Positions 1 through 33,567 of a DNA stretch of 33,567 nucleotides are shown here, piece by piece. The notes under the pieces were generated by a model. It was not told the origin of the DNA. It saw only the letters and a list, made by a program, of their open reading frames with translations, and made no database searches. Numbering within the stretch: position 1 is the stretch's first letter; the number at the start of each line of letters is the position of its first letter. Where the stretch lies: positions 1-33,567 of the IMG/VR virus record IMGVR_UViG_3300025292_000002; one strand, given 5' to 3'. This stretch comes from a virus. Taxonomy: Duplodnaviria; Heunggongvirae; Uroviricota; Caudoviricetes. Made by a program: the position numbers and the translations under genes.

Positions 1-107
1 GCTCAGTTAACCCGCCAGGTACCTATTGGCTCTTTTTGGTCAAACTTTACTCAAGCTCATTTAGCGTATATATACTATATAATAAATCATACGAAAGGAC
101 AACTGCA

Positions 108-221
108 ATGAATGAAAAAATCAAAACTTGTGAAAAATGTGGCTCAACGATGGGCAAGAAAAACTCAGGTCATGTAATTTATTATGAATGTAATTATTGC
201 GGTAAAAAAGACAATGATTAG
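108..221 (+). CDS. Small Zn-ribbon-like hypothetical protein (37 aa)
   Basis: RBS-like GAAAGGA before ATG108; CxxC...CxxC (CEKC, CNYC); overlaps the HNH start. Confidence 0.55.
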   Translation: MNEKIKTCEKCGSTMGKKNSGHVIYYECNYCGKKDND

Positions 222-609
222 GAAAATGATTTGCTCTTGTGGTAAATTGATTGCGGATAATGAAATCTGTCCGTGTAAGAAAAAAGCTAGAGCTATTAGA
301 AATAAACAAAAAAATGAACTCAATGCTGAATTGTCTAAAGTTATGAAATCGGTGAAATGGAAACGATTCAGAAAAAATATTATAAATCGTGATGGAGCTG
401 CCTGTCAACGCTGTCTAATCAAATATAATATTATTAATAGCGACAATCTCCAAGTACACCACATCAAACCAAGAAGTGAATATCCAGAACTAACGTTTGA
501 ACCAGAAAATTGTATTACATTATGTAAAACATGTAACTTACAACTTGGGACAAAAGACGAATTGGATTTTAAAACTACGATTGAAACATTGGACGATTTC
601 GTAATTTAA
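214..609 (+). CDS. HNH endonuclease, packaging-associated (HK97 gp74-like position)
   Basis: RDG..CQRC, VHHIKP, NCITLCKTCN motif; directly upstream of terS. Start placed at ATG214 rather than 184. Confidence 0.85.
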   Translation: MIRKMICSCGKLIADNEICPCKKKARAIRNKQKNELNAELSKVMKSVKWKRFRKNIINRDGAACQRCLIKYNIINSDNLQVHHIKPRSEYPELTFEPENCITLCKTCNLQLGTKDELDFKTTIETLDDFVI

Positions 610-620
610 GGAGTGATATT

Positions 621-1115
621 ATGGCTAAACCGAGAAAGCCAGCAGCTTTGAAGCAAGGTAAATCTGAAACACAAGCTGAATTAAAAGTACGTGAAGAACA
701 AGAAAAACGTTTGATGGGCAACACTGACATGCTACAACATGTACCAGAATACCTTGACCCATTAGCACAAGCATTTTACAAATATTTAATTACAGAGCTT
801 GAAATCGGTGGTTTATTGTCTAACTTAGATATTCCATTATTGGAACAAACTGCAGACGCATTAAGTAAGTTACGACAATGTGACGACATTTTAAATACTG
901 AAGGAATTAAAGTTACAACATTTGACCGCAATGGTTTTGAAGTTGTAAAAGAACATCCAACAGTTAAAACCAAAATGGCATATTTAAATGCTTTCAAAAC
1001 TTTATCAAATCAACTGGGAATGAGTCCAGCTTCAAGAGCTCAACTGGCAGGTATGCAAGTACAAGCTAAGGAAGAAGAAGCAGACCCATTATTGCAATTG
1101 TTAAAGAACTCATAA
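621..1115 (+). CDS. terS: Terminase small subunit (P27-like)
   Basis: RBS AGGAG; EHPTV and LGMSPASRA motifs typical of P27-family TerS; position next to HNH. Confidence 0.85.
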   Translation: MAKPRKPAALKQGKSETQAELKVREEQEKRLMGNTDMLQHVPEYLDPLAQAFYKYLITELEIGGLLSNLDIPLLEQTADALSKLRQCDDILNTEGIKVTTFDRNGFEVVKEHPTVKTKMAYLNAFKTLSNQLGMSPASRAQLAGMQVQAKEEEADPLLQLLKNS

Positions 1116-1133
1116 TTGAATATTAATATTCAA
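1116..1133. promoter_or_regulatory. 18-bp palindrome TTGAATATTAATATTCAA (perfect copy)
   Basis: One of 8 copies; directly after the terS stop codon. Confidence 0.8.
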
Positions 1134-1168
1134 CTTTGAGATTCATATATATTAGGAGGAAATTTTTT

Positions 1169-1732
1169 ATGGCATGGGAACAATTTCAAACACCGTTTCA
1201 AGTTTATCCAGACACATGGAAATTTAAAGATGAAACAGGTAATTATGTAAAGCAACAATGGAAACAAATTAATGGTAAATGGTACGTATTCGCTGACAAT
1301 GGCGAAATGATTCGTGATTGGTTCTGGAATGGATACTTCTGGTTCCATTTAAACACTGATGGCTCTATGACAACTGAAGGCTGGGCTAACATTGATGGCG
1401 ATTGGTACCGTTTCAACTCAGAAGGTCATATGCAACTTGGGTGGCAACAAATTGATGGCGGTTGGTATTACCTTGAACATTCTTCAGGTAGAGCAGAAAA
1501 AATGTGGTACAAGAGTGCCGATACAAATTGGTATTACTTATCACCTGGTAACCAAACTGTTGATGGCGTATTCTTCAAAGAATGTCAAGCACTTGAAAAT
1601 GTTTGGTTAGAAGAAGCAGGAAAATGGTATTGGTTCAAAACTGCTGGTACTATGGCTCGCAGTGAAACTATCGTTATTCGAGGAGTTTCAAGAACATTCA
1701 ACTCAGATGGTTCTTGTGTGAATCCAAATTAA
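1169..1732 (+). CDS. Cell-wall/choline-binding-type repeat protein without a catalytic domain
   Basis: About six ~20-aa repeats (W-x-x-I-x-G-x-W-Y-x-F...G-x-M); RBS AGGAGG before ATG1169. Confidence 0.8.
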   Translation: MAWEQFQTPFQVYPDTWKFKDETGNYVKQQWKQINGKWYVFADNGEMIRDWFWNGYFWFHLNTDGSMTTEGWANIDGDWYRFNSEGHMQLGWQQIDGGWYYLEHSSGRAEKMWYKSADTNWYYLSPGNQTVDGVFFKECQALENVWLEEAGKWYWFKTAGTMARSETIVIRGVSRTFNSDGSCVNPN

Positions 1733-1739
1733 TTAACTA

Positions 1740-1769
1740 GGGAGCTCATTTGAGTTCCCTATTTTTTTT
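1740..1769 (+). terminator. Intrinsic terminator
   Basis: GGGAGCTCA-TT-TGAGTTCCC plus T-run. Confidence 0.75.
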
Positions 1770-1789
1770 ATTATATAGGAGGAATTAAA

Positions 1790-2851
1790 ATGGCAGAATT
1801 TAAACTACCACCAACGGAAATAACAAACATTGAGGAAGCCAAAGAAATTCCTTGGGGAGTACAACATGTAAATGCATCACAATTTTGGGATAAAGGAACT
1901 GGGAAAGAAGTTGTTGTGGCAGTACTTGACAGTGGCTGTGATAAAGACCATCCAGATTTAAAAGGAAAAATCCTTGATGGACGAAACTTCACATACGATT
2001 ATGACCAAGACATTTTGAATTATAGTGACAATCGAGGACATGGAACGCATGTTGCTGGTACCATTGCTGGAATCAAAGATGGCAAAGGTATTGTCGGTGT
2101 AGCTCCAGATGTAAAACTTATCATCGGTAAAGTTTTAAATGCAGCTGGTGGTGGCGATTATGACGGAATCATTAATGGTATTCGTTGGGCGACAAAATGG
2201 AAAGGACCAAACGGAGAAAAAGTTCGTGTTATTTCAATGTCACTTGGAGGACCTTACGACATCCCCGAGCTTTACGCAGCTGTTAAAGAAGCGGTTGACA
2301 ATGATATAGTTGTTGTATGTGCTGCTGGTAACGCTGGTGACGGAAATAGCGACACTAACGAATATGCTTATCCTGGTGCCTATGATTGTGTTGTTGAAGT
2401 TGGAGCTGTAGGTCGAGACAATCAACTTTCAACTTTTTCAAACACGAACAATCGAATTGATTTAGTAGCTCCTGGTGAAAATATCTTATCATCTGTTCCT
2501 GGTGGAGCATATGCTGAAATGACAGGTACGTCTCAAGCTGCACCACACGTAGCTGGAGCAGTTGCTTTAATTATCAGTGCTTATGAAAAAGTTGGTCAAA
2601 CATTAACTGAACCAGAAATCTTTGAGCTGTTGTTGAAACATATCAAACCACTGAACGGTCATAAGAATGGTTTCGGTCATGGTGTATTAGATATGTCAAT
2701 GAATGCTGAAGGAATCAAACCAGCGGAAAATAAACACGAACCATTGATAATTTCTAAGGAGAATGGTTTCTTCATTAATATAGGCCCATTTGAAACAAAT
2801 GAAAAAGCCATTGAATTTTTTAGCAAAATCAACCTTACAAATCTAAAATAA
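1790..2851 (+). CDS. Subtilisin-family (S8) serine protease, intracellular IspA-like
   Basis: Catalytic motifs VLDSG, HGTHVAG, GTSQAAPHV and oxyanion AAGN; no signal peptide; short N-terminal extension. Confidence 0.92.
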   Translation: MAEFKLPPTEITNIEEAKEIPWGVQHVNASQFWDKGTGKEVVVAVLDSGCDKDHPDLKGKILDGRNFTYDYDQDILNYSDNRGHGTHVAGTIAGIKDGKGIVGVAPDVKLIIGKVLNAAGGGDYDGIINGIRWATKWKGPNGEKVRVISMSLGGPYDIPELYAAVKEAVDNDIVVVCAAGNAGDGNSDTNEYAYPGAYDCVVEVGAVGRDNQLSTFSNTNNRIDLVAPGENILSSVPGGAYAEMTGTSQAAPHVAGAVALIISAYEKVGQTLTEPEIFELLLKHIKPLNGHKNGFGHGVLDMSMNAEGIKPAENKHEPLIISKENGFFINIGPFETNEKAIEFFSKINLTNLK

Positions 2852-2861
2852 ACAATATAAT
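2833..2861 (+). promoter_or_regulatory. CCTTACA-N16-TATAAT promoter-like motif
   Basis: Same spacing at 3359, 20148, 22921, 27556, 28128 (+) and 32137 (-). Confidence 0.7.
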
Positions 2862-2913
2862 AGTAAAGTAATCAGCGAAACCGATTACAAATAAATTATT
2901 AGGAGAATGCTAA

Positions 2914-3276
2914 ATGGCAAAAACAACAGAATACATCGAGTTAAACACAGGTTCTTTCCCGTATGGTGGAAACATGGTTGTTTCAACAGACGAAAACAAC
3001 ACGCAAGTATTTGTTTCATGTGAACCGGCATGGCAACAAGCATGTACTGTAAAAATTACTTTACAACGTCCAAATCAAAATGAAGCTTGGGTTGCTGTAA
3101 GTGAAACTCGTCAAGGCGATATTTGGAATGATTTCATGAGTAAACAACCTTACCATGCTCAATTCAACAACGTTGCTAAAACTGGTCAAGCAATCCGTGC
3201 TCGTATTTACATGTACGACCCATGGGGTGGCGGACAATACATGCAAGACGATTCAAGTGCTGTTTGGATTCGTTAA
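2914..3276 (+). CDS. Hypothetical beta-rich protein, paralog of 28579..28947
   Basis: RBS AGGAG; shares WNDFMSKQxYxAxFNN(V/I)AxxGQxxRxR with 28579..28947. Confidence 0.8.
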   Translation: MAKTTEYIELNTGSFPYGGNMVVSTDENNTQVFVSCEPAWQQACTVKITLQRPNQNEAWVAVSETRQGDIWNDFMSKQPYHAQFNNVAKTGQAIRARIYMYDPWGGGQYMQDDSSAVWIR

Positions 3277-3280
3277 TTAA

Positions 3281-3306
3281 GGAAGCTCTTCGGAGCTTCT
3301 TTTTTT
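3281..3306 (+). terminator. Intrinsic terminator
   Basis: GAAGCTC-TTCG-GAGCTTC plus T-run. Confidence 0.85.
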
Positions 3307-3319
3307 ATTTGGTTATAAA

Positions 3320-3337
3320 TTGAATATTAATATTCAA
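3320..3337. promoter_or_regulatory. 18-bp palindrome (perfect copy)
   Basis: Between a terminator and a CCTTACA-class promoter motif. Confidence 0.8.
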
Positions 3338-3358
3338 AAAATTAATTATTATTCGCCA

Positions 3359-3387
3359 CCTTACAAAGCACCATGTTTCAATATAAT
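3359..3387 (+). promoter_or_regulatory. CCTTACA-N16-TATAAT promoter-like motif
   Basis: Upstream of the RBS of 3421. Confidence 0.7.
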
Positions 3388-3420
3388 AGTAGTGTAATCA
3401 ACGAATTGGAGGAAACAATC

Positions 3421-3840
3421 ATGGAAAACATAGACAAAATTCTCAAATTGGAAGAAGCAATCTTAAATTTATCATCAGCAAAAAGCAAAATTGAAGAAAT
3501 TTCCGATGTAGCTTTTACTGGTTCATTGGAAGATAAAATTTCTGCTGCAATTATTGAAGCAAAAGCAATGAAAGATTCGTTGGTAGAGCAATTAATTCCT
3601 ACATATAATAGAGGAGAAGCTTCAAAAGAAGTTATCAAAGGCATTTTCTTCTCAACTGTTTCTGGTGGCACACAAGTGAGATATGACAATCTCAGTGGCT
3701 TCGATGTTGAAGTTTTAGAACCACAAACAAATATCACACGAACAGTTTATAATGGCAATTACAGAATTGTAAATAGCGATACAAAATCGTTAATTTTCAC
3801 AATCTCAGGAAAATCAACTGAAGTTAAAATTATTCAGTAA
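3421..3840 (+). CDS. Hypothetical protein (139 aa; N-terminal helical, C-terminal beta-rich)
   Basis: RBS GGAGG before ATG3421; the upstream ATG3373 lies inside a promoter-like motif. Confidence 0.75.
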   Translation: MENIDKILKLEEAILNLSSAKSKIEEISDVAFTGSLEDKISAAIIEAKAMKDSLVEQLIPTYNRGEASKEVIKGIFFSTVSGGTQVRYDNLSGFDVEVLEPQTNITRTVYNGNYRIVNSDTKSLIFTISGKSTEVKIIQ

Positions 3841-3847
3841 TATAAGC

Positions 3848-3875
3848 TGACCTGAGCATGTCGAAAAACTGCTTA
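3848..3875 (+). ncRNA. Putative cis-regulatory H-type pseudoknot, copy 1
   Basis: TGAC-CTGAGCAT-GTCG-AAAAAC-TGCTTA upstream of the RBS of 3902. Confidence 0.6.
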
Positions 3876-3901
3876 AATATTAAATTGGAGGTATTTTATT
3901 T

Positions 3902-4732
3902 ATGACAAGAACAAAAATTATGCCTGGTGAATTATTTATTGTTGAATACGTAGACGGAGCTATTGTAAAACGTTGGGCAATTAATGATTCTAAGAATTAT
4001 ATTGAACTTGGCGAAGGACGTAAAGCTGCAAAAGGTTTCACCGATTTATTAGTTGAACCAGACGACGCTAAATTAACATTAGCTGATTCTCGTTATCATG
4101 TTAAATCAAATGCTGAAGCTATTAAATTTGTATCTGATGCTGGATTTGAAGAATTTATCTTTGCGGAAGTTAAACTTCAAAAATTGAAATTAGCTAAAGA
4201 AACACAAGTTTATAGCAAAACAGGTTCTCTGTTAGGAACTCTTCCTGCTGGTACGGAAATTGGAACGGATACTGGTACTGCTGGTAACTCAATGCCATAT
4301 TTAATGGTTGCGAACTGTTACAAAAATGCTCAAGGATGGCAATTCCTTAACCAAACAAATTATTCATACGGATTTGTGAACGTGCAACAAGCTTTCGGCT
4401 TGCAACAATTCGATGATAAACGAACTTTAGTTACTGCAAAAACAGAAAACGTAGCACAAGTTGATTGGGCATCTGTTGCTTTAGCAATTGGTACGAAAGA
4501 ACCTGAAACTTTCCTACGTGGAGATTTAACTGCTCCTACAAAAGATGTTGTTGTAACAAATGTTAACGACCATTTTGCTTCAATTGATTTGGCTAAATCT
4601 GAGCTACGTGACCCAATTCAGTATTTTGCAAATCTAAAGAATAAAGCCTTTGTTGAAAAATATTTAGGCAAAATCAATGCTACGAAAGCTGCGGATTTCA
4701 AGAAACAAGCTGATGCTTTCAACGCTAAATAA
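3902..4732 (+). CDS. Hypothetical protein (276 aa)
   Basis: RBS GGAGG, long ORF, own terminator; no family recognised with confidence. Confidence 0.8.
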   Translation: MTRTKIMPGELFIVEYVDGAIVKRWAINDSKNYIELGEGRKAAKGFTDLLVEPDDAKLTLADSRYHVKSNAEAIKFVSDAGFEEFIFAEVKLQKLKLAKETQVYSKTGSLLGTLPAGTEIGTDTGTAGNSMPYLMVANCYKNAQGWQFLNQTNYSYGFVNVQQAFGLQQFDDKRTLVTAKTENVAQVDWASVALAIGTKEPETFLRGDLTAPTKDVVVTNVNDHFASIDLAKSELRDPIQYFANLKNKAFVEKYLGKINATKAADFKKQADAFNAK

Positions 4733-4744
4733 TCAGTAATTTAT

Positions 4745-4773
4745 GAGGACTCTTCGGAGTCCTTATTTTTTTT
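4745..4773 (+). terminator. Intrinsic terminator
   Basis: AGGACTC-TTCG-GAGTCCT plus T-run. Confidence 0.85.
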
Positions 4774-4845
4774 GGTTTGCTATTTATATTGTCATGAGCC
4801 ACGTATATATACTGTATAAAACATACATTGAAAGGGTGTGAAAAA

Positions 4846-6546
4846 ATGGTATCTGAAACAATCTTAAATCATAAAGCTTATATTTATGCTAAAGATGTTG
4901 CTGAAGGAAAGTTCGTTTCTGCGAAATACATTAAAATTGCTTGTCAAAATTTCTTAGATGACGTACACAATCCAGATTGTAAGTACAAAATCGACGAAAA
5001 ACAGCTAGAATTGATTACAAATTTAACAAAATTAATCAATATGGCTACAGGTTTAAAGGTTGGTATTTCAGCTCATGAAGCTTTGGCTGGTTTCCAGTGG
5101 TTCTTCCTTGTAAACGCTTTATGTTGGGTACACAAAGACAAGCCAGAAAAACGTAGATATGAAAAATCTGTACTTTTGATTGCACGTAAAAGCGGAAAAT
5201 CATTCTTAGTTGGTCTAATTTTCATAATTCTTATGATTATTGAGCCAGAATTCTCAGAATTTTACTCAGTTGCGCCAGACCGTGAGCTTTCTTCAATTGT
5301 AAAAAAAGAAATTCAACAAATGATTGATGCTTCACCGTATCTTGGCAAGTATTTTCAACCTTTACGAGCAGAAATTCGTTGTACGTTGAAAAAATCCAAG
5401 TTCGTGCCACTTGCTACGTCTGAAAACCGTATGGACGGACGTTTAGCTAACGTATTCGTTGCCGATGAAGTAGGAGCTTTACGAAATCGTTATCCAATTT
5501 CAGCCATGGAATCATCTCAGATGAACTTGGTCAACAGAACAGGTATTCTGATTTCGACAGCTTATGAATCTCTGCAAAATCCTATGACGGAAGAAGTGGA
5601 ATATGCTGAAAAAGTTTTAGAAGGTAACGTTGAAGACGAAACTTTATTCGCATTGCTTTACAAGCCAGACGACCCTGAAGATTGGTTATCCGATGAAGCG
5701 CTTTTACAAGCCAATCCGCTTGTATTTGACCTTCCAGAAAATTTGGAACAGCTAAAAAAACAACGTAAGAAAGCTGTTGAAATTCCTTCTGAGCAACAAA
5801 ACTTCAAAACTAAGCACATGAACATTTTCGTTGATGGTGATATTAGTGAAGTTTATGTTTCTACGGAAGATTTACGTAAATGTAAGGTAGAATCTTACAA
5901 TTGGCGTGGCAGAGATGTATATATCGGGGTCGATTTATCACAAACTAACGATAATACTGCAGTAGCCATGGTAACTTACGATGCAGACCTTAGGAAATAT
6001 GTTGCGAAAGTTTGGGCATTTTTACCTGGCGCAAACATTGAAACTAAGAATAAGCTCGAGAAAATTGATTACAGAATCATGCAGAAAAACGGTTTTTGTT
6101 TCTTTTCTGGCGATAAAGTAATTAATTATGGCGAAATTGAAAAATTTGTTAATGAATTGCCAGAAAAATATGGCGTGACGATAAAAAATATCGGTTATGA
6201 CCGATACAACTGTATTTCTTCAGCAAATAAATGGTATGAATCTGGTCATGAAGTAACAGAAATCAAACAGCATTCATCTGTGCTTCACCCAGCCACCAAA
6301 TTGCTGAAGGAATCTATTCTGAAACAAGATTTTGCTTACGAAAAAAATGAATTGTTCGAGCGAAACGTTTCAAACGCTCGTGAAGTTAAAGATAACAATT
6401 TAAATAGCTATGTCAACAAGAAAAAATCAACTGGTAAAATTGATATGTTGGCTGCTACGATAAATGCTATGGTTCTTTGGAATCTTGAACGTGAAGAAGG
6501 ATTGAGCGTTTATGAGGAAGACGAACGTGGTTTGATAGTATTGTAA
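4846..6546 (+). CDS. terL: Terminase large subunit
   Basis: Walker A (ARKSGKS), Walker B (FVADEVG), nuclease YIGVDLSQTND and KIDMLAA; start placed at ATG4846. Confidence 0.95.
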   Translation: MVSETILNHKAYIYAKDVAEGKFVSAKYIKIACQNFLDDVHNPDCKYKIDEKQLELITNLTKLINMATGLKVGISAHEALAGFQWFFLVNALCWVHKDKPEKRRYEKSVLLIARKSGKSFLVGLIFIILMIIEPEFSEFYSVAPDRELSSIVKKEIQQMIDASPYLGKYFQPLRAEIRCTLKKSKFVPLATSENRMDGRLANVFVADEVGALRNRYPISAMESSQMNLVNRTGILISTAYESLQNPMTEEVEYAEKVLEGNVEDETLFALLYKPDDPEDWLSDEALLQANPLVFDLPENLEQLKKQRKKAVEIPSEQQNFKTKHMNIFVDGDISEVYVSTEDLRKCKVESYNWRGRDVYIGVDLSQTNDNTAVAMVTYDADLRKYVAKVWAFLPGANIETKNKLEKIDYRIMQKNGFCFFSGDKVINYGEIEKFVNELPEKYGVTIKNIGYDRYNCISSANKWYESGHEVTEIKQHSSVLHPATKLLKESILKQDFAYEKNELFERNVSNAREVKDNNLNSYVNKKKSTGKIDMLAATINAMVLWNLEREEGLSVYEEDERGLIVL

Positions 6547-6564
6547 TTGAAAATTAATATTCAA
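6547..6564. promoter_or_regulatory. 18-bp palindrome (1 mismatch)
   Basis: TTGAAAATTAATATTCAA between the terL stop and the portal RBS. Confidence 0.8.
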
Positions 6565-6574
6565 AAAGGAGAAA

Positions 6575-7939
6575 ATGAACATGGGATTTTGGAGCAAATT
6601 AACCGAAAAAAGAAATGCAACAAGCGAAATGGAGCAAAGAGAATCATTTTCAAGTAGCAGTGCTGCTTTTGCTTCCATGTTTGGTAGTGCAACAAATATC
6701 AGCGAAGAACAAGTTGTGAAAATTCCAACTGCTGAGTCTTGTCTGAATTTGATTACGAGCTCAATTGCTCAAATGCCGATTTATTTATACAAAGAAAATG
6801 CTGATGGTTCAGTCGAAAAAGTTTTAGACGACAATCGTGTACACTTACTGAATCACGAGCCAAACGAGCTTTTAAACGGCTACAATTTCAAAAAACAAAT
6901 CGTTAAGGATTATTTATTACACGGTGGAGCTTACATCTCAGTTGAAAAGCTGGGCAATAACGTAAATGAGTTATATCCATTGCCAGCACAAAATATCGCT
7001 GTCACAAAATACATTAAGGACGGATATAAAGCTTCAGCTGACATTCGACTTACTGCATTGGATGGAATTGGCGGTTATCAAAACAAAGAAATTAAATTCA
7101 AACCTTATGAATTGATGATTTCTTTAGCTGATTCTAAAGATGGAGTTACAACTCGAGGATTGCTGATGAAAGGCGAAAAGATTTTCCAACAAGCTTTAGA
7201 CGAAATGGAATATACGTACAATATTTTCCAACGTGGAGCTTTGCCACTCGGTTTATTAAAAACAAGCGCTCGTTTATCTCAAGTTGCTATTGACAGATTA
7301 AGAGATGCTTGGGCAAATCTATATGGTGGTGCCAAAAACTCTGCTAAAACAGTTATTTTAGAAGAAGGAATGGAATACTCGCCATTATCAATGAAACCAA
7401 CTGATTTACAGTTAAATGATAGCAAAAAAGGAACAAACGCTGAAGTATGTAAATTGTTTGGTGTGCCAGAATCAATGATTTCTACAGCTGCCAATAAATA
7501 TGGCTCAATTGAGCAAAACAATTTACACTTTTTAAAACACACATTGTCACCTATTATCGGTTCATTTGAATCAGCTGCTGACAAATCATTGTTGCTTGAA
7601 AAAGAAAAAGCAGAAGGATATTTCTTCCGTTTTGACACAAGCGAATTGTTACGAGCTACCGAAAAGGAACGTACTGAAGCGGTAGCAATGGGTCTTGAAA
7701 AGGGATTATTAACAATCAATGAAGCTCGTGCTAAGCTCGATTTACCAAACATTAAGGACGATGTGTTCATGTGGGGATTACAAAACGTTCTATTCAACCC
7801 TGAAACTGGCGAAATGAAAGTGCCTAATATGGGATTAACTGGAGGAGAAAATAATGGTGATAATACCGCAACAAATAATGATAGCGCTGGAATGGATAAT
7901 GTTAAACCTAAAGATAAGCTTAAAGACAAATCCGACTGA
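6575..7939 (+). CDS. Portal protein, HK97 family
   Basis: Follows terL; L.HGGAY, NAG-like GAKNSAKTVILEEGMEY and TINEARAKLDLP motifs. Confidence 0.93.
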   Translation: MNMGFWSKLTEKRNATSEMEQRESFSSSSAAFASMFGSATNISEEQVVKIPTAESCLNLITSSIAQMPIYLYKENADGSVEKVLDDNRVHLLNHEPNELLNGYNFKKQIVKDYLLHGGAYISVEKLGNNVNELYPLPAQNIAVTKYIKDGYKASADIRLTALDGIGGYQNKEIKFKPYELMISLADSKDGVTTRGLLMKGEKIFQQALDEMEYTYNIFQRGALPLGLLKTSARLSQVAIDRLRDAWANLYGGAKNSAKTVILEEGMEYSPLSMKPTDLQLNDSKKGTNAEVCKLFGVPESMISTAANKYGSIEQNNLHFLKHTLSPIIGSFESAADKSLLLEKEKAEGYFFRFDTSELLRATEKERTEAVAMGLEKGLLTINEARAKLDLPNIKDDVFMWGLQNVLFNPETGEMKVPNMGLTGGENNGDNTATNNDSAGMDNVKPKDKLKDKSD

Positions 7940-8090
7940 TTTTTTATTGCTGATGGGATTGTTTCTCATCGGCTATTTTGTTTTTAACACATTTGGATTT
8001 AGCATTTTAACTTTATATGCAGGGTCAATTTGCGTACTTGCAAGCTTCGTGTTAGAGCTTGTCCCTAAATCGAAGAGAAAAAGAAACTAG
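7854..8090 (+). CDS. Small membrane protein between portal and protease (start uncertain, possibly 7899)
   Basis: Two hydrophobic segments and a basic C-terminus; fills the gap to the protease RBS. Confidence 0.55.
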   Translation: MVIIPQQIMIALEWIMLNLKISLKTNPTDFLLLMGLFLIGYFVFNTFGFSILTLYAGSICVLASFVLELVPKSKRKRN

Positions 8091-8102
8091 GAGGAATATT
8101 AA

Positions 8103-9041
8103 ATGGAAAAATTAGAACTCCGCTTCGTCGATGCTACAATGGAAAGTGTCGATGATGGCTTAAAAGTATCTGGTTATGTAAACAAAACAAATCAATGGAG
8201 CCAAGTATTAGGACAACGTAAAAAATTCGTTGAACGTATTTTACCTGGCACATTTAGCCAAGCAATTGGCGCTGGTAATGAAATTCACTTTTTAGCTGAA
8301 CATGACAATGCAAAAATTTTATCATCTACACGAAATGGCTCTTTAAATTTACGTGAAGATGAAAACGGTCTGTACATGGAAGCTACAATCAGCGATACTA
8401 GTTGGGGTCGTGATTATCATACGTTAATCAAGGACGGAATTATTCAAAATATGTCTTTTGGTATGCAAGTAACAAAAGATAGCTGGAGAAAATTGCCTGA
8501 TGGAATTTATGAGCGCTCAATCAGTGGTTTATATTTAGCTGAAGTTTCAGCGGTACGAAATCCTGCTTACGTTCAATCAACAATTCAAGCTCGTTCAATC
8601 GAAGTTGTTGAAGATGTTGATATTCCTGAAGATGTTGAAATCGAAAATGAAAATAGAGAGGAATCAAATCAAATGTTAGATATCGAAACTCGTGATAAAT
8701 TGGCTACTGTTTTAGAGGAAATTTTAGTTGCACTTAAGGACAATAAAGCTGCTGAAAATGTTGTTGAACAAGTTGAAGAAGTTGTTGAAGCAATCGCTGA
8801 TGGAGCAGAAGAAATTGTTGAAGAAGTTGTGGAAAAAGTTGAGGAAGTTGTTGAAACAGCTAAAGAAGCTACAGACAAAGTCGTTGACAAAGTTGAAGAA
8901 GTTGTCGAGGAAGTAGTTGAAGAAGTTAAAGACGTGGTTGAAGCTGTTGAAGAAACAGTGAAAAAAGCTGTCGAAGACGTTAAAGAAGCTGTTACAGACC
9001 CAGATAATTCAAAATTTTTAACAAAATTATTAGATTTTTAA
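8103..9041 (+). CDS. Prohead protease, HK97 family, with acidic low-complexity C-terminal extension
   Basis: SGY, FVERILPGTF, LAEHD, GLY, MSFG and EVSAVRNPAY motifs. Confidence 0.9.
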   Translation: MEKLELRFVDATMESVDDGLKVSGYVNKTNQWSQVLGQRKKFVERILPGTFSQAIGAGNEIHFLAEHDNAKILSSTRNGSLNLREDENGLYMEATISDTSWGRDYHTLIKDGIIQNMSFGMQVTKDSWRKLPDGIYERSISGLYLAEVSAVRNPAYVQSTIQARSIEVVEDVDIPEDVEIENENREESNQMLDIETRDKLATVLEEILVALKDNKAAENVVEQVEEVVEAIADGAEEIVEEVVEKVEEVVETAKEATDKVVDKVEEVVEEVVEEVKDVVEAVEETVKKAVEDVKEAVTDPDNSKFLTKLLDF

Positions 9042-9131
9042 TAAATTGCCCTTTACTTTGTACCGCTTGGCATATAAATACTATATAAGAGCTAAACGGT
9101 ACAAAGTTTACAAATTTAATGGAGGTAAATC

Positions 9132-10307
9132 ATGAATATTAAAGCTTTAATCGAAAAGAAAAACGAATTAAAAGCAGAATATCGTGCTTTATATGAGCAG
9201 GCAGTTGCTGAAAAGCGTAGCTTAGATGGTGACGCTCGTGAAGCTGAATTATCTGCAGAAATCGCTGATTTAAATGCACAAATCAAGGAAGAAGAAGCTC
9301 GTGCAGCTCAAGAAGCTGACACAGTTGAAAATATTGAATCCGAAAAGGAGAAAAGAGAAATGGAAAAACAATTAACTCAAGAACAAGAAGTTCGTGCTCT
9401 TGAACAATTCATTCGTAAAACTGGCGGAGAAGAATTACGTTCGATGGAAGCTGGTTCTGAACCAGGTAAAATCGTTGTACCTACTCACCTGTCAAATGTA
9501 ATCATCGAAAAATTAAGTGAAAATGCTCCAATCTTCGCTCGCACACGTAACTTTACACCAGTAAACGGTTTCTTAGACATCTTACGTGAAGATAACATGG
9601 GTACTGCTGGATTCGTTGGCGAAATGAAAGAACTTGAGAAATCTGATTTCTCACTAAACAAAGTAACACTTAGCCAAAAACGTGTCGGTACTGCAATTGA
9701 GCTTTCTCAACACTTAGTAAACGATTCTGGTATTGATATTGTTGGTTATGCAACTCGTATCTTAGGTCGTCGTCTTGGCTTAACAATTGATTCATCTATT
9801 TTAACTGGTCAAAAAGATACAGAATTTGAAGGTATTTTAAATGACACAGTTGTTCTTAAGCCACAAATCGCACTTTCAGATAAAGCAATTACAATCGACG
9901 AGTTACTTGACCTTTATAACTCTATGAACCCAGCTTACATCGGTGGAGCTGTTTGGGTTGTTGGTCGTTTAACGTTCAACATGATTGCTAAATTGAAAGA
10001 CAACAACGGTCACTACTTCTTAGTTCGTGAAGTATCTGAAAATGGCCCAATCTACAAGTTATTCGGTCAACCAGTTGTTATCAATGACACAATGCCTGCT
10101 CCAGAAGCTGGAGAAAAAGCTGTTGTATTCGCTAACTTCTCTGAAGGTTACGCTACAATGACGAAAAAAGGCTTCAATTTCCAACATATTTCTGGTGACA
10201 CAACTCAAGCAATGCGTGGTTCTCACTTGCTATTACTTGACGGTTACATGGATGGAAAAATCCTTAACCCACCAGCAATCAAGATTTTACAAATGAAAAC
10301 TGTTTAA
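9132..10307 (+). CDS. Major capsid protein, HK97 fold with N-terminal coiled scaffold (delta-like) domain
   Basis: Position after protease; VVPTHLSNVIIE, L.GxPVV and DGKI motifs; strong RBS GGAGG. Confidence 0.93.
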   Translation: MNIKALIEKKNELKAEYRALYEQAVAEKRSLDGDAREAELSAEIADLNAQIKEEEARAAQEADTVENIESEKEKREMEKQLTQEQEVRALEQFIRKTGGEELRSMEAGSEPGKIVVPTHLSNVIIEKLSENAPIFARTRNFTPVNGFLDILREDNMGTAGFVGEMKELEKSDFSLNKVTLSQKRVGTAIELSQHLVNDSGIDIVGYATRILGRRLGLTIDSSILTGQKDTEFEGILNDTVVLKPQIALSDKAITIDELLDLYNSMNPAYIGGAVWVVGRLTFNMIAKLKDNNGHYFLVREVSENGPIYKLFGQPVVINDTMPAPEAGEKAVVFANFSEGYATMTKKGFNFQHISGDTTQAMRGSHLLLLDGYMDGKILNPPAIKILQMKTV

Positions 10308-10318
10308 TTTTTAAATTC

Positions 10319-10347
10319 GGAGCTTGATTAATTTCGAGCTCCTTTTT
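10319..10347 (+). terminator. Intrinsic terminator after the capsid gene
   Basis: GGAGCTTGA...TCGAGCTCC plus T-run. Confidence 0.7.
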
Positions 10348-10352
10348 ATCAT

Positions 10353-10425
10353 GTGTTTGTAGCTCAGTTGGTAGAGCAGGAAGCTGTTAACTTCTTGGTC
10401 GGTGGTTCGAGTCCATCCTTGCACG
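10353..10425 (+). tRNA. tRNA-Asn(GTT), acceptor stem imperfect (two U-U), no encoded CCA
   Basis: D arm AGCTCAGTTGGTAGAGC, anticodon arm GGAAG-CTGTTAA-CTTCT, T arm GGTGG-TTCGAGT-CCATC. Confidence 0.75.
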
Positions 10426-10502
10426 TTTAGGAGAATGGAGTAATTTCTTCATTTTCCTCCATTTGATTTGATTTGATTTCCTCCGATGTTTCGGAGGTTT
10501 CT

Positions 10503-10576
10503 AGGAGCTTAGTTTAGAGGTAAAATATCGGTCTCCAAAACCGAGGTCACAGGTTCGATTCCTGTAGCTCCTGCCA
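10503..10576 (+). tRNA. tRNA-Trp(CCA)
   Basis: Acceptor AGGAGCT/AGCTCCT, anticodon arm TCGGT-CTCCAAA-ACCGA, T loop TTCGATT, encoded CCA. Confidence 0.93.
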
Positions 10577-10577
10577 T

Positions 10578-10649
10578 GGGGTATTAGTATAGCGGTTAGT
10601 ATTACTGGCTTCCACCCAGTAGGCGTGGGTTCGATTCCCACATACCTCT
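10578..10649 (+). tRNA. tRNA-Gly(TCC)
   Basis: Acceptor GGGGTAT/ATACCTC, anticodon arm ACTGG-CTTCCAC-CCAGT, T arm GTGGG-TTCGATT-CCCAC. Confidence 0.9.
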
Positions 10650-10654
10650 TTCAT

Positions 10655-10726
10655 GGGGATATAGTGTAGCGGTTAACACACATGGCTGTCTACCATGTAG
10701 CACGGGTTCGAGTCCCGTTATCCTCG
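10655..10726 (+). tRNA. tRNA-Asp(GTC)
   Basis: Acceptor GGGGATA/TATCCTC, anticodon arm CATGG-CTGTCTA-CCATG, T arm ACGGG-TTCGAGT-CCCGT. Confidence 0.9.
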
Positions 10727-10964
10727 TTGTATACTCACACCGCAAAAAGGCGACTATGCGGGCTACGCTGTGGTAGCAATGATAAGCGCTTATCATTGAA
10801 GAAATAAAAGGCACAGAATCGGATGAGATGAGTACATCTGAATCGGGCAAGAAGATGGTTCTTGCTTGTCGTCAAAAAAAGAGCTTAATATGTTTTCTTC
10901 CGCAAGGAAGTTTTCCGTTCAAAAGGCGCTCGAATAAAAAAACGAAACTAACCTTTTAGAATAT

Positions 10965-11041
10965 GGCGCATTGGTGAAGCGGTCTAACACACTCGACTTT
11001 CTATCGAGCATTCAGGGGTTCGAATCCCCTATGCGCTTCCA
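10965..11041 (+). tRNA. tRNA-Glu(TTC)
   Basis: Acceptor GGCGCAT/ATGCGCT, anticodon arm CTCGA-CTTTCTA-TCGAG, T arm AGGGG-TTCGAAT-CCCCT, encoded CCA. Confidence 0.9.
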
Positions 11042-11042
11042 T

Positions 11043-11117
11043 ATAGACGTAGGCTAGAGGTCAGTCACTCCGTTTGGGGCGGAGGTCACGCAGGTTCGAA
11101 TCCTGCCGTCTGTACCA
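11043..11117 (+). tRNA. tRNA-Pro(TGG)
   Basis: Acceptor ATAGACG/CGTCTGT, anticodon arm CTCCG-TTTGGGG-CGGAG, T arm GCAGG-TTCGAAT-CCTGC, encoded CCA. Confidence 0.88.
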
Positions 11118-11118
11118 C

Positions 11119-11191
11119 GCTGAATTAGCTCAATTGGTAGAGCAGCTGATTTGTAATCAGCAGGTTGCGGGTTCAATTCCTGCATTCAGCT
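11119..11191 (+). tRNA. tRNA-Thr(TGT)
   Basis: Acceptor GCTGAAT/ATTCAGC, anticodon arm GCTGA-TTTGTAA-TCAGC, canonical D arm. Confidence 0.93.
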
Positions 11192-11197
11192 TACTTA

Positions 11198-11220
11198 AAA
11201 CCTCTTCGGAGGTCTTTTTA
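11198..11220 (+). terminator. Intrinsic terminator after the tRNA cluster
   Basis: ACCTC-TTCG-GAGGT plus T-run. Confidence 0.75.
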
Positions 11221-11253
11221 TTTATTTAAGCACCAAATGGAAGGAGAATAAAC

Positions 11254-11451
11254 ATGAAAGTTAAATTTAATACTGCAACAGTTTTTGCTTCTCCTAGTTT
11301 ATCAATCGCAGGAAATGAAATCGTTGATTTAGACGAACATCTTGTAAAGCCATATATTGAAGCTGGCATTGCAACGGTTGTTGAAGAAGAAGTTGTTGAG
11401 GAAAAACCAAAACGTACAACAAAGAAAAAAGCTAAAGAAGATGTTGAGTAA
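11254..11451 (+). CDS. Small head-associated hypothetical protein
   Basis: RBS AAGGAG; short protein with a basic tail, of the kind found before head-tail connector genes. Confidence 0.7.
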   Translation: MKVKFNTATVFASPSLSIAGNEIVDLDEHLVKPYIEAGIATVVEEEVVEEKPKRTTKKKAKEDVE

Positions 11452-11490
11452 AATCAACATTTTACAATAAAAACATATAAGGATAGGTGA

Positions 11491-11805
11491 ATGCAAATGG
11501 CAGTTGATTTCACAAATGTAAAATTCAGTGATATTGACCTTGAATTTGTCAAGCACTATCTCCGAATCGAGCCAGATATCACGGAAGATGATATTGAATT
11601 ATCATTATTTATCGACACAGCTAAAGGTTTTGTGTTGGAACATACTGATATGAGCTTGGAAGAGCTCAATGAAACGAAATCGGCAAATATTATTTATTTA
11701 CGAATGATTTCTGAACTGTACCACAATCGCTCAGTAACAAATGGGACACAAATTGACCCAATCTATTCAATGCTATTAAAAAACGTTAGGAAAATCAGCT
11801 TATGA
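11491..11805 (+). CDS. Head-tail connector (gp6/gp15-like)
   Basis: VKHYLRIE.D..EDD motif, ELYHNR; synteny. Confidence 0.85.
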   Translation: MQMAVDFTNVKFSDIDLEFVKHYLRIEPDITEDDIELSLFIDTAKGFVLEHTDMSLEELNETKSANIIYLRMISELYHNRSVTNGTQIDPIYSMLLKNVRKISL

Positions 11806-12140
11806 TGCAATCAGTTATCAATGCTGGCGAACTAAAAGATAGCTTAGTAATTTTACAAAAAACTGGTGACGGTGGAACAGATGAAAATGGTTTCCCAGTG
11901 GAAGGGCTGAAGGAACTATTTAAACTACGATGTAAGCGAAAGACAATTTCAACTCGAGAGTACATTGGTGCTGACCGAGAAATTAGCGCTTTAACTTACA
12001 AGTTTATCATTCGTAAACGAGAAATTGATAATGAAATGTTTGTCAGATACAAAGGCAAAGATTTTGACATTAAACATGTCCATGAAATTGACGAGTATTT
12101 TTTAGAGCTGACAGTTACAGAAACTCAGGAATTGGAGTGA
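11802..12140 (+). CDS. Head closure / head-tail adaptor (SPP1 gp16-like)
   Basis: NAGEL...L...Q, F.IR, MFVRYKGKDFDI motifs; synteny. Confidence 0.82.
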   Translation: MMQSVINAGELKDSLVILQKTGDGGTDENGFPVEGLKELFKLRCKRKTISTREYIGADREISALTYKFIIRKREIDNEMFVRYKGKDFDIKHVHEIDEYFLELTVTETQELE

Positions 12141-12146
12141 TGAATC

Positions 12147-12530
12147 ATGGGTTTAGATTGTGATTTCTCACAGCTACAAGCAACACTTGATGAGCTGGAA
12201 CGAAAAGTTTCTAAGGGCATTACTGATAAAGCTCTTAGACGTGGCGGACAAGTTGTTTTACAAGAACAGCTAATAGAAGTGCCTAAGAAAACAGGACGAT
12301 TAGCTGAATCGTTGGAAGTTGGAAAAATTTCAGGTACAGGCGAGAAAAGAAAAATTCTCGTAGGTATCAAACCATCTGAATACGAGGCTGTGCGTTATGG
12401 TTTCTATCAGGAACACGGAACTCGTGTTATGCTTGGTAAGAAATGGATGCGTAATTCTTGGAACAAAGCCAACGCAAAAGCTCGACAAGCCATAGGTGAA
12501 TCAATCGCTGAAGATTTGAGAGGACGATAA
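12147..12530 (+). CDS. HK97 gp10-like tail completion protein
   Basis: VPKKTGRL..S and YGFYQEHGT motifs. Confidence 0.85.
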   Translation: MGLDCDFSQLQATLDELERKVSKGITDKALRRGGQVVLQEQLIEVPKKTGRLAESLEVGKISGTGEKRKILVGIKPSEYEAVRYGFYQEHGTRVMLGKKWMRNSWNKANAKARQAIGESIAEDLRGR

Positions 12531-12533
12531 GTT

Positions 12534-12854
12534 ATGAATAAAAAAATCGTTGCAGCTTTGGCTTCATTGAAAATTCCAGTTGCTTACATGGAATACACAG
12601 GCAAGGAACAAGCTTACATTATGTTCCAAGTGTATAACGAACAAGACGGAGAATTTTTCGATGATACAAACGAAGCTGAAATTAGCTATATCACGATGAG
12701 CTACTGGTACAAAAACCCAGCAGACAAATCTCGTGAAAAAGAAATTAAATCATTAATGAAACAAGCTGGTTTCGTCTTTGACGGAAGCAAGGATATGAAA
12801 GATGAAGGTTTCTACGGAAGGTCTTTCGATTTCATTTATAAAGAATATCTATAA
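12534..12854 (+). CDS. Putative tail terminator
   Basis: Position just before the major tail gene; size; Y.G....YI.F motif. Confidence 0.7.
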   Translation: MNKKIVAALASLKIPVAYMEYTGKEQAYIMFQVYNEQDGEFFDDTNEAEISYITMSYWYKNPADKSREKEIKSLMKQAGFVFDGSKDMKDEGFYGRSFDFIYKEYL

Positions 12855-12895
12855 AGCTAAAATAGCTTTATTCACAATATTAGGAGGAAATTATT

Positions 12896-13480
12896 ATGGC
12901 TAAAAAACGACTTGGTGGTTTTTCTAAAATCCACGTAGCTCCATTAACAGGTGTAGGAACATTTGGCGCTCCAATTCCAGTATTAGGTGCTAAAGAAATT
13001 GAAGCTGAATTATCATATGAACAAGTACAATTCTTCTCAGATAACGCAATGGATTTCTCTGATTTCGTATTCAATGGTGGAGAAGGTACATTAACAGTAT
13101 CTGGATTAACAATGGACGAATACAAAACTTTATTCGGTTCAGCAGTTGACAAAGGTGGAGTATTAGTTAAATCAACTGACATCGCTCCTGAGTTAGCTAT
13201 CCTATTCGAACGTAAAAAATTAGGAACTCCTGGTAAAGTTCTTTATGCTCTTTACGCTTGTAAATTCGCTCCTCCAACTATCGCTGCTAAAACGATGGAA
13301 GGCGGAATCGAGGAAGAAACTGTAGAATTGAAATTCACGGTTCGTGAACTTGAAAACGGAGACGTATTCTACATGGTTGACTCGACTGAAGCTGACGTTG
13401 ACACTGAAAAAGTATCTAAATGGTATGAATCAGTTCAAAAACCTGGCACAGTTGTGGCTCAATCAATTGCGAAAAAATAA
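12896..13480 (+). CDS. Major tail protein (phi13-like)
   Basis: FFSDN, G.GTL.VSGL and APELAILFE motifs; strong RBS; followed by a terminator. Confidence 0.88.
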   Translation: MAKKRLGGFSKIHVAPLTGVGTFGAPIPVLGAKEIEAELSYEQVQFFSDNAMDFSDFVFNGGEGTLTVSGLTMDEYKTLFGSAVDKGGVLVKSTDIAPELAILFERKKLGTPGKVLYALYACKFAPPTIAAKTMEGGIEEETVELKFTVRELENGDVFYMVDSTEADVDTEKVSKWYESVQKPGTVVAQSIAKK

Positions 13481-13546
13481 TAACGAGGGGATTTTCCCCT
13501 TTGTTTTAACGGTTTGAAAATTTCGAATCGTTAAAAGAAAGGGAAA

Positions 13547-13564
13547 TTGAATATTAATATTCAA
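13547..13564. promoter_or_regulatory. 18-bp palindrome (perfect copy)
   Basis: Upstream of the tail chaperone RBS. Confidence 0.8.
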
Positions 13565-13596
13565 AATCAATACTCAAATCAAAAGGAGAAATAACA

Positions 13597-13911
13597 ATGG
13601 AAAATACAATCACTTTAAAAGGACAGGAATATAAAGCAAAGCTTGATTTTGCAACACTAGGACGAGTTCAACTTGCATTACAAAAACAAGGAATTAAAAT
13701 TGGCTTCCAACAAATTTTCGCTGAAGTTCAAGAACAAAACTTTGCAGTAATCAATGAACTTATCATTCAATCAATTTTACGTTGTCACCCACAAATTAAA
13801 CGTGAATCAATCGAAGAAAAATTAGACCTTGGTGAATTAGAAAATGCGTTCACATTCATGGCTAAATTAATCGAAGATTCATTACCAAAAGCTGACGATA
13901 AAAAAAAATAA
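13597..13911 (+). CDS. Tail assembly chaperone (gpG analogue)
   Basis: Between major tail and tape measure genes; ends in A9 run plus TAA. Confidence 0.85.
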   Translation: MENTITLKGQEYKAKLDFATLGRVQLALQKQGIKIGFQQIFAEVQEQNFAVINELIIQSILRCHPQIKRESIEEKLDLGELENAFTFMAKLIEDSLPKADDKKK

Positions 13912-14126
13912 GTAAAAGCAATCCTTATGCTGAAAAAGCTGAAGAAAATGATTGGGACATTGATTACCTTCAATATTGTTGGTACACAATTTTAAAACGT
14001 GCCGATGATTTTTGGAATCAAACACCCAGATACTTATTTTTACAAATTGATATTCATGTAAAAATGAATGACCCTAAAGAAAAACAAAATCAACGAGAAG
14101 ACGATGAAGACGTTGAATGGCTATAA
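13597..14126 (+). CDS. Tail assembly chaperone, -1 frameshifted long form (gpGT analogue)
   Basis: A-run 13900-13908; the -1 frame is open from 13908 to TAA at 14124-14126 (ISKSNPYAE...DDFWNQTPRYL...VEWL) with no start or RBS of its own. Confidence 0.8.
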
Positions 14127-14185
14127 TCTTTTCGAAGATTATAGCCATCTTATTTTTTTATATATATTGATAAGGAGTGTTTATA

Positions 14186-17100
14186 ATGGCTATGAACCAA
14201 GAAATTGCTGCTTTAGCCGTCAGTCTGACGCTTGATGGTCAAAATTTTAACAAGCAAATGTCTGCTATCAACAAAGAAATAAAAAACCTTGACCGTGATT
14301 TTAAAAGCGCAGGGCAGGGAGTACAGAATTTCGAACAAACATTCACGGGGCTAGCCGCTAAAATGGAGGTCACTCAAAAAAAGATTGACCTTATGAACAC
14401 GAAATTAGAGCAACAGAAGAAAGCTTATCAAAGTCTGGAAGGAACTTTAACAAGCCAAGTAGCAAAGTTAAATCAACTTGAAAGCACTTTAGGGAAATCT
14501 TCTCCTGAATGGCAACGACAAGCTGAATTAGTTCAAAGAAATTCTGAAAAATTAAACAGATTAGGTTCAGATATCAACTCAACTAAAGGTAATTTAAATC
14601 AATTACAATCAACTTTACGTTCTGTTGAAACATCTTTACAAAGTTCATCTCAAGCTGCTGAAAAAGCTTCAAGAGATTTCAGCAAAATTGGCGAAAATGC
14701 TAAAGCAATGGGTGAATCAATGACAGGACCTTCACTGGCTGTCGCTGGTATCGGTGCGGCTTCAACAGCTGCTTACCTTGAATCTGATAACTCATTGATG
14801 AAAATTAAAGCCAACTTGGGTCAAACTGGTAAAGAAGCTGAGTCAACTCGTGACCGAGTTAAAGATTTAGCTGATAGAGGTTTTGATTTCGGTAACGCTA
14901 CACAAGCCATGATTTCTGTACAACAAGTTCTTGGGGACACAATGGACCCAAAAGAAGTTGACAACATGGTTGCTACGTTATCTTCATTTTCAGAAACAAT
15001 GGATATGGACGTTAATGAGAGTGTTAGAGCTGTAAACTCAGTAATGAAAAGCTACGGAGTTACAGGACGAGAAGCAATGGACGTTATCGCAGCTGGACAA
15101 CGTGAAGGTTTAAACTATTCTGGCGAGTTCCTTGATAGTTTATATGAATATTCTCCACAGTTCTCTAAATTAGGTTTCACAGCTAAAGATACGCTTGGCA
15201 TCATGAAAGCAGGTATGCAAGACGGAGCATTCTCGATGGACAAACTTGCTGATGGTGTTAAAGAATTTAGCTTACGTGTTACTGACGTTGATAAAAACGG
15301 TTCAGAAGCGTTACAAAACTTAGGTTTCAACACTGATGAAGTATCAGCTGCTATGAACAAAGGTGGAGACGCTGGTAAAAACATGAGTTTCAAAATCGCA
15401 CAAGCATTAGCTGGTGTTGAAAACGAAACAGACCGTAATAAATATGCTCTTGCATTATTCGGTACTCAGTACGAGGATGTAGGCGACGCTGCTTACAAAG
15501 CCTTAGCTGGCATGAAAAACAACACGGTAGAAACAGCTGGAGCTGCTGACCAAGCTCGTAAAGCTTTTGAAGATTCTTTCGGTGCTCGTATGAAAGGTTC
15601 TTTAAGCCAAATGAAAGACGCTTTAATTCAAATCGGAACAGCTATGTTGCCAGCTATTGAAGGGGCAGCTAAAGCTGGGGTTGAATTTGCGAAATGGTTC
15701 TCAGGATTAAATCCTAGCGTTGTTACTGCTATCACTGTAATTGGTGGATTAGTTATTGCAATGGCTCCTGTGCTAATGATTGTGGGTCAAATCACAATGG
15801 GTATAGGAACTCTGGTGACCGCACTCGGAAAATTGGGTCCAATGTTTAGCCTCATCGGTAAAGGTGCTAAATTGGTCGGATTAGCTTTCACAGGTTTATC
15901 TCTTCCGATGATTGGTATTATAGCTGCTATAGCTGCTGTAATTGCTATCGGTGTTCTGTTGTGGCAGAATTGGGATACTGTAATGGCGTATTGCTCTAAA
16001 CTGGGAGAAAGCGTATCTGCAGCTTGGAGTTCTATGGTTGATTACGTTGGTAATGCCATGTCAGCAATCGGAAATTGGATTTCAACTAAATGGGCGGAAA
16101 TTACAGCTCTTTGGGATGCTTCAATGGCTTGGATTTCAGCAACTGCTAGTTCAATTTGGGCTGGTATTACCGCTGTATTCGACTCAGCGATGAATGCTAT
16201 TGGAAGTGTTATTTCATTCGTTTGGGAAGCTATTAAAACAGGTTGGAATACTTCATTGAACTTTATTAGCTCAACTGCAAGTGCAATCTGGGAAGGCATC
16301 AAAGCTGTATTCACTGGAGCGATGAACGGTATTAAAACTGTTATTGACGTTGTGTGGAATGGTATTAAAGCTGCTTGGAACATGTATTTAACTGCTCTTA
16401 CTACAGTTGCTACAACAATCTGGAACGGAATTAAAGCAGTGTTTAATTTATACATGACAGCTATCAAAACTGTAGTAACTACAGTATGGAGCGCTATTCA
16501 AACAGTTTGGTCTGTTGGCTTCAATGTCATTAAGACGGTTGCTTCTACAGTGTGGAACGCAATTAAATCTATTTTCACAACAGTTTTAAGCACGCTTCAA
16601 TCTGCTGTTTCAGCTGCTTGGAATGCTATCAAATCAATTACTAGCTCAGTATTTAACGCTGTTAAATCTGTGGTTACAACGGTTTGGAATGGTATTAAAT
16701 CTGTTATCACAACAGTTCTAAGCGCAGTGAAGAGTGTTGTAACAAGTGGCTTCAATGCTGTCAAATCCGTTGTTACTTCAGTGTCAAATGCTGTAAAAAG
16801 CGTTGTTACAACTGTATGGAATGGGATTAAGACAGTTATTAGCTCAGTAATCAATGCTGTGAAATCCGTAGTTTCAAGTGGTTTTAACGCTATTAAATCG
16901 GTTGTTACATCTGTATCTAACGCTATCAAAAGCGCTATTACTACAGTATGGAACGGTATTAAATCGGTTATTACTAGCGCTACAAACGGTATCAAATCAA
17001 CTGTAAGCTCAGTCTTCGGTTCACTTGAACGTATCATGACAGCTCCATTCAAAGCTGCTAAGAGCGCTATTGATGGAATCATGGGCGGAATCGGTAAAGC

Positions 17101-17560
17101 AGTAGATAAAGTTAAAGGTGCATTCGGCTTCTCAGTTGATGCTTCGGTAACTCCTGCTGGTGGTGCTATTGCTCCTGCTTCAATGGGTGCAATGTCTACA
17201 GCTACTGCGACAGCTCAAGGCGGAACTATCATGGATTCTATTGCTGGTCTACGGAACACAATGGGCATGGCTGATTTCTCAAGTTCTAAGTACAACGCAG
17301 GTAATGGTACTACAATCATTGATATGGCACCTTCTACGAAGCGTGATAACATGCTGATGGTTAAGAGCTTAGAAACTCAGAACAAAAACCTTGAAACACA
17401 AAACAATTTGCTTATGCAAATGGTTAACATGTTAGCTGCAGGCCAAAACATCGCTGTCAATGTTGATGGTCGAGAAGTAGCGAAAGCTACTTCTAGCTAC
17501 ATGGATACTGAATTACGTCGAGCACGTGACAGTAAATCAAGAGCGAGAGGTGGAAACTAA
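14186..17560 (+). CDS. Tape measure protein
   Basis: Over 1100 aa, N-terminal coiled coil, central hydrophobic segment, 11-residue W/F-periodic repeats; RBS AAGGAG before ATG14186. Confidence 0.95.
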   Translation: MAMNQEIAALAVSLTLDGQNFNKQMSAINKEIKNLDRDFKSAGQGVQNFEQTFTGLAAKMEVTQKKIDLMNTKLEQQKKAYQSLEGTLTSQVAKLNQLESTLGKSSPEWQRQAELVQRNSEKLNRLGSDINSTKGNLNQLQSTLRSVETSLQSSSQAAEKASRDFSKIGENAKAMGESMTGPSLAVAGIGAASTAAYLESDNSLMKIKANLGQTGKEAESTRDRVKDLADRGFDFGNATQAMISVQQVLGDTMDPKEVDNMVATLSSFSETMDMDVNESVRAVNSVMKSYGVTGREAMDVIAAGQREGLNYSGEFLDSLYEYSPQFSKLGFTAKDTLGIMKAGMQDGAFSMDKLADGVKEFSLRVTDVDKNGSEALQNLGFNTDEVSAAMNKGGDAGKNMSFKIAQALAGVENETDRNKYALALFGTQYEDVGDAAYKALAGMKNNTVETAGAADQARKAFEDSFGARMKGSLSQMKDALIQIGTAMLPAIEGAAKAGVEFAKWFSGLNPSVVTAITVIGGLVIAMAPVLMIVGQITMGIGTLVTALGKLGPMFSLIGKGAKLVGLAFTGLSLPMIGIIAAIAAVIAIGVLLWQNWDTVMAYCSKLGESVSAAWSSMVDYVGNAMSAIGNWISTKWAEITALWDASMAWISATASSIWAGITAVFDSAMNAIGSVISFVWEAIKTGWNTSLNFISSTASAIWEGIKAVFTGAMNGIKTVIDVVWNGIKAAWNMYLTALTTVATTIWNGIKAVFNLYMTAIKTVVTTVWSAIQTVWSVGFNVIKTVASTVWNAIKSIFTTVLSTLQSAVSAAWNAIKSITSSVFNAVKSVVTTVWNGIKSVITTVLSAVKSVVTSGFNAVKSVVTSVSNAVKSVVTTVWNGIKTVISSVINAVKSVVSSGFNAIKSVVTSVSNAIKSAITTVWNGIKSVITSATNGIKSTVSSVFGSLERIMTAPFKAAKSAIDGIMGGIGKAVDKVKGAFGFSVDASVTPAGGAIAPASMGAMSTATATAQGGTIMDSIAGLRNTMGMADFSSSKYNAGNGTTIIDMAPSTKRDNMLMVKSLETQNKNLETQNNLLMQMVNMLAAGQNIAVNVDGREVAKATSSYMDTELRRARDSKSRARGGN

Positions 17561-18300
17561 TGTTTAACTTTAACAACATTGATTTTTCCGCTTTACCAAT
17601 CAAAATTGTTGACATCAAACGTCCATTAATTGCTCCACAAAGAATTTCATCATCATCTATTGAAGGTAAAGCTGAGGAGGTCTTCCATCGGAAGACGTCT
17701 CAGTCCTACAATATTGATGTTGAGTTCTATTTCTTCAGCGACACTGGTTTAACATTGCGTTCAGATATTCGTGATTTAGCTGGTATGTTAGATACGTCTG
17801 CTCCAGCTAAATTGATTTTCAAAGATGAGCCAGATAAGTTTATTTATGCTATCGTTGAAGAAACTGACATTGAAAGAAAAGGACGTTACGCAATTTGTAA
17901 CGTTTCTTTCAAATGTTTAGACCCACACTGGTACGCATTAATTGACGATGTTTTCACATATACAACTGGTGGAGCTAAATCATTCACACGAAAAGGAAAC
18001 GCAGAAAGCTATCCGATAATTGAAATTGAAGGAACATCTGGTGCTTATACAGTATCAGCTAACGGTTCATCAATGAAATATTCTGGTTCATTATCTGCTG
18101 GAGAAAAATTAGTAGTTGATAGTGCGTTATTGACCGCTTACATTTTACAAACAAATGGAGAAAAACGGTCTGTTTTAACAATGCTGGATAAACTTGATTT
18201 CCCAGTGTTAAACAAAGGAAAAAATGATTTTACAATTACTGCAAGTGGCGGAGCTACTTTGTCAAAATGTAAACTATCATGTAATAGCAGATGGAAATAA
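17560..18300 (+). CDS. Distal tail protein (Dit)
   Basis: Directly after the tape measure gene; L.F.DEPDK..YA and F.C.DP.WY motifs. Confidence 0.85.
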   Translation: MFNFNNIDFSALPIKIVDIKRPLIAPQRISSSSIEGKAEEVFHRKTSQSYNIDVEFYFFSDTGLTLRSDIRDLAGMLDTSAPAKLIFKDEPDKFIYAIVEETDIERKGRYAICNVSFKCLDPHWYALIDDVFTYTTGGAKSFTRKGNAESYPIIEIEGTSGAYTVSANGSSMKYSGSLSAGEKLVVDSALLTAYILQTNGEKRSVLTMLDKLDFPVLNKGKNDFTITASGGATLSKCKLSCNSRWK

Positions 18301-18314
18301 TCCGTCTGCTATTT

Positions 18315-18332
18315 TTGAAAATTAATATTCAA
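18315..18332. promoter_or_regulatory. 18-bp palindrome (1 mismatch)
   Basis: Between Dit and the RBS of 18351. Confidence 0.8.
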
Positions 18333-18350
18333 AAATAGGGAGCGATAAAT

Positions 18351-19400
18351 ATGGCTAAAACGCCTTTTACAGATTTAAAAAGTGAGGACATTTTGTCTGC
18401 TCATATAACTGGTGTTCAACATGCTGTAAATAAACTTGAAACGGTTTTAAATTTAAAATCAGCAGCTATTACTGGGTTAACTTTAACTGCAGTAGCAGAC
18501 CAACAAGATGCTAGTTTACACCGTTTAATTTATGAGGGAAGTATCAGAAACTGGCTTGCAGCTCCAGCTCCTGTAATTAAACGAAATGGAACAGTTGTAC
18601 CTGTATCTGAGTATAAAATTCAACCAGCTTACGGTGTAGTTGTATTCAAGACGCCACAAAGTGTAACGGACGTTATTACTGCTGATGTTACACATGTAAC
18701 GGAAGCCAGCGACGTTTTAGAAGGTTTAGACAAACGTGTAGTAACGTTAGAAAATACTTCTGGCGGAGGCGGTGGAGGAACTACTGCTTCAATTATCGGA
18801 TATTCTTCTGGTGGAGATAAGTTTGATACTGATGGCACATACACAATTCAAGCTGGAGACGTTTATTTAACACATTCAGCTAAAACTGCTCCTACATTGG
18901 TTCCAGACATCGGAGCAGGGGCTAATACTATTGACGCTTTCCCATTCGTTGTAACACAACGAACAATCATTGATAAAGTAAAAGTTGAAGTTACAAAACA
19001 AAACTTTGCTGGTGCAAAAGGAATGATTGGCATTTACACAAGTGCAAACGGTCTGCCACACAAACGTCTTGATTACACAGACGCTTATGATGAAACAGTT
19101 GGGGTAATTGAAAAAGCATTAAAAGGCGGAGATTTAGTTTTAGAAGCTGGTGTTTACTGGATTGGTCGTTTTTCAAGTGCAGGAACACAGTACAGAGCAT
19201 TAAATGCTGCTGACGCTACCAAGCTAAACCTTCCAGTTGGATTACCTACGGACATTCGTGCTCCAGAAACGAAAGCTGCAGGTATTAGAACGTCTTGGGC
19301 TAACAACTCAGTTATGCCTGCTGATTATCCTGCTGGTGGTAAAGCATTCGCTCGTGACCAATACTGTTCACCATTCTACCACATCAAAAAATCTTACTAG
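18351..19400 (+). CDS. Putative tail-tip/baseplate structural protein
   Basis: After Dit; two beta-rich domains joined by a Gly linker (SGGGGGGT); function not recognised. Confidence 0.6.
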   Translation: MAKTPFTDLKSEDILSAHITGVQHAVNKLETVLNLKSAAITGLTLTAVADQQDASLHRLIYEGSIRNWLAAPAPVIKRNGTVVPVSEYKIQPAYGVVVFKTPQSVTDVITADVTHVTEASDVLEGLDKRVVTLENTSGGGGGGTTASIIGYSSGGDKFDTDGTYTIQAGDVYLTHSAKTAPTLVPDIGAGANTIDAFPFVVTQRTIIDKVKVEVTKQNFAGAKGMIGIYTSANGLPHKRLDYTDAYDETVGVIEKALKGGDLVLEAGVYWIGRFSSAGTQYRALNAADATKLNLPVGLPTDIRAPETKAAGIRTSWANNSVMPADYPAGGKAFARDQYCSPFYHIKKSY

Positions 19401-19427
19401 TAAAATGCGGATTTTACACATAGAAAA

Positions 19428-19460
19428 AGGGAGTTCCTAACGGAGCTCCCAATTTTTTTT
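19428..19460. terminator. Probably bidirectional terminator between convergent genes
   Basis: A-run, GGGAGTTCC-TAAC-GGAGCTCCC, T-run. Confidence 0.75.
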
Positions 19461-19462
19461 GT

Positions 19463-19627
19463 TTATTTTTCATCTTTCATTTTTAAATTGTCGAGATGTT
19501 GCTCGCCAACTTCTTGTATTGCAGACATAAGCGCATTTGGACTGCCATTGTATATAACACTAGCTTCGGTAGTTCCGCCAGCTGTTTCTATTGTAACTTT
19601 TAATTCATACAATTCATTTTCCATCAT
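19463..19627 (-). CDS. Small hypothetical protein (54 aa, below ORF-track cutoff)
   Basis: RBS GAGGTG; MMENELYELKVTIETAGG...KMKDEK; overlaps the end of 19614..19850. Confidence 0.65.
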   Translation of the reverse strand: MMENELYELKVTIETAGGTTEASVIYNGSPNALMSAIQEVGEQHLDNLKMKDEK

Positions 19628-19850
19628 CTTTCACCTCAATTACCACAGTTTCTTCGCCAAAAGTATATTCAACTGGTGGCATTTTAATACCATGATTATC
19701 AAGGAACCATTGTTGCATTTCTCCGAGAACAGCTTGAGCTGTCCGAGCCCATAAAACATCTTCTTTTAAATATGGTTGTTTCTTTTTTATTGCTTGATAT
19801 CTTTGAGCAATTACATATTGAGCATAATCGTCTTTAGCTTTTTCATTCAT
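19614..19850 (-). CDS. Small hypothetical protein (78 aa)
   Basis: RBS AAGGAG; middle gene of the leftward mini-operon. Confidence 0.7.
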   Translation of the reverse strand: MNEKAKDDYAQYVIAQRYQAIKKKQPYLKEDVLWARTAQAVLGEMQQWFLDNHGIKMPPVEYTFGEETVVIEVKDDGK

Positions 19851-19889
19851 CGAAACCGCTCCTTATTTTGTAATGGGGGTAACAAAAAA

Positions 19890-20060
19890 TTATTTTTGAG
19901 GTTCTCGTTGAATCCATTCAGCATAACCACATGTTGTACATACACGGTCTCCTGTTAAACCGTGAATACTACGTTCTTTCACCATATGGTCATGGTCACA
20001 TGGTTTATCACCAGCTTCTTTCCACTTTCTTCTCAATTCTAAAGCTTCATCCATTTGCAT
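19890..20060 (-). CDS. Small Cys/His metal-binding protein (56 aa, below ORF-track cutoff)
   Basis: RBS AGGAGGTG; MQMDEALELRRKWKEAGDKPCDH...GDRVCTTCG. Confidence 0.75.
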   Translation of the reverse strand: MQMDEALELRRKWKEAGDKPCDHDHMVKERSIHGLTGDRVCTTCGYAEWIQREPQK

Positions 20061-20081
20061 ATTATCACCTCCTATAAGTTA

Positions 20082-20109
20082 ATTATAACAGAAGCTATAG
20101 TGCAGTCAA
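20082..20109 (-). promoter_or_regulatory. SigA-like promoter for the leftward mini-operon
   Basis: Minus strand TTGACT-N16-TATAAT with TGn extended -10. Confidence 0.65.
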
Positions 20110-20147
20110 GAGAAATATTAAATTTATGTTACAAATGGCTTCTTTAT

Positions 20148-20176
20148 CCTTACAAGGTAGCTGAACACAGTATAAT
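20148..20176 (+). promoter_or_regulatory. CCTTACA-N16-TATAAT promoter-like motif
   Basis: Back-to-back with the leftward SigA-like promoter. Confidence 0.65.
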
Positions 20177-20390
20177 ATATTATATACTCACTAGCGTTCG
20201 TATATTATCGTTTCCAACTGGCGTTGAAAACGAGCATCGTTTCTTTCGCTTCGCTGTTGAAATTATATTGAGCTGCTAGCATAAAAGTATACTTCTGCTA
20301 TTTCATCCAATCCATTTAGCATATATATATACTATAACAGAAAAGAACATTTTACTATGTTTACGGAATGGAAGACAATAGGAGGAAATC

Positions 20391-21857
20391 ATGAATAAGT
20401 TTAATAATATGAAAGCTTATGGCTATAACTGGATTAACAAAATTAAGTACAATAGCGATTATTCTGAAAAACTTGTCCAGCTATTAACAAGAATAGGTCC
20501 TCGTCCTATTGCATTGAATAAAAGCAAAGTGCAAGTAGCTGTTTTAGAAAACAGCTTTGATGTAATAATTGACCAAGAAGTTGGCGGAATCGACGAAATA
20601 TCATTCAAGCTTCCAATGAGTGATACAAAACGTGAACTTTTGGAAAATGAAGGATTCATTCAAATGTTCGATGATATTTATGTAATCCGAGAAATCATTG
20701 ACAGAAAAAAAGATAAAACAACTGAGATTTATGCTGAAGCTCTTTGGTATGATTTACAATATGAAGAGCCATTAGAAGTTTTCAAATGGGAAACGGTAAC
20801 AGCTGATGAAATGTTAGCTGGTATTTTAGCAGGAACTGGTTGGACAGTTGGTCAAGTGGCTTTCACAACTAAACGTACATTGCGTTTAGAAGAAGTTGAT
20901 GAAAACCGTCTTGAAGTTATCCGAAAAGTTGAAAACTTATTCCAAGGTGAATTATGGTTCGATACTCAGCGAAAAACTGTTTCATTACTTGACAAAAACG
21001 GTATTGAAACTGGCGCTTCCGTTATGTATGAAAAGAATGCTGATGAAATTGAAGCATATTATGATACTCGTGATTTAATCACAAAAATTTACCTGTACGG
21101 AAAAGAAAAATTGACAATTGCAGATGCCAATAATGGTATTCCTTATCTTGAAGATTACAGCTACACAAATGTAAAACGTGTCCAAGTAATCAAGGATGAG
21201 CGTTATATCAACGCATTCCAGCTTAAAGAAATGGGACAAAAAGCTTTAGCTGAACTATCAAAACCTCGAGCTAGTTACATCGTTAAAATGGGTGAAATGG
21301 CTGAACGTCAAGGTCTTGAACATGAAAAATTCTTCATCGGTGGCGTCGTTCGTGTATACGATAAAGAACTTAATCTGAATCGTAATACTCGTATCATGAA
21401 ATGGAGCTACAATGTAGTTGAACCATGGAGAACACAATTCGATTTAGAATCTAAAGCTAAGAGTTTATCTGAGTTATTAACAGGTAAAGATGGAACGCTT
21501 GAAGTAGCAGTAAGTGAAGATGCAGTTGAACGTGGCGAATTGCTGAATTTATCTGTATTTAACTATTTAATGAACAGCCGTGCTGACGATGGTTATTCTT
21601 ACTGGACAAACAACGGTTGGGAAATTGACCCAGTCAACGGTAGCACAGGAAGTGCTAGTTTTAAAGCCAAAGGTGAGCTTGGCAAAACAAAAACGCTTCA
21701 CCAAACAGTGTACCCTTCATCTTCAGATGATTATGCTATTTCTTTCAAAGCTTTTGCGGATAGTATCGCATTAGGACCGAATGGTCAAGTTGGTATTGAA
21801 ATCACAATCAAATATGATGATGATACAACAGAAACGAAATGGATTAAACTGGTATAG
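20391..21857 (+). CDS. Tail spike / minor structural protein (prophage tail endopeptidase-like, Tal position)
   Basis: GGIDEISF.LP, L.GTGW.VG and T.IY.YGK motifs; C-terminal CBM-like beta-sandwich. Confidence 0.78.
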   Translation: MNKFNNMKAYGYNWINKIKYNSDYSEKLVQLLTRIGPRPIALNKSKVQVAVLENSFDVIIDQEVGGIDEISFKLPMSDTKRELLENEGFIQMFDDIYVIREIIDRKKDKTTEIYAEALWYDLQYEEPLEVFKWETVTADEMLAGILAGTGWTVGQVAFTTKRTLRLEEVDENRLEVIRKVENLFQGELWFDTQRKTVSLLDKNGIETGASVMYEKNADEIEAYYDTRDLITKIYLYGKEKLTIADANNGIPYLEDYSYTNVKRVQVIKDERYINAFQLKEMGQKALAELSKPRASYIVKMGEMAERQGLEHEKFFIGGVVRVYDKELNLNRNTRIMKWSYNVVEPWRTQFDLESKAKSLSELLTGKDGTLEVAVSEDAVERGELLNLSVFNYLMNSRADDGYSYWTNNGWEIDPVNGSTGSASFKAKGELGKTKTLHQTVYPSSSDDYAISFKAFADSIALGPNGQVGIEITIKYDDDTTETKWIKLV

Positions 21858-21869
21858 GAGGAAACGGAT

Positions 21870-22064
21870 ATGAGCAATTTTTCAGCACAATATGAAACAT
21901 TCGCAGCTGACGGTAGTAAACGTGTCACGGAAATGACCGTGAAGCTTACTATTAAAGATGCCACTGGTGAGTTCGGTGTTACCGACGTTATGCTTCAACG
22001 TGGAACAATTTCCACTGAGTGGGCAGCTCATCCTTCGGAGATAAAATGGACAACAAACGAATAA
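21870..22064 (+). CDS. Small tail-associated protein
   Basis: RBS AGGAGG; TDVMLQRG...W motif echoed by ADLQLQSG in the next gene. Confidence 0.7.
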   Translation: MSNFSAQYETFAADGSKRVTEMTVKLTIKDATGEFGVTDVMLQRGTISTEWAAHPSEIKWTTNE

Positions 22065-22909
22065 ACCGTAAAGATTGGACACGTTATCTCCAAACCTTTT
22101 CTAAGGACAAAACCAAAAAAGTTAAATCCATTTCATTCGACCTTAAAGCCAGCGATTTCGTTGGCGATTTAAATGTAGCTGATTTGCAGTTGCAAAGCGG
22201 AAACCAAGTAAGCGTTCAGGTGCCACACACATCTGAAATGCTTAAAGAAAAGAAACATAGCATAGATGAATATGCTTTCTTAGAAACTGTTAATGGTTGG
22301 AAAAAGAAAGGCGTTCAACCAGTTGCTAAGGGTTTCTATTCTGGCATGAAAAATCGTGTGTTTAACATTGTTGGCAGAGGACATGAAGTTGTTGCTTTGC
22401 CAAACGTTTTTCATGAAGATTACAAAAAAGAGCTTTTAACAAGCGGATTAGATTTAGAGTTGTATGCCAAAGACGATTTCGATTTATTACGTATCAGCAC
22501 AAACGATGGCGCATATGTTGAAGGTCGTAAATATGAGCAAGAAGTATTACAAAGCAATCCGTTAAATCGAAAGTATACTCGTGAGTTCTATTTTGAAGGC
22601 GGTAAAGCTGGAGAAAAAATTACATTATCAACTACATTGATTAGAGCTGATGTTGGCGGACGTAATATGCCAATTGGCCAACGTGAAATCTACATCAATG
22701 GCGGTAAAATGAAATTGTCACGACAACGATTAATGGTATCACCATTTGGTAGCTTCCGTTTGCGAATTGAATTTTACAAGCAAGTTACTGAAGGTGTATA
22801 TAATGAAAAAACTGGAGAGACGGAAGTTCTAACATATATGAAAGATGTTGGAATCGGTTATTATGGAACGGCTCAATTTGGTCAAGTTGAAGGACACCGC
22901 AGATTTTAG
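22046..22909 (+). CDS. Tail-associated hypothetical protein
   Basis: RBS GGAG before ATG22046; within the tail-tip module. Confidence 0.7.
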   Translation: MDNKRINRKDWTRYLQTFSKDKTKKVKSISFDLKASDFVGDLNVADLQLQSGNQVSVQVPHTSEMLKEKKHSIDEYAFLETVNGWKKKGVQPVAKGFYSGMKNRVFNIVGRGHEVVALPNVFHEDYKKELLTSGLDLELYAKDDFDLLRISTNDGAYVEGRKYEQEVLQSNPLNRKYTREFYFEGGKAGEKITLSTTLIRADVGGRNMPIGQREIYINGGKMKLSRQRLMVSPFGSFRLRIEFYKQVTEGVYNEKTGETEVLTYMKDVGIGYYGTAQFGQVEGHRRF

Positions 22910-22920
22910 GTGTCCTTTTT
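22889..22920 (+). terminator. Terminator-like hairpin with the upstream stop codon at the loop/3' arm junction
   Basis: AAGGACACC...GGTGTCCTT plus TTT. Confidence 0.6.
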
Positions 22921-22949
22921 CCTTACAATTTGACTCTTTTAAATACAAT
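22921..22949 (+). promoter_or_regulatory. CCTTACA-N16-TACAAT promoter-like motif
   Basis: Directly after a terminator-like hairpin and before the GH18-like tail gene. Confidence 0.6.
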
Positions 22950-22969
22950 GTTGATGAGAGGTGAAGGCA

Positions 22970-25900
22970 ATGACAAAATTATTAACTTGGACATTACATG
23001 CACCGAGTTCTTCACAATTCAGCTCATATTACAAATTAGCTGATGGTGAACCTTGGTATAGTAAAAATTATCAATTGGTAGATAAAAATGGAATGTCTAC
23101 ATGGGATTACCGAAAAAGAAGTTTCATTGAAATGATTGAAAAGTATCCTCATAAATTTTATGCCATTGGTCTCCATCAATTTGGTGTGAACCAACAAGGA
23201 CGAGTTTATAACATGGGATTCGGTACTCATGCCTTTGATAAATATGTTTTAAACAATTACAACTATGAAGAAACCGAAAGCACACCTATAATCGAAGCAA
23301 AAATAGAATTGCCAGTTGAGACATCGTTGCGTTATTTAATGCACAATTACCCACAAATTAAATGGTCTTTACAGTTTTTATGTACAACTAACAGCGTAGG
23401 TAATCGTGTAGAACCTGTTTTAGACAATGTAAATAAAGCTCAAGACAAATTTATCGACGACGTATACCATACGATGAGATTATATCTTGAAGCTGGGTTT
23501 ACCAACATTAAAGGCGTCGAAATTGACTTTGAGAAAACAACTTCACGACCAAATGATGAAAAAAAATTCAGAGATTTGCTTGTACGTGTGAAAAATGCTG
23601 TGTGTATTCCTTTAGGTTTGGAATTACGTGTCAACATGTTTGCTATGACAGGCGATTTAACACCAAGCTATTATGCTTGGCACGATTACGCTACTATAGC
23701 TAGTGGTCGAGACAAAAACGGAAATCAAGCAGTTGATGAATTTCAGCTCATGACATACGATTTTAGCTGGGGTGGTTCAGCACCAGGTCCTTCAACTCCA
23801 TTATGGTGGTTGGAAAATGTGCTGAAACATGTTAAAGATTTAGAAAATCGTGGCATTTGGAAAACAAACAAAGTATTCATTGGTAATGCTGGTTACGGAA
23901 GACGTTGGCCATTAGGTGAAAACAGATACGGTGTAACACTTGATTACAAACAATTGATGTTAGCTCAAAATGGAACGTACATTCACAACCCAGGAGAAGA
24001 AACAACTCACAATGGAGAATATGCTTTCTGGTTCAATGACCATGATTTCATCCCAATTTCTGGCTTCAATGACGATGAATCGGATTACCAAAAAACATAC
24101 ATTGGTGTTTATGACCGATTCAGATTAGGGAAAAATGACGGAGCTCGTTTTGATAATATGAACAGGCCCCCAGCGGGTAATTATGTTACCAATTATAGCC
24201 GTAAACAATTTCCTATTTTCAGCGGTGTAGCTGGTTATGATTTCAATGGTATTTCTAACAAAGACAAAAACGGTGAAGTTGATGCCAGCGATAGATATAT
24301 CAAAAACGAAATCACTGAAGCTGTAACAGATACATTATATGTAGCTGGTCGAACAACAGGTTTAGATTTGAGTTCAGTTAAAACAGGATATTCAACACAA
24401 CCATCTAAAGGCGGTATTTCCGTAAATGGTAAAGTTGATTATACGATAAATGCTACAGGAAGTTATCGTTTGGTGGCGTTAGTATTTTATCCATTCTTTG
24501 ATAAAGCTGATATTCCGTTCACATTAAATGGGACACCTTACAATATTAGCGGAAATGATGAAGAATGGTATCCATTCATGCAAGCTCAAGAAAAGCATTT
24601 TGTTGATTTGGGGACATTTAATTTCAGCGGTGAAAACAAAATTACAGTTGGAGTTACAGCTGGTGCTCAAATTTGGGGATTCGTTGCGGTGAGTAATTTC
24701 GATTACAATTTACGTGGCGGAGAAATAACATTCCCAACGAACTGTCAACCAATGAAACGTCGTAACACCGTACAAAATGAAACCGTATCATTGAAAAATG
24801 CTCAATATCCTTCAGTAATGCGAATTGTTGGTGAAACGTTAACACGTCCACCACGACCAGCAATTATTTGGGAAGATATTTTCTCAAGTTATGAAAACCC
24901 AGAAAAGCCAGAAGAAGGCGTTCCTGTTACAAAAGGATTCCCATACTACACGCAAGCTCCAGAAGGATTCTCAGTCAATGATTGGGTAGCCACAAAAGGT
25001 GGAGAAGCCGATTATGATTATGCTTACAATGATTCTCGAGGGAAAAGTTCTCAGCTTGTATTGAATAAGAAGTTTGGCTCCAATATTGCGGTAGATGTTG
25101 AGCTACGTGGACACAAGGACGATTCAACAATGACCTATGGTATCCGTCTTTTAGCTACGGAAAAATCGCCAAACAGTGGTTATGTTTGTGAACTTAACTA
25201 TTCTGAAGGTAAAGTTAAAGTTGTTTATGAAACTCCTGGCTCTGGTGGCATACCAACGAGCGAAACAATTTATTCAAAAGACATGAGCCCTGCATTATTG
25301 AAAATGAATGGACAACGAATTAAATTGAAAGCTTATATAATTGGTAACAAACTTTCATTCTGGGTCGAGAAAAATCCTTATTTTGACCGTGTTACTATTC
25401 CTTACAATCCTGGTTCAGGTGCTTATGGAGTGTATAATTTAATGGGAAGATTGAAAGTTTATAAATATAATGTTTCAAGCTTAGACCGTTATGAAAGAAT
25501 GGAACGAATTGAAATTATTACAGGTGGCAAAACTTATTATTTCGATGAAGTTGAGCGTGACTTGACTCAGGACGGATATGATAAGTATGGCTTCATTAAA
25601 TTCTCTGGATATCCAGCTGAAATCGCTGACCAAATAGGTACGCCTGGTGGCGAAGATGGAGCTACAATTGACCCTAACGGAAACACTGGGACAATTCTCG
25701 ATACTCAGCATGATGTAAATTATGAATGGAGTAACGATTACAAAAACAAATTCTTAGCGGCTGTTCCTGCATGGCAAGGACGACAAGACGTTAAGATAAG
25801 ATTTAGAGATGCTGGTATATGGTTTAGAAATTTCTATGTTGGGGACAATGAAGGAATGTCAGTAGCTTACAATAGTGACCGTATTGGTTTCATTCGTACA

Positions 25901-25993
25901 GCCAACATGGTTAATGATTATGGTTGTAAGGGTATTGCTTTGTGGACATTAGGACAAGAAGACCCTACAATATATTCATATATTTCAGGATAA
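22970..25993 (+). CDS. Large tail protein with GH18-like glycoside hydrolase motifs
   Basis: GVEIDFE, LMTYD, GNAGYGRRW and terminal KGIALWTLGQED motifs; RBS GAGGTG before ATG22970. Confidence 0.8.
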   Translation: MTKLLTWTLHAPSSSQFSSYYKLADGEPWYSKNYQLVDKNGMSTWDYRKRSFIEMIEKYPHKFYAIGLHQFGVNQQGRVYNMGFGTHAFDKYVLNNYNYEETESTPIIEAKIELPVETSLRYLMHNYPQIKWSLQFLCTTNSVGNRVEPVLDNVNKAQDKFIDDVYHTMRLYLEAGFTNIKGVEIDFEKTTSRPNDEKKFRDLLVRVKNAVCIPLGLELRVNMFAMTGDLTPSYYAWHDYATIASGRDKNGNQAVDEFQLMTYDFSWGGSAPGPSTPLWWLENVLKHVKDLENRGIWKTNKVFIGNAGYGRRWPLGENRYGVTLDYKQLMLAQNGTYIHNPGEETTHNGEYAFWFNDHDFIPISGFNDDESDYQKTYIGVYDRFRLGKNDGARFDNMNRPPAGNYVTNYSRKQFPIFSGVAGYDFNGISNKDKNGEVDASDRYIKNEITEAVTDTLYVAGRTTGLDLSSVKTGYSTQPSKGGISVNGKVDYTINATGSYRLVALVFYPFFDKADIPFTLNGTPYNISGNDEEWYPFMQAQEKHFVDLGTFNFSGENKITVGVTAGAQIWGFVAVSNFDYNLRGGEITFPTNCQPMKRRNTVQNETVSLKNAQYPSVMRIVGETLTRPPRPAIIWEDIFSSYENPEKPEEGVPVTKGFPYYTQAPEGFSVNDWVATKGGEADYDYAYNDSRGKSSQLVLNKKFGSNIAVDVELRGHKDDSTMTYGIRLLATEKSPNSGYVCELNYSEGKVKVVYETPGSGGIPTSETIYSKDMSPALLKMNGQRIKLKAYIIGNKLSFWVEKNPYFDRVTIPYNPGSGAYGVYNLMGRLKVYKYNVSSLDRYERMERIEIITGGKTYYFDEVERDLTQDGYDKYGFIKFSGYPAEIADQIGTPGGEDGATIDPNGNTGTILDTQHDVNYEWSNDYKNKFLAAVPAWQGRQDVKIRFRDAGIWFRNFYVGDNEGMSVAYNSDRIGFIRTANMVNDYGCKGIALWTLGQEDPTIYSYISG

Positions 25994-25995
25994 GA

Positions 25996-26019
25996 AAAGG
26001 AGCTTTATGCTCCTTTTTT
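25996..26019 (+). terminator. Intrinsic terminator
   Basis: AAAGGAGC-TTTAT-GCTCCTTT plus T-run. Confidence 0.75.
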
Positions 26020-26046
26020 AATAAATAAAAAATGGAGGAATTTATT

Positions 26047-27075
26047 ATGGCAGTATGGATTGAAGATTATGTTCGTGTAAATGAGTACACTCGTCCTGGT
26101 TATAAACTTTTAGGTGTTAGAGGTATTGTTGTGCATTATACAGCAACTCCTGGCGCTAGTGCAAAAAATGAAAGAGATTACTTCAATGGCACTTGTATTG
26201 AAGACGAGCGTTATGCTTCGGCACATCTTTTCGTTGATAAAAATGAAGCTCGTTTAATCTTGCCACTTAATGAAGTAGCTTACCACGCAAATGAAAAAGC
26301 TTGTCGTGTTCCAGCATTGAAAGCTACAGCTAGTTATTACACTGGCGGTTCAGCTAACTTAACAGCTATTGGTGTTGAAATGTGTATTGAAAAAGACGGA
26401 AGTTTACACCCAAACACATTGCAAAGAACAATCGCTGTTGTTTCTGAATTGTGTAAAATGTTTGGATTAAATTCTAACAACGTTTACCGTCATTATGATG
26501 TTACTGGTAAAAATTGTCCAGCATTCTGGGTAAGTAATCCTGCAGGATTCACAAGCTTCAAAAATTCATTATCTAGCGGAGGTTCAGGTGGAGGATACCA
26601 ACCAACACCACAACCACCAGCTGAAACAAGCGACGACGGAGCAATTGGTTACATTGATGTAATCGTAGATGCTTTAAACGTTCGTAACGATGCAAGCTTT
26701 GACGCTGGTGTTGTTAAAACAATTCATCCTGGCACACCGTACAAGGTGTATGCTGAGAAAAACGGCTTATACAACCTTGGCGGAAAACAATGGTGTTCAG
26801 CTGGTTCTAAATTCGTTAAATTCACACCGTATGCGAAACCAAAACCACAAGGTTTCAAAACTGGCGATTATCAAGGCAAAGTTCGAATCACTGCTGATTC
26901 ATTAAATGTTAGAGCTGGACGTGGCGTAGGTCACGCTGTCTTAGGAAGCTTTAAACAAGGTCAAGTAGTTGATGTTTGGTATATCGCACCAGCTCCAGAT
27001 GGTTCTTTATGGGGTTCATGCGGAATAAACGGAAAAACAGGATTTATCAATCTTGGATTTGCAGTTCCAGCTTAA
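26047..27075 (+). CDS. Endolysin: N-acetylmuramoyl-L-alanine amidase (Amidase_2, XlyA/CwlA-like) with two SH3b-like domains
   Basis: IVVHYT, SAH..VD, AYHA, IGVEMC, RHYD..GKNCP; two LNVR SH3b-like repeats. Confidence 0.92.
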   Translation: MAVWIEDYVRVNEYTRPGYKLLGVRGIVVHYTATPGASAKNERDYFNGTCIEDERYASAHLFVDKNEARLILPLNEVAYHANEKACRVPALKATASYYTGGSANLTAIGVEMCIEKDGSLHPNTLQRTIAVVSELCKMFGLNSNNVYRHYDVTGKNCPAFWVSNPAGFTSFKNSLSSGGSGGGYQPTPQPPAETSDDGAIGYIDVIVDALNVRNDASFDAGVVKTIHPGTPYKVYAEKNGLYNLGGKQWCSAGSKFVKFTPYAKPKPQGFKTGDYQGKVRITADSLNVRAGRGVGHAVLGSFKQGQVVDVWYIAPAPDGSLWGSCGINGKTGFINLGFAVPA

Positions 27076-27114
27076 TAGCTGGAGCTGATTTTCATAATAA
27101 AGGAGCGCTTACCA

Positions 27115-27531
27115 ATGAAAGAATTTGCTGGAATCTTTTCAATCGTTGCCAGTTTAGCGACGTTTCTTTTTGGTGGCTTTGATGTGACATTACAAATATT
27201 ATCAGTGTTTATTGTTTGTGATTTCATCACGGGGCTATTAAAAGGCTGGTACACAGGTTCACTATCTTCACAGCAAGGGTATAAAGGCATAATCAAAAAA
27301 GCTGGTATTATGTTTGTTATTATAGTAGCGAATATGTTGGACATCCTTACAGGGACTCCATTATTTAGAATGCCCGTAGTTTATTTCTTTGTGGCTATTG
27401 AAGGTGTAAGTATTCTCGAGAACTTAGGAAAAATTGGTGTACCAATCCCTGAAGTTCTTTTAGATAAACTTGCACAGTTGAAAGCTAATGGAAATGCTGG
27501 TCAAGAAGATGAGAAAACTCCGAAGCAATAA
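27115..27531 (+). CDS. Holin (toxin secretion/phage lysis holin family)
   Basis: Three hydrophobic segments; DFITG, G..KK and E..SILEN..K.G.P.P motifs. Confidence 0.9.
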   Translation: MKEFAGIFSIVASLATFLFGGFDVTLQILSVFIVCDFITGLLKGWYTGSLSSQQGYKGIIKKAGIMFVIIVANMLDILTGTPLFRMPVVYFFVAIEGVSILENLGKIGVPIPEVLLDKLAQLKANGNAGQEDEKTPKQ

Positions 27532-27547
27532 TTTCGGAGTTTTTTTC
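27511..27547 (+). terminator. Intrinsic terminator with the holin stop codon in the loop
   Basis: AAAACTCCGAA...TTCGGAGTTTT plus T-run. Confidence 0.75.
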
Positions 27548-27555
27548 ATTTTGCT

Positions 27556-27584
27556 CCTTACATAACAAATATATTCAATATAAT
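27556..27584 (+). promoter_or_regulatory. CCTTACA-N16-TATAAT promoter-like motif
   Basis: After the holin terminator, upstream of the pseudoknot and 27670. Confidence 0.7.
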
Positions 27585-27614
27585 AGTACAGTAATAAATA
27601 AGAAGTACATAATG

Positions 27615-27642
27615 TGACCTGAGTAAGTCGATAAACTGCTCA
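27615..27642 (+). ncRNA. Putative cis-regulatory H-type pseudoknot, copy 2
   Basis: TGAC-CTGAGTAA-GTCG-ATAAAC-TGCTCA upstream of the RBS of 27670. Confidence 0.6.
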
Positions 27643-27669
27643 CTATAATTTATTTGGAGGAATTTTATT

Positions 27670-28011
27670 ATGTTCGCAGGTCAAAATATTGAAATTACGG
27701 TACCAGGAGCAACTCATCTTGGTGGAGAATTTGGAACAGCTCACGCAGCTCGTCAAGATAATATTATAATTTTACAAGGCGGATTAAATTTAAATGGTGT
27801 AGTAATTGAAGGTTCTGGTTCAGTTGGAACATTACCTGTGGGTTACCGTCCAAAAACTGCACAAAAATTTATTGTTGCTACAGACAAAGGCGCTCGTCTT
27901 TTAACTGTACAAATGAATGGTGAATTAATTCTTCGTGCTGATGGAGATTTACCTGGTGAAACGTTTAGAGAAATTTCATTCGCTGGCGCTTCATTTATTG
28001 CGTATTTTTAA
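27670..28011 (+). CDS. Hypothetical protein resembling a stand-alone tail-fibre/RBP C-terminal head domain
   Basis: GTLPVGYRP motif in a beta-rich 113-aa protein; RBS GGAGG. Confidence 0.65.
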   Translation: MFAGQNIEITVPGATHLGGEFGTAHAARQDNIIILQGGLNLNGVVIEGSGSVGTLPVGYRPKTAQKFIVATDKGARLLTVQMNGELILRADGDLPGETFREISFAGASFIAYF

Positions 28012-28127
28012 GCTTTACTTGATGTAAAGAACTGTATATATATTATATAAGAGCTAAGGAGAAATCCTTGGCTTTTATTTTTTTTAACAAAAAGCTGAAG
28101 TAAAATCACGATTTTATTATATTGGCT

Positions 28128-28156
28128 CCTTACAACTCGGAGTAATTCAATATAAT
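28128..28156 (+). promoter_or_regulatory. CCTTACA-N16-TATAAT promoter-like motif
   Basis: Upstream of the RBS of 28203. Confidence 0.7.
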
Positions 28157-28202
28157 AGTATAGTGACAAACAAACAACTAAGAAAATCGGAGGAAATTTA
28201 TT

Positions 28203-28523
28203 ATGGCACAATGTACTTATATGGACGTTCAATCAGGTGTAGGAACACACAAAGGCTCTCTTTGCATGAGCAAAGATAGTAGCAATATCTATTTCACAGT
28301 TGGAGCACAAGCAATTGGTTCTTGGGGATATGAGGGTTATGCCACAGTTAAATGTGCGGTTCAGGACCCAGATGGTTCATGGAGAGAATTTGCTTCGAAA
28401 CGAGTTCTTGTAACGTACCCAATAAACGGTACATTTACAAACGTTGCTGCATTTGGTAAGAAAATGTATATGAGTGTTAGTTTCCAATATGGCGGATTCG
28501 GTATGATTGAATTCGTTCGATAA
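28203..28523 (+). CDS. Hypothetical beta-rich protein, possible distant paralog of 2914 and 28579
   Basis: RBS GGAGG; F-x-N-V-A-x-x-G and terminal FVR resemble the other two. Confidence 0.75.
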   Translation: MAQCTYMDVQSGVGTHKGSLCMSKDSSNIYFTVGAQAIGSWGYEGYATVKCAVQDPDGSWREFASKRVLVTYPINGTFTNVAAFGKKMYMSVSFQYGGFGMIEFVR

Positions 28524-28528
28524 TTGGC

Positions 28529-28556
28529 TGTCCTGAGTATGACATAAAAATGCTCA
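28529..28556 (+). ncRNA. Putative cis-regulatory H-type pseudoknot, copy 3
   Basis: TGTC-CTGAGTAT-GACA-TAAAAA-TGCTCA upstream of the RBS of 28579; compensatory A-U to U-A change in stem 1. Confidence 0.6.
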
Positions 28557-28578
28557 ATTTTTATTTGGAGGACGTAAT

Positions 28579-28947
28579 ATGCATAGAGAAGTTTGCGATT
28601 TTTATTTAGATGATAAACTCTTCCCTTGGGGCGGTCAAGGTTATGTTCACGTTGTTGAAGATTACAAAAACGTTTATGTAACTTTTGAACATGCTTTCAA
28701 AGCAGGTAGCTGGGTAAAAGTAAGTTTAGAAACAGCTGGCACAAGCGGAGAACGATGGTCTGTAATTGGCACGAAGAAAGGTCAAGCTTGGAATGATTTC
28801 ATGAGCAAGCAAAATTATAACGCTGTGTTCAATAACATTGCCATGAATGGTCAATACTTACGAGTACGAGTAGCACTTTACAGCGTATGGAACGGAAGCA
28901 TTGAAATGATGGGCGAAACAACAGTGAGCCATTGGGTACGACAATAA
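28579..28947 (+). CDS. Hypothetical beta-rich protein, paralog of 2914..3276
   Basis: RBS GGAGG; shared WNDFMSKQ block at protein and DNA level. Confidence 0.8.
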   Translation: MHREVCDFYLDDKLFPWGGQGYVHVVEDYKNVYVTFEHAFKAGSWVKVSLETAGTSGERWSVIGTKKGQAWNDFMSKQNYNAVFNNIAMNGQYLRVRVALYSVWNGSIEMMGETTVSHWVRQ

Positions 28948-28950
28948 TTT

Positions 28951-28977
28951 GAGGAACTCTTCGGAGTTCCTTTTTTT
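28951..28977 (+). terminator. Intrinsic terminator
   Basis: AGGAACTC-TTCG-GAGTTCCT plus T-run. Confidence 0.85.
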
Positions 28978-28990
28978 ATTTACATATTAA

Positions 28991-29008
28991 TTGAATATAA
29001 ATATTCAA
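28991..29008. promoter_or_regulatory. 18-bp palindrome (1 mismatch)
   Basis: TTGAATATAAATATTCAA directly before the recombinase RBS. Confidence 0.78.
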
Positions 29009-29025
29009 AAAAGGAGAAGATATAA

Positions 29026-30009
29026 ATGGCTGTAAATAAAGGAGATAAAATATTTAACCCTGAAACATGGGAAAAAGTAAACCCAGAAAATAGAGCAATC
29101 TTGGACGATTATGTTCTTGAAATGAAATCTAAAGGTAAATCGAAAGGGACAATATATCAATATTCTGCTGATATTAAAATGTTCTTCTGCTGGGCACACG
29201 ATAACGGAAATAAACCAATATTAGATATGAAAAAACGTGAGTTCAGACGTTTCTTCCTTGAAATGAAAGACCGTGGCACATCGGCAGCTCGTGTTAACCG
29301 TGTACAGTGTTCAATTCGTAACCTGTTAGAATTTTGTACTGAAGACGATGACGAGTATGAAGATTACGAAATAAATGCCATGAGAGCTATCAAAGGTTTA
29401 TCTAAAGAGCCTGTGCGTGAAATTCATTTCGTTAAAGATGAGCATGTTCGTGCAATGGTTGAAAAGCTTGTCGAAGCTGGCAAGTATCAACGTGCCTTGT
29501 ACCTAACACTAAGTTATGAATCTTGTGGGCGTAGGAATGAAATGGCACAGGTTTTAAAACACGATTTTTTAGAGAATAATCGTACAAATGAACTTGTTGG
29601 TAAACGTGGTAAAAAATACAAAGCTTTATATTTTGACCGTGCTCGTGAAATTGCTAAAATGTACTTCGAGCAACGTGGTGAGGACGACATTGATAGCTTG
29701 TGGACAGTTGGTAAAGGCGAAACAAAACGCCCTGCAACATACGACAACTTATATCAATGGGCTGTTTCATTGCGTAAAGAGCTTGAAGAAGTTTCTGGAG
29801 AACACGTTGAAATCAATGCTCATACATGGCGCCACAGTGGTTTAGAAAACTATGAAAATGGTACGCACTACGTTTTAAAACAACTTGGCAAAGACAAATT
29901 GCCTTTAGAAGTTTTAAAAGTGTTAGCAAACCATTCATCAATCGAGACAACACAATCATACTTGATGAATAAAGACGATGAGCTTTTAAACACTGCTTTC
30001 GGATTATAA
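29026..30009 (+). CDS. Tyrosine recombinase (phage integrase / XerC-D-like)
   Basis: N-terminal SAM-like domain; catalytic R (GRRNE), K (GKRGK), HTWRH and NHSSIETTQSY. Confidence 0.9.
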   Translation: MAVNKGDKIFNPETWEKVNPENRAILDDYVLEMKSKGKSKGTIYQYSADIKMFFCWAHDNGNKPILDMKKREFRRFFLEMKDRGTSAARVNRVQCSIRNLLEFCTEDDDEYEDYEINAMRAIKGLSKEPVREIHFVKDEHVRAMVEKLVEAGKYQRALYLTLSYESCGRRNEMAQVLKHDFLENNRTNELVGKRGKKYKALYFDRAREIAKMYFEQRGEDDIDSLWTVGKGETKRPATYDNLYQWAVSLRKELEEVSGEHVEINAHTWRHSGLENYENGTHYVLKQLGKDKLPLEVLKVLANHSSIETTQSYLMNKDDELLNTAFGL

Positions 30010-30056
30010 AACAAAAAAGAGTTACTTGATTTAATTATTTCAAATCAAGTAACTCT
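30010..30056 (-). terminator. Intrinsic terminator between convergent recombinase and 30346 genes
   Basis: 14-bp stem GAGTTACTTGATTT/AAATCAAGTAACTC, T-run on the minus strand. Confidence 0.75.
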
Positions 30057-30346
30057 AATGTTTTGTTAAGCTTATTTTCAATGTCTTCCTTGCGTTGTAA
30101 TGATTCCCATTCTCTATCAAAAGCTTTTTCTTCATCTGTTAACTCCTCATCGCCCGTAATATTATTGGCTTTAGCATAAGCTTCATATTGAGCCACACGA
30201 ATTTCCCTGCGTTCCTGAATTTCCGCAATTTTACTCATATCTATATTATCATCAGCTGGAACACTTGTTAATACAAGGTAAGCCATTGTAAAAATCCCCA
30301 TAATCACTGCAAAAGTAAATCCAATTTTATCCATAGTTTTATTCAT
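30035..30346 (-). CDS. Small protein with N-terminal transmembrane anchor
   Basis: Hydrophobic residues ~9-29; RBS GGAGGAG; TTTACA-N17-TATAAT promoter at 30451..30423. Confidence 0.75.
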   Translation of the reverse strand: MNKTMDKIGFTFAVIMGIFTMAYLVLTSVPADDNIDMSKIAEIQERREIRVAQYEAYAKANNITGDEELTDEEKAFDREWESLQRKEDIENKLNKTLELLDLK

Positions 30347-30512
30347 TTTAATTCACTATCTCCTCCAAATTTTTTATTATGTAAATGTGGCACACTTTGA
30401 TGTGCTTTATTAGTATAATACTATTATATATGAACCAATACGGATTGTAAACTATTTTTTGAAAATTTTTTAAAAATAAAAACGGAGCTCAAATTGAACT
30501 CCGCCTTCATTA

Positions 30513-30530
30513 TTGAATATTAATATTCAA
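30513..30530. promoter_or_regulatory. 18-bp palindrome (perfect copy)
   Basis: In the non-coding interval between two leftward genes. Confidence 0.8.
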
Positions 30531-30654
30531 TTACTCATACTCACTCTTACGAGCTTTTCTCTGTGTAAATCTATAAGTTAATACCTTCCCCTAACAAAAT
30601 CAATTATATCACACAACAAATGTTAACACAATAAAAAAATAGACGAATTTTCGC

Positions 30655-31278
30655 CTATTTTGTATGTTCCTTAATATAATTGTCGTACACATAAACCACT
30701 TCACCGTCGCCAGCACCAGCTTTGGCTGAATCGTATATGTCTTCTGTTTTTATGCCATTTATTTTGTGGTCAAGGTCGTGTAAAATTCGATGCGTATAAA
30801 TTAATCCAACCCAATCCTTGTTTTTAACAGCAATATCAAGCACGTTTTTAGCTCGTTCCAAATCTTCTTTCAAATCGCCTTCACTTTCGTTTGCAGCTTC
30901 TTGTAATGTTGTTGCTAATAATTTAAATCCCCATTCATTTTTGTCCCAACTGCTGTCGTCATTGCGATAAGTTTTATCATGCTCCCAACCGACAAGATTG
31001 TTTAAATCAGCGTGAGCATCGCTTATTTTTTTCTCTTTTGAAACTTTAACCGTTTCTTCTGGCATTTTAATTTCTTTTGTTTCCGTCTTTGTTTCTTTTG
31101 TTTCAATTTTTTCTTTTGTTTCAGTTTTTTCTTTCACTTGAGCTTGAGCAGCTTTTTCAATTTTCTTATCGTTATCTATAGACAAATACATCGACGCACC
31201 AGCAAATAACAATCCTGCTAAACCAATCCCGCCAAACGCAATAATCAACAATGTCTTGATTGTTTTTTTCATTTTCAT
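30655..31278 (-). CDS. Membrane-anchored hypothetical protein (207 aa)
   Basis: Basic N-terminus, TM helix, K/E/T-rich linker, helical domain; TTGTAC-N17-TATAAT promoter at 31334..31306. Confidence 0.78.
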   Translation of the reverse strand: MKMKKTIKTLLIIAFGGIGLAGLLFAGASMYLSIDNDKKIEKAAQAQVKEKTETKEKIETKETKTETKEIKMPEETVKVSKEKKISDAHADLNNLVGWEHDKTYRNDDSSWDKNEWGFKLLATTLQEAANESEGDLKEDLERAKNVLDIAVKNKDWVGLIYTHRILHDLDHKINGIKTEDIYDSAKAGAGDGEVVYVYDNYIKEHTK

Positions 31279-31342
31279 TTCTCCTAATATTTATTTGTTA
31301 TAAATATTATAACATGGTCTTTAGAACTGTACAAGATTTATA

Positions 31343-31371
31343 TAAAAAAAATACCGTCATTTAGACGGCAT
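31343..31371 (-). terminator. Intrinsic terminator with the stop of the 48-aa ORF in the loop
   Basis: Minus strand ATGCCGTC-TAAAT-GACGGTAT plus T-run. Confidence 0.78.
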
Positions 31372-31507
31372 TTTTATGTTTTTCTTTTCGATTATAAGCT
31401 TTCTTACTTTTATGGCTACCATTGCCACGATGCACTTTCAAGTGTTGTTGCAATTCTTCAGCATCCATTTTTCGTTTGAAGCTTTTTGGTTTAACAGTTA
31501 ATTTCAT
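31361..31507 (-). CDS. Small basic protein (48 aa), BrfA/ArfA-like ribosome-rescue-factor candidate
   Basis: RBS AGGAGG; MKLTVKPKSFKRKMDAEELQQHLKVHRGNGSHKSKKAYNRKEKHKNAV; below ORF-track cutoff. The ORF is well supported; the function is inference. Confidence 0.6.
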   Translation of the reverse strand: MKLTVKPKSFKRKMDAEELQQHLKVHRGNGSHKSKKAYNRKEKHKNAV

Positions 31508-31629
31508 TTTGTTTCCTCCTTGTTTTTCTTTGATTCGAAAATCCTATCATAACAATCTGGGCAACATCTTTTTAATGTTCTCCACACACAGCCATATACT
31601 TCTGTTCCACAACCGTCACATATATACAT
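31504..31629 (-). CDS. Small Cys-rich Zn-finger-like protein (41 aa)
   Basis: RBS AGGAGG; MYICDGCG...CCPDC; its TGA overlaps the ATG of the next gene (ATGA coupling). Confidence 0.7.
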   Translation of the reverse strand: MYICDGCGTEVYGCVWRTLKRCCPDCYDRIFESKKNKEETK

Positions 31630-31683
31630 ATTATCCTCCTTAAGATAAAAGCTGATAGCCAATGGCCATCAGCTCAATATTAA

Positions 31684-32070
31684 TTACATGATTGTTAGTT
31701 TGTATTTTTGAATTAAAATTCCTTTTTCATCGTACACTTCAAAAATTTTGTCAGCAAAGTTGAACATTCTTCCAAGCCATGAGGTAGAATTTGCTGAAAG
31801 AACTTTGTCTTTTCTTCCTTTGATTTTTATGGTACGAGCTGCTTTGGCAGAGTTTGAGACAGTTAAATAATTACCTGTGCCACCTTCGCTAATTGAAAGG
31901 TCTCCCATTTTAACACTGAAATATTCATCAGCAATTACTTCAACAACATTTTCTTCAGGAACTTCTTCTGAGATATTTAAAGATTCAATAAATGCTGCTA
32001 ATTTTTCAAAAAATTCTTTTTCTTCCGTTGATTTTTCATTTAATAATGCTACGATTTCTTGTTTTGTCAT
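31684..32070 (-). CDS. Hypothetical protein
   Basis: RBS GGAGG before ATG32070; preceded by a CCTTACA-class promoter motif. Confidence 0.72.
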   Translation of the reverse strand: MTKQEIVALLNEKSTEEKEFFEKLAAFIESLNISEEVPEENVVEVIADEYFSVKMGDLSISEGGTGNYLTVSNSAKAARTIKIKGRKDKVLSANSTSWLGRMFNFADKIFEVYDEKGILIQKYKLTIM

Positions 32071-32108
32071 AATGATTTCCTCCAATGTTTTGTTTGATTT
32101 ACTATACT

Positions 32109-32137
32109 ATTATATTGACATGGTAGCAGCTGTAAGG
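32109..32137 (-). promoter_or_regulatory. CCTTACA-N16-TATAAT promoter-like motif
   Basis: Minus strand CCTTACA-GCTGCTACCATGTCAA-TATAAT, after a terminator, upstream of 32070. Confidence 0.7.
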
Positions 32138-32170
32138 AAGCAAATAAAAAAAGATGACATGGCGTCATCT

Positions 32171-32419
32171 TTAGTTTTCGTATGGACGATATTTCTTACG
32201 TAGCTCAACGAGCTCAGCCCTTTTAGCAAACAAATCAGATTTTAAAAACAAGCTAACACATCCTAATTTTTTAACAGGTATTATCTTGCCATTTTTTATC
32301 ATATGTGAAAGTCTAGCTCGAGATATTCCTAAGTATTCTATAGCTTCTGGAGTTGTTAAAACCTCACTCATTATAAACTGTCTTTGTTCTACTACTGGCG
32401 CTTCCATAACTTGTAGCAT
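32171..32419 (-). CDS. Helix-turn-helix DNA-binding protein (excisionase/HTH_17-like)
   Basis: LTTPEAIEYLGISRARLSHMIKNGKI motif. Confidence 0.82.
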   Translation of the reverse strand: MLQVMEAPVVEQRQFIMSEVLTTPEAIEYLGISRARLSHMIKNGKIIPVKKLGCVSLFLKSDLFAKRAELVELRKKYRPYEN

Positions 32420-32472
32420 AATTAATTCCTCCCATTATTCATTTTTATTGGATTCATTAGTAATTTGACAAG

Positions 32473-32715
32473 TTACAAGCCATATTTTTTTAATTCATCA
32501 TTAATTGCTTGTACCCATTCTATATTAGCAAATTCATATTCTTTGCACAGTTTTGAATTTTTCACGATTTTGTCATAGGAGCTTTTTGTGATTTCAACAA
32601 ATTCTTTCATATGCCTGTCTGTGTAAGGAAAAATTTCGAAAAATACTTCATCGTAAGCTATTCCTTCAGACAAATTCAGAGCTTTGTTGGCAGATGTATC
32701 AAAAACATACTTCAT
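32473..32715 (-). CDS. Hypothetical protein (80 aa)
   Basis: RBS GGAGG; co-directional with neighbours. Confidence 0.7.
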   Translation of the reverse strand: MKYVFDTSANKALNLSEGIAYDEVFFEIFPYTDRHMKEFVEITKSSYDKIVKNSKLCKEYEFANIEWVQAINDELKKYGL

Positions 32716-32845
32716 GCACTTCGCCTCCTTTATTAAATTATACTTACATCATAACATATGTGAATAGAAATTTCAACGAAAAAGTTGATTTATTTGATAA
32801 TTTGATATTATCAAATCTGTTAGAGGAAGACAAGAGATAATTTAA

Positions 32846-33475
32846 TTATCCCTCATCTTTTTGGAATCGTTGTTCACAATCACCACAAATGACATTAATT
32901 TCAGGTTTGCTGCTTCTGATGATTGTACCACATTCACATACCCATTTTACAATGTTGCTTTTCTTTTTTGCTTTCTTTTCAGCGGTCATATCTTTTCGAG
33001 CTAATGTAAAAGCTTCTTTGTCAATGTCCCAGCTATTAATGAAATCAATTGTTTCAGGTGTTAGCTTAGAAAATGACCAGCCATATTTTTTATCTGGCGC
33101 ATCATCTTCATAATAGAAGCCACGGTCTTCACTTTCTTGTTTGAATTTTTTATTGTGATATGTGCCACCACGAGAAGTATCTTGAATGTCATTTGTGTGA
33201 CAATATAAATGAATCATTTCATGGTGTAATGTTCTCATGATTTCTTCATAATCACGGTTTAAAAATTCTGCTGTGATTGTGATTTCATGTTTTTCATCAT
33301 CTTTTGTTTCCCATACTTTGCCTGGTGTGAACCAACCATACGCACTTGTTTTACCCTTAGCTTGTACAGCGATGATTACTTGAGGTAATGCACCATTATA
33401 GAAATGTTCATTGAACAGATTAAAAGCTTTATGAAGCTCAGCGATTGCTGGTTGTAAGTTATTTATGTTTGTCAT
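32846..33475 (-). CDS. SprT-like zinc metalloprotease with C-terminal Zn ribbon
   Basis: LHHEMIH (HExxH), H...F motif, C-terminal CECG...CGDC; RBS AGGGG before ATG33475. Confidence 0.85.
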   Translation of the reverse strand: MTNINNLQPAIAELHKAFNLFNEHFYNGALPQVIIAVQAKGKTSAYGWFTPGKVWETKDDEKHEITITAEFLNRDYEEIMRTLHHEMIHLYCHTNDIQDTSRGGTYHNKKFKQESEDRGFYYEDDAPDKKYGWSFSKLTPETIDFINSWDIDKEAFTLARKDMTAEKKAKKKSNIVKWVCECGTIIRSSKPEINVICGDCEQRFQKDEG

Positions 33476-33490
33476 GTTTATTATCCCCTT

Positions 33491-33508
33491 TTGAAAATTA
33501 ATATTCAA
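33491..33508. promoter_or_regulatory. 18-bp palindrome (1 mismatch)
   Basis: Between the SigA-like promoter and the RBS of the SprT-like gene. Confidence 0.8.
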
Positions 33509-33521
33509 TTTCGTTAAGTTA

Positions 33522-33550
33522 AATATATCATGGTCGAAAAAATATGTCAA
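33522..33550 (-). promoter_or_regulatory. SigA-like promoter of the leftward block
   Basis: Minus strand TTGACA-N17-TATATT with TGn extended -10. Confidence 0.65.
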
Positions 33551-33567
33551 CAGATATCTAAAAAAAG

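Follow-up and report, generated by a model that had tools for sequence, protein, structure and literature searches.

The stoperators of cluster A mycobacteriophages are asymmetric, transcription-oriented sites of 13–14 bp that are bound by the phage's immunity repressor (gp71 in L5); dozens of copies occupy short intergenic gaps and also lie inside operons, where the bound repressor would block elongation. Among plasmids, ArdK of IncW R388 is a global repressor with the same kind of operator layout as KorB, a ParB-family CTP-dependent clamp, and its operator OB. In the Bacillus phage SPbeta, the SPBRE elements were predicted in silico years before their binder was found; they control early and lysogeny genes and are bound by the master repressor MrpR (YopR), a protein with a tyrosine-recombinase fold that has lost the catalytic residues and whose ten binding peaks all fall within the SPbeta prophage (PMC10516654).

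The DNA analysed here is a stretch of 33,567 nucleotides called the window, and it covers the leading third of the 97,567-bp virus record of a Bacillus-type phage. It contains repeated copies of an 18-bp palindrome, TTGAATATTAATATTCAA, which we consider, with modest confidence, to be a cis-acting double-stranded DNA site to which a sequence-specific DNA-binding protein, most likely a repressor, binds as a symmetric dimer. A motif scan recovered four perfect and four one-mismatch copies in the window (Table 1), all eight being those listed in an earlier note on this DNA, and no further copy was found in the window with up to three mismatches. Shuffling, a check of the kind proposed in that note, gave 0.13 expected matches, and eight were reached in none of 100 shuffles. 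When the scan was extended to the whole record, 10 perfect, 11 one-mismatch, 2 two-mismatch and 1 three-mismatch copies were obtained, and the phage total of 23 copies used below counts those with two mismatches or fewer; about 1e-5 (1.4e-5) exact and 5.8e-4 one-mismatch copies would be expected in the phage genome from its intergenic base composition. The intergenic location described earlier also held genome-wide: intergenic DNA accounts for 15.1% of the phage genome by our own ORF calls, yet of the 21 copies that are perfect or carry a single mismatch, 20 lie wholly outside called ORFs (P ~5e-18 under random placement), and the remaining copy overlaps nothing but a doubtful 68-aa ORF that runs on the wrong strand.

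Table 1. Palindrome copies and associated features in the window
Feature	Position	Strand	Context
Perfect palindrome	1116..1133	.	abuts TAA stop of terminase small subunit gene (621-1115); 35 nt before start of choline-binding-repeat gene (1169-1732)
Perfect palindrome	3320..3337	.	17 nt past intrinsic terminator 3279-3302; 21 nt upstream of family promoter CTTACA-16-TATAAT (3360-3387)
One-mismatch copy, T6>A	6547..6564	.	fills gap from terL stop (6546) to portal Shine-Dalgarno; portal gene starts at 6575
Perfect palindrome	13547..13564	.	45 nt past terminator 13485-13501; 32 nt before gene 13597-13911
One-mismatch copy, T6>A	18315..18332	.	in the gap from tail gene 17560-18300 to gene 18351-19400; Shine-Dalgarno of the latter 5 nt away
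One-mismatch copy, T9>A	28991..29008	.	18 nt past terminator 28951-28972; 4 nt before Shine-Dalgarno of tyrosine recombinase gene
Tyrosine recombinase	29026..30009	+	catalytic residues intact
Perfect palindrome	30513..30530	.	leftward arm, between two leftward genes
HTH_17/excisionase-family protein, 82 aa	32171..32419	-	Pfam; candidate binder of the earlier note
SprT-like zinc metalloprotease	32846..33475	-	HExxH and C-terminal four-Cys ribbon
One-mismatch copy	33491..33508	.	operator position, about +8 to +25 of promoter 33550-33522; 2 nt before Shine-Dalgarno of SprT-like gene
Sigma-A-type promoter, TTGACA-17-TATATT, extended TG	33522..33550	-	drives SprT-like operon

The copies are placed like operators at some positions and lie inside operons at others. 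The copies at 6547, 18315, 28991 and 33491 lie 2–5 nt from a Shine-Dalgarno sequence, as had been reported, and the (T/A)AA flanks pointed out earlier are also present, being mostly upstream stop codons and a downstream A-run before GGAG. The copy at 33491 does lie between a SigA-like promoter and the ribosome-binding site, 14 nt downstream of the −10 box, and the promoter search ranked this promoter as the best sigma-A-type promoter of the region. In the phage, copies at promoters include those at 33491 and 3320 together with three at 65632, 66616 and 81486, and other copies lie inside late operons. A site before the portal gene, placed as at 6547, was also found in L041, L053, L065 and L070. 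At 30513, the upstream gene stops near 30655, ~120 nt before the site, and the start of the next gene is at 30346; reading along the minus strand, a hairpin (30483–30503) with a T-run comes 9 nt beyond the site. As at 28991, the gut contig L298 carries a site upstream of a recombinase homologue.

The motif scan of relatives that the earlier note had called for indicated that the identical 18-mer also occurs in unrelated phages, in head-only satellite-like elements and in conjugative plasmids of Bacillales. In the related contigs G006 and G007, the palindrome and a consensus promoter form a repeated cassette before almost every small early gene, and across these two and the related contigs L065 and L041, 29 of 33 copies lie 3–9 nt (mostly 5–8) upstream of TTGACA-type −35 boxes, which are followed by TATAAT. 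On pNIB353_2, a plasmid of B. subtilis, the sprT promoter takes its −35 from one copy and has a second copy between its −10 and the Shine-Dalgarno sequence; further copies stand before ssb and before the conjugation operon. Sites over the −35 and at +1 recur at sprT promoters of Bacillus plasmids, and pBMB28 has the two-operator layout of pNIB353_2 with a variant word; at the sprT genes of other plasmids, related 18-bp dyads (TTGAR-N8-YTCAA) replace the word. The placement relative to promoters varies by element, which counts to some extent against the operator reading: the centre of the site may fall near −50 or near −66, or the site may cover the −35, span +8 to +25 or lie inside operons.

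The pattern of change among the copies bears on whether the site is read as DNA or as RNA. Over 90 copies in the phage and 17 other loci, half-site positions 2, 3, 4 and 7 were invariant, mismatches accumulated at position 6 (n = 31) and position 9 (n = 18), and symmetry was kept in only 2 of 12 double changes, that is, 10 uncompensated versus 2 compensated. The concentration of changes at positions 6 and 9, together with the uncompensated doubles, points to protein contacts rather than to a stem. A role in RNA, in which a 7-bp/4-nt hairpin 5′ of the ribosome-binding site gates translation, as the earlier note had suggested as an alternative, or stabilises or processes the mRNA, would suit the 23 of 90 copies within 8 nt of a Shine-Dalgarno sequence, about a quarter, which to that extent weigh against the operator reading. 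It would also suit an unrelated GC-rich phage in which all three copies fill exactly the gap between stop codon and Shine-Dalgarno sequence, and contig L298, where the word is the tip of a 38-nt terminator-like hairpin. However, the predicted hairpin reaches only −2.8 kcal/mol, and −0.7 in T6>A, the commonest variant (~1/3 of copies, with a weak bias to the 5′ half, 8 versus 2); its folding z-scores in native context range from −1.3 to +0.9, and no Rfam match was found for the site. The dyad symmetry further extends through the exact centre of the 18-mer, and the four central bases, which stay self-complementary, speak against a hairpin, since a loop has no need of central symmetry. Given also that promoters lie downstream of many of the copies in relatives and that the −35 is covered by the first of the two plasmid operators (O1), an RNA-level site appears very unlikely.

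Three further explanations retain a DNA site. The word could be a module-boundary or recombination linker without a dedicated regulator, a joint for exchanging cassettes such as that proposed for the PeSLs of T4-type phages, as 15 of the 22 genes next to a site lack a homologue in GR1, a 3.7-kb terS-terL insert absent from related elements begins at site 1116, a site-plus-portal unit was found joined to two terminase types, and the sprT cassette with its site recurs in many backgrounds. Recombination alone, however, does not explain why 18 bases stay unchanged beside proteins that share just 36–60% identity, nor the position-specific tolerance at 6 and 9, nor the paired operators over −35 and +1 of sprT promoters; the use as a boundary more likely follows from a shared regulatory word, and a pure linker is improbable in our judgement. 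We rate just as low the possibility that mobile elements exploit a high-affinity site of a host nucleoid-associated or defence protein that has no ordinary regulon (cf. the Spo0A boxes of phi29). It would accommodate an identical word in elements without any common protein, and carriers that span Bacillaceae, Paenibacillaceae and one Oscillospiraceae genome. Against it, no chromosomal regulon was found in the host genomes examined, where perfect copies were only on mobile DNA (in five host genomes, confined to plasmid- or ICE-like DNA), 84 of 105 genomes of one family (80%) had no copy, and the site was not found in the syntenic relatives GR1 and pBS32, which manage without it. In addition, B. 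subtilis plasmids carry two different operator words at sprT, which points to a specificity encoded by the element and not by the host. The SprT-like protein itself might be a sequence-specific binder and autoregulator that serves the phage as global regulator: in plasmids and ICE-like contigs its gene is the one found together with the site, no other protein is common to the phage and pNIB353_2, or likewise to contig L142 and other carriers, at least 12 independent loci have the site at the promoter or 5′ UTR of sprT, protein and site are both absent from GR1 and pBS32, and a derived SprT clade has a changed operator word. SPRTN is a DNA-dependent protease with a zinc-binding subdomain, and human SPRTN was the best match of the structure model predicted for the SprT-like protein (pLDDT 85.8; E 6.5e-3, no match reaching 0.001), which suggests a protease instead. 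Moreover, no residues separate the SprT-like proteins by operator type, the clade of the L142 protein otherwise consists of members without the site, other sprT homologues lie behind quite different operators, as expected of a regulated cargo gene, and the satellite-like elements and a 38.5-kb phage have sites and no sprT gene. We read the SprT-like gene as a tightly controlled target rather than the source of the binder, a role that seems highly doubtful for it.

The search for a binding protein found none, which counts against the operator reading. By all-against-all blastp and phmmer comparison, no protein family was common to all carrier classes (phage, satellite-like elements, plasmids and GC-rich phage), and an element-encoded regulator of invariant specificity should be detectable. 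Pfam and PHROGs searches over ~100 phage ORFs recognised no classical or immunity repressor, Pfam returning only Rha, HTH_17, a sigma factor, the recombinase and HNH nucleases, and the scanned phage ORFs, like the pNIB353_2 ORFs near sites, contained no ParB-like domain and no other global repressor of a known kind. The HTH protein put forward earlier as a binder belongs to the excisionase family, and phages encoding homologues at 46–51% identity lack the site; it stays a weak candidate, as do a 157-aa protein (genome positions 40709–41182) and the SprT-like protein. The recombinase was also considered as an MrpR-like binder and is not supported, because its catalytic Arg, Lys, HxxRH, His and Tyr motifs, read by eye, are kept.

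Collectively, the occurrence far beyond chance, the intergenic and operator-like placement, the conservation of the 18-mer and the lack of a host regulon count for the operator reading, and the palindrome copies are best described as predicted operators of a putative genome-wide network. The network of a single dimeric phage regulator proposed in the earlier note is thus retained as to its symmetric-dimer operators, their genome-wide spread and some positions suited only to a roadblock, and given up as to a regulator private to the phage, the 18-mer being present in unrelated elements. Where the site is at or overlaps a promoter, as at 33491 and in the −35 and +1 copies of plasmid sprT, a bound protein would control initiation; where it fills the gap from a stop codon or terminator to the ribosome-binding site, as before the portal gene, gene 18351 and the recombinase gene, it could act only as an elongation block or mark a module boundary. 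One operator word would then be used by several unrelated Bacillales mobile elements and may double as a joint for gene exchange between them; because the word is the same in unrelated elements, its regulator would act in trans beyond the element that encodes it.

If one protein reads the word, its control would extend to packaging, tail, replication and accessory genes in a pBS32/GR1-type phage and, on Bacillus plasmids, to the transfer operon and the establishment genes (ssb and the SPRTN-like protease), an unusual regulatory cross-talk between classes of mobile element. It is conceivable, though we would not expect it, that the word is a common regulatory currency of a large plasmid-like phage, head-only satellite-like elements, small phages and conjugative plasmids, through which a single trans regulator made by one class of element could silence or release all of them together; satellites and plasmids would then eavesdrop on a resident phage, or the phage on them. 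Such cross-talk could be tested directly in B. subtilis, since the same operators are present on pNIB353_2 and its relatives, and the site offers a practical module-boundary marker for annotating Bacillales phages and plasmids.

Compared with known systems, the palindrome resembles SPBRE, the short repeats between genes and at promoters of a large temperate Bacillus phage, in being intergenic and in some copies at promoters, and is unlike it in that the word is spread over many unrelated elements; unlike MrpR, the recombinase of the window is catalytically intact, and its orthologues in GR1 (63% identical) and pBS32 occur without the site. With stoperators it shares the use of one word, in 23 copies genome-wide in short intergenic gaps, several of which fill stop-to-Shine-Dalgarno gaps. 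The analogy drawn earlier is nevertheless not close, since stoperators are asymmetric and oriented whereas this site is perfectly symmetric, is accompanied by no recognisable immunity repressor and is common to plasmids and satellites. The G006/G007 promoter-palindrome cassettes, as gene-exchange points, recall the PeSLs of T4-type phages (Arbiol et al. 2010, PMC2839356), but the conserved unit here is the 18-mer alone and not promoter plus hairpin, and only 3 of the 23 phage copies have the cassette form. The layout on pNIB353_2 matches that of KorB/OB of IncP RK2, in which one palindromic operator at variable promoter distances serves a whole replicon (PMC11790492), although the hosts here are Gram-positive and no ParB-family protein was seen among the scanned phage ORFs and plasmid ORFs near sites; the KorB/OB regulon controls leading-region genes (ssb and anti-restriction-type) and transfer genes, and the pNIB353_2 copies lie at ssb, at sprT (two) and at the conjugation operon.

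A pattern search recovered exactly the eight copies of the 18-bp palindrome that the earlier note had claimed in the window, four perfect and four with one mismatch, and no other match up to three mismatches; 0.13 palindrome matches were expected from shuffles of the window. The window forms the first 33.6 kb of a 97,567-bp virus record rated complete, in which the whole-genome motif scan proposed in that note found 10 perfect copies, 11 with one mismatch, 2 with two and 1 with three, indicating that the palindrome distribution drops sharply. From the intergenic base composition, 1.4e-5 exact copies are predicted. The claim that all copies are intergenic also largely extended to the whole genome, of which 15.1% is intergenic by our own ORF calls from a simple script: among the 21 best copies, 20 lie wholly outside ORFs (P ~5e-18), and the exception overlaps only a doubtful ORF on the wrong strand.

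In the phage genome, the structural genes form an arm read rightward (1-30 kb) and the early and replication genes one read leftward (30-97 kb), and most genes are driven by ~38 near-identical family promoters (CCTTACA, ~15 nt, CAATAYAATA, then GTAA), usually located just past a terminator. Eleven palindrome copies adjoin a ribosome-binding site, many directly after the preceding stop codon, and they include the copies ahead of the portal gene, of gene 18351 and of the genes for the recombinase and the SprT-like protein, as had been noticed from the window. The copy at 33491, described then as occupying an operator position, follows the -10 of the region's best sigma-A-type promoter at a distance of 14 nt. 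Further copies are found upstream of promoters or beside terminators (table). A promoter reading, in which the palindrome arms supply the -35 or TAATAT the -10, fits some plasmids only and is not general.

Coordinates of the palindrome copies and other features (copies by start coordinate)
Feature	Position	Remark
Perfect copies in the window	1116, 3320, 13547, 30513	
One-mismatch copies in the window	6547, 18315, 28991, 33491	
Copies 5-7 nt upstream of consensus -35 boxes	65632, 66616, 81486	
Copies 20-21 nt upstream of family promoters	3320, 63359, 74171, 85962	
Copies between stop codon and terminator	30513, 40690	
Copies after intrinsic terminators	3320, 13547, 28991	
Family promoters in the window	2834-2861, 3360-3387, 28129-28156, 32136-32109 (minus strand)	~34 more in genome
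Sigma factor gene	genome 44004-44594	
TAAAAT-N4-ATTTTA palindromes in the window	11449-11464, 19401-19416, 28101-28116	0.08 expected in window; ~9 in genome
Seven-tRNA cluster	10352-11191	Asn, Trp, Gly, Asp, Glu, Pro, Thr
3.7-kb insert	1169-4732	
Choline-binding-repeat protein	1169-1732	in insert
HTH_17 protein	32171-32419	
Tyrosine recombinase	29026-30009	
157-aa protein	genome 40709-41182	
HNH_3/NUMOD homing endonuclease	genome 55728-56273 (L221:2728-3273, minus strand)	free-standing; directly downstream of copy 56293
Variant word TTGAATAATATTATTCAA	twice: over -35/spacer and at +1 of sprT	B. thuringiensis pBMB28
Variant word TTGAAACATATGTTTCAA	sprT	C. botulinum plasmid
Variant word TTGAACCATATGATTCAA	sprT	79-kb B. 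subtilis plasmid
Variant word TTGAGACCAAGGTCTCAA	sprT	B. pumilus pSHB9
Degenerate arrays, 24-34 bp spacing	L212:16820-16948; L081:4988-5137	beside SprT-like gene; Bacillus sp. BP-3 scaffold; Fictibacillus gelatini
Tandem 173-bp units	L316:844-1380	four units, one copy each; metagenome contig Ga0209328_10034730

Geobacillus phage GR1 and plasmid pBS32 of B. subtilis NCIB 3610 both show synteny with the phage and have in common with it, among other genes, the terminase, portal and tail genes, the tyrosine recombinase, an actin-like segregation protein, type II topoisomerase subunits, a PolIII alpha-type polymerase, a helicase, a primase and a SigN-type sigma factor. No palindrome copy was found in either relative. 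In place of the family promoter, both carry ATTTACGTTT-N9-CAGATATAAATA. A second family of junction palindromes, TAAAAT-N4-ATTTTA, is present in the phage and, with 8-9 copies, in GR1 and pBS32; ahead of the recombinase gene, one pBS32 copy sits between terminator and SD, the slot taken in the phage by the palindrome copy at 28991. Nucleotide matches in known Bacillus phages were confined to the tRNA cluster, which has the capsid gene on one side and the head-tail genes on the other. The insert, which also encodes genes of unknown function, splits the genes for the small and large terminase subunits; in related elements these two adjoin. Homologues of the homing endonuclease occur in ~10 other site-bearing loci, never adjoining the sites.

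Many loci in the viral, genome and metagenome collections were matched by the exact 18-mer, some of them as single chance matches in AT-rich DNA, and four kinds of carrier stand out among the matches listed. Four ~18-kb contigs (G006, G007, L065 and L041) have head genes in common with the phage and carry 9-13 copies each, and of 33 copies, 29 precede TTGACA-N17-TATAAT promoters by 3-9 nt (mostly 5-8), while one is located before the portal gene. Head-only, integrase-bearing elements of ~15 kb in Neobacillus, Bacillus and relatives carry 2-3 copies each, and a GC-rich 38.5-kb phage contig carries three perfect copies, each filling the stop-to-SD gap exactly. In plasmid- or ICE-like DNA, a SprT-like gene has the word at its promoter or in its 5′ UTR, in Bacillus, Cytobacillus, Fictibacillus, Neobacillus, Paenibacillus and one Oscillospiraceae genome, with arrays of four or five degenerate copies at some loci. 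The metagenome scan added further contexts, but no partner common to the carriers among the matches listed. The core 14-mer had no match in the literature searched, and the search found no paper linking SprT-like genes with Bacillus conjugative plasmids. Several of these loci have features of their own. In the BP-3 scaffold, a conjugation operon (Replic_Relax-type winged helix, coupling protein, VirB4-like) begins with the SprT-like gene, and short repeats of the CCTTGACCTT type come after the degenerate array; the tandem units of the metagenome contig look iteron- or centromere-like; and in G006 and G007 (L218 and L219) one and the same spacer, GGAGGAATTACAA-ATG, stands ahead of almost all gene starts, making the translation start region unusually uniform.

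The complete B. subtilis plasmid pNIB353_2 carries four copies. Two are at the sprT promoter, where one supplies the -35 and the other falls between the -10 and the SD; of the remaining two, one adjoins the SD of ssb and one precedes the conjugation operon. Judged by sequence, this arrangement reads as the classical layout of a repressor. At the same place on other plasmids, sprT genes have related 18-bp dyads (variant words in the table), which keep the frame TTGAR-N8-YTCAA and vary, mostly symmetrically, at the inner bases. The presence of two words inside one host species argues for a specificity encoded by the element rather than for a host factor. Searches of host DNA gave no indication of a host regulon either: in five host genomes the perfect word was found solely on mobile DNA, the two-mismatch matches there were mostly intragenic, and 84 of 105 genomes of one family had no copy at up to one mismatch. 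To our knowledge, the consensuses of the ARG box, CodY, Fur/PerR, Rex, LexA, FNR/CRP and DeoR mismatch the palindrome in spacing or bases.

The earlier note had offered, as an alternative, an RNA hairpin gating translation at the adjoining ribosome-binding sites, and this is disfavoured. The hairpin is of marginal stability, with the perfect word at -2.8 kcal/mol and the T6>A variant at -0.7; in native context the word folds no better than shuffles do, and an Rfam search of the palindrome matched no family. In a set of 90 copies drawn from this phage and 17 other loci, changes fell at half-site position 6 (n=31) and position 9 (n=18), positions 2, 3, 4 and 7 were invariant, and symmetry was kept in only 2 of 12 double changes. 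The palindrome is self-complementary through its centre, which a hairpin loop would not require. The marginal fold, the mismatch pattern and the dyad extending to the centre together suggest duplex DNA read by a symmetric dimer.

As the protein that may bind the word, the HTH_17 protein named in the earlier note fared poorly and is kept as a weak candidate only: it belongs to the excisionase family, its homologues of at least 59% identity (59-70%) co-occur with nearby sites, those of ~40-51% in phages yong1, CBP1 and A9Y and in locus L358 (46%) have no site, and the plasmids and several other carriers lack the protein. An MrpR-like role for the recombinase was rejected, because the motifs read as its catalytic residues are present and the GR1 and pBS32 orthologues have no site upstream; in a gut contig, a site lies upstream of a 42% homologue, within a 38-bp terminator-like palindrome. 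The SprT-like protein is the sole one common to the phage and pNIB353_2, likewise the sole one linking contig L142 with other carriers, and is absent from GR1 and pBS32. Its candidacy was weakened: its tree does not follow operator type, no residues in the alignment separate the operator types, and homologues in other phages lie behind unrelated operators or none. The SPRTN-like fold weakens it too: the structural model is confident (pLDDT 85.8), with human SPRTN, a DNA-dependent protease, as the best structural match (6.5e-3; no match reached E 0.001), and we read the SprT-like gene as tightly controlled cargo. Other families cover subsets of the carriers: the 157-aa protein, with no Pfam or PHROG match, is also in G006, G007 and L065 but absent from the plasmids; a ~70-aa family common in satellite-like elements is absent from the phage and plasmids; and a zinc-ribbon family of 134-166 aa beside sprT is limited to four plasmid loci. 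Pfam searches of ~100 phage ORFs detected no classical repressor; a Rha-domain protein is encoded at genome 69629-70204. All-against-all comparisons revealed no protein family common to all carrier classes.

An operator for a symmetric dimeric regulator, used genome-wide, is the best-supported reading of the palindrome, partly in line with the network of a single dimeric regulator put forward earlier; the putative regulator is probably a repressor. Use of the word at module joints, inferred because 15 of 22 site-adjacent genes are accessory and the copy at 1116 opens the 3.7-kb insert, is likely a by-product. An unusual trait of this putative operator is that the identical word is found in unrelated mobile elements. 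Although the palindrome matches none of them in defining details, the closest known systems are SPBRE/MrpR of SPbeta, the stoperators of mycobacteriophages and the plasmid global regulons of the KorB or ArdK type.

Follow-up and report, generated by a model that had tools for sequence, protein, structure and literature searches.

Gene content of the two islands

The window, meaning the whole 33,567-nt stretch of DNA that was analysed, belongs to a Bacillus-type phage with a 97.6-kb genome that is related to pBS32, GR1 and VPE25. It carries two accessory islands: island A lies at the junction between terS and terL, and island B at the junction between the lysis genes and a recombinase gene. The genes, promoters, pseudoknots and UUCG-loop terminators described for the islands, and the terS and holin genes bordering them, are on the plus strand.

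Island A is bordered on the left by the small terminase subunit gene (621 to 1115; Pfam Terminase_4, E 7e-16) and by an 18-bp palindrome, TTGAATATTAATATTCAA, found in the genome scan (1116 to 1133, unstranded). The first gene, A1 (1136 to 1732), encodes a 198-residue protein with choline-binding, i.e., cell-wall-binding, repeats (Pfam Choline_bind_3 and Choline_bind_1, E 4e-18) and is followed by a terminator at 1738 to 1761 in the terminator scan. A2 (1790 to 2851) is a subtilase (Pfam Peptidase_S8, E 4e-60), whose 3' end overlaps the promoter at 2833. A3 (2914 to 3276) encodes a 120-residue beta-sandwich protein, identified by protein comparison and PHROG search as a phrog_24885 member and a paralogue of B3. 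A4 (3421 to 3840), called by sequence reading with 139 residues, yields no family match in Pfam, PHROGs or the Atlas; its start is likely the ATG at 3421 behind a GGAGG rather than the one at 3373, within the promoter. A5 (3902 to 4732) has 276 residues, which are modelled as an N-terminal beta region and a C-terminal helical domain (pLDDT 81). The beta region shows weak tandem SH3b-like matches, a feature-based lead points in the same direction, and the model has weak fold matches to SH3b-bearing cell-wall enzymes. Ten homologues of A5 were found.

Island B begins behind the holin gene (Pfam Phage_holin_4_1, E 1.5e-36) and its terminator at 27511 to 27546, which together occupy 27115 to 27546. 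B1 (27670 to 28011; 113 residues) resembles a free-standing receptor-binding protein (RBP) head domain, its structural matches in the Atlas (TM 0.73 to 0.81, by query) being the C-terminal domains of BppU, Phage_RBD_prop, DUF859 and tail-fibre proteins; the terminator scan places a terminator at 28047 to 28078. B2 (28203 to 28523; 106 residues) is a divergent phrog_24885 member (PHROG E 1.3e-9), and B3 (28579 to 28947; 122 residues) belongs to the same family by protein comparison and PHROG search. The B3 model is a confident eight-strand beta-sandwich (pLDDT 92), for which no specific structural relative was found. A UUCG-loop terminator (28951 to 28972) and a copy of the palindrome (28991 to 29008) form the right border (28951 to 29008), beyond which lies a tyrosine recombinase gene (29026 to 30009).

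Island A thus contains one phrog_24885 protein and island B two (E 1e-13 for A3, 1e-9 for B2 and 1e-14 for B3), and A3 and B3 are 37% identical (E 1e-22). TP-84 likewise has tandem paralogues of this type, and among the bacterial relatives of A3, B2 and B3, about half have signal peptides. Wall-binding repeats, a subtilase, SH3b-like domains, an RBP-head-like domain and Ig/CBM-like beta-sandwiches together make the cargo look envelope directed. The surface-directed cargo proposed in an earlier sequence-only reading is borne out by A1, A2, B1, the weak matches of A5 and the signal peptides among the A3/B2/B3 relatives.

Shared parts and their distribution in the genome and in relatives

The same reading listed a promoter, a pseudoknot, terminators and paralogues as common to the islands; all were found at the positions given, and all are non-random. 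The promoter motif CCTTACA-N16-TATAAT has 6 matches in the window against 0.01 expected, at 2833, 3359, 27556 and 28128, plus 20148 (plus strand) and 32137 (minus strand). The four island copies, each recovered in the motif, genome and promoter/terminator scans, are predicted to drive A3 (2833 to 2861), A4 and A5 (3359 to 3387), B1 (27556 to 27584), and B2 and B3 (28128 to 28156). The UUCG-type terminator loop CTCTTCGGAG has 4 matches against 0.04 expected (3286, 4750, 28957 and also 11202), and the generic terminator scan also calls the loop sites at the islands. These are the intrinsic terminator after A3 (3279 to 3302, with a palindrome copy then at 3320 to 3337), the one closing island A (4743 to 4766, with terL starting at 4828) and the one at the right border of island B. 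A 28-nt H-type pseudoknot has 3 matches in the window against 0.02 expected.

The implied restriction of these parts to the islands does not hold. Across the 97.6-kb genome, the promoter occurs 14 times as an exact match and 17 times under relaxed criteria, with an extended consensus around the -10 element. Most of these copies are on the minus strand, at 30 to 97 kb, and the motif represents the promoter class in general use by the phage. Five copies of the terminator loop exist in the genome, two of them followed by the palindrome, of which there are about 25. A third locus of the same build, at 81.6 to 84.2 kb, comprises a promoter at 84199, genes for three secreted proteins with signal peptides, the pseudoknot in a variant form, a terminator with the UUCG loop and the palindrome; this fourth pseudoknot copy (genome positions 82125 to 82152, minus strand) lies 28 nt from the downstream ATG. 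The well-matching plus-strand promoters of the 27-kb virion region number four, all within the two islands.

The SigN (ZpdN) regulon was described for the Bacillus subtilis plasmid pBS32 by Burton et al. 2019 (PMC6751061), with promoters of the form TTTACG-N14-GATATA, which the phage motif, read as CTTACA-N14-AATATA, resembles. The two elements are related (TerL 66% identical), both encode a sigma factor (that of the phage, at about 44.4 kb, has a Sigma70_r2 domain), and their promoters share the same geometry. The virion region of pBS32 is likewise largely without SigN promoters (PMC6751061), but the present phage has four copies of its own motif there, on the accessory islands; its consensus is a sequence variant, and its sigma dependence is predicted. 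No pseudoknot copy was found in pBS32. We infer that the standard promoter is probably read by the phage's own SigN-like sigma factor, and it is also a good match to host sigma-A (10 of 12 positions).

Comparison with related phages had been proposed as a way to follow cassette gain and loss; both junctions do vary, and none of the relatives examined carries both islands. No gene separates terS from terL in GR1 and pBS32, while the junction holds one ORF and a tRNA in Vipetofem and only homologues of the subtilase (59% identical to A2) and of A5 in L132. At the other junction, the endolysin and recombinase genes are immediate neighbours in L236, and about 1.5 kb of unrelated small ORFs lie there in L235. 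The expected co-segregation of motifs and island genes fails in these genomes. The A5 homologue has the promoter and lacks the pseudoknot in L132, has a shortened pseudoknot and no family promoter in L131, and has neither in L133. The tandem A3/B3 homologues of L233 keep the UUCG-loop terminator alone, near-identical and directly behind each stop codon, as in A3 and B3. The B2 homologue of L232 (86% identical) follows the major tail protein gene in the tail module and has a pseudoknot variant on its 3' side, then a terminator rather than a gene. Judged from these arrangements, the cassette parts assort independently in relatives, and the phrog_24885 gene and its terminator travel together.

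A portable pseudoknot

Copies 1 (3848 to 3875) and 3 (28529 to 28556) of the pseudoknot lie between genes: the distance from the upstream stop codon is 7 nt for A4 and 5 nt for B2, and that to the next ATG is 26 nt for A5 and 22 nt for B3. Copy 2 (27615 to 27642) has no upstream ORF; it is in a 5' leader whose predicted start is about 24 nt away, and the B1 ATG follows after 27 nt. Searches recovered the element from at least 115 contigs of IMG/VR and 91 genome stretches, many bacterial phyla being represented. A structure-based scan gave 231 matches against 2 in reversed sequence, and a pairing-blind scan gave 171 distinct sequences against 0 in the control. Most instances were retrieved by sequence pattern, which accounts for part of the apparent invariance in sequence. 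Among variants with two substitutions, 8 of 10 are compensatory within one predicted pair; such changes occur in both stems, and full compensatory replacement is tolerated. The neighbouring downstream genes are mutually unrelated and include three scaffold-protein families, a head protease, a T7-type RNA polymerase and a Mom-like protein. Covariation and distribution thus argue for a genuine, portable pseudoknot with a wide spread among phages of many bacterial phyla, and it is the novel item among the common parts.

Phage T7 has RNase III processing sites between genes, among them R1 just upstream of the RNA polymerase gene. One T7-like contig has the pseudoknot just upstream of its RNA polymerase gene, in the place of R1, and both elements recur as structured RNA that punctuates polycistronic phage mRNA at the boundaries of genes; the present one, however, is a 28-nt pseudoknot instead of a long irregular hairpin, and cleavage here would be hypothetical. 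GP20 is presumably a scaffold-like head protein, and thus a gene context shared with the pseudoknot. The Rfam motifs GP20-a and GP20-b (RF02991 and RF03003) are likewise conserved RNA structures upstream of phage genes, namely GP20 (PMC10690425), but they differ in structure, and the Rfam models gave no match on twelve pseudoknot loci, including four cultured phages with the element in scaffold-gene leaders. A role in frameshifting or recoding was ruled out: frames shifted by one nucleotide meet a stop inside the pseudoknot, so that a recoding product is impossible.

Position suggests, tentatively and at somewhat less than even probability, a compact nuclease-resistant punctuation mark in polycistronic mRNA. 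An ORF ends 4 to 8 nt upstream in 36% of 198 instances (mode 5 nt), and in one instance only does an ORF run into the motif, by 3 nt. While a ribosome terminates on the upstream gene, the pseudoknot would fold just beyond the ribosomal footprint, capping the 3' end of that cistron and shielding the 5' side of the next, which could raise or uncouple the expression of both. Five contigs have the element 1 to 6 nt upstream of tRNA genes, and a U-tract follows it in 15% of instances. Contrary to such a barrier, copy 2 has no upstream ORF, and the 35% of instances with an ATG 10 to 40 nt downstream fit a translational role equally well.

Such a role, in which the pseudoknot, docked on the 30S platform immediately 5' of the ribosome-binding site (RBS), acts as an initiation enhancer or standby site for high downstream translation, is rather unlikely. 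It would accommodate copy 2, and the commonest distance to the downstream ATG is 20 to 29 nt, with or without a Shine-Dalgarno sequence (22 to 27 nt in the window and 28 nt for the fourth copy). Four cultured phages whose head modules are of SPP1 type have the element in the gap upstream of the scaffold gene, whose product is needed at very high levels; in two of them, the preceding gene is annotated as a MuF-type minor head protein. Yet only that 35% have an ATG within reach, many instances are instead followed by a tRNA gene, a U-tract or promoter-like hexamers, and the L232 copy leads into a terminator.

An operator for an RNA-binding protein, a small riboswitch or a self-cleaving ribozyme seems improbable. 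The motif is compact and highly conserved, and a ligand or an intrinsic activity would be consistent with its occurrence across phyla. Its architecture recalls the preQ1-I aptamers and luteovirus frameshift pseudoknots, which are compact triplex H-type pseudoknots, in size (about 28 to 34 nt), one-nucleotide first loop and A-rich last (third) loop suited to minor-groove triples, but the sequence differs and has no Rfam match even at E 10. The RBS is not sequestered, and there is no expression platform overlapping it because the pseudoknot ends at least 10 nt before it. Few unpaired nucleotides are conserved beyond C5 and AAAC, the junction base N12 varies, and, as noted, both stems can be replaced. 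The T4 gene 32 mRNA pseudoknot is an autoregulatory leader element, also of H type and upstream of the RBS in a phage mRNA. That element (mentioned in PMC10690425) is tied to one gene and its own product, whereas the present one precedes or follows many unrelated genes, several times per genome, with no common downstream family able to autoregulate.

Origin and expression of the islands

In tailed phages, lambdoid ones among them, a moron is an autonomous unit of promoter, gene and terminator that has been inserted between conserved genes. The islands are similar in that their small genes have a promoter and terminator of their own and separate genes that lie side by side in relatives, and in their varying cargo; they differ in that their promoters belong to the phage's own genome-wide class rather than being individual host-type promoters. 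The best explanation, which we consider probable, is that they are separate moron-type accessory insertions at two module junctions, i.e., ordinary cassettes written in the common regulatory syntax with envelope-directed cargo. The islands would look alike because each small transcription unit of the genome uses that syntax: the standard promoter, a strong RBS, the UUCG-loop terminator and often the palindrome. The modular cassette build proposed earlier, with an optional pseudoknot and a small beta-rich protein, is upheld. Only the phrog_24885 family and the portable pseudoknot would carry history, the former having been copied between the islands along with its terminator. To that extent the earlier claim of duplication stands, but the remaining parts are genome-wide syntax. 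The accompanying view that the islands are not independent random morons is at odds with junctions that are empty or differently loaded in relatives.

The sequence-only reading had taken them for one dedicated, coordinated accessory system with a private promoter, pseudoknot and terminator kit, its surface-binding proteins acting jointly in adsorption control, superinfection exclusion, virion decoration or anti-defence. Common non-random parts, a paralogous family in both islands, the supported cargo theme and the confinement of the pseudoknot to accessory loci in this genome speak for it. It is nevertheless very doubtful, given the genome-wide parts, the third locus, a pseudoknot attached to unrelated genes in many phages, and relatives that carry single parts in other combinations and places, with both islands together in none of those examined.

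Under the preferred reading of separate insertions, no private link would join the islands. Some functional coordination beyond a shared sigma factor may still exist, a possibility kept alive by the promoter placement, the pseudoknot found only in accessory loci and the common cargo theme. Since the island promoters belong to the genome-wide class, the units are probably part of the phage's main sigma regulon, and both islands would therefore be expected to be switched on with many other units bearing that promoter, independently of the surrounding virion operon.

Cassette layout in the two islands and at a third locus

The accessory genes between terS and terL (island A, genes A1 to A5) and those between the holin and lysis genes and the tyrosine recombinase gene (island B, genes B1 to B3) are laid out as short units. 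Island A opens with an 18-bp palindrome at 1116, followed by A1, which carries choline-binding repeats, a terminator at 1738 and the subtilase gene A2. The next unit runs from a promoter at 2833 through A3 (2914-3276) to a UUCG-loop terminator at 3279 and a palindrome at 3320, and the last one consists of a promoter at 3359, A4, an RNA pseudoknot at 3848, A5 and a UUCG-loop terminator at 4743, ahead of terL. In island B, the holin terminator is followed by a promoter at 27556, a pseudoknot at 27615, B1 and a terminator at 28047. The second unit has a promoter at 28128, B2 (28203-28523), a pseudoknot at 28529, B3 (28579-28947), a UUCG-loop terminator at 28951 and a palindrome at 28991, beyond which lies the recombinase gene.

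The sequence-only reading had counted two promoter copies per island, one pseudoknot in island A and two in island B, and near-identical terminators, and had taken the islands for one duplicated, coordinated accessory system. The parts themselves are present as described. Pattern scans of the window gave 6 matches to the promoter pattern CCTTACA-N16-TATAAT against 0.01 expected, 3 to the pseudoknot against 0.02 and 4 to the terminator loop CTCTTCGGAG against 0.04, so that none of these parts is a random occurrence. Most of the shared parts are found throughout the genome. The promoter occurs in 14 exact copies, or 17 if one mismatch is permitted in the -35 element, 12 of these 17 being on the minus strand at 30-97 kb; the CTCTTCGGAG loop has five copies, including those at 11202, behind the tRNA cluster, and at 81.5 kb; and the palindrome, with about 25 copies, lies 3' of two island terminators as well as of terminators elsewhere.

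A third locus (genome positions 81617-84199, minus strand) begins with a promoter at 84199 and encodes a 278-aa membrane protein and three tandem small beta-rich proteins with signal peptides, ending in a CTCTTCGGAG terminator and then a palindrome. A structure-based scan found a fourth pseudoknot within it (82125-82152, minus strand), 6 nt past the stop codon of the second signal-peptide protein and 28 nt ahead of the ATG of the third, with a compensatory change of G9-C25 to A-U in its second stem. Since this locus has the same build, the cassette design is a whole-genome habit and does not indicate a link between the two islands.

The promoter copies share an extended consensus of roughly tCCTTACA-N13-tCAATATAATAGTA, and at about 44.4 kb the phage has a gene for a Sigma70_r2-domain protein. 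The SigN promoters of the B. subtilis plasmid-phage pBS32 read TTTACG-N14-GATATA (PMC6751061); the corresponding CTTACA-N14-AATATA of this phage has the same geometry and related hexamers. Because the motif also fits the host sigma-A at 10 of 12 positions, we can only infer which sigma factor it serves.

A fifth plus-strand promoter copy (window 20148-20176), with a divergent -10 context, falls in roughly 1 kb of ORF-poor sequence among the tail genes (19400-20390), over which the GC skew is locally reversed. About 200 nt of leader separate this copy from the Prophage_tail gene at 20391, and the stretch may represent a further small transcription unit or specify a non-coding RNA. The plus-strand terminators at 1738, 3279 and 4743 all lie between terS and terL, so terL and the virion genes need either their own promoter in the 60-nt gap at 4767-4827 or terminator read-through; neither the family promoter nor the palindrome occurs in that gap.

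The 97,567-bp record is complete according to CheckV. The head-tail-lysis module occupies the plus strand of the window, and from about 30 kb on the genes are on the minus strand. The TerL of this phage shares 70% identity with that of Geobacillus phage GR1, 66% with that of pBS32 and 63% with that of the Enterococcus VPE25/vipetofem group, and a megablast search of the window against cultured phages matched only the tRNAs. Seven tRNA genes (Asn, Trp, Gly, Asp, Glu, Pro and Thr; window 10352-11191) form a cluster within the virion module, with the capsid gene on one side and the head-tail genes on the other, and the cluster ends in a further CTCTTCGGAG terminator (11202-11211). In base composition the islands show no sign of a foreign origin.

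Proteins carried by the islands

The assignment of one paralogue to island A and two to island B was right: A3, B2 and B3 all match the phrog_24885 profile (E values of 1e-13, 1e-9 and 1e-14), as does a paralogue in phage TP-84 (E 2e-57), and A3 and B3 are 37% identical (E 1e-22). The family is rare, with 29 representatives among 1.8 billion proteins in an exhaustive profile search; word-index homologue searches with B3, and likewise with B1, listed the query itself as the sole match. About half of the family members, those from cellular genomes, carry signal peptides. The B3 model is an eight-strand beta-sandwich (pLDDT 92), for which fold searches of the PDB and the AlphaFold DB gave generic beta-sandwich matches and no specific structural relative. 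A role of the family in virion decoration is plausible, since a B2 homologue in another stretch (L232) adjoins the major tail protein gene.

B1, a free-standing protein without a sequence-family match, has an Atlas model that resembles the C-terminal head domains of BppU-type baseplate proteins, Phage_RBD_prop and tail fibres (TM 0.73-0.81 by query). The A5 model (pLDDT 81) has an N-terminal beta region and a C-terminal helical domain; Pfam gives no match for A5, and its beta region shows weak fold matches to SH3b-bearing enzymes (E 1e-3 to 1e-6, low TM), in agreement with a feature-based lead. A4 has no match in Pfam, PHROGs or Atlas. With the A1 repeats, the A2 subtilase, the head-like fold of B1 and the weak SH3b-like matches of A5, the earlier description of the cargo as surface-binding-like, that is, directed at the cell envelope, holds up.

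DUF6241 genes recur near A5 and phrog_24885 homologues in several unrelated contigs (L133, L134, L233 and L234); in L233, genes for a sigma factor and a holin accompany them.

Junctions and cassette parts in related genomes

The terS-terL junction is empty in GR1 and pBS32, where the two genes are adjacent; vipetofem has one small ORF and a tRNA there, and a 98-kb relative (L132) has a subtilase and an A5 homologue only. Since searches of GR1, pBS32 and vipetofem did not find the holin, island B was compared via the recombinase, for which three stretches (L235, L236 and L237) encode homologues that are 59 to 64% identical. In L236, 135 nt separate the endolysin gene from the recombinase gene, and in L235 the junction holds about 1.5 kb of unrelated small ORFs; within 6 kb, none of the three has B1 to B3, the pseudoknot, the family promoter, the palindrome or the UUCG-loop terminator. 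Island A, as judged from GR1 and pBS32, and island B, as judged from L236, therefore lie, as morons do, between genes that are adjacent in relatives, and motif and intrinsic-terminator scans suggest that each also has the promoter and terminator of its own that define a moron.

Co-segregation of the motifs with these genes in relatives had been set beforehand as the test of a coordinated system, and the parts turned out to separate in six stretches. The A5 homologue in L132 has the family promoter and no pseudoknot, and that in L131, at another place in the element, has a shortened pseudoknot before the gene and no family promoter. In L133 and L134, ribonucleotide reductase genes precede the A5 homologue, which has a different hairpin in front of it. 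The B2 homologue in L232 is 86% identical and directly 3' of the major tail protein gene; behind it come a short-linker variant of the pseudoknot and a terminator, in that order. The tandem A3/B3-like genes in L233 have neither promoter nor pseudoknot, and each has a nearly identical UUCG-loop terminator right after its stop codon, like A3 and B3; TP-84 also has tandem copies of the family.

Because the L233 genes keep the A3/B3-type terminator at the stop codon, the gene with its terminator is an inherited, duplicated unit, and the other cassette parts are interchangeable. The idea of a duplicated modular system is thus retained for one gene-plus-terminator unit, but the promoter, terminator and palindrome are genome-wide, and the third locus is built alike. 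Since the parts do not co-segregate in relatives, there is no support for a dedicated coordinated system. Both islands are ordinary accessory cassettes in the common regulatory grammar of this phage, and the novel element is the widespread pseudoknot.

A pseudoknot at gene boundaries

The three window copies of the 28-nt element fit UGNCCUGAGYANGN'C-N3-AAAN-UGCUYA, and the consensus is UGNCCUGAGYANGN'C-N3-AAAC-UGCUYA. By our own arithmetic the pattern holds about 40 bits, so that about one chance match is expected in a genome collection of 596 Gb. The pseudoknot was found in at least 115 IMG/VR stretches and in 91 stretches of species-representative genomes, among them genomes of Lactobacillaceae, Clostridia, Bacteroidaceae, Saccharibacteria and other Patescibacteria, cyanobacteria, Deltaproteobacteria, a phytoplasma and others. 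It is carried by phages and prophages of Bacillota, Bacteroidota, Cyanobacteria, Patescibacteria, Pseudomonadota and others, and the sequence surrounding the copies has a local G+C of between 15% and 63%. It is absent from 5,426 complete E. coli genomes and from pBS32.

The element is an H-type pseudoknot with two stems backed by compensatory changes. Stem S1 pairs positions 2-4 with 13-15 and stem S2 positions 6-11 with 23-28; in an alignment selected for pairing, three of three S1 pairs and four of six S2 pairs covary. All four Watson-Crick combinations occur at the middle pair of S1. A formal pair count over 149 sequences found both-sided changes in 7 of 9 pairs, the 100% paired figure of this alignment being given by construction because its sequences were selected for pairing. 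As retrieval with a fixed pattern biases conservation, two further scans were run over all 1.9 Mb of sequence. A descriptor limited to the geometry and a handful of unpaired bases produced 231 hits, compared with 2 in reversed sequence, 12 of the hits having a different yet complementary S2. A pairing-blind scan that tolerated as many as three substitutions returned 171 distinct sequences and none from the control, and among its ten two-substitution variants, eight are changed at both partners of one predicted pair with pairing kept.

Rfam 15 at the gathering threshold identified only the 7 tRNAs in the window, and at E 10 the pseudoknot leader region gave only a spurious caiA match to the ribosome-binding site. 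A literature search found no description of the motif, which may lie unnamed among the thousands of candidates in PMC10690425.

GR1, the closest cultured relative, has one copy of a variant pseudoknot (56155-56177, minus strand) with an A7-U27 pair, 84 nt upstream of a 128-aa ORF without a PHROG match. A Selenomonadaceae genome contig (L146:251-3994) has seven copies in 3.7 kb; six of them are packed into 1.7 kb, where the intervening sequence holds no convincing ORF or tRNA. The cluster may represent a series of small RNAs or of very short genes.

A single protein family downstream of the pseudoknot is ruled out, as 70 downstream ORFs fall into many unrelated clusters, none of them akin to the island proteins. 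The downstream genes include three scaffold-protein families, a head maturation protease, a T7-type RNA polymerase and a Mom-like protein. In the cultured phages Lj771, StB12, A403 and phig1e, the pseudoknot occupies an unannotated gap upstream of the scaffold and major capsid genes, and in Lj771 and StB12 the preceding gene is annotated as a MuF-type minor head protein. Cultured phages with the element come from Lactobacillus (L. johnsonii Lj771, L. gasseri phi jlb1 and KC5a), Staphylococcus (StB12) and Anoxybacillus (A403).

The position relative to the upstream gene is sharply defined. Among 198 non-identical instances, an upstream ORF ends 4-8 nt before the pseudoknot in 36%, with a sharp mode at 5 nt, and an ORF runs into it only once, by 3 nt; the gaps in this phage are 5, 6 and 7 nt. 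A gap of 5 nt is just beyond the footprint of a ribosome on the stop codon, so the pseudoknot can stay folded while the upstream gene is translated. A tRNA gene follows at 1-6 nt from the end of the pseudoknot in five contigs (L063, L122, L077, L009 and L040) and at 13 nt in a sixth (L085); in L077 and L040 the order is ORF, pseudoknot and tRNA, the ORF ending 5-6 nt before the pseudoknot. Several genomes have repeated pseudoknots at successive gene boundaries. These contexts point to an intercistronic punctuation structure.

The most likely reading of its function, which we put forward tentatively, is that of an exonuclease barrier. Once the upstream cistron has been terminated or processed, for which the action of RNase P at an adjoining tRNA is one example, the pseudoknot would cap its 3' end; it would also shield the cistron that lies downstream. 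Its main rival is a translational enhancer acting on the gene that follows; an ATG lies 10-40 nt downstream in 35% of the 198 instances and a U-tract follows in 15%, and we consider this reading doubtful, the downstream neighbour being a tRNA gene in the six contigs named. An operator, riboswitch or ribozyme is less likely still; searching twelve pseudoknot loci with Rfam, which includes preQ1, GP20-a/b and small ribozymes, returned tRNAs only. Recoding by frameshift or readthrough is ruled out by a TGA at motif positions 6-8 and often a TAA or TAG at positions 10-12, readthrough past the A4 stop codon ending five codons on, and tRNA 3'-end mimicry is ruled out by the presence of CCA after the motif in only 12 of 217 instances.

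Beyond the exonuclease barrier as such, we think it quite possible, if still short of probable, that the pseudoknot is a previously undescribed cross-phylum class of phage mRNA element, a portable nuclease-resistant or ribosome-interacting mark at gene boundaries, which this phage has recruited specifically onto envelope-directed accessory genes.

For the islands, the comparison cautions that motifs shared between distant loci can be no more than the mark of a genome-wide regulatory grammar. It also offers a clear view of the way in which a pBS32-type phage-plasmid sets into its virion operon units probably dependent on a sigma factor of its own, the genome having three such envelope-directed loci. 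The function of the pseudoknot bears on how phages set the stoichiometry of proteins made from one transcript. If the proposal is true, the element would be a general, transferable means to set the output of single cistrons in phage operons, and it might also serve synthetic biology as a compact part.

Follow-up and report, generated by a model that had tools for sequence, protein, structure and literature searches.

A self-contained H-type RNA pseudoknot of 27–28 nt is transcribed within phage mRNAs, and three copies of it lie in the phage DNA analysed here (33,567 nt; referred to as the window). The motif is not peculiar to this phage but common to hundreds of unrelated ones. It occupies untranslated mRNA, namely 5′ leaders and the spacers between cistrons, where it stands right at the start; this agrees with the 5′-leader location given in the initial annotation of the sequence. 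Its structure and placement suggest a portable 5′-boundary element which stabilises or insulates the downstream cistron, a reading to which a probability of about 0.4 is given.

Fold, covariation and distribution

The three 28-nt copies were read directly from the plus strand at 3848–3875, 27615–27642 and 28529–28556, and they score 43.1, 44.7 and 41.3 bits with the covariance model. The degenerate pattern of the initial annotation, which had reported all three, returns only these matches with up to three mismatches allowed; the chance expectation is 0.01, and none of 100 shuffles gives three matches. A fourth copy, with A instead of T at position 1, is found beyond the window in the same genome (G000 82125–82152, minus strand, 26.3 bits).

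Stem 1 consists of 3 bp (positions 2–4 with 13–15) and is often lengthened by a 1–16 pair, while stem 2 has 5 bp (7–11 with 23–27). Loop 1 comprises one or two bases, the invariant C5 and then U/C6, and crosses stem 2. Loop 3 is 7 nt long, ends in an invariant AAAC and lies along stem 1 in the fold. In copy 1, stem 1 corresponds to 3849–3851 with 3860–3862, stem 2 to 3854–3858 with 3870–3874 and loop 3 to 3863–3869. The alignment has nine invariant columns, including C5, A11, A19–21, U23 and G24, and five further columns above 90%; U23 and G24 were fixed in every scan, hence two of the nine were set by the search patterns. The conserved bases cluster at the junction between the helices.

Covariation was read from scans of IMG/VR in which a non-consensus base was forced on one side of a pair and its partner read out. 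Both stems are backed by covariation, and five of the eight pairs covary. Pair 2–15 occurs as AT (58), TA (26) and CG (26), with two non-Watson-Crick cases out of 112, one of them a G-U wobble. Pair 3–14 is found as AT (47), TA (46), CG (9), GC (1) and GU (2), with one mismatch, and pair 4–13 as GC (6) and UG (2). The stem 1 pairing first proposed is borne out by these homologs. In stem 2, pair 8–26 is GC (74) or GU (22) with no mismatch, and pair 9–25 is AU (80) or UA (3) with two mismatches; this stem covaries almost only by transitions, with purine/pyrimidine-restricted changes. The initial annotation had also counted an outermost U6–A28 pair in stem 2. This pair shows no covariation, as C6 variants retain A28 or have any base there, and only the five pairs from 7–11 with 23–27 are kept. 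All eight pairs are formed in 541 of the 555 matches to a regular expression which left positions 2–4, 13–15 and 25–27 free, allowed the observed variants in the 5′ strand of stem 2 and fixed U23/G24. The G-U wobbles are compatible with the sense RNA strand only. Covariation in homologs had been suggested as a check on the fold; Watson-Crick partner changes occur in both stems, and the H-type pseudoknot with an A-rich loop 3 is confirmed.

Position 18 varies in step with pair 2–15, as expected if loop 3 contacts stem 1. Mutual information revealed no extra pairing between the pseudoknot and its flanks, so the 28-nt unit is complete. The nested stem-2 hairpin alone has a modest nearest-neighbour energy of −4.8 to −5.9 kcal/mol.

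Pattern scans of viral contigs, prophages and cultured phages yielded 542 distinct instances. According to record titles, the phages and prophages concerned span at least 11 bacterial phyla, and the sequence is near-identical among them. Among the cultured carriers are Lactobacillus phi jlb1/KC5a, Staphylococcus StB12, Streptococcus Javan271 and cyanophage S-H35, together with a T7-like Paracoccus phage and a crAss-like phage; phages of Escherichia, Vibrio and Yersinia have the motif too. An Infernal search against Rfam, likewise proposed at the outset, was run with Rfam 15 and gave no matching family. Seven tRNAs were the only hits in the whole window, nothing credible fell on the motif in a 1-kb stretch with copies 2 and 3 at E-values up to 10, and 19 other motif-bearing loci returned tRNAs only. 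A literature search found no paper describing the motif. Weinberg et al. 2017 (PMC5737381) argue that RNAs which occur in several phyla, contain a pseudoknot and have several bases at least 97% conserved mostly carry out biochemically sophisticated functions. The motif has these properties, with at least 11 phyla, a pseudoknot and nine invariant columns (U23 and G24 being fixed by the search).

Placement relative to genes and terminators

Each copy belongs to a unit that runs from promoter to terminator: copies 1 and 3 separate the two cistrons of their units, and copy 2 lies in a 5′ leader without an upstream cistron; all elements of these units are on the plus strand. The first unit is driven by a promoter at 3360–3387 of the CCTTACA-N13-TCAATATAAT type, a phage-family motif with about 38 occurrences in the genome. 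Its upstream cistron (3421–3840) likely starts at ATG 3421, preceded by a ribosome-binding site at 3406–3412; the mechanical ORF call starts at 3373, within the promoter. No match to this cistron was found in Pfam, PHROG or PADLOC. Copy 1 starts 7 nt past its TAA (3838–3840) and is followed by a gene for a 276-aa protein (3902–4732). Profile searches assigned this protein to no family, its homologs occur in Bacillus-type contigs only, and there is a weak SH3-like lead. The unit ends in an intrinsic terminator (4743–4766) directly ahead of the large terminase gene (4828–6546). The second unit begins just after the holin terminator (27511–27546) with a family promoter at 27557–27584; this promoter predicts a transcription start about 24 nt ahead of copy 2, which precedes a sole cistron of 113 aa (27670–28011) and a terminator (28047–28078). 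In the third unit, a family promoter (28129–28156) precedes two paralogous cistrons, both phrog_24885, at 28203–28523 and 28579–28947, and a terminator at 28951–28972. Copy 3 separates them, starting 5 nt past the TAA (28521–28523) of the first.

After each copy, an AT-rich spacer of 8–11 nt leads to TTGGAGG (3885–3891, 27654–27660 and 28565–28571) and then to ATG. This arrangement, pointed out in the initial annotation, holds for the window but is not a feature of the motif: TTGGAGG is merely the local ribosome-binding site, and the distance to the start codon is broad in other phages. The gene that follows copy 1 has orthologs in two relatives, one preceded by a promoter where the pseudoknot would be, the other by a decayed copy, which supports the earlier proposal of a portable module.

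Of 519 instances, 480 lie no more than 200 nt downstream of the end of a same-strand ORF. The distance from stop codon to pseudoknot has a hard lower limit of 4–5 nt and a sharp mode at 5–6 nt; the stop codon lies 4–6 nt before the pseudoknot in 149 of the 480 (31%) and within 3 nt in only five. The next start codon follows at widely varying distances, more than 60 nt in 38%. A terminator-like hairpin with a U-tract ending exactly at the pseudoknot was seen in 54 of 456 instances, 10–15 times the background. Such directly abutting terminators occur in 15 of 45 scaffold leaders versus 4 of 101 others. Terminators are enriched upstream of the motif, with no clear excess downstream. Other phages carry arrays with one pseudoknot per small gene, recurring every 230–900 nt; pseudoknots also coincide with mosaic gene boundaries, and three instances lie 2–14 nt before tRNA-Arg genes.

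The initial annotation had associated the motif with accessory rather than core structural genes. This is true of this genome only: elsewhere, head-scaffolding genes are the largest class, with 45 of 148 non-redundant downstream genes (about 30%), and are themselves followed by the major capsid gene. Otherwise the downstream genes are diverse, belonging to dozens of unrelated families with no common metabolic theme among the neighbours. The upstream genes are diverse as well; the enrichment concerns the downstream gene class.

A possible 5′ boundary and its rivals

The pseudoknot fits tightly to the end of the preceding unit and leaves slack only after itself, which is what a 5′ protector needs. 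It is found either just past the reach of a ribosome terminating upstream, immediately behind the U-tract with which an upstream terminator ends, or in a leader close to a promoter. It would remain folded while the genes on both sides are translated and would act in cis on the downstream RNA, as a ‘bookend’. Either 5′-end-dependent decay coming from upstream would be blocked, or a processing site would be marked just 5′ of the pseudoknot, and the downstream cistron would be expressed stably, independent of the upstream sequence. The protected cistron would be scaffold and major capsid in many phages, and small promoter-terminator accessory-gene units (morons) here. Scaffold and major capsid are among the most abundantly made phage products. 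There are precedents: 5′-terminal structures protect mRNA in E. coli as well as in B. subtilis, and fused transcripts are stabilised by the T4 gene 32 leader with its pseudoknot. Judging from placement, a general block to 5′-end-dependent decay is the leading idea. RNase J, named earlier as a possible target of such a block, cannot be the partner in general, since phages of Escherichia, Vibrio and Yersinia, hosts not known to possess this enzyme, carry the motif as well.

Several observations speak against the 5′-boundary reading. The modest predicted stability offers no obvious mechanical roadblock, copy 2 has a leader of about 24 nt on its 5′ side and is not flush with the primary 5′ end, the copy-1 gene of a close relative manages without the pseudoknot, and stabilisation of mRNA is of no obvious need in the three cases preceding tRNA-Arg genes. 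Moreover, a simple roadblock needs neither nine invariant bases nor restricted stem-2 covariation, which points to a specific partner, a ligand or a catalytic core. The main rival is an aptamer for a universally conserved partner, rather unlikely in our judgement. Candidates for the partner are a small molecule, as in a minimal riboswitch, and host machines, for example the 30S platform, the mRNA entry site and the exit channel of RNA polymerase; the neighbouring cistron would have its expression tuned through binding, or the RNA could serve as a trans-acting sponge. The near-identical sequence across at least 11 phyla, the pseudoknot with its nine invariant and five nearly invariant positions (U23/G24 fixed in the scans) and the argument on multi-phylum pseudoknotted RNAs (Weinberg et al. 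2017; PMC5737381) all favour an aptamer. So do the short stems, whose modest stability resembles that of ligand-dependent aptamers, the grouping of conserved bases round the helix junction and the transitions in stem 2, which suggest groove-specific contacts. An expression platform, however, is missing: the ribosome-binding site is outside the pseudoknot, no alternative pairing was seen and no terminator stands at a fixed distance. The neighbours share no metabolic theme, and the lack of a preferred start-codon spacing argues against direct positioning of the 30S subunit. Another rival is that the motif directs RNA processing, either as a ribozyme of very small size that cleaves itself or as a mimic of the substrate of a universal RNase such as RNase P; the cut would separate cistrons and make defined ends. 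The intercistronic sites in phage operons and the tRNA-Arg cases fit this idea, since phages frequently have small ribozymes at locations of this kind. The conservation pattern is typical of catalytic cores, and coaxial stems 1 and 2 with a purine after stem 1 may loosely resemble pseudoknotted acceptor-stem mimics. Even so, processing is improbable: 28 nt without further conserved pairing is far below the size of any known self-cleaving class, the stacked helix reaches only about 8–9 bp whereas RNase P measures 12 bp, and no CCA signal follows the motif (8 of 106 cases).

The remaining explanations are weaker. A put-like processive antiterminator, in which the transcribing RNA polymerase would be bound by the pseudoknot as it emerges and would then read through downstream terminators, would explain why the element has to stay untranslated and folded and why it is located upstream of long head/tail operons. 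StB12 has a terminator-like hairpin between pseudoknot and scaffold gene, and each copy in the window precedes a terminator beyond which further same-strand genes continue. Yet every pseudoknot unit here ends at a strong terminator only one gene later, which would be pointless with a termination-resistant polymerase. The close repetition of array copies, the terminators found upstream rather than downstream in a third of scaffold leaders and the lack of a clear downstream excess of terminators also make antitermination quite improbable. Protection of the 3′ end of the upstream cistron, with 3′-to-5′ exonucleases blocked after a downstream cut, is given just as little credit. It would suit the tight link to the upstream stop codon and the loose one to the downstream start, and 3′-exonucleolytic decay is universal in bacteria. 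However, the primary transcripts that carry copy 2 and the phiEF-1.1 copy include no cistron upstream of the pseudoknot, an abutting terminator already provides the upstream RNA with a 3′ hairpin, and it is the downstream gene class that is enriched. The 5–8-nt stop spacing has the geometry of known stimulatory pseudoknots and could indicate recoding of the upstream gene by frameshifting or stop-codon read-through. This reading was rejected as very improbable: strong TAA stops prevail among those nearby, making up 58 of 72 at 5 nt and frequently preceding a T, extensions are short in all three frames (median 1–16 codons), their frame changes with the spacing, no slippery site is conserved and many copies lack a preceding ORF. 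Equally little is left for the idea that the motif acts as DNA, be it as a promoter, an operator or a hotspot of recombination, or that it mimics type III antitoxin RNAs. The first hexamer can resemble TTGACC and the motif marks mosaic gene boundaries, but the two interleaved stems have separate dyad axes, any of the four Watson-Crick combinations is tolerated and G-U wobbles appear on one strand only. Given this RNA covariation and the separate promoters identifiable upstream, a promoter was rejected. The antitoxin mimic, raised in the initial annotation, was abandoned as well: ToxI-like antitoxins consist of tandem direct repeats beside a ToxN/AbiQ-type endoribonuclease gene, whereas the copies here are single and kilobases apart, have no toxin-like neighbour and are flanked by proteins without a PADLOC match to a defence or toxin model.

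Comparison with known systems

Luteovirus-type (BWYV) frameshift pseudoknots are about 28 nt long, with a loop-1 C, an A-rich loop 3 and a 5–8-nt spacing from the A-site codon. The motif shares this size and spacing (mode 5–6 nt), and its loop-1 C and A-rich loop 3 suggest a triplex-braced fold. Unlike the BWYV type, it is accompanied by neither a slippery heptamer nor a leaky stop with an extended frame, strong TAA stops precede it, and the stem lengths are reversed, with a short stem 1 and a longer stem 2. The PeSL cassettes of T4-type phages combine a promoter and a stem-loop, work at the DNA/transcription level and belong to one phage group. Like them, the motif is a short conserved intergenic module flanking small accessory genes in variable regions, at points of gene shuffling; in contrast, it is a covarying RNA pseudoknot present across phage families.

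The preQ1-I riboswitch (RF00522) is likewise a minimal H-type pseudoknot, of about 34 nt compared with 28 nt for the motif. In both RNAs an A-rich loop 3 runs along stem 1, the junction bases are conserved, the intrinsic stability is modest and a ribosome-binding site follows shortly downstream. The Rfam model of preQ1-I does not match the motif even at E-values up to 10. Unlike in preQ1-I, stem 2 does not include the ribosome-binding site (which starts 8–11 nt after the motif here and at variable distances elsewhere), and the motif has no link to queuosine genes and no expression platform.

The T-even gene 32 leader pseudoknot is both a translational operator and an mRNA-stabilising leader, serving as nucleation site for its own gene product. 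Both RNAs are compact H-type pseudoknots in phage mRNA leaders. Their loop 1 is very short, their loop 3 has about 7 nt, and they are followed by an unstructured stretch rich in A and U and by a ribosome-binding site. The motif is nevertheless unrelated in sequence and has shorter stems (3 and 5 bp). Gene 32 is one gene bound by its own product, an autoregulated single-stranded-DNA-binding protein, whereas dozens of unrelated gene families lie downstream of the motif, which phages of many phyla share. Other 5′ stabilisers and exoribonuclease-resistant RNAs include the ompA 5′ hairpin, the SP82 and ermC stabilisers and viral xrRNAs. None has the sequence or fold of the motif, whose predicted stability is modest. 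The xrRNAs are nonetheless conserved pseudoknotted folds which can be moved between contexts, and the placement of the motif is consistent with the logic proposed for the 5′-boundary reading and common to all these RNAs, in which a fold at the 5′ edge would shield the downstream RNA from 5′-end-dependent decay.

Copies in the source genome and their transcription units

The initial annotation placed copies of a 28-nt H-type pseudoknot at 3848-3875, 27615-27642 and 28529-28556 (+), and all three are present. With up to three mismatches allowed, its pattern matches exactly three sites in the window, against a chance expectation of 0.01, and none of 100 shuffles reaches three. The virus record is 97.6 kb long, and the window covers its initial 33.6 kb. 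A fourth copy was found outside the window by a covariance model, at 82125-82152 (-) of the whole record. In this copy, pair 9-25 is A-U and the first base is A; it is located 6 nt past a TAA and 13 nt ahead of a ribosome-binding site, on the strand of the early and middle genes. The source phage is probably of the Bacillus type, judging from a local protein with homologs in Bacillus wiedmannii.

Each window copy lies within one small promoter-to-terminator unit on the (+) strand. The first unit comprises a promoter at 3360, an ORF at 3421-3840, the pseudoknot, an ORF at 3902-4732 and a terminator at 4743. In the second, the promoter at 27557 is followed by the pseudoknot, then by an ORF at 27670-28011 and a terminator at 28047. 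The third consists of a promoter at 28129, an ORF at 28203-28523, the pseudoknot, an ORF at 28579-28947 and a terminator at 28951. These promoters belong to a repeated phage family of the type CCTTACA-N13-TCAATAYAAT(-AGT), with about 38 copies in the genome. Those in the window are found at 2834-2861, 3360-3387, 20149-20176, 27557-27584 and 28129-28156 (+) and at 32136 (-). As the family has no copy between 3360 and 20149, transcription from these promoters through the large terminase to the tail genes would need to cross the terminators at 3279-3302 and 4743-4766, provided that 4767-4827 does not hold a promoter of another type. Seven tRNA genes are clustered at 10353-11191, within the head-gene region.

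The first unit is part of a 3.7-kb accessory island (1136-4766) between the small (Terminase_4, 621-1115) and large (4828-6546) terminase genes. The island encodes a choline-binding-repeat protein and an S8 subtilase and contains two promoter-terminator units; a relative (contig L642) has a shorter version of it. The proteins flanking the window copies matched no family in Pfam or PADLOC and no informative PHROG, and an Atlas search of the local accessory proteins gave a weak SH3-like lead only. In BLAST searches with the flanking regions, no relative of the source phage was found among cultured phages. Among orthologs of the 276-aa protein encoded at 3902-4732, the pseudoknot comes and goes between relatives. 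In one relative with conserved gene order, the ortholog has the family promoter without the pseudoknot. A Bacillus wiedmannii contig (L641, ~1950-1990) carries a decayed copy upstream of the ortholog, each stem 2 strand being short of two bases so that a 3-bp stem is left. A third ortholog has neither promoter nor pseudoknot.

Structure and covariation of the pseudoknot

Stem 1 joins positions 2-4 with 13-15, and stem 2 joins 7-11 with 23-27. The pairs were examined by scanning IMG/VR with patterns that set a non-consensus base at one position of a pair and left its partner as N. Pair 2-15 was AU in 58, UA in 26, CG in 26 and other in 2 cases, and pair 4-13 was GC in 6 and UG in 2. In stem 2, pair 9-25 was AU in 80 cases, UA in 3 and mismatched in 2, and pair 8-26 was GC in 74 and GU in 22, with no mismatch. 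For pair 3-14, IMG/VR gave AU 47, UA 46, CG 9, GC 1, GU 2 and one mismatch. Pairs 7-27 and 10-24 vary by G-U wobbles only. Pair 11-23 never varies and is therefore uninformative for covariation; a scan for A11-U23 variants gave four chance-like matches. A regular expression with 2-4, 13-15 and 25-27 left free gave 555 matches, of which 541 form all eight pairs. Covariation scored 0.527 in 147 distinct sequences drawn at random, compared to 0.230 in shuffles (none of 500 reaching it) and at most 0.127 with slid partners.

Both stems of the fold first proposed are thus backed by covariation. Its sixth stem 2 pair, U6-A28, shows none and was dropped. Since each G-U wobble would read as a C-A mismatch on the opposite strand, and since the stems are interleaved, the element is a sense-strand RNA pseudoknot rather than a protein-binding palindrome. 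Mutual information revealed no pairing to the flanks. Across all instances, it shows that the loop 3 base at position 18 varies with the pair present at 2-15, being mostly U with a G-C pair and mostly A with A-U. Such a link is expected if loop 3 occupies the stem 1 groove and suggests a base triple, with C5 and AAAC as candidate participants in triples, although part of the correlation may stem from shared ancestry. In about 80% of cases, position 1 forms a pair with 16; variants include C-G (phiEF-1.1) and A (the fourth copy). The nested stem 2 hairpin alone reaches only about -5 to -6 kcal/mol. Nine bases are invariant across the instances, U23 and G24 among them being fixed by the search patterns.

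Distribution and genomic context

A loose pattern detected at least 116 loci in IMG/VR, nearly all of them true copies. At positions that this pattern leaves unconstrained, AAA 19-21 and C22 show little or no variation, and the base at 3 matches the one at 14. In one-genome-per-species bacterial assemblies, it occurs 91 times, almost always once per contig, as expected of prophages. The record titles name Bacillota, Bacteroidota, Ignavibacteriota, Patescibacteria, Chloroflexota, Cyanobacteriota, Pseudomonadota, Thermodesulfobacteriota/Myxococcota, Actinomycetota, Acidobacteriota, Omnitrophota and a phytoplasma. Among cultured phages, short-query BLAST detected the motif in Lactobacillus phi jlb1, KC5a, Lj771, phig1e and phiEF-1.1, in Streptococcus Javan phages, Staphylococcus StB12 and Anoxybacillus A403, in the T4-like cyanophages S-H35, S-CRM01 and S-RIM4 as well as S-EIVl, in the crAss-like cr7_1 and the T7-like Paracoccus phage ParMal1, and, in degenerate form, in E. 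coli Chaseviridae. Escherichia, Vibrio and Yersinia phages also carry it. In total, 542 distinct instances were collected from fetched loci. In Escherichia phage flopper, a 1.2-kb stretch without ORFs (1641-2864 of locus L507) holds a pseudoknot-like copy with one stem 1 pair broken and, near 2745-2835, a tRNA-like sequence not called by ARAGORN.

The comparison with Rfam proposed in the initial annotation brought up no matching family in release 15, neither at gathering thresholds (the window and 19 other loci) nor at E up to 10 for the stretch with copies 2 and 3. Searches with motif sequence strings returned unrelated primers only. No description of the motif was found in the literature, where paywalled work or unnamed entries of motif catalogues (e.g., PMC10690425) could hold one. 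The motif seems to represent a class of phage RNA that is very widespread and has so far gone undescribed.

The element runs in the same direction as the genes, and a same-strand ORF ends within 200 nt upstream in 480 of 519 instances. The distance from the stop codon has a sharp lower edge: 3 nt or less in 5 instances, 4 nt in 16, 5 nt in 83 and 6 nt in 50, after which the counts fall. About 4-5 nt past the A-site codon sit within the mRNA channel of the ribosome. Given this geometry, the hard floor of 4-5 nt implies that a ribosome can terminate without having to unwind the pseudoknot. The spacing to the next start codon varies widely, typically 12-45 nt and above 60 nt in 38%. Close packing is thus seen on the side where the preceding unit ends, and not towards the next start codon. 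In 54 of 456 instances, position 1 directly follows the U-tract (about 8 nt) of a terminator-like hairpin, compared to 3-5 per 30-nt bin elsewhere.

Upstream genes are diverse, and with about 50 clusters per 75 genes on each side, dependence on a single flanking gene family was rejected. Downstream genes are diverse as well, yet of 148 non-redundant genes, 45 encode homologs of proteins annotated as head-scaffolding. The preference for accessory genes suggested initially was therefore not upheld; the element is strongly over-represented ahead of scaffold and capsid genes. Cultured phages show the gene order portal, minor head protein/protease, small ORF, pseudoknot, scaffold and major capsid. 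A terminator followed by the pseudoknot occurs in 15 of 45 scaffold leaders compared to 4 of 101 others. In some contigs, several small genes each have one pseudoknot ahead of them. In three unrelated contigs (L004, L058, L081), tRNA-Arg genes start 2-14 nt downstream; no enrichment of a CCA-like tail after the motif was seen. Another locus (L325) has two tandem pseudoknots about 50 nt apart, then a tRNA-like sequence. Many Bacillota-type scaffold leaders (L218, L243, L252, L288, L230, L239, L337) show one or two short hairpins after the pseudoknot, with stem sequences differing between loci and GUAAAA directly after each. Hairpin and GUAAAA may form a second conserved module.

Possible functions and significance

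The pseudoknot is a self-contained, portable RNA element in untranslated mRNA, placed where it can remain folded. It would act in cis as a 5' boundary on the downstream RNA, which it may stabilize or insulate, or it may mark a processing site. The stabilizer reading put forward initially still seems the best candidate. RNase J, also proposed as its target, cannot be the general one since the motif is found in Escherichia, Vibrio and Yersinia phages, whose hosts are not known to possess this enzyme. Protection of the 3' end of the upstream RNA is disfavored by leader-only copies and by the cases in which a terminator precedes the pseudoknot. A put-like antiterminator is disfavored too, as a strong terminator closes every local unit and terminators are enriched upstream of the element, not downstream. 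The initial idea of an antitoxin mimic was rejected, since the genome has single rather than tandem copies and the flanking proteins match no PADLOC model. Recoding was ruled out: nearby stops are mainly TAA, often with T next, and no frame is extended. As a sigma-70 promoter, the motif has an unfit hexamer spacing and second hexamer, and real promoters lie upstream.

Modest stability and extreme sequence conservation speak against a purely passive roadblock. By published criteria, conservation of this kind predicts a specific biochemical task (Weinberg et al. 2017; PMC5737381). The main rival to stabilization is therefore an aptamer whose target would be a universal ligand or a host machine, followed by a minimal ribozyme or a signal of the RNase P type.

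If upheld, these results would define a new, very widespread class of structured phage RNA of 28 nt, with stems backed by covariation and nine invariant bases shared by phages infecting Bacillota, Bacteroidota, Cyanobacteriota, Pseudomonadota, Patescibacteria and others. Such conservation across phyla implies that its partner or mechanism is one that all bacteria share. The frequent position before scaffold and major-capsid genes bears on the long-standing question of how phages make unequal amounts of protein from one late operon, and on post-transcriptional control of scaffold synthesis. If stabilization or insulation holds true, the element would also provide a compact, host-independent part to insulate or stabilize cistrons in engineered operons. 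Cultured carriers such as phi jlb1/KC5a, StB12, Javan prophages, S-H35 and ParMal1 permit direct testing. Finally, it is conceivable, at odds of roughly one in three at best, that no natural RNA with a specific biochemical function is smaller than this pseudoknot of 27-28 nt. It would serve as an aptamer, with a universally conserved metabolite or host machine as its target, or as a minimal core for catalysis or processing, used by phages of a dozen bacterial phyla to control or punctuate the expression of capsid-scaffold genes and accessory units.

Follow-up and report, generated by a model that had tools for sequence, protein, structure and literature searches.

A Small Basic Phage Protein of the L5 gp78-like Family with a Tail Resembling the mRNA-Tunnel Segment of ArfA

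The 48-aa, very basic ORF designated here as P0001 is a selected protein-coding gene, and profile comparisons place its product as a divergent member of a large family of phage proteins that includes gp78 of mycobacteriophage L5. The ORF lies in a window of 33,567 nucleotides (the whole stretch of DNA analysed), taken from a virus record that is complete at 97.6 kb. Hundreds of sequenced phages, the model phage L5 among them, carry small early genes of the L5 gp78 family. Few of these genes have a reported phenotype; L5 gene 78, described as toxic, is one that does. The family itself is known but uncharacterised; P0001 is a new member of it, and the analysis ties a Bacillus phage ORF to L5 gp78. 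The best-conserved residues of the family coincide with the motif by which the ribosome-rescue factor ArfA occupies the mRNA tunnel of the ribosome. Tentatively, we favour a modulator or inhibitor that binds ribosomes over a true rescue factor, and a basic protein binding some non-ribosomal target is a serious rival to the former.

Position, Signals, and Coding Status of the ORF

The features of the locus are listed in Table 1. The strong ribosome-binding site of P0001, found as described in the original prediction, sits within the final codons of the upstream Cys-rich ORF, and the TGA of that ORF and the ATG of P0001 overlap as ATGA (31507..31504). Two hairpins bracket both small ORFs. The fold of the one downstream of P0001 has a free energy of -14.9 kcal/mol and a z of -4.9, with none of 200 shuffles as stable, and the claim that the TAA is located inside the loop of a terminator hairpin was borne out by both the scan and the fold. 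Because the U-run comes after the stop, the transcript of P0001 keeps its stop codon, as had been stated; the C-terminal peptide quoted at that time was also correct.

Table 1. Features at the P0001 locus, with positions in the window.
Feature	Position	Strand	Basis and remarks
48-aa very basic ORF (P0001), 48 codons and TAA	31361..31507	-	ORF reading; ATG 31507..31505, TAA 31363..31361
Shine-Dalgarno AAGGAGG (GGAGG = 31519..31515)	31515..31521	-	Read from sequence; GGAGG 7 nt before the P0001 ATG
41-aa Cys-rich ORF, CxxC...CxxC, zinc-ribbon-like	31504..31629	-	ORF reading; phrog_6107 at E 5.5e-15
Intrinsic terminator, 12 pairs, followed by U-run; TAA of P0001 in the 5-nt loop	31347..31375	-	Terminator scan and fold
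Terminator-like hairpin, 12 pairs (6 GC), just upstream of the Cys-rich ORF	31649..31675	-	Terminator scan
Promoter-like site TGTACA, 16 nt, TG-n-TATAAT	31306..31333	-	Sequence scan; serves the next gene and closes the unit on its 3' side
207-aa membrane protein, next gene after P0001	30655..31278	-	L002 counterpart carries DUF6241

P0001 is the last gene in a leftward operon of non-structural genes for replication and regulation, with the order topoisomerase, SprT-like protease, 80-aa ORF, HTH_17/excisionase-like ORF, 128-133-aa ORF, Cys-rich ORF, and P0001. Seven tRNA genes are encoded at 10352-11191. They are in the same genome, as the original prediction had it, but about 20 kb away from P0001, and the functional link drawn to them is circumstantial.

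A search of 5.8 billion proteins with P0001 retrieved the protein itself and a single homologue, P0002, which is 76% identical and is encoded on a 9.9-kb contig (L002). The two genes differ by 13 synonymous and 13 non-synonymous codons, with dN of 0.17, saturated dS, and dN/dS of 0.066, and in their alignment no second frame is open in both. The DNA similarity between the window and L002 starts exactly at the ATG of P0001 and extends through the promoter of the next gene. In L002 the same place is taken by a hairpin of other sequence (-16.7 kcal/mol, z -5.8) whose apex again holds the stop. The gene upstream of P0002 is unrelated and the Cys-rich ORF is absent there; the coupling of P0001 to the Cys-rich ORF, supported by the ATGA overlap, is therefore not conserved in the closest homologue, and the two are translationally coupled in the phage of the window only. 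A short, lysine-rich frame in DNA of 36% GC that has no Pfam match of its own could be suspected to have arisen by chance between genes, in AT-rich sequence before a terminator. This reading is ruled out by the dN/dS value, the strong ribosome-binding site, and the thousands of clusters with homologues, whose E values are as low as 1e-22.

Relationship to the L5 gp78-like Family

Eight loci with 44-48-aa relatives of P0001 were found in a scan of viral contigs. When a profile of these relatives was compared with 1.84 billion representatives, 119 clusters at 50% identity were recognized at E<=1e-3, all of small and basic proteins, and a 102-sequence profile (A4) matched at least 2070 clusters at 90% identity in a larger collection. 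Most of the best 120 matches among the latter carry a precomputed PF26884 assignment (Phage_L5_Gp78). In the genome of P0001 itself the family profile scores 71.9 bits (E 5e-21). With P0001 as its first row, the profile was aligned to L5 gp78 (P0244) by hhalign with a probability of 92% (E 5.9e-7), and in HMMER it gave 24.5 bits for L5 gp78, 34.5 bits for gp84 of phage LHTSCC, and 40.1 bits for gp80 of phage Peaches. Members of the family were located by tblastn in 317-350 phage records, nearly all of them cluster A mycobacteriophages. An independent query of a language-model atlas put PF26884, DUF7230, and an ArfA-labelled cluster near P0001.

P0001 and P0002 have no precomputed PF26884 match on record and are for this reason considered divergent members; the membership of P0001 was assigned with the profile built in this analysis. 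The model PF26884 was never reported by hmmscan with the local Pfam copy, even for members with a precomputed match, and this copy may lack it. Searches of Pfam, NCBIfam, and PHROGs with P0001 gave nothing useful (best phrog_37108 at E 0.026), and a scan of the 102 family members against NCBIfam gave no matches. No match was obtained when P0001 and P0005 were compared with phage records by tblastn, with low-complexity masking as a possible cause.

The similarity to the L5 gp78 proteins concerns size, composition, and core sequence. Members such as Peaches gp80 and LHTSCC gp84 are likewise 40-57 aa long and very basic, and they share with P0001 a putative helix E-(E/Q)-L-x-x-x-L-x-x-R-R-S-x-A followed by H-K/R-N-K/R-K. 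Also like P0001, they are encoded in operons with non-structural genes. The tail differs, as in the actinophage branch it ends with R-E-M-K-R-P-G-K-G... instead of the Y-x-R-K-x-K-H of P0001. The consensus of the family reads ...M-(S/T)-P-E-E-L-x-x-x-L-x-L-R-R-S-x-A-x-x-x-H-K-N-K-K-x-Y-x-R-K-x-K-H-K. Among the 102 members, Y38 is conserved in 99 and R40 in 101, the lysines K35, K36, K41, and K43 in 81-85 (K43 in 81), and H44 in 59, while the exact motif Y.RK.KH is present in 52. The mycobacteriophage branch including L5 gp78 has kept the helix and the RRSNA..H.N.K core without Y.RK.KH, and because of these members the most general feature of the family is not its ArfA-like part.

The family occurs in phages that infect Actinobacteria or Bacillus, on metagenome contigs, and in one Bacteroidota MAG; in representative bacterial genomes the sole relative was found in a Dysgonomonas MAG. 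Weak links suggest that the family is also related to DUF7230 (PF23876) and phrog_855. DUF7230 gave sub-threshold matches in 30 of the 102 members, in the same tail and with a best E of 5.5e-5, but its model did not match P0001 itself. Similarly, phrog_855 (E 1.6e-7) and phrog_2057 were matched by six of nine close relatives and neither by P0001. DUF7230, phrog_855, and phrog_2057 are all families with no assigned function.

In the literature and annotations consulted, no function is assigned to the L5 gp78 family, and toxicity of L5 gene 78 is the sole phenotype. According to PMC7474061, which cites PMID 18667563, genes 77, 78, and 79 of L5 are toxic to M. smegmatis, and gene 78 belongs to those L5 genes whose toxic products are described as early proteins.

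Predicted Shape and Resemblance to ArfA

With 15 K+R and 4 H in 48 residues, P0001 has a net charge of +11. Its tail motif, K-S-K-K-A-Y-N-R-K-E-K-H-K, occupies residues 33-45. AlphaFold2 run with the 102-row alignment predicted one helix at residues 16-26 with extended ends (mean pLDDT 74). P0001 is thus predicted to be a polycation in which a single short amphipathic helix is joined to a basic, extended tail, a shape that fits a peptide folding on its target and does not discriminate between the readings considered below.

E. coli ArfA (P0003) has Y39-x-R41-K42-x-K44-H45, i.e., Y.RK.KH at residues 39-45, and the ArfA motif given in the original prediction was correct against this sequence. 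The family tail K-x-K-x-x-Y-x-R-K-x-K-H-x-N can be aligned with ArfA residues 33-48 without a gap. With filters off, the family HMM gave 9.3 bits for ArfA(1-55), a score reached by 4 of 2000 whole-sequence shuffles (p 0.002) and by 18 of 5000 shuffles of the tail only (0.36%, p 0.0036). In the opposite direction, family members scored a median of 3.6 bits on the ArfA HMM and their shuffles 0.5 bits. ArfA was also the top non-family ORF on the family HMM among about 3,050 unrelated control ORFs; 3,091 six-frame ORFs, including the ribosomal-protein operon region of E. coli, were scored in this control. By these comparisons the resemblance of the tail to ArfA goes beyond composition. Short Lys-rich peptides can resemble the motif by chance, as the original prediction cautioned. 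The HMMER estimate, for a single-sequence E of 1.7e-4, corresponds to about one such match by chance per E. coli-sized proteome. Moreover, P0001 had been chosen for its resemblance, which makes the likeness of this single sequence look more significant than it is; the conservation seen across the family does not depend on this choice.

Membership in, or homology to, ArfA is not supported by the searches. In the profile comparisons with ArfA, hhalign gave a probability of only 5-15% (P 0.002-0.007) and aligned the tail only (ArfA 29-53), and the HMMER alignment spans only ArfA 32-48. BLASTP found no local alignment of P0001 with E. coli ArfA, and the ArfA model PF03889 matched neither P0001 at E<=10 nor any of the six frames of the whole 97.6-kb phage genome. 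Among the 102 family members the model was matched by one, P0120, with 23.2 bits (E 4.6e-5; cut-off 25.5), at model positions 27-44 only; the tail of P0120 has K-G-K-G-S-Y. Searches of the PDB with P0001, its tail, and profiles A3 and A4 returned no ArfA, BrfA, or ArfT chain at E<=10, and with P0120 ArfA chains appeared at E about 1.2. Some further pointers go in the direction of ArfA. E. coli ArfA weakly matches DUF7230, one family member (P0328) is named ArfA by the JGI pipeline, and ArfA is the sole named family in the language-model neighbourhood once the family's own models are set aside, which is to be taken as a lead only.

In E. coli ArfA, the positively charged residues 31-48 fill the vacant mRNA tunnel, and a hydrophobic patch of L19/L24/F25, A18, and the mid-region 21-30 serve to bind the A site and to recruit and activate RF2 (PMC5378476). 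ArfA (YhdL, PF03889), an RF2-dependent rescue factor, is like P0001 a small basic peptide with a structured front and an extended tail. The alignments are confined to ArfA residue 29 onward, so that its RF2-binding N-terminus has no aligned counterpart; residues 1-28, with the RF2-binding minidomain and the A-site mid-region, have no detectable similarity in P0001. The KGKGS loop of ArfA does not occur in the family except in P0120. ArfA is under RNase III and tmRNA control, whereas P0001 is probably outside of both, because its mRNA keeps the stop. ArfA is not known from the Gram-positive host range, in which P0001 is phage-borne. No paper linking the ArfA tail to the L5 gp78 family was found in the literature, and we regard this link as a hypothesis that can be tested rather than as a finding.

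Comparison with BrfA and the Non-Stop Design

BrfA (YqkK) of B. subtilis is an RF2-dependent rescue factor (PMC6881298), and its host clade, Bacillus, is also that of P0001. According to the same paper, a Lys-His pair that contacts the backbone of 16S U534 is common to ArfA and BrfA, where it is K49-H50. The ArfA pair, shared by P0001, was aligned by hhalign with K43-H44, a correspondence at the level of sequence presence only. By its description, BrfA also resembles P0001 in being small and basic and in carrying a basic extension at the C-terminus, and its gene likewise has a terminator hairpin at the 3' end. In brfA, however, the terminator lies inside the ORF before the stop, from which a non-stop mRNA results, whereas the stop of P0001 is in the loop and precedes the U-run. 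BrfA has two N-terminal helices touching h44, H69, and H71, and P0001 one predicted helix. The model PF13025 did not match in the phage genome; we take this model to be that of the YqkK family. Membership in, or homology to, BrfA is not supported by the comparison with its description or by the PDB and PF13025 searches.

A non-stop design of the ArfA/BrfA type is not present at P0001 or in L002, the stop being in the hairpin loop upstream of the U-run in both. Among seven family members with long C-termini, five were examined at the DNA level. Four of them were rejected as non-stop designs, their extensions being read-through artefacts of gene calls with TAG=Q or TGA=W. The fifth, P0058 (63 aa, L024:3001-3192), has under table 11 an ORF that runs through an 8-bp stem and U7 starting at the K-H codons. 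It lies in a Bacillaceae-like chromosomal context between DinB and TatC/TatA, near LexA, resolvase, and DUF896. It is at most a putative brfA-like design, with a fold that is not significant (z -0.86) and relatives that have ordinary stops. With four artefacts, one insignificant fold, and normal stops in the relatives of P0058, the regulatory design of ArfA and BrfA is therefore, as far as seen among the members examined, not a trait of the L5 gp78-like family.

Family members on L027, L028, and L029-L031 come from contigs for which gene calling read TAG as Q or TGA as W, and their long C-termini in protein collections are spurious. Phages with reassigned stops may therefore carry the family as well.

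Proposed Function and Its Rivals

The product of P0001 is tentatively regarded as a ribosome-binding modulator or inhibitor, which would bind a polyanionic host component, most likely the vacant mRNA tunnel; we hold this reading as the leading one, at somewhat below even odds. As an early or accessory phage gene product, P0001 would bind a component conserved across phyla; such a universally conserved target is suggested because the sequence-specific conservation spans phages of unrelated hosts. The best candidate would be the 16S rRNA of the decoding region or of the unoccupied mRNA tunnel of the ribosome, because the tail motif is ArfA-like; K-K-x-Y-x-R-K-x-K-H, the nearly invariant tail, would sit where ArfA residues 31-48 do. 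The protein would be made constitutively during infection and free of tmRNA control, since its mRNA keeps the stop codon. Some points weigh against tunnel binding. The likeness to ArfA is confined to a motif of some 17 residues within a lysine-rich tail and is below normal homology thresholds, and DNA, tRNA, or mRNA would be equally conceivable partners of a basic peptide. If the peptide does bind the tunnel, phages would have in it a new means of sensing or manipulating ribosomes that are vacant or stalled. Otherwise, the ArfA-like annotation given to some members by pipelines (e.g., to P0328 by JGI) should go.

The strongest rival is a small basic nucleic-acid binder with a non-ribosomal target, such as DNA, tRNA, mRNA, or an acidic host protein, whose likeness to ArfA would be due to convergence or chance. 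It is less probable and seems doubtful to us, yet it has to be taken seriously. The extreme composition of the peptide agrees with it, and so does an operon shared with an HTH_17/excisionase-like gene, a SprT-like protease, and a topoisomerase. The core kept in all branches, E-E-L..L..R-R-S-N-A..H.N.K, has no ArfA counterpart, and the homology measures to ArfA are weak. On the other hand, a generic polycation would not need Y38 and R40 to be kept in 97-99% of members from widely different phage groups. ArfA outranks all control ORFs, basic ribosomal proteins included, and the language-model neighbourhood, for what such a lead is worth, names ArfA and, apart from the family's own models, no other family.

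A release-factor-dependent rescue factor like ArfA/BrfA, translated from a stop-containing mRNA and allowing ribosomes to go on cycling while mRNA or tRNA is cleaved by host nucleases, was the reading of the original prediction, and we consider it unlikely. The tail motif common with the tunnel segment of ArfA and the K-H pair common with ArfA and BrfA (PMC5378476; PMC6881298) speak for it. So do the length of 48 aa (family median about 50), which is near the size of active ArfA and BrfA62, and the predicted helix with extended tail. P0120 nearly passes the Pfam ArfA model, the ORF of P0058, running through stem and U7, would yield a non-stop mRNA as in brfA, and the phage has 7 tRNA genes. 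Against this, the parts of ArfA that recruit RF2 (L19/L24/F25, A18, 21-30) are without an aligned counterpart, and there is no match to Pfam ArfA or PF13025 in the phage genome. The non-stop design is absent at P0001 and in the relatives of P0058, whose own hairpin in L024 has a z of only -0.86, and the other long members examined are artefacts of recoded-stop gene calls. Toxicity, as reported for L5 gene 78, would be unexpected of a rescue factor. The extension of this reading to all members seems improbable to a similar degree. In it, the whole L5 gp78/DUF7230 family, with its thousands of clusters, would be a phage-borne counterpart of ArfA/BrfA. Its members would use the Y-x-R-K-x-K-H tail to test for an empty mRNA tunnel, independently of tmRNA, and would either free ribosomes that mRNA- or tRNA-cleaving defences have stranded or secure vacant ribosomes for the phage. 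Because no RF2-recruiting element was recognized and toxicity is reported for L5 gene 78, we favour a product that interferes with host translation or re-directs it as somewhat more likely than release-factor-dependent rescue.

Neighbouring Genes and Other Observations

The extended -10 promoter that serves the gene after P0001 is conserved in L002 around positions 560-590, although the surrounding coding sequences have diverged to 75% identity. Hairpins at 32150-32172 and 31347-31375 have A-run/T-run flanks and a terminator score on both strands, as in the bidirectional type, and all the genes flanking them run leftward. A 327-aa ORF at 29026-30009 on the plus strand converges on the leftward operon. 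It has only weak or faint matches to tyrosine-recombinase domains (Phage_int_SAM_1/4, Phage_integrase), and such an ORF would be unusual for a 97.6-kb phage with a topoisomerase IV-like gene and 7 tRNAs.

Homologues of the 41-aa Cys-rich ORF with 50-80% identity are encoded by the large Bacillus Herelleviridae phages Abinadi, DIGNKC, SBP8a, and BPS13, and also by Wes44; some of the homologous stretches are unannotated there. All relatives of this ORF are in phages of the Bacillus cereus group.

The SprT-like protease at 32846-33550 on the minus strand belongs to the same operon as P0001, and a SprT-like protease is likewise found in the contig that carries P0004. In cluster A4 mycobacteriophages a family member overlaps a SprT-like gene by 4 nt (LHTSCC gp84/gp83, L023:1201-1838). 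LHTSCC gp83 is strongly toxic and co-precipitates ribosomal proteins in a screen that did not include gp84 (PMC7474061). A conserved link of the family to SprT-like genes was rejected and not used as evidence, because no SprT-like gene is present within 3 kb at the other loci. On the short metagenome contig L028, a 63-aa protein with an IF2_N domain match is encoded at positions 215-406, two genes upstream of a family member.
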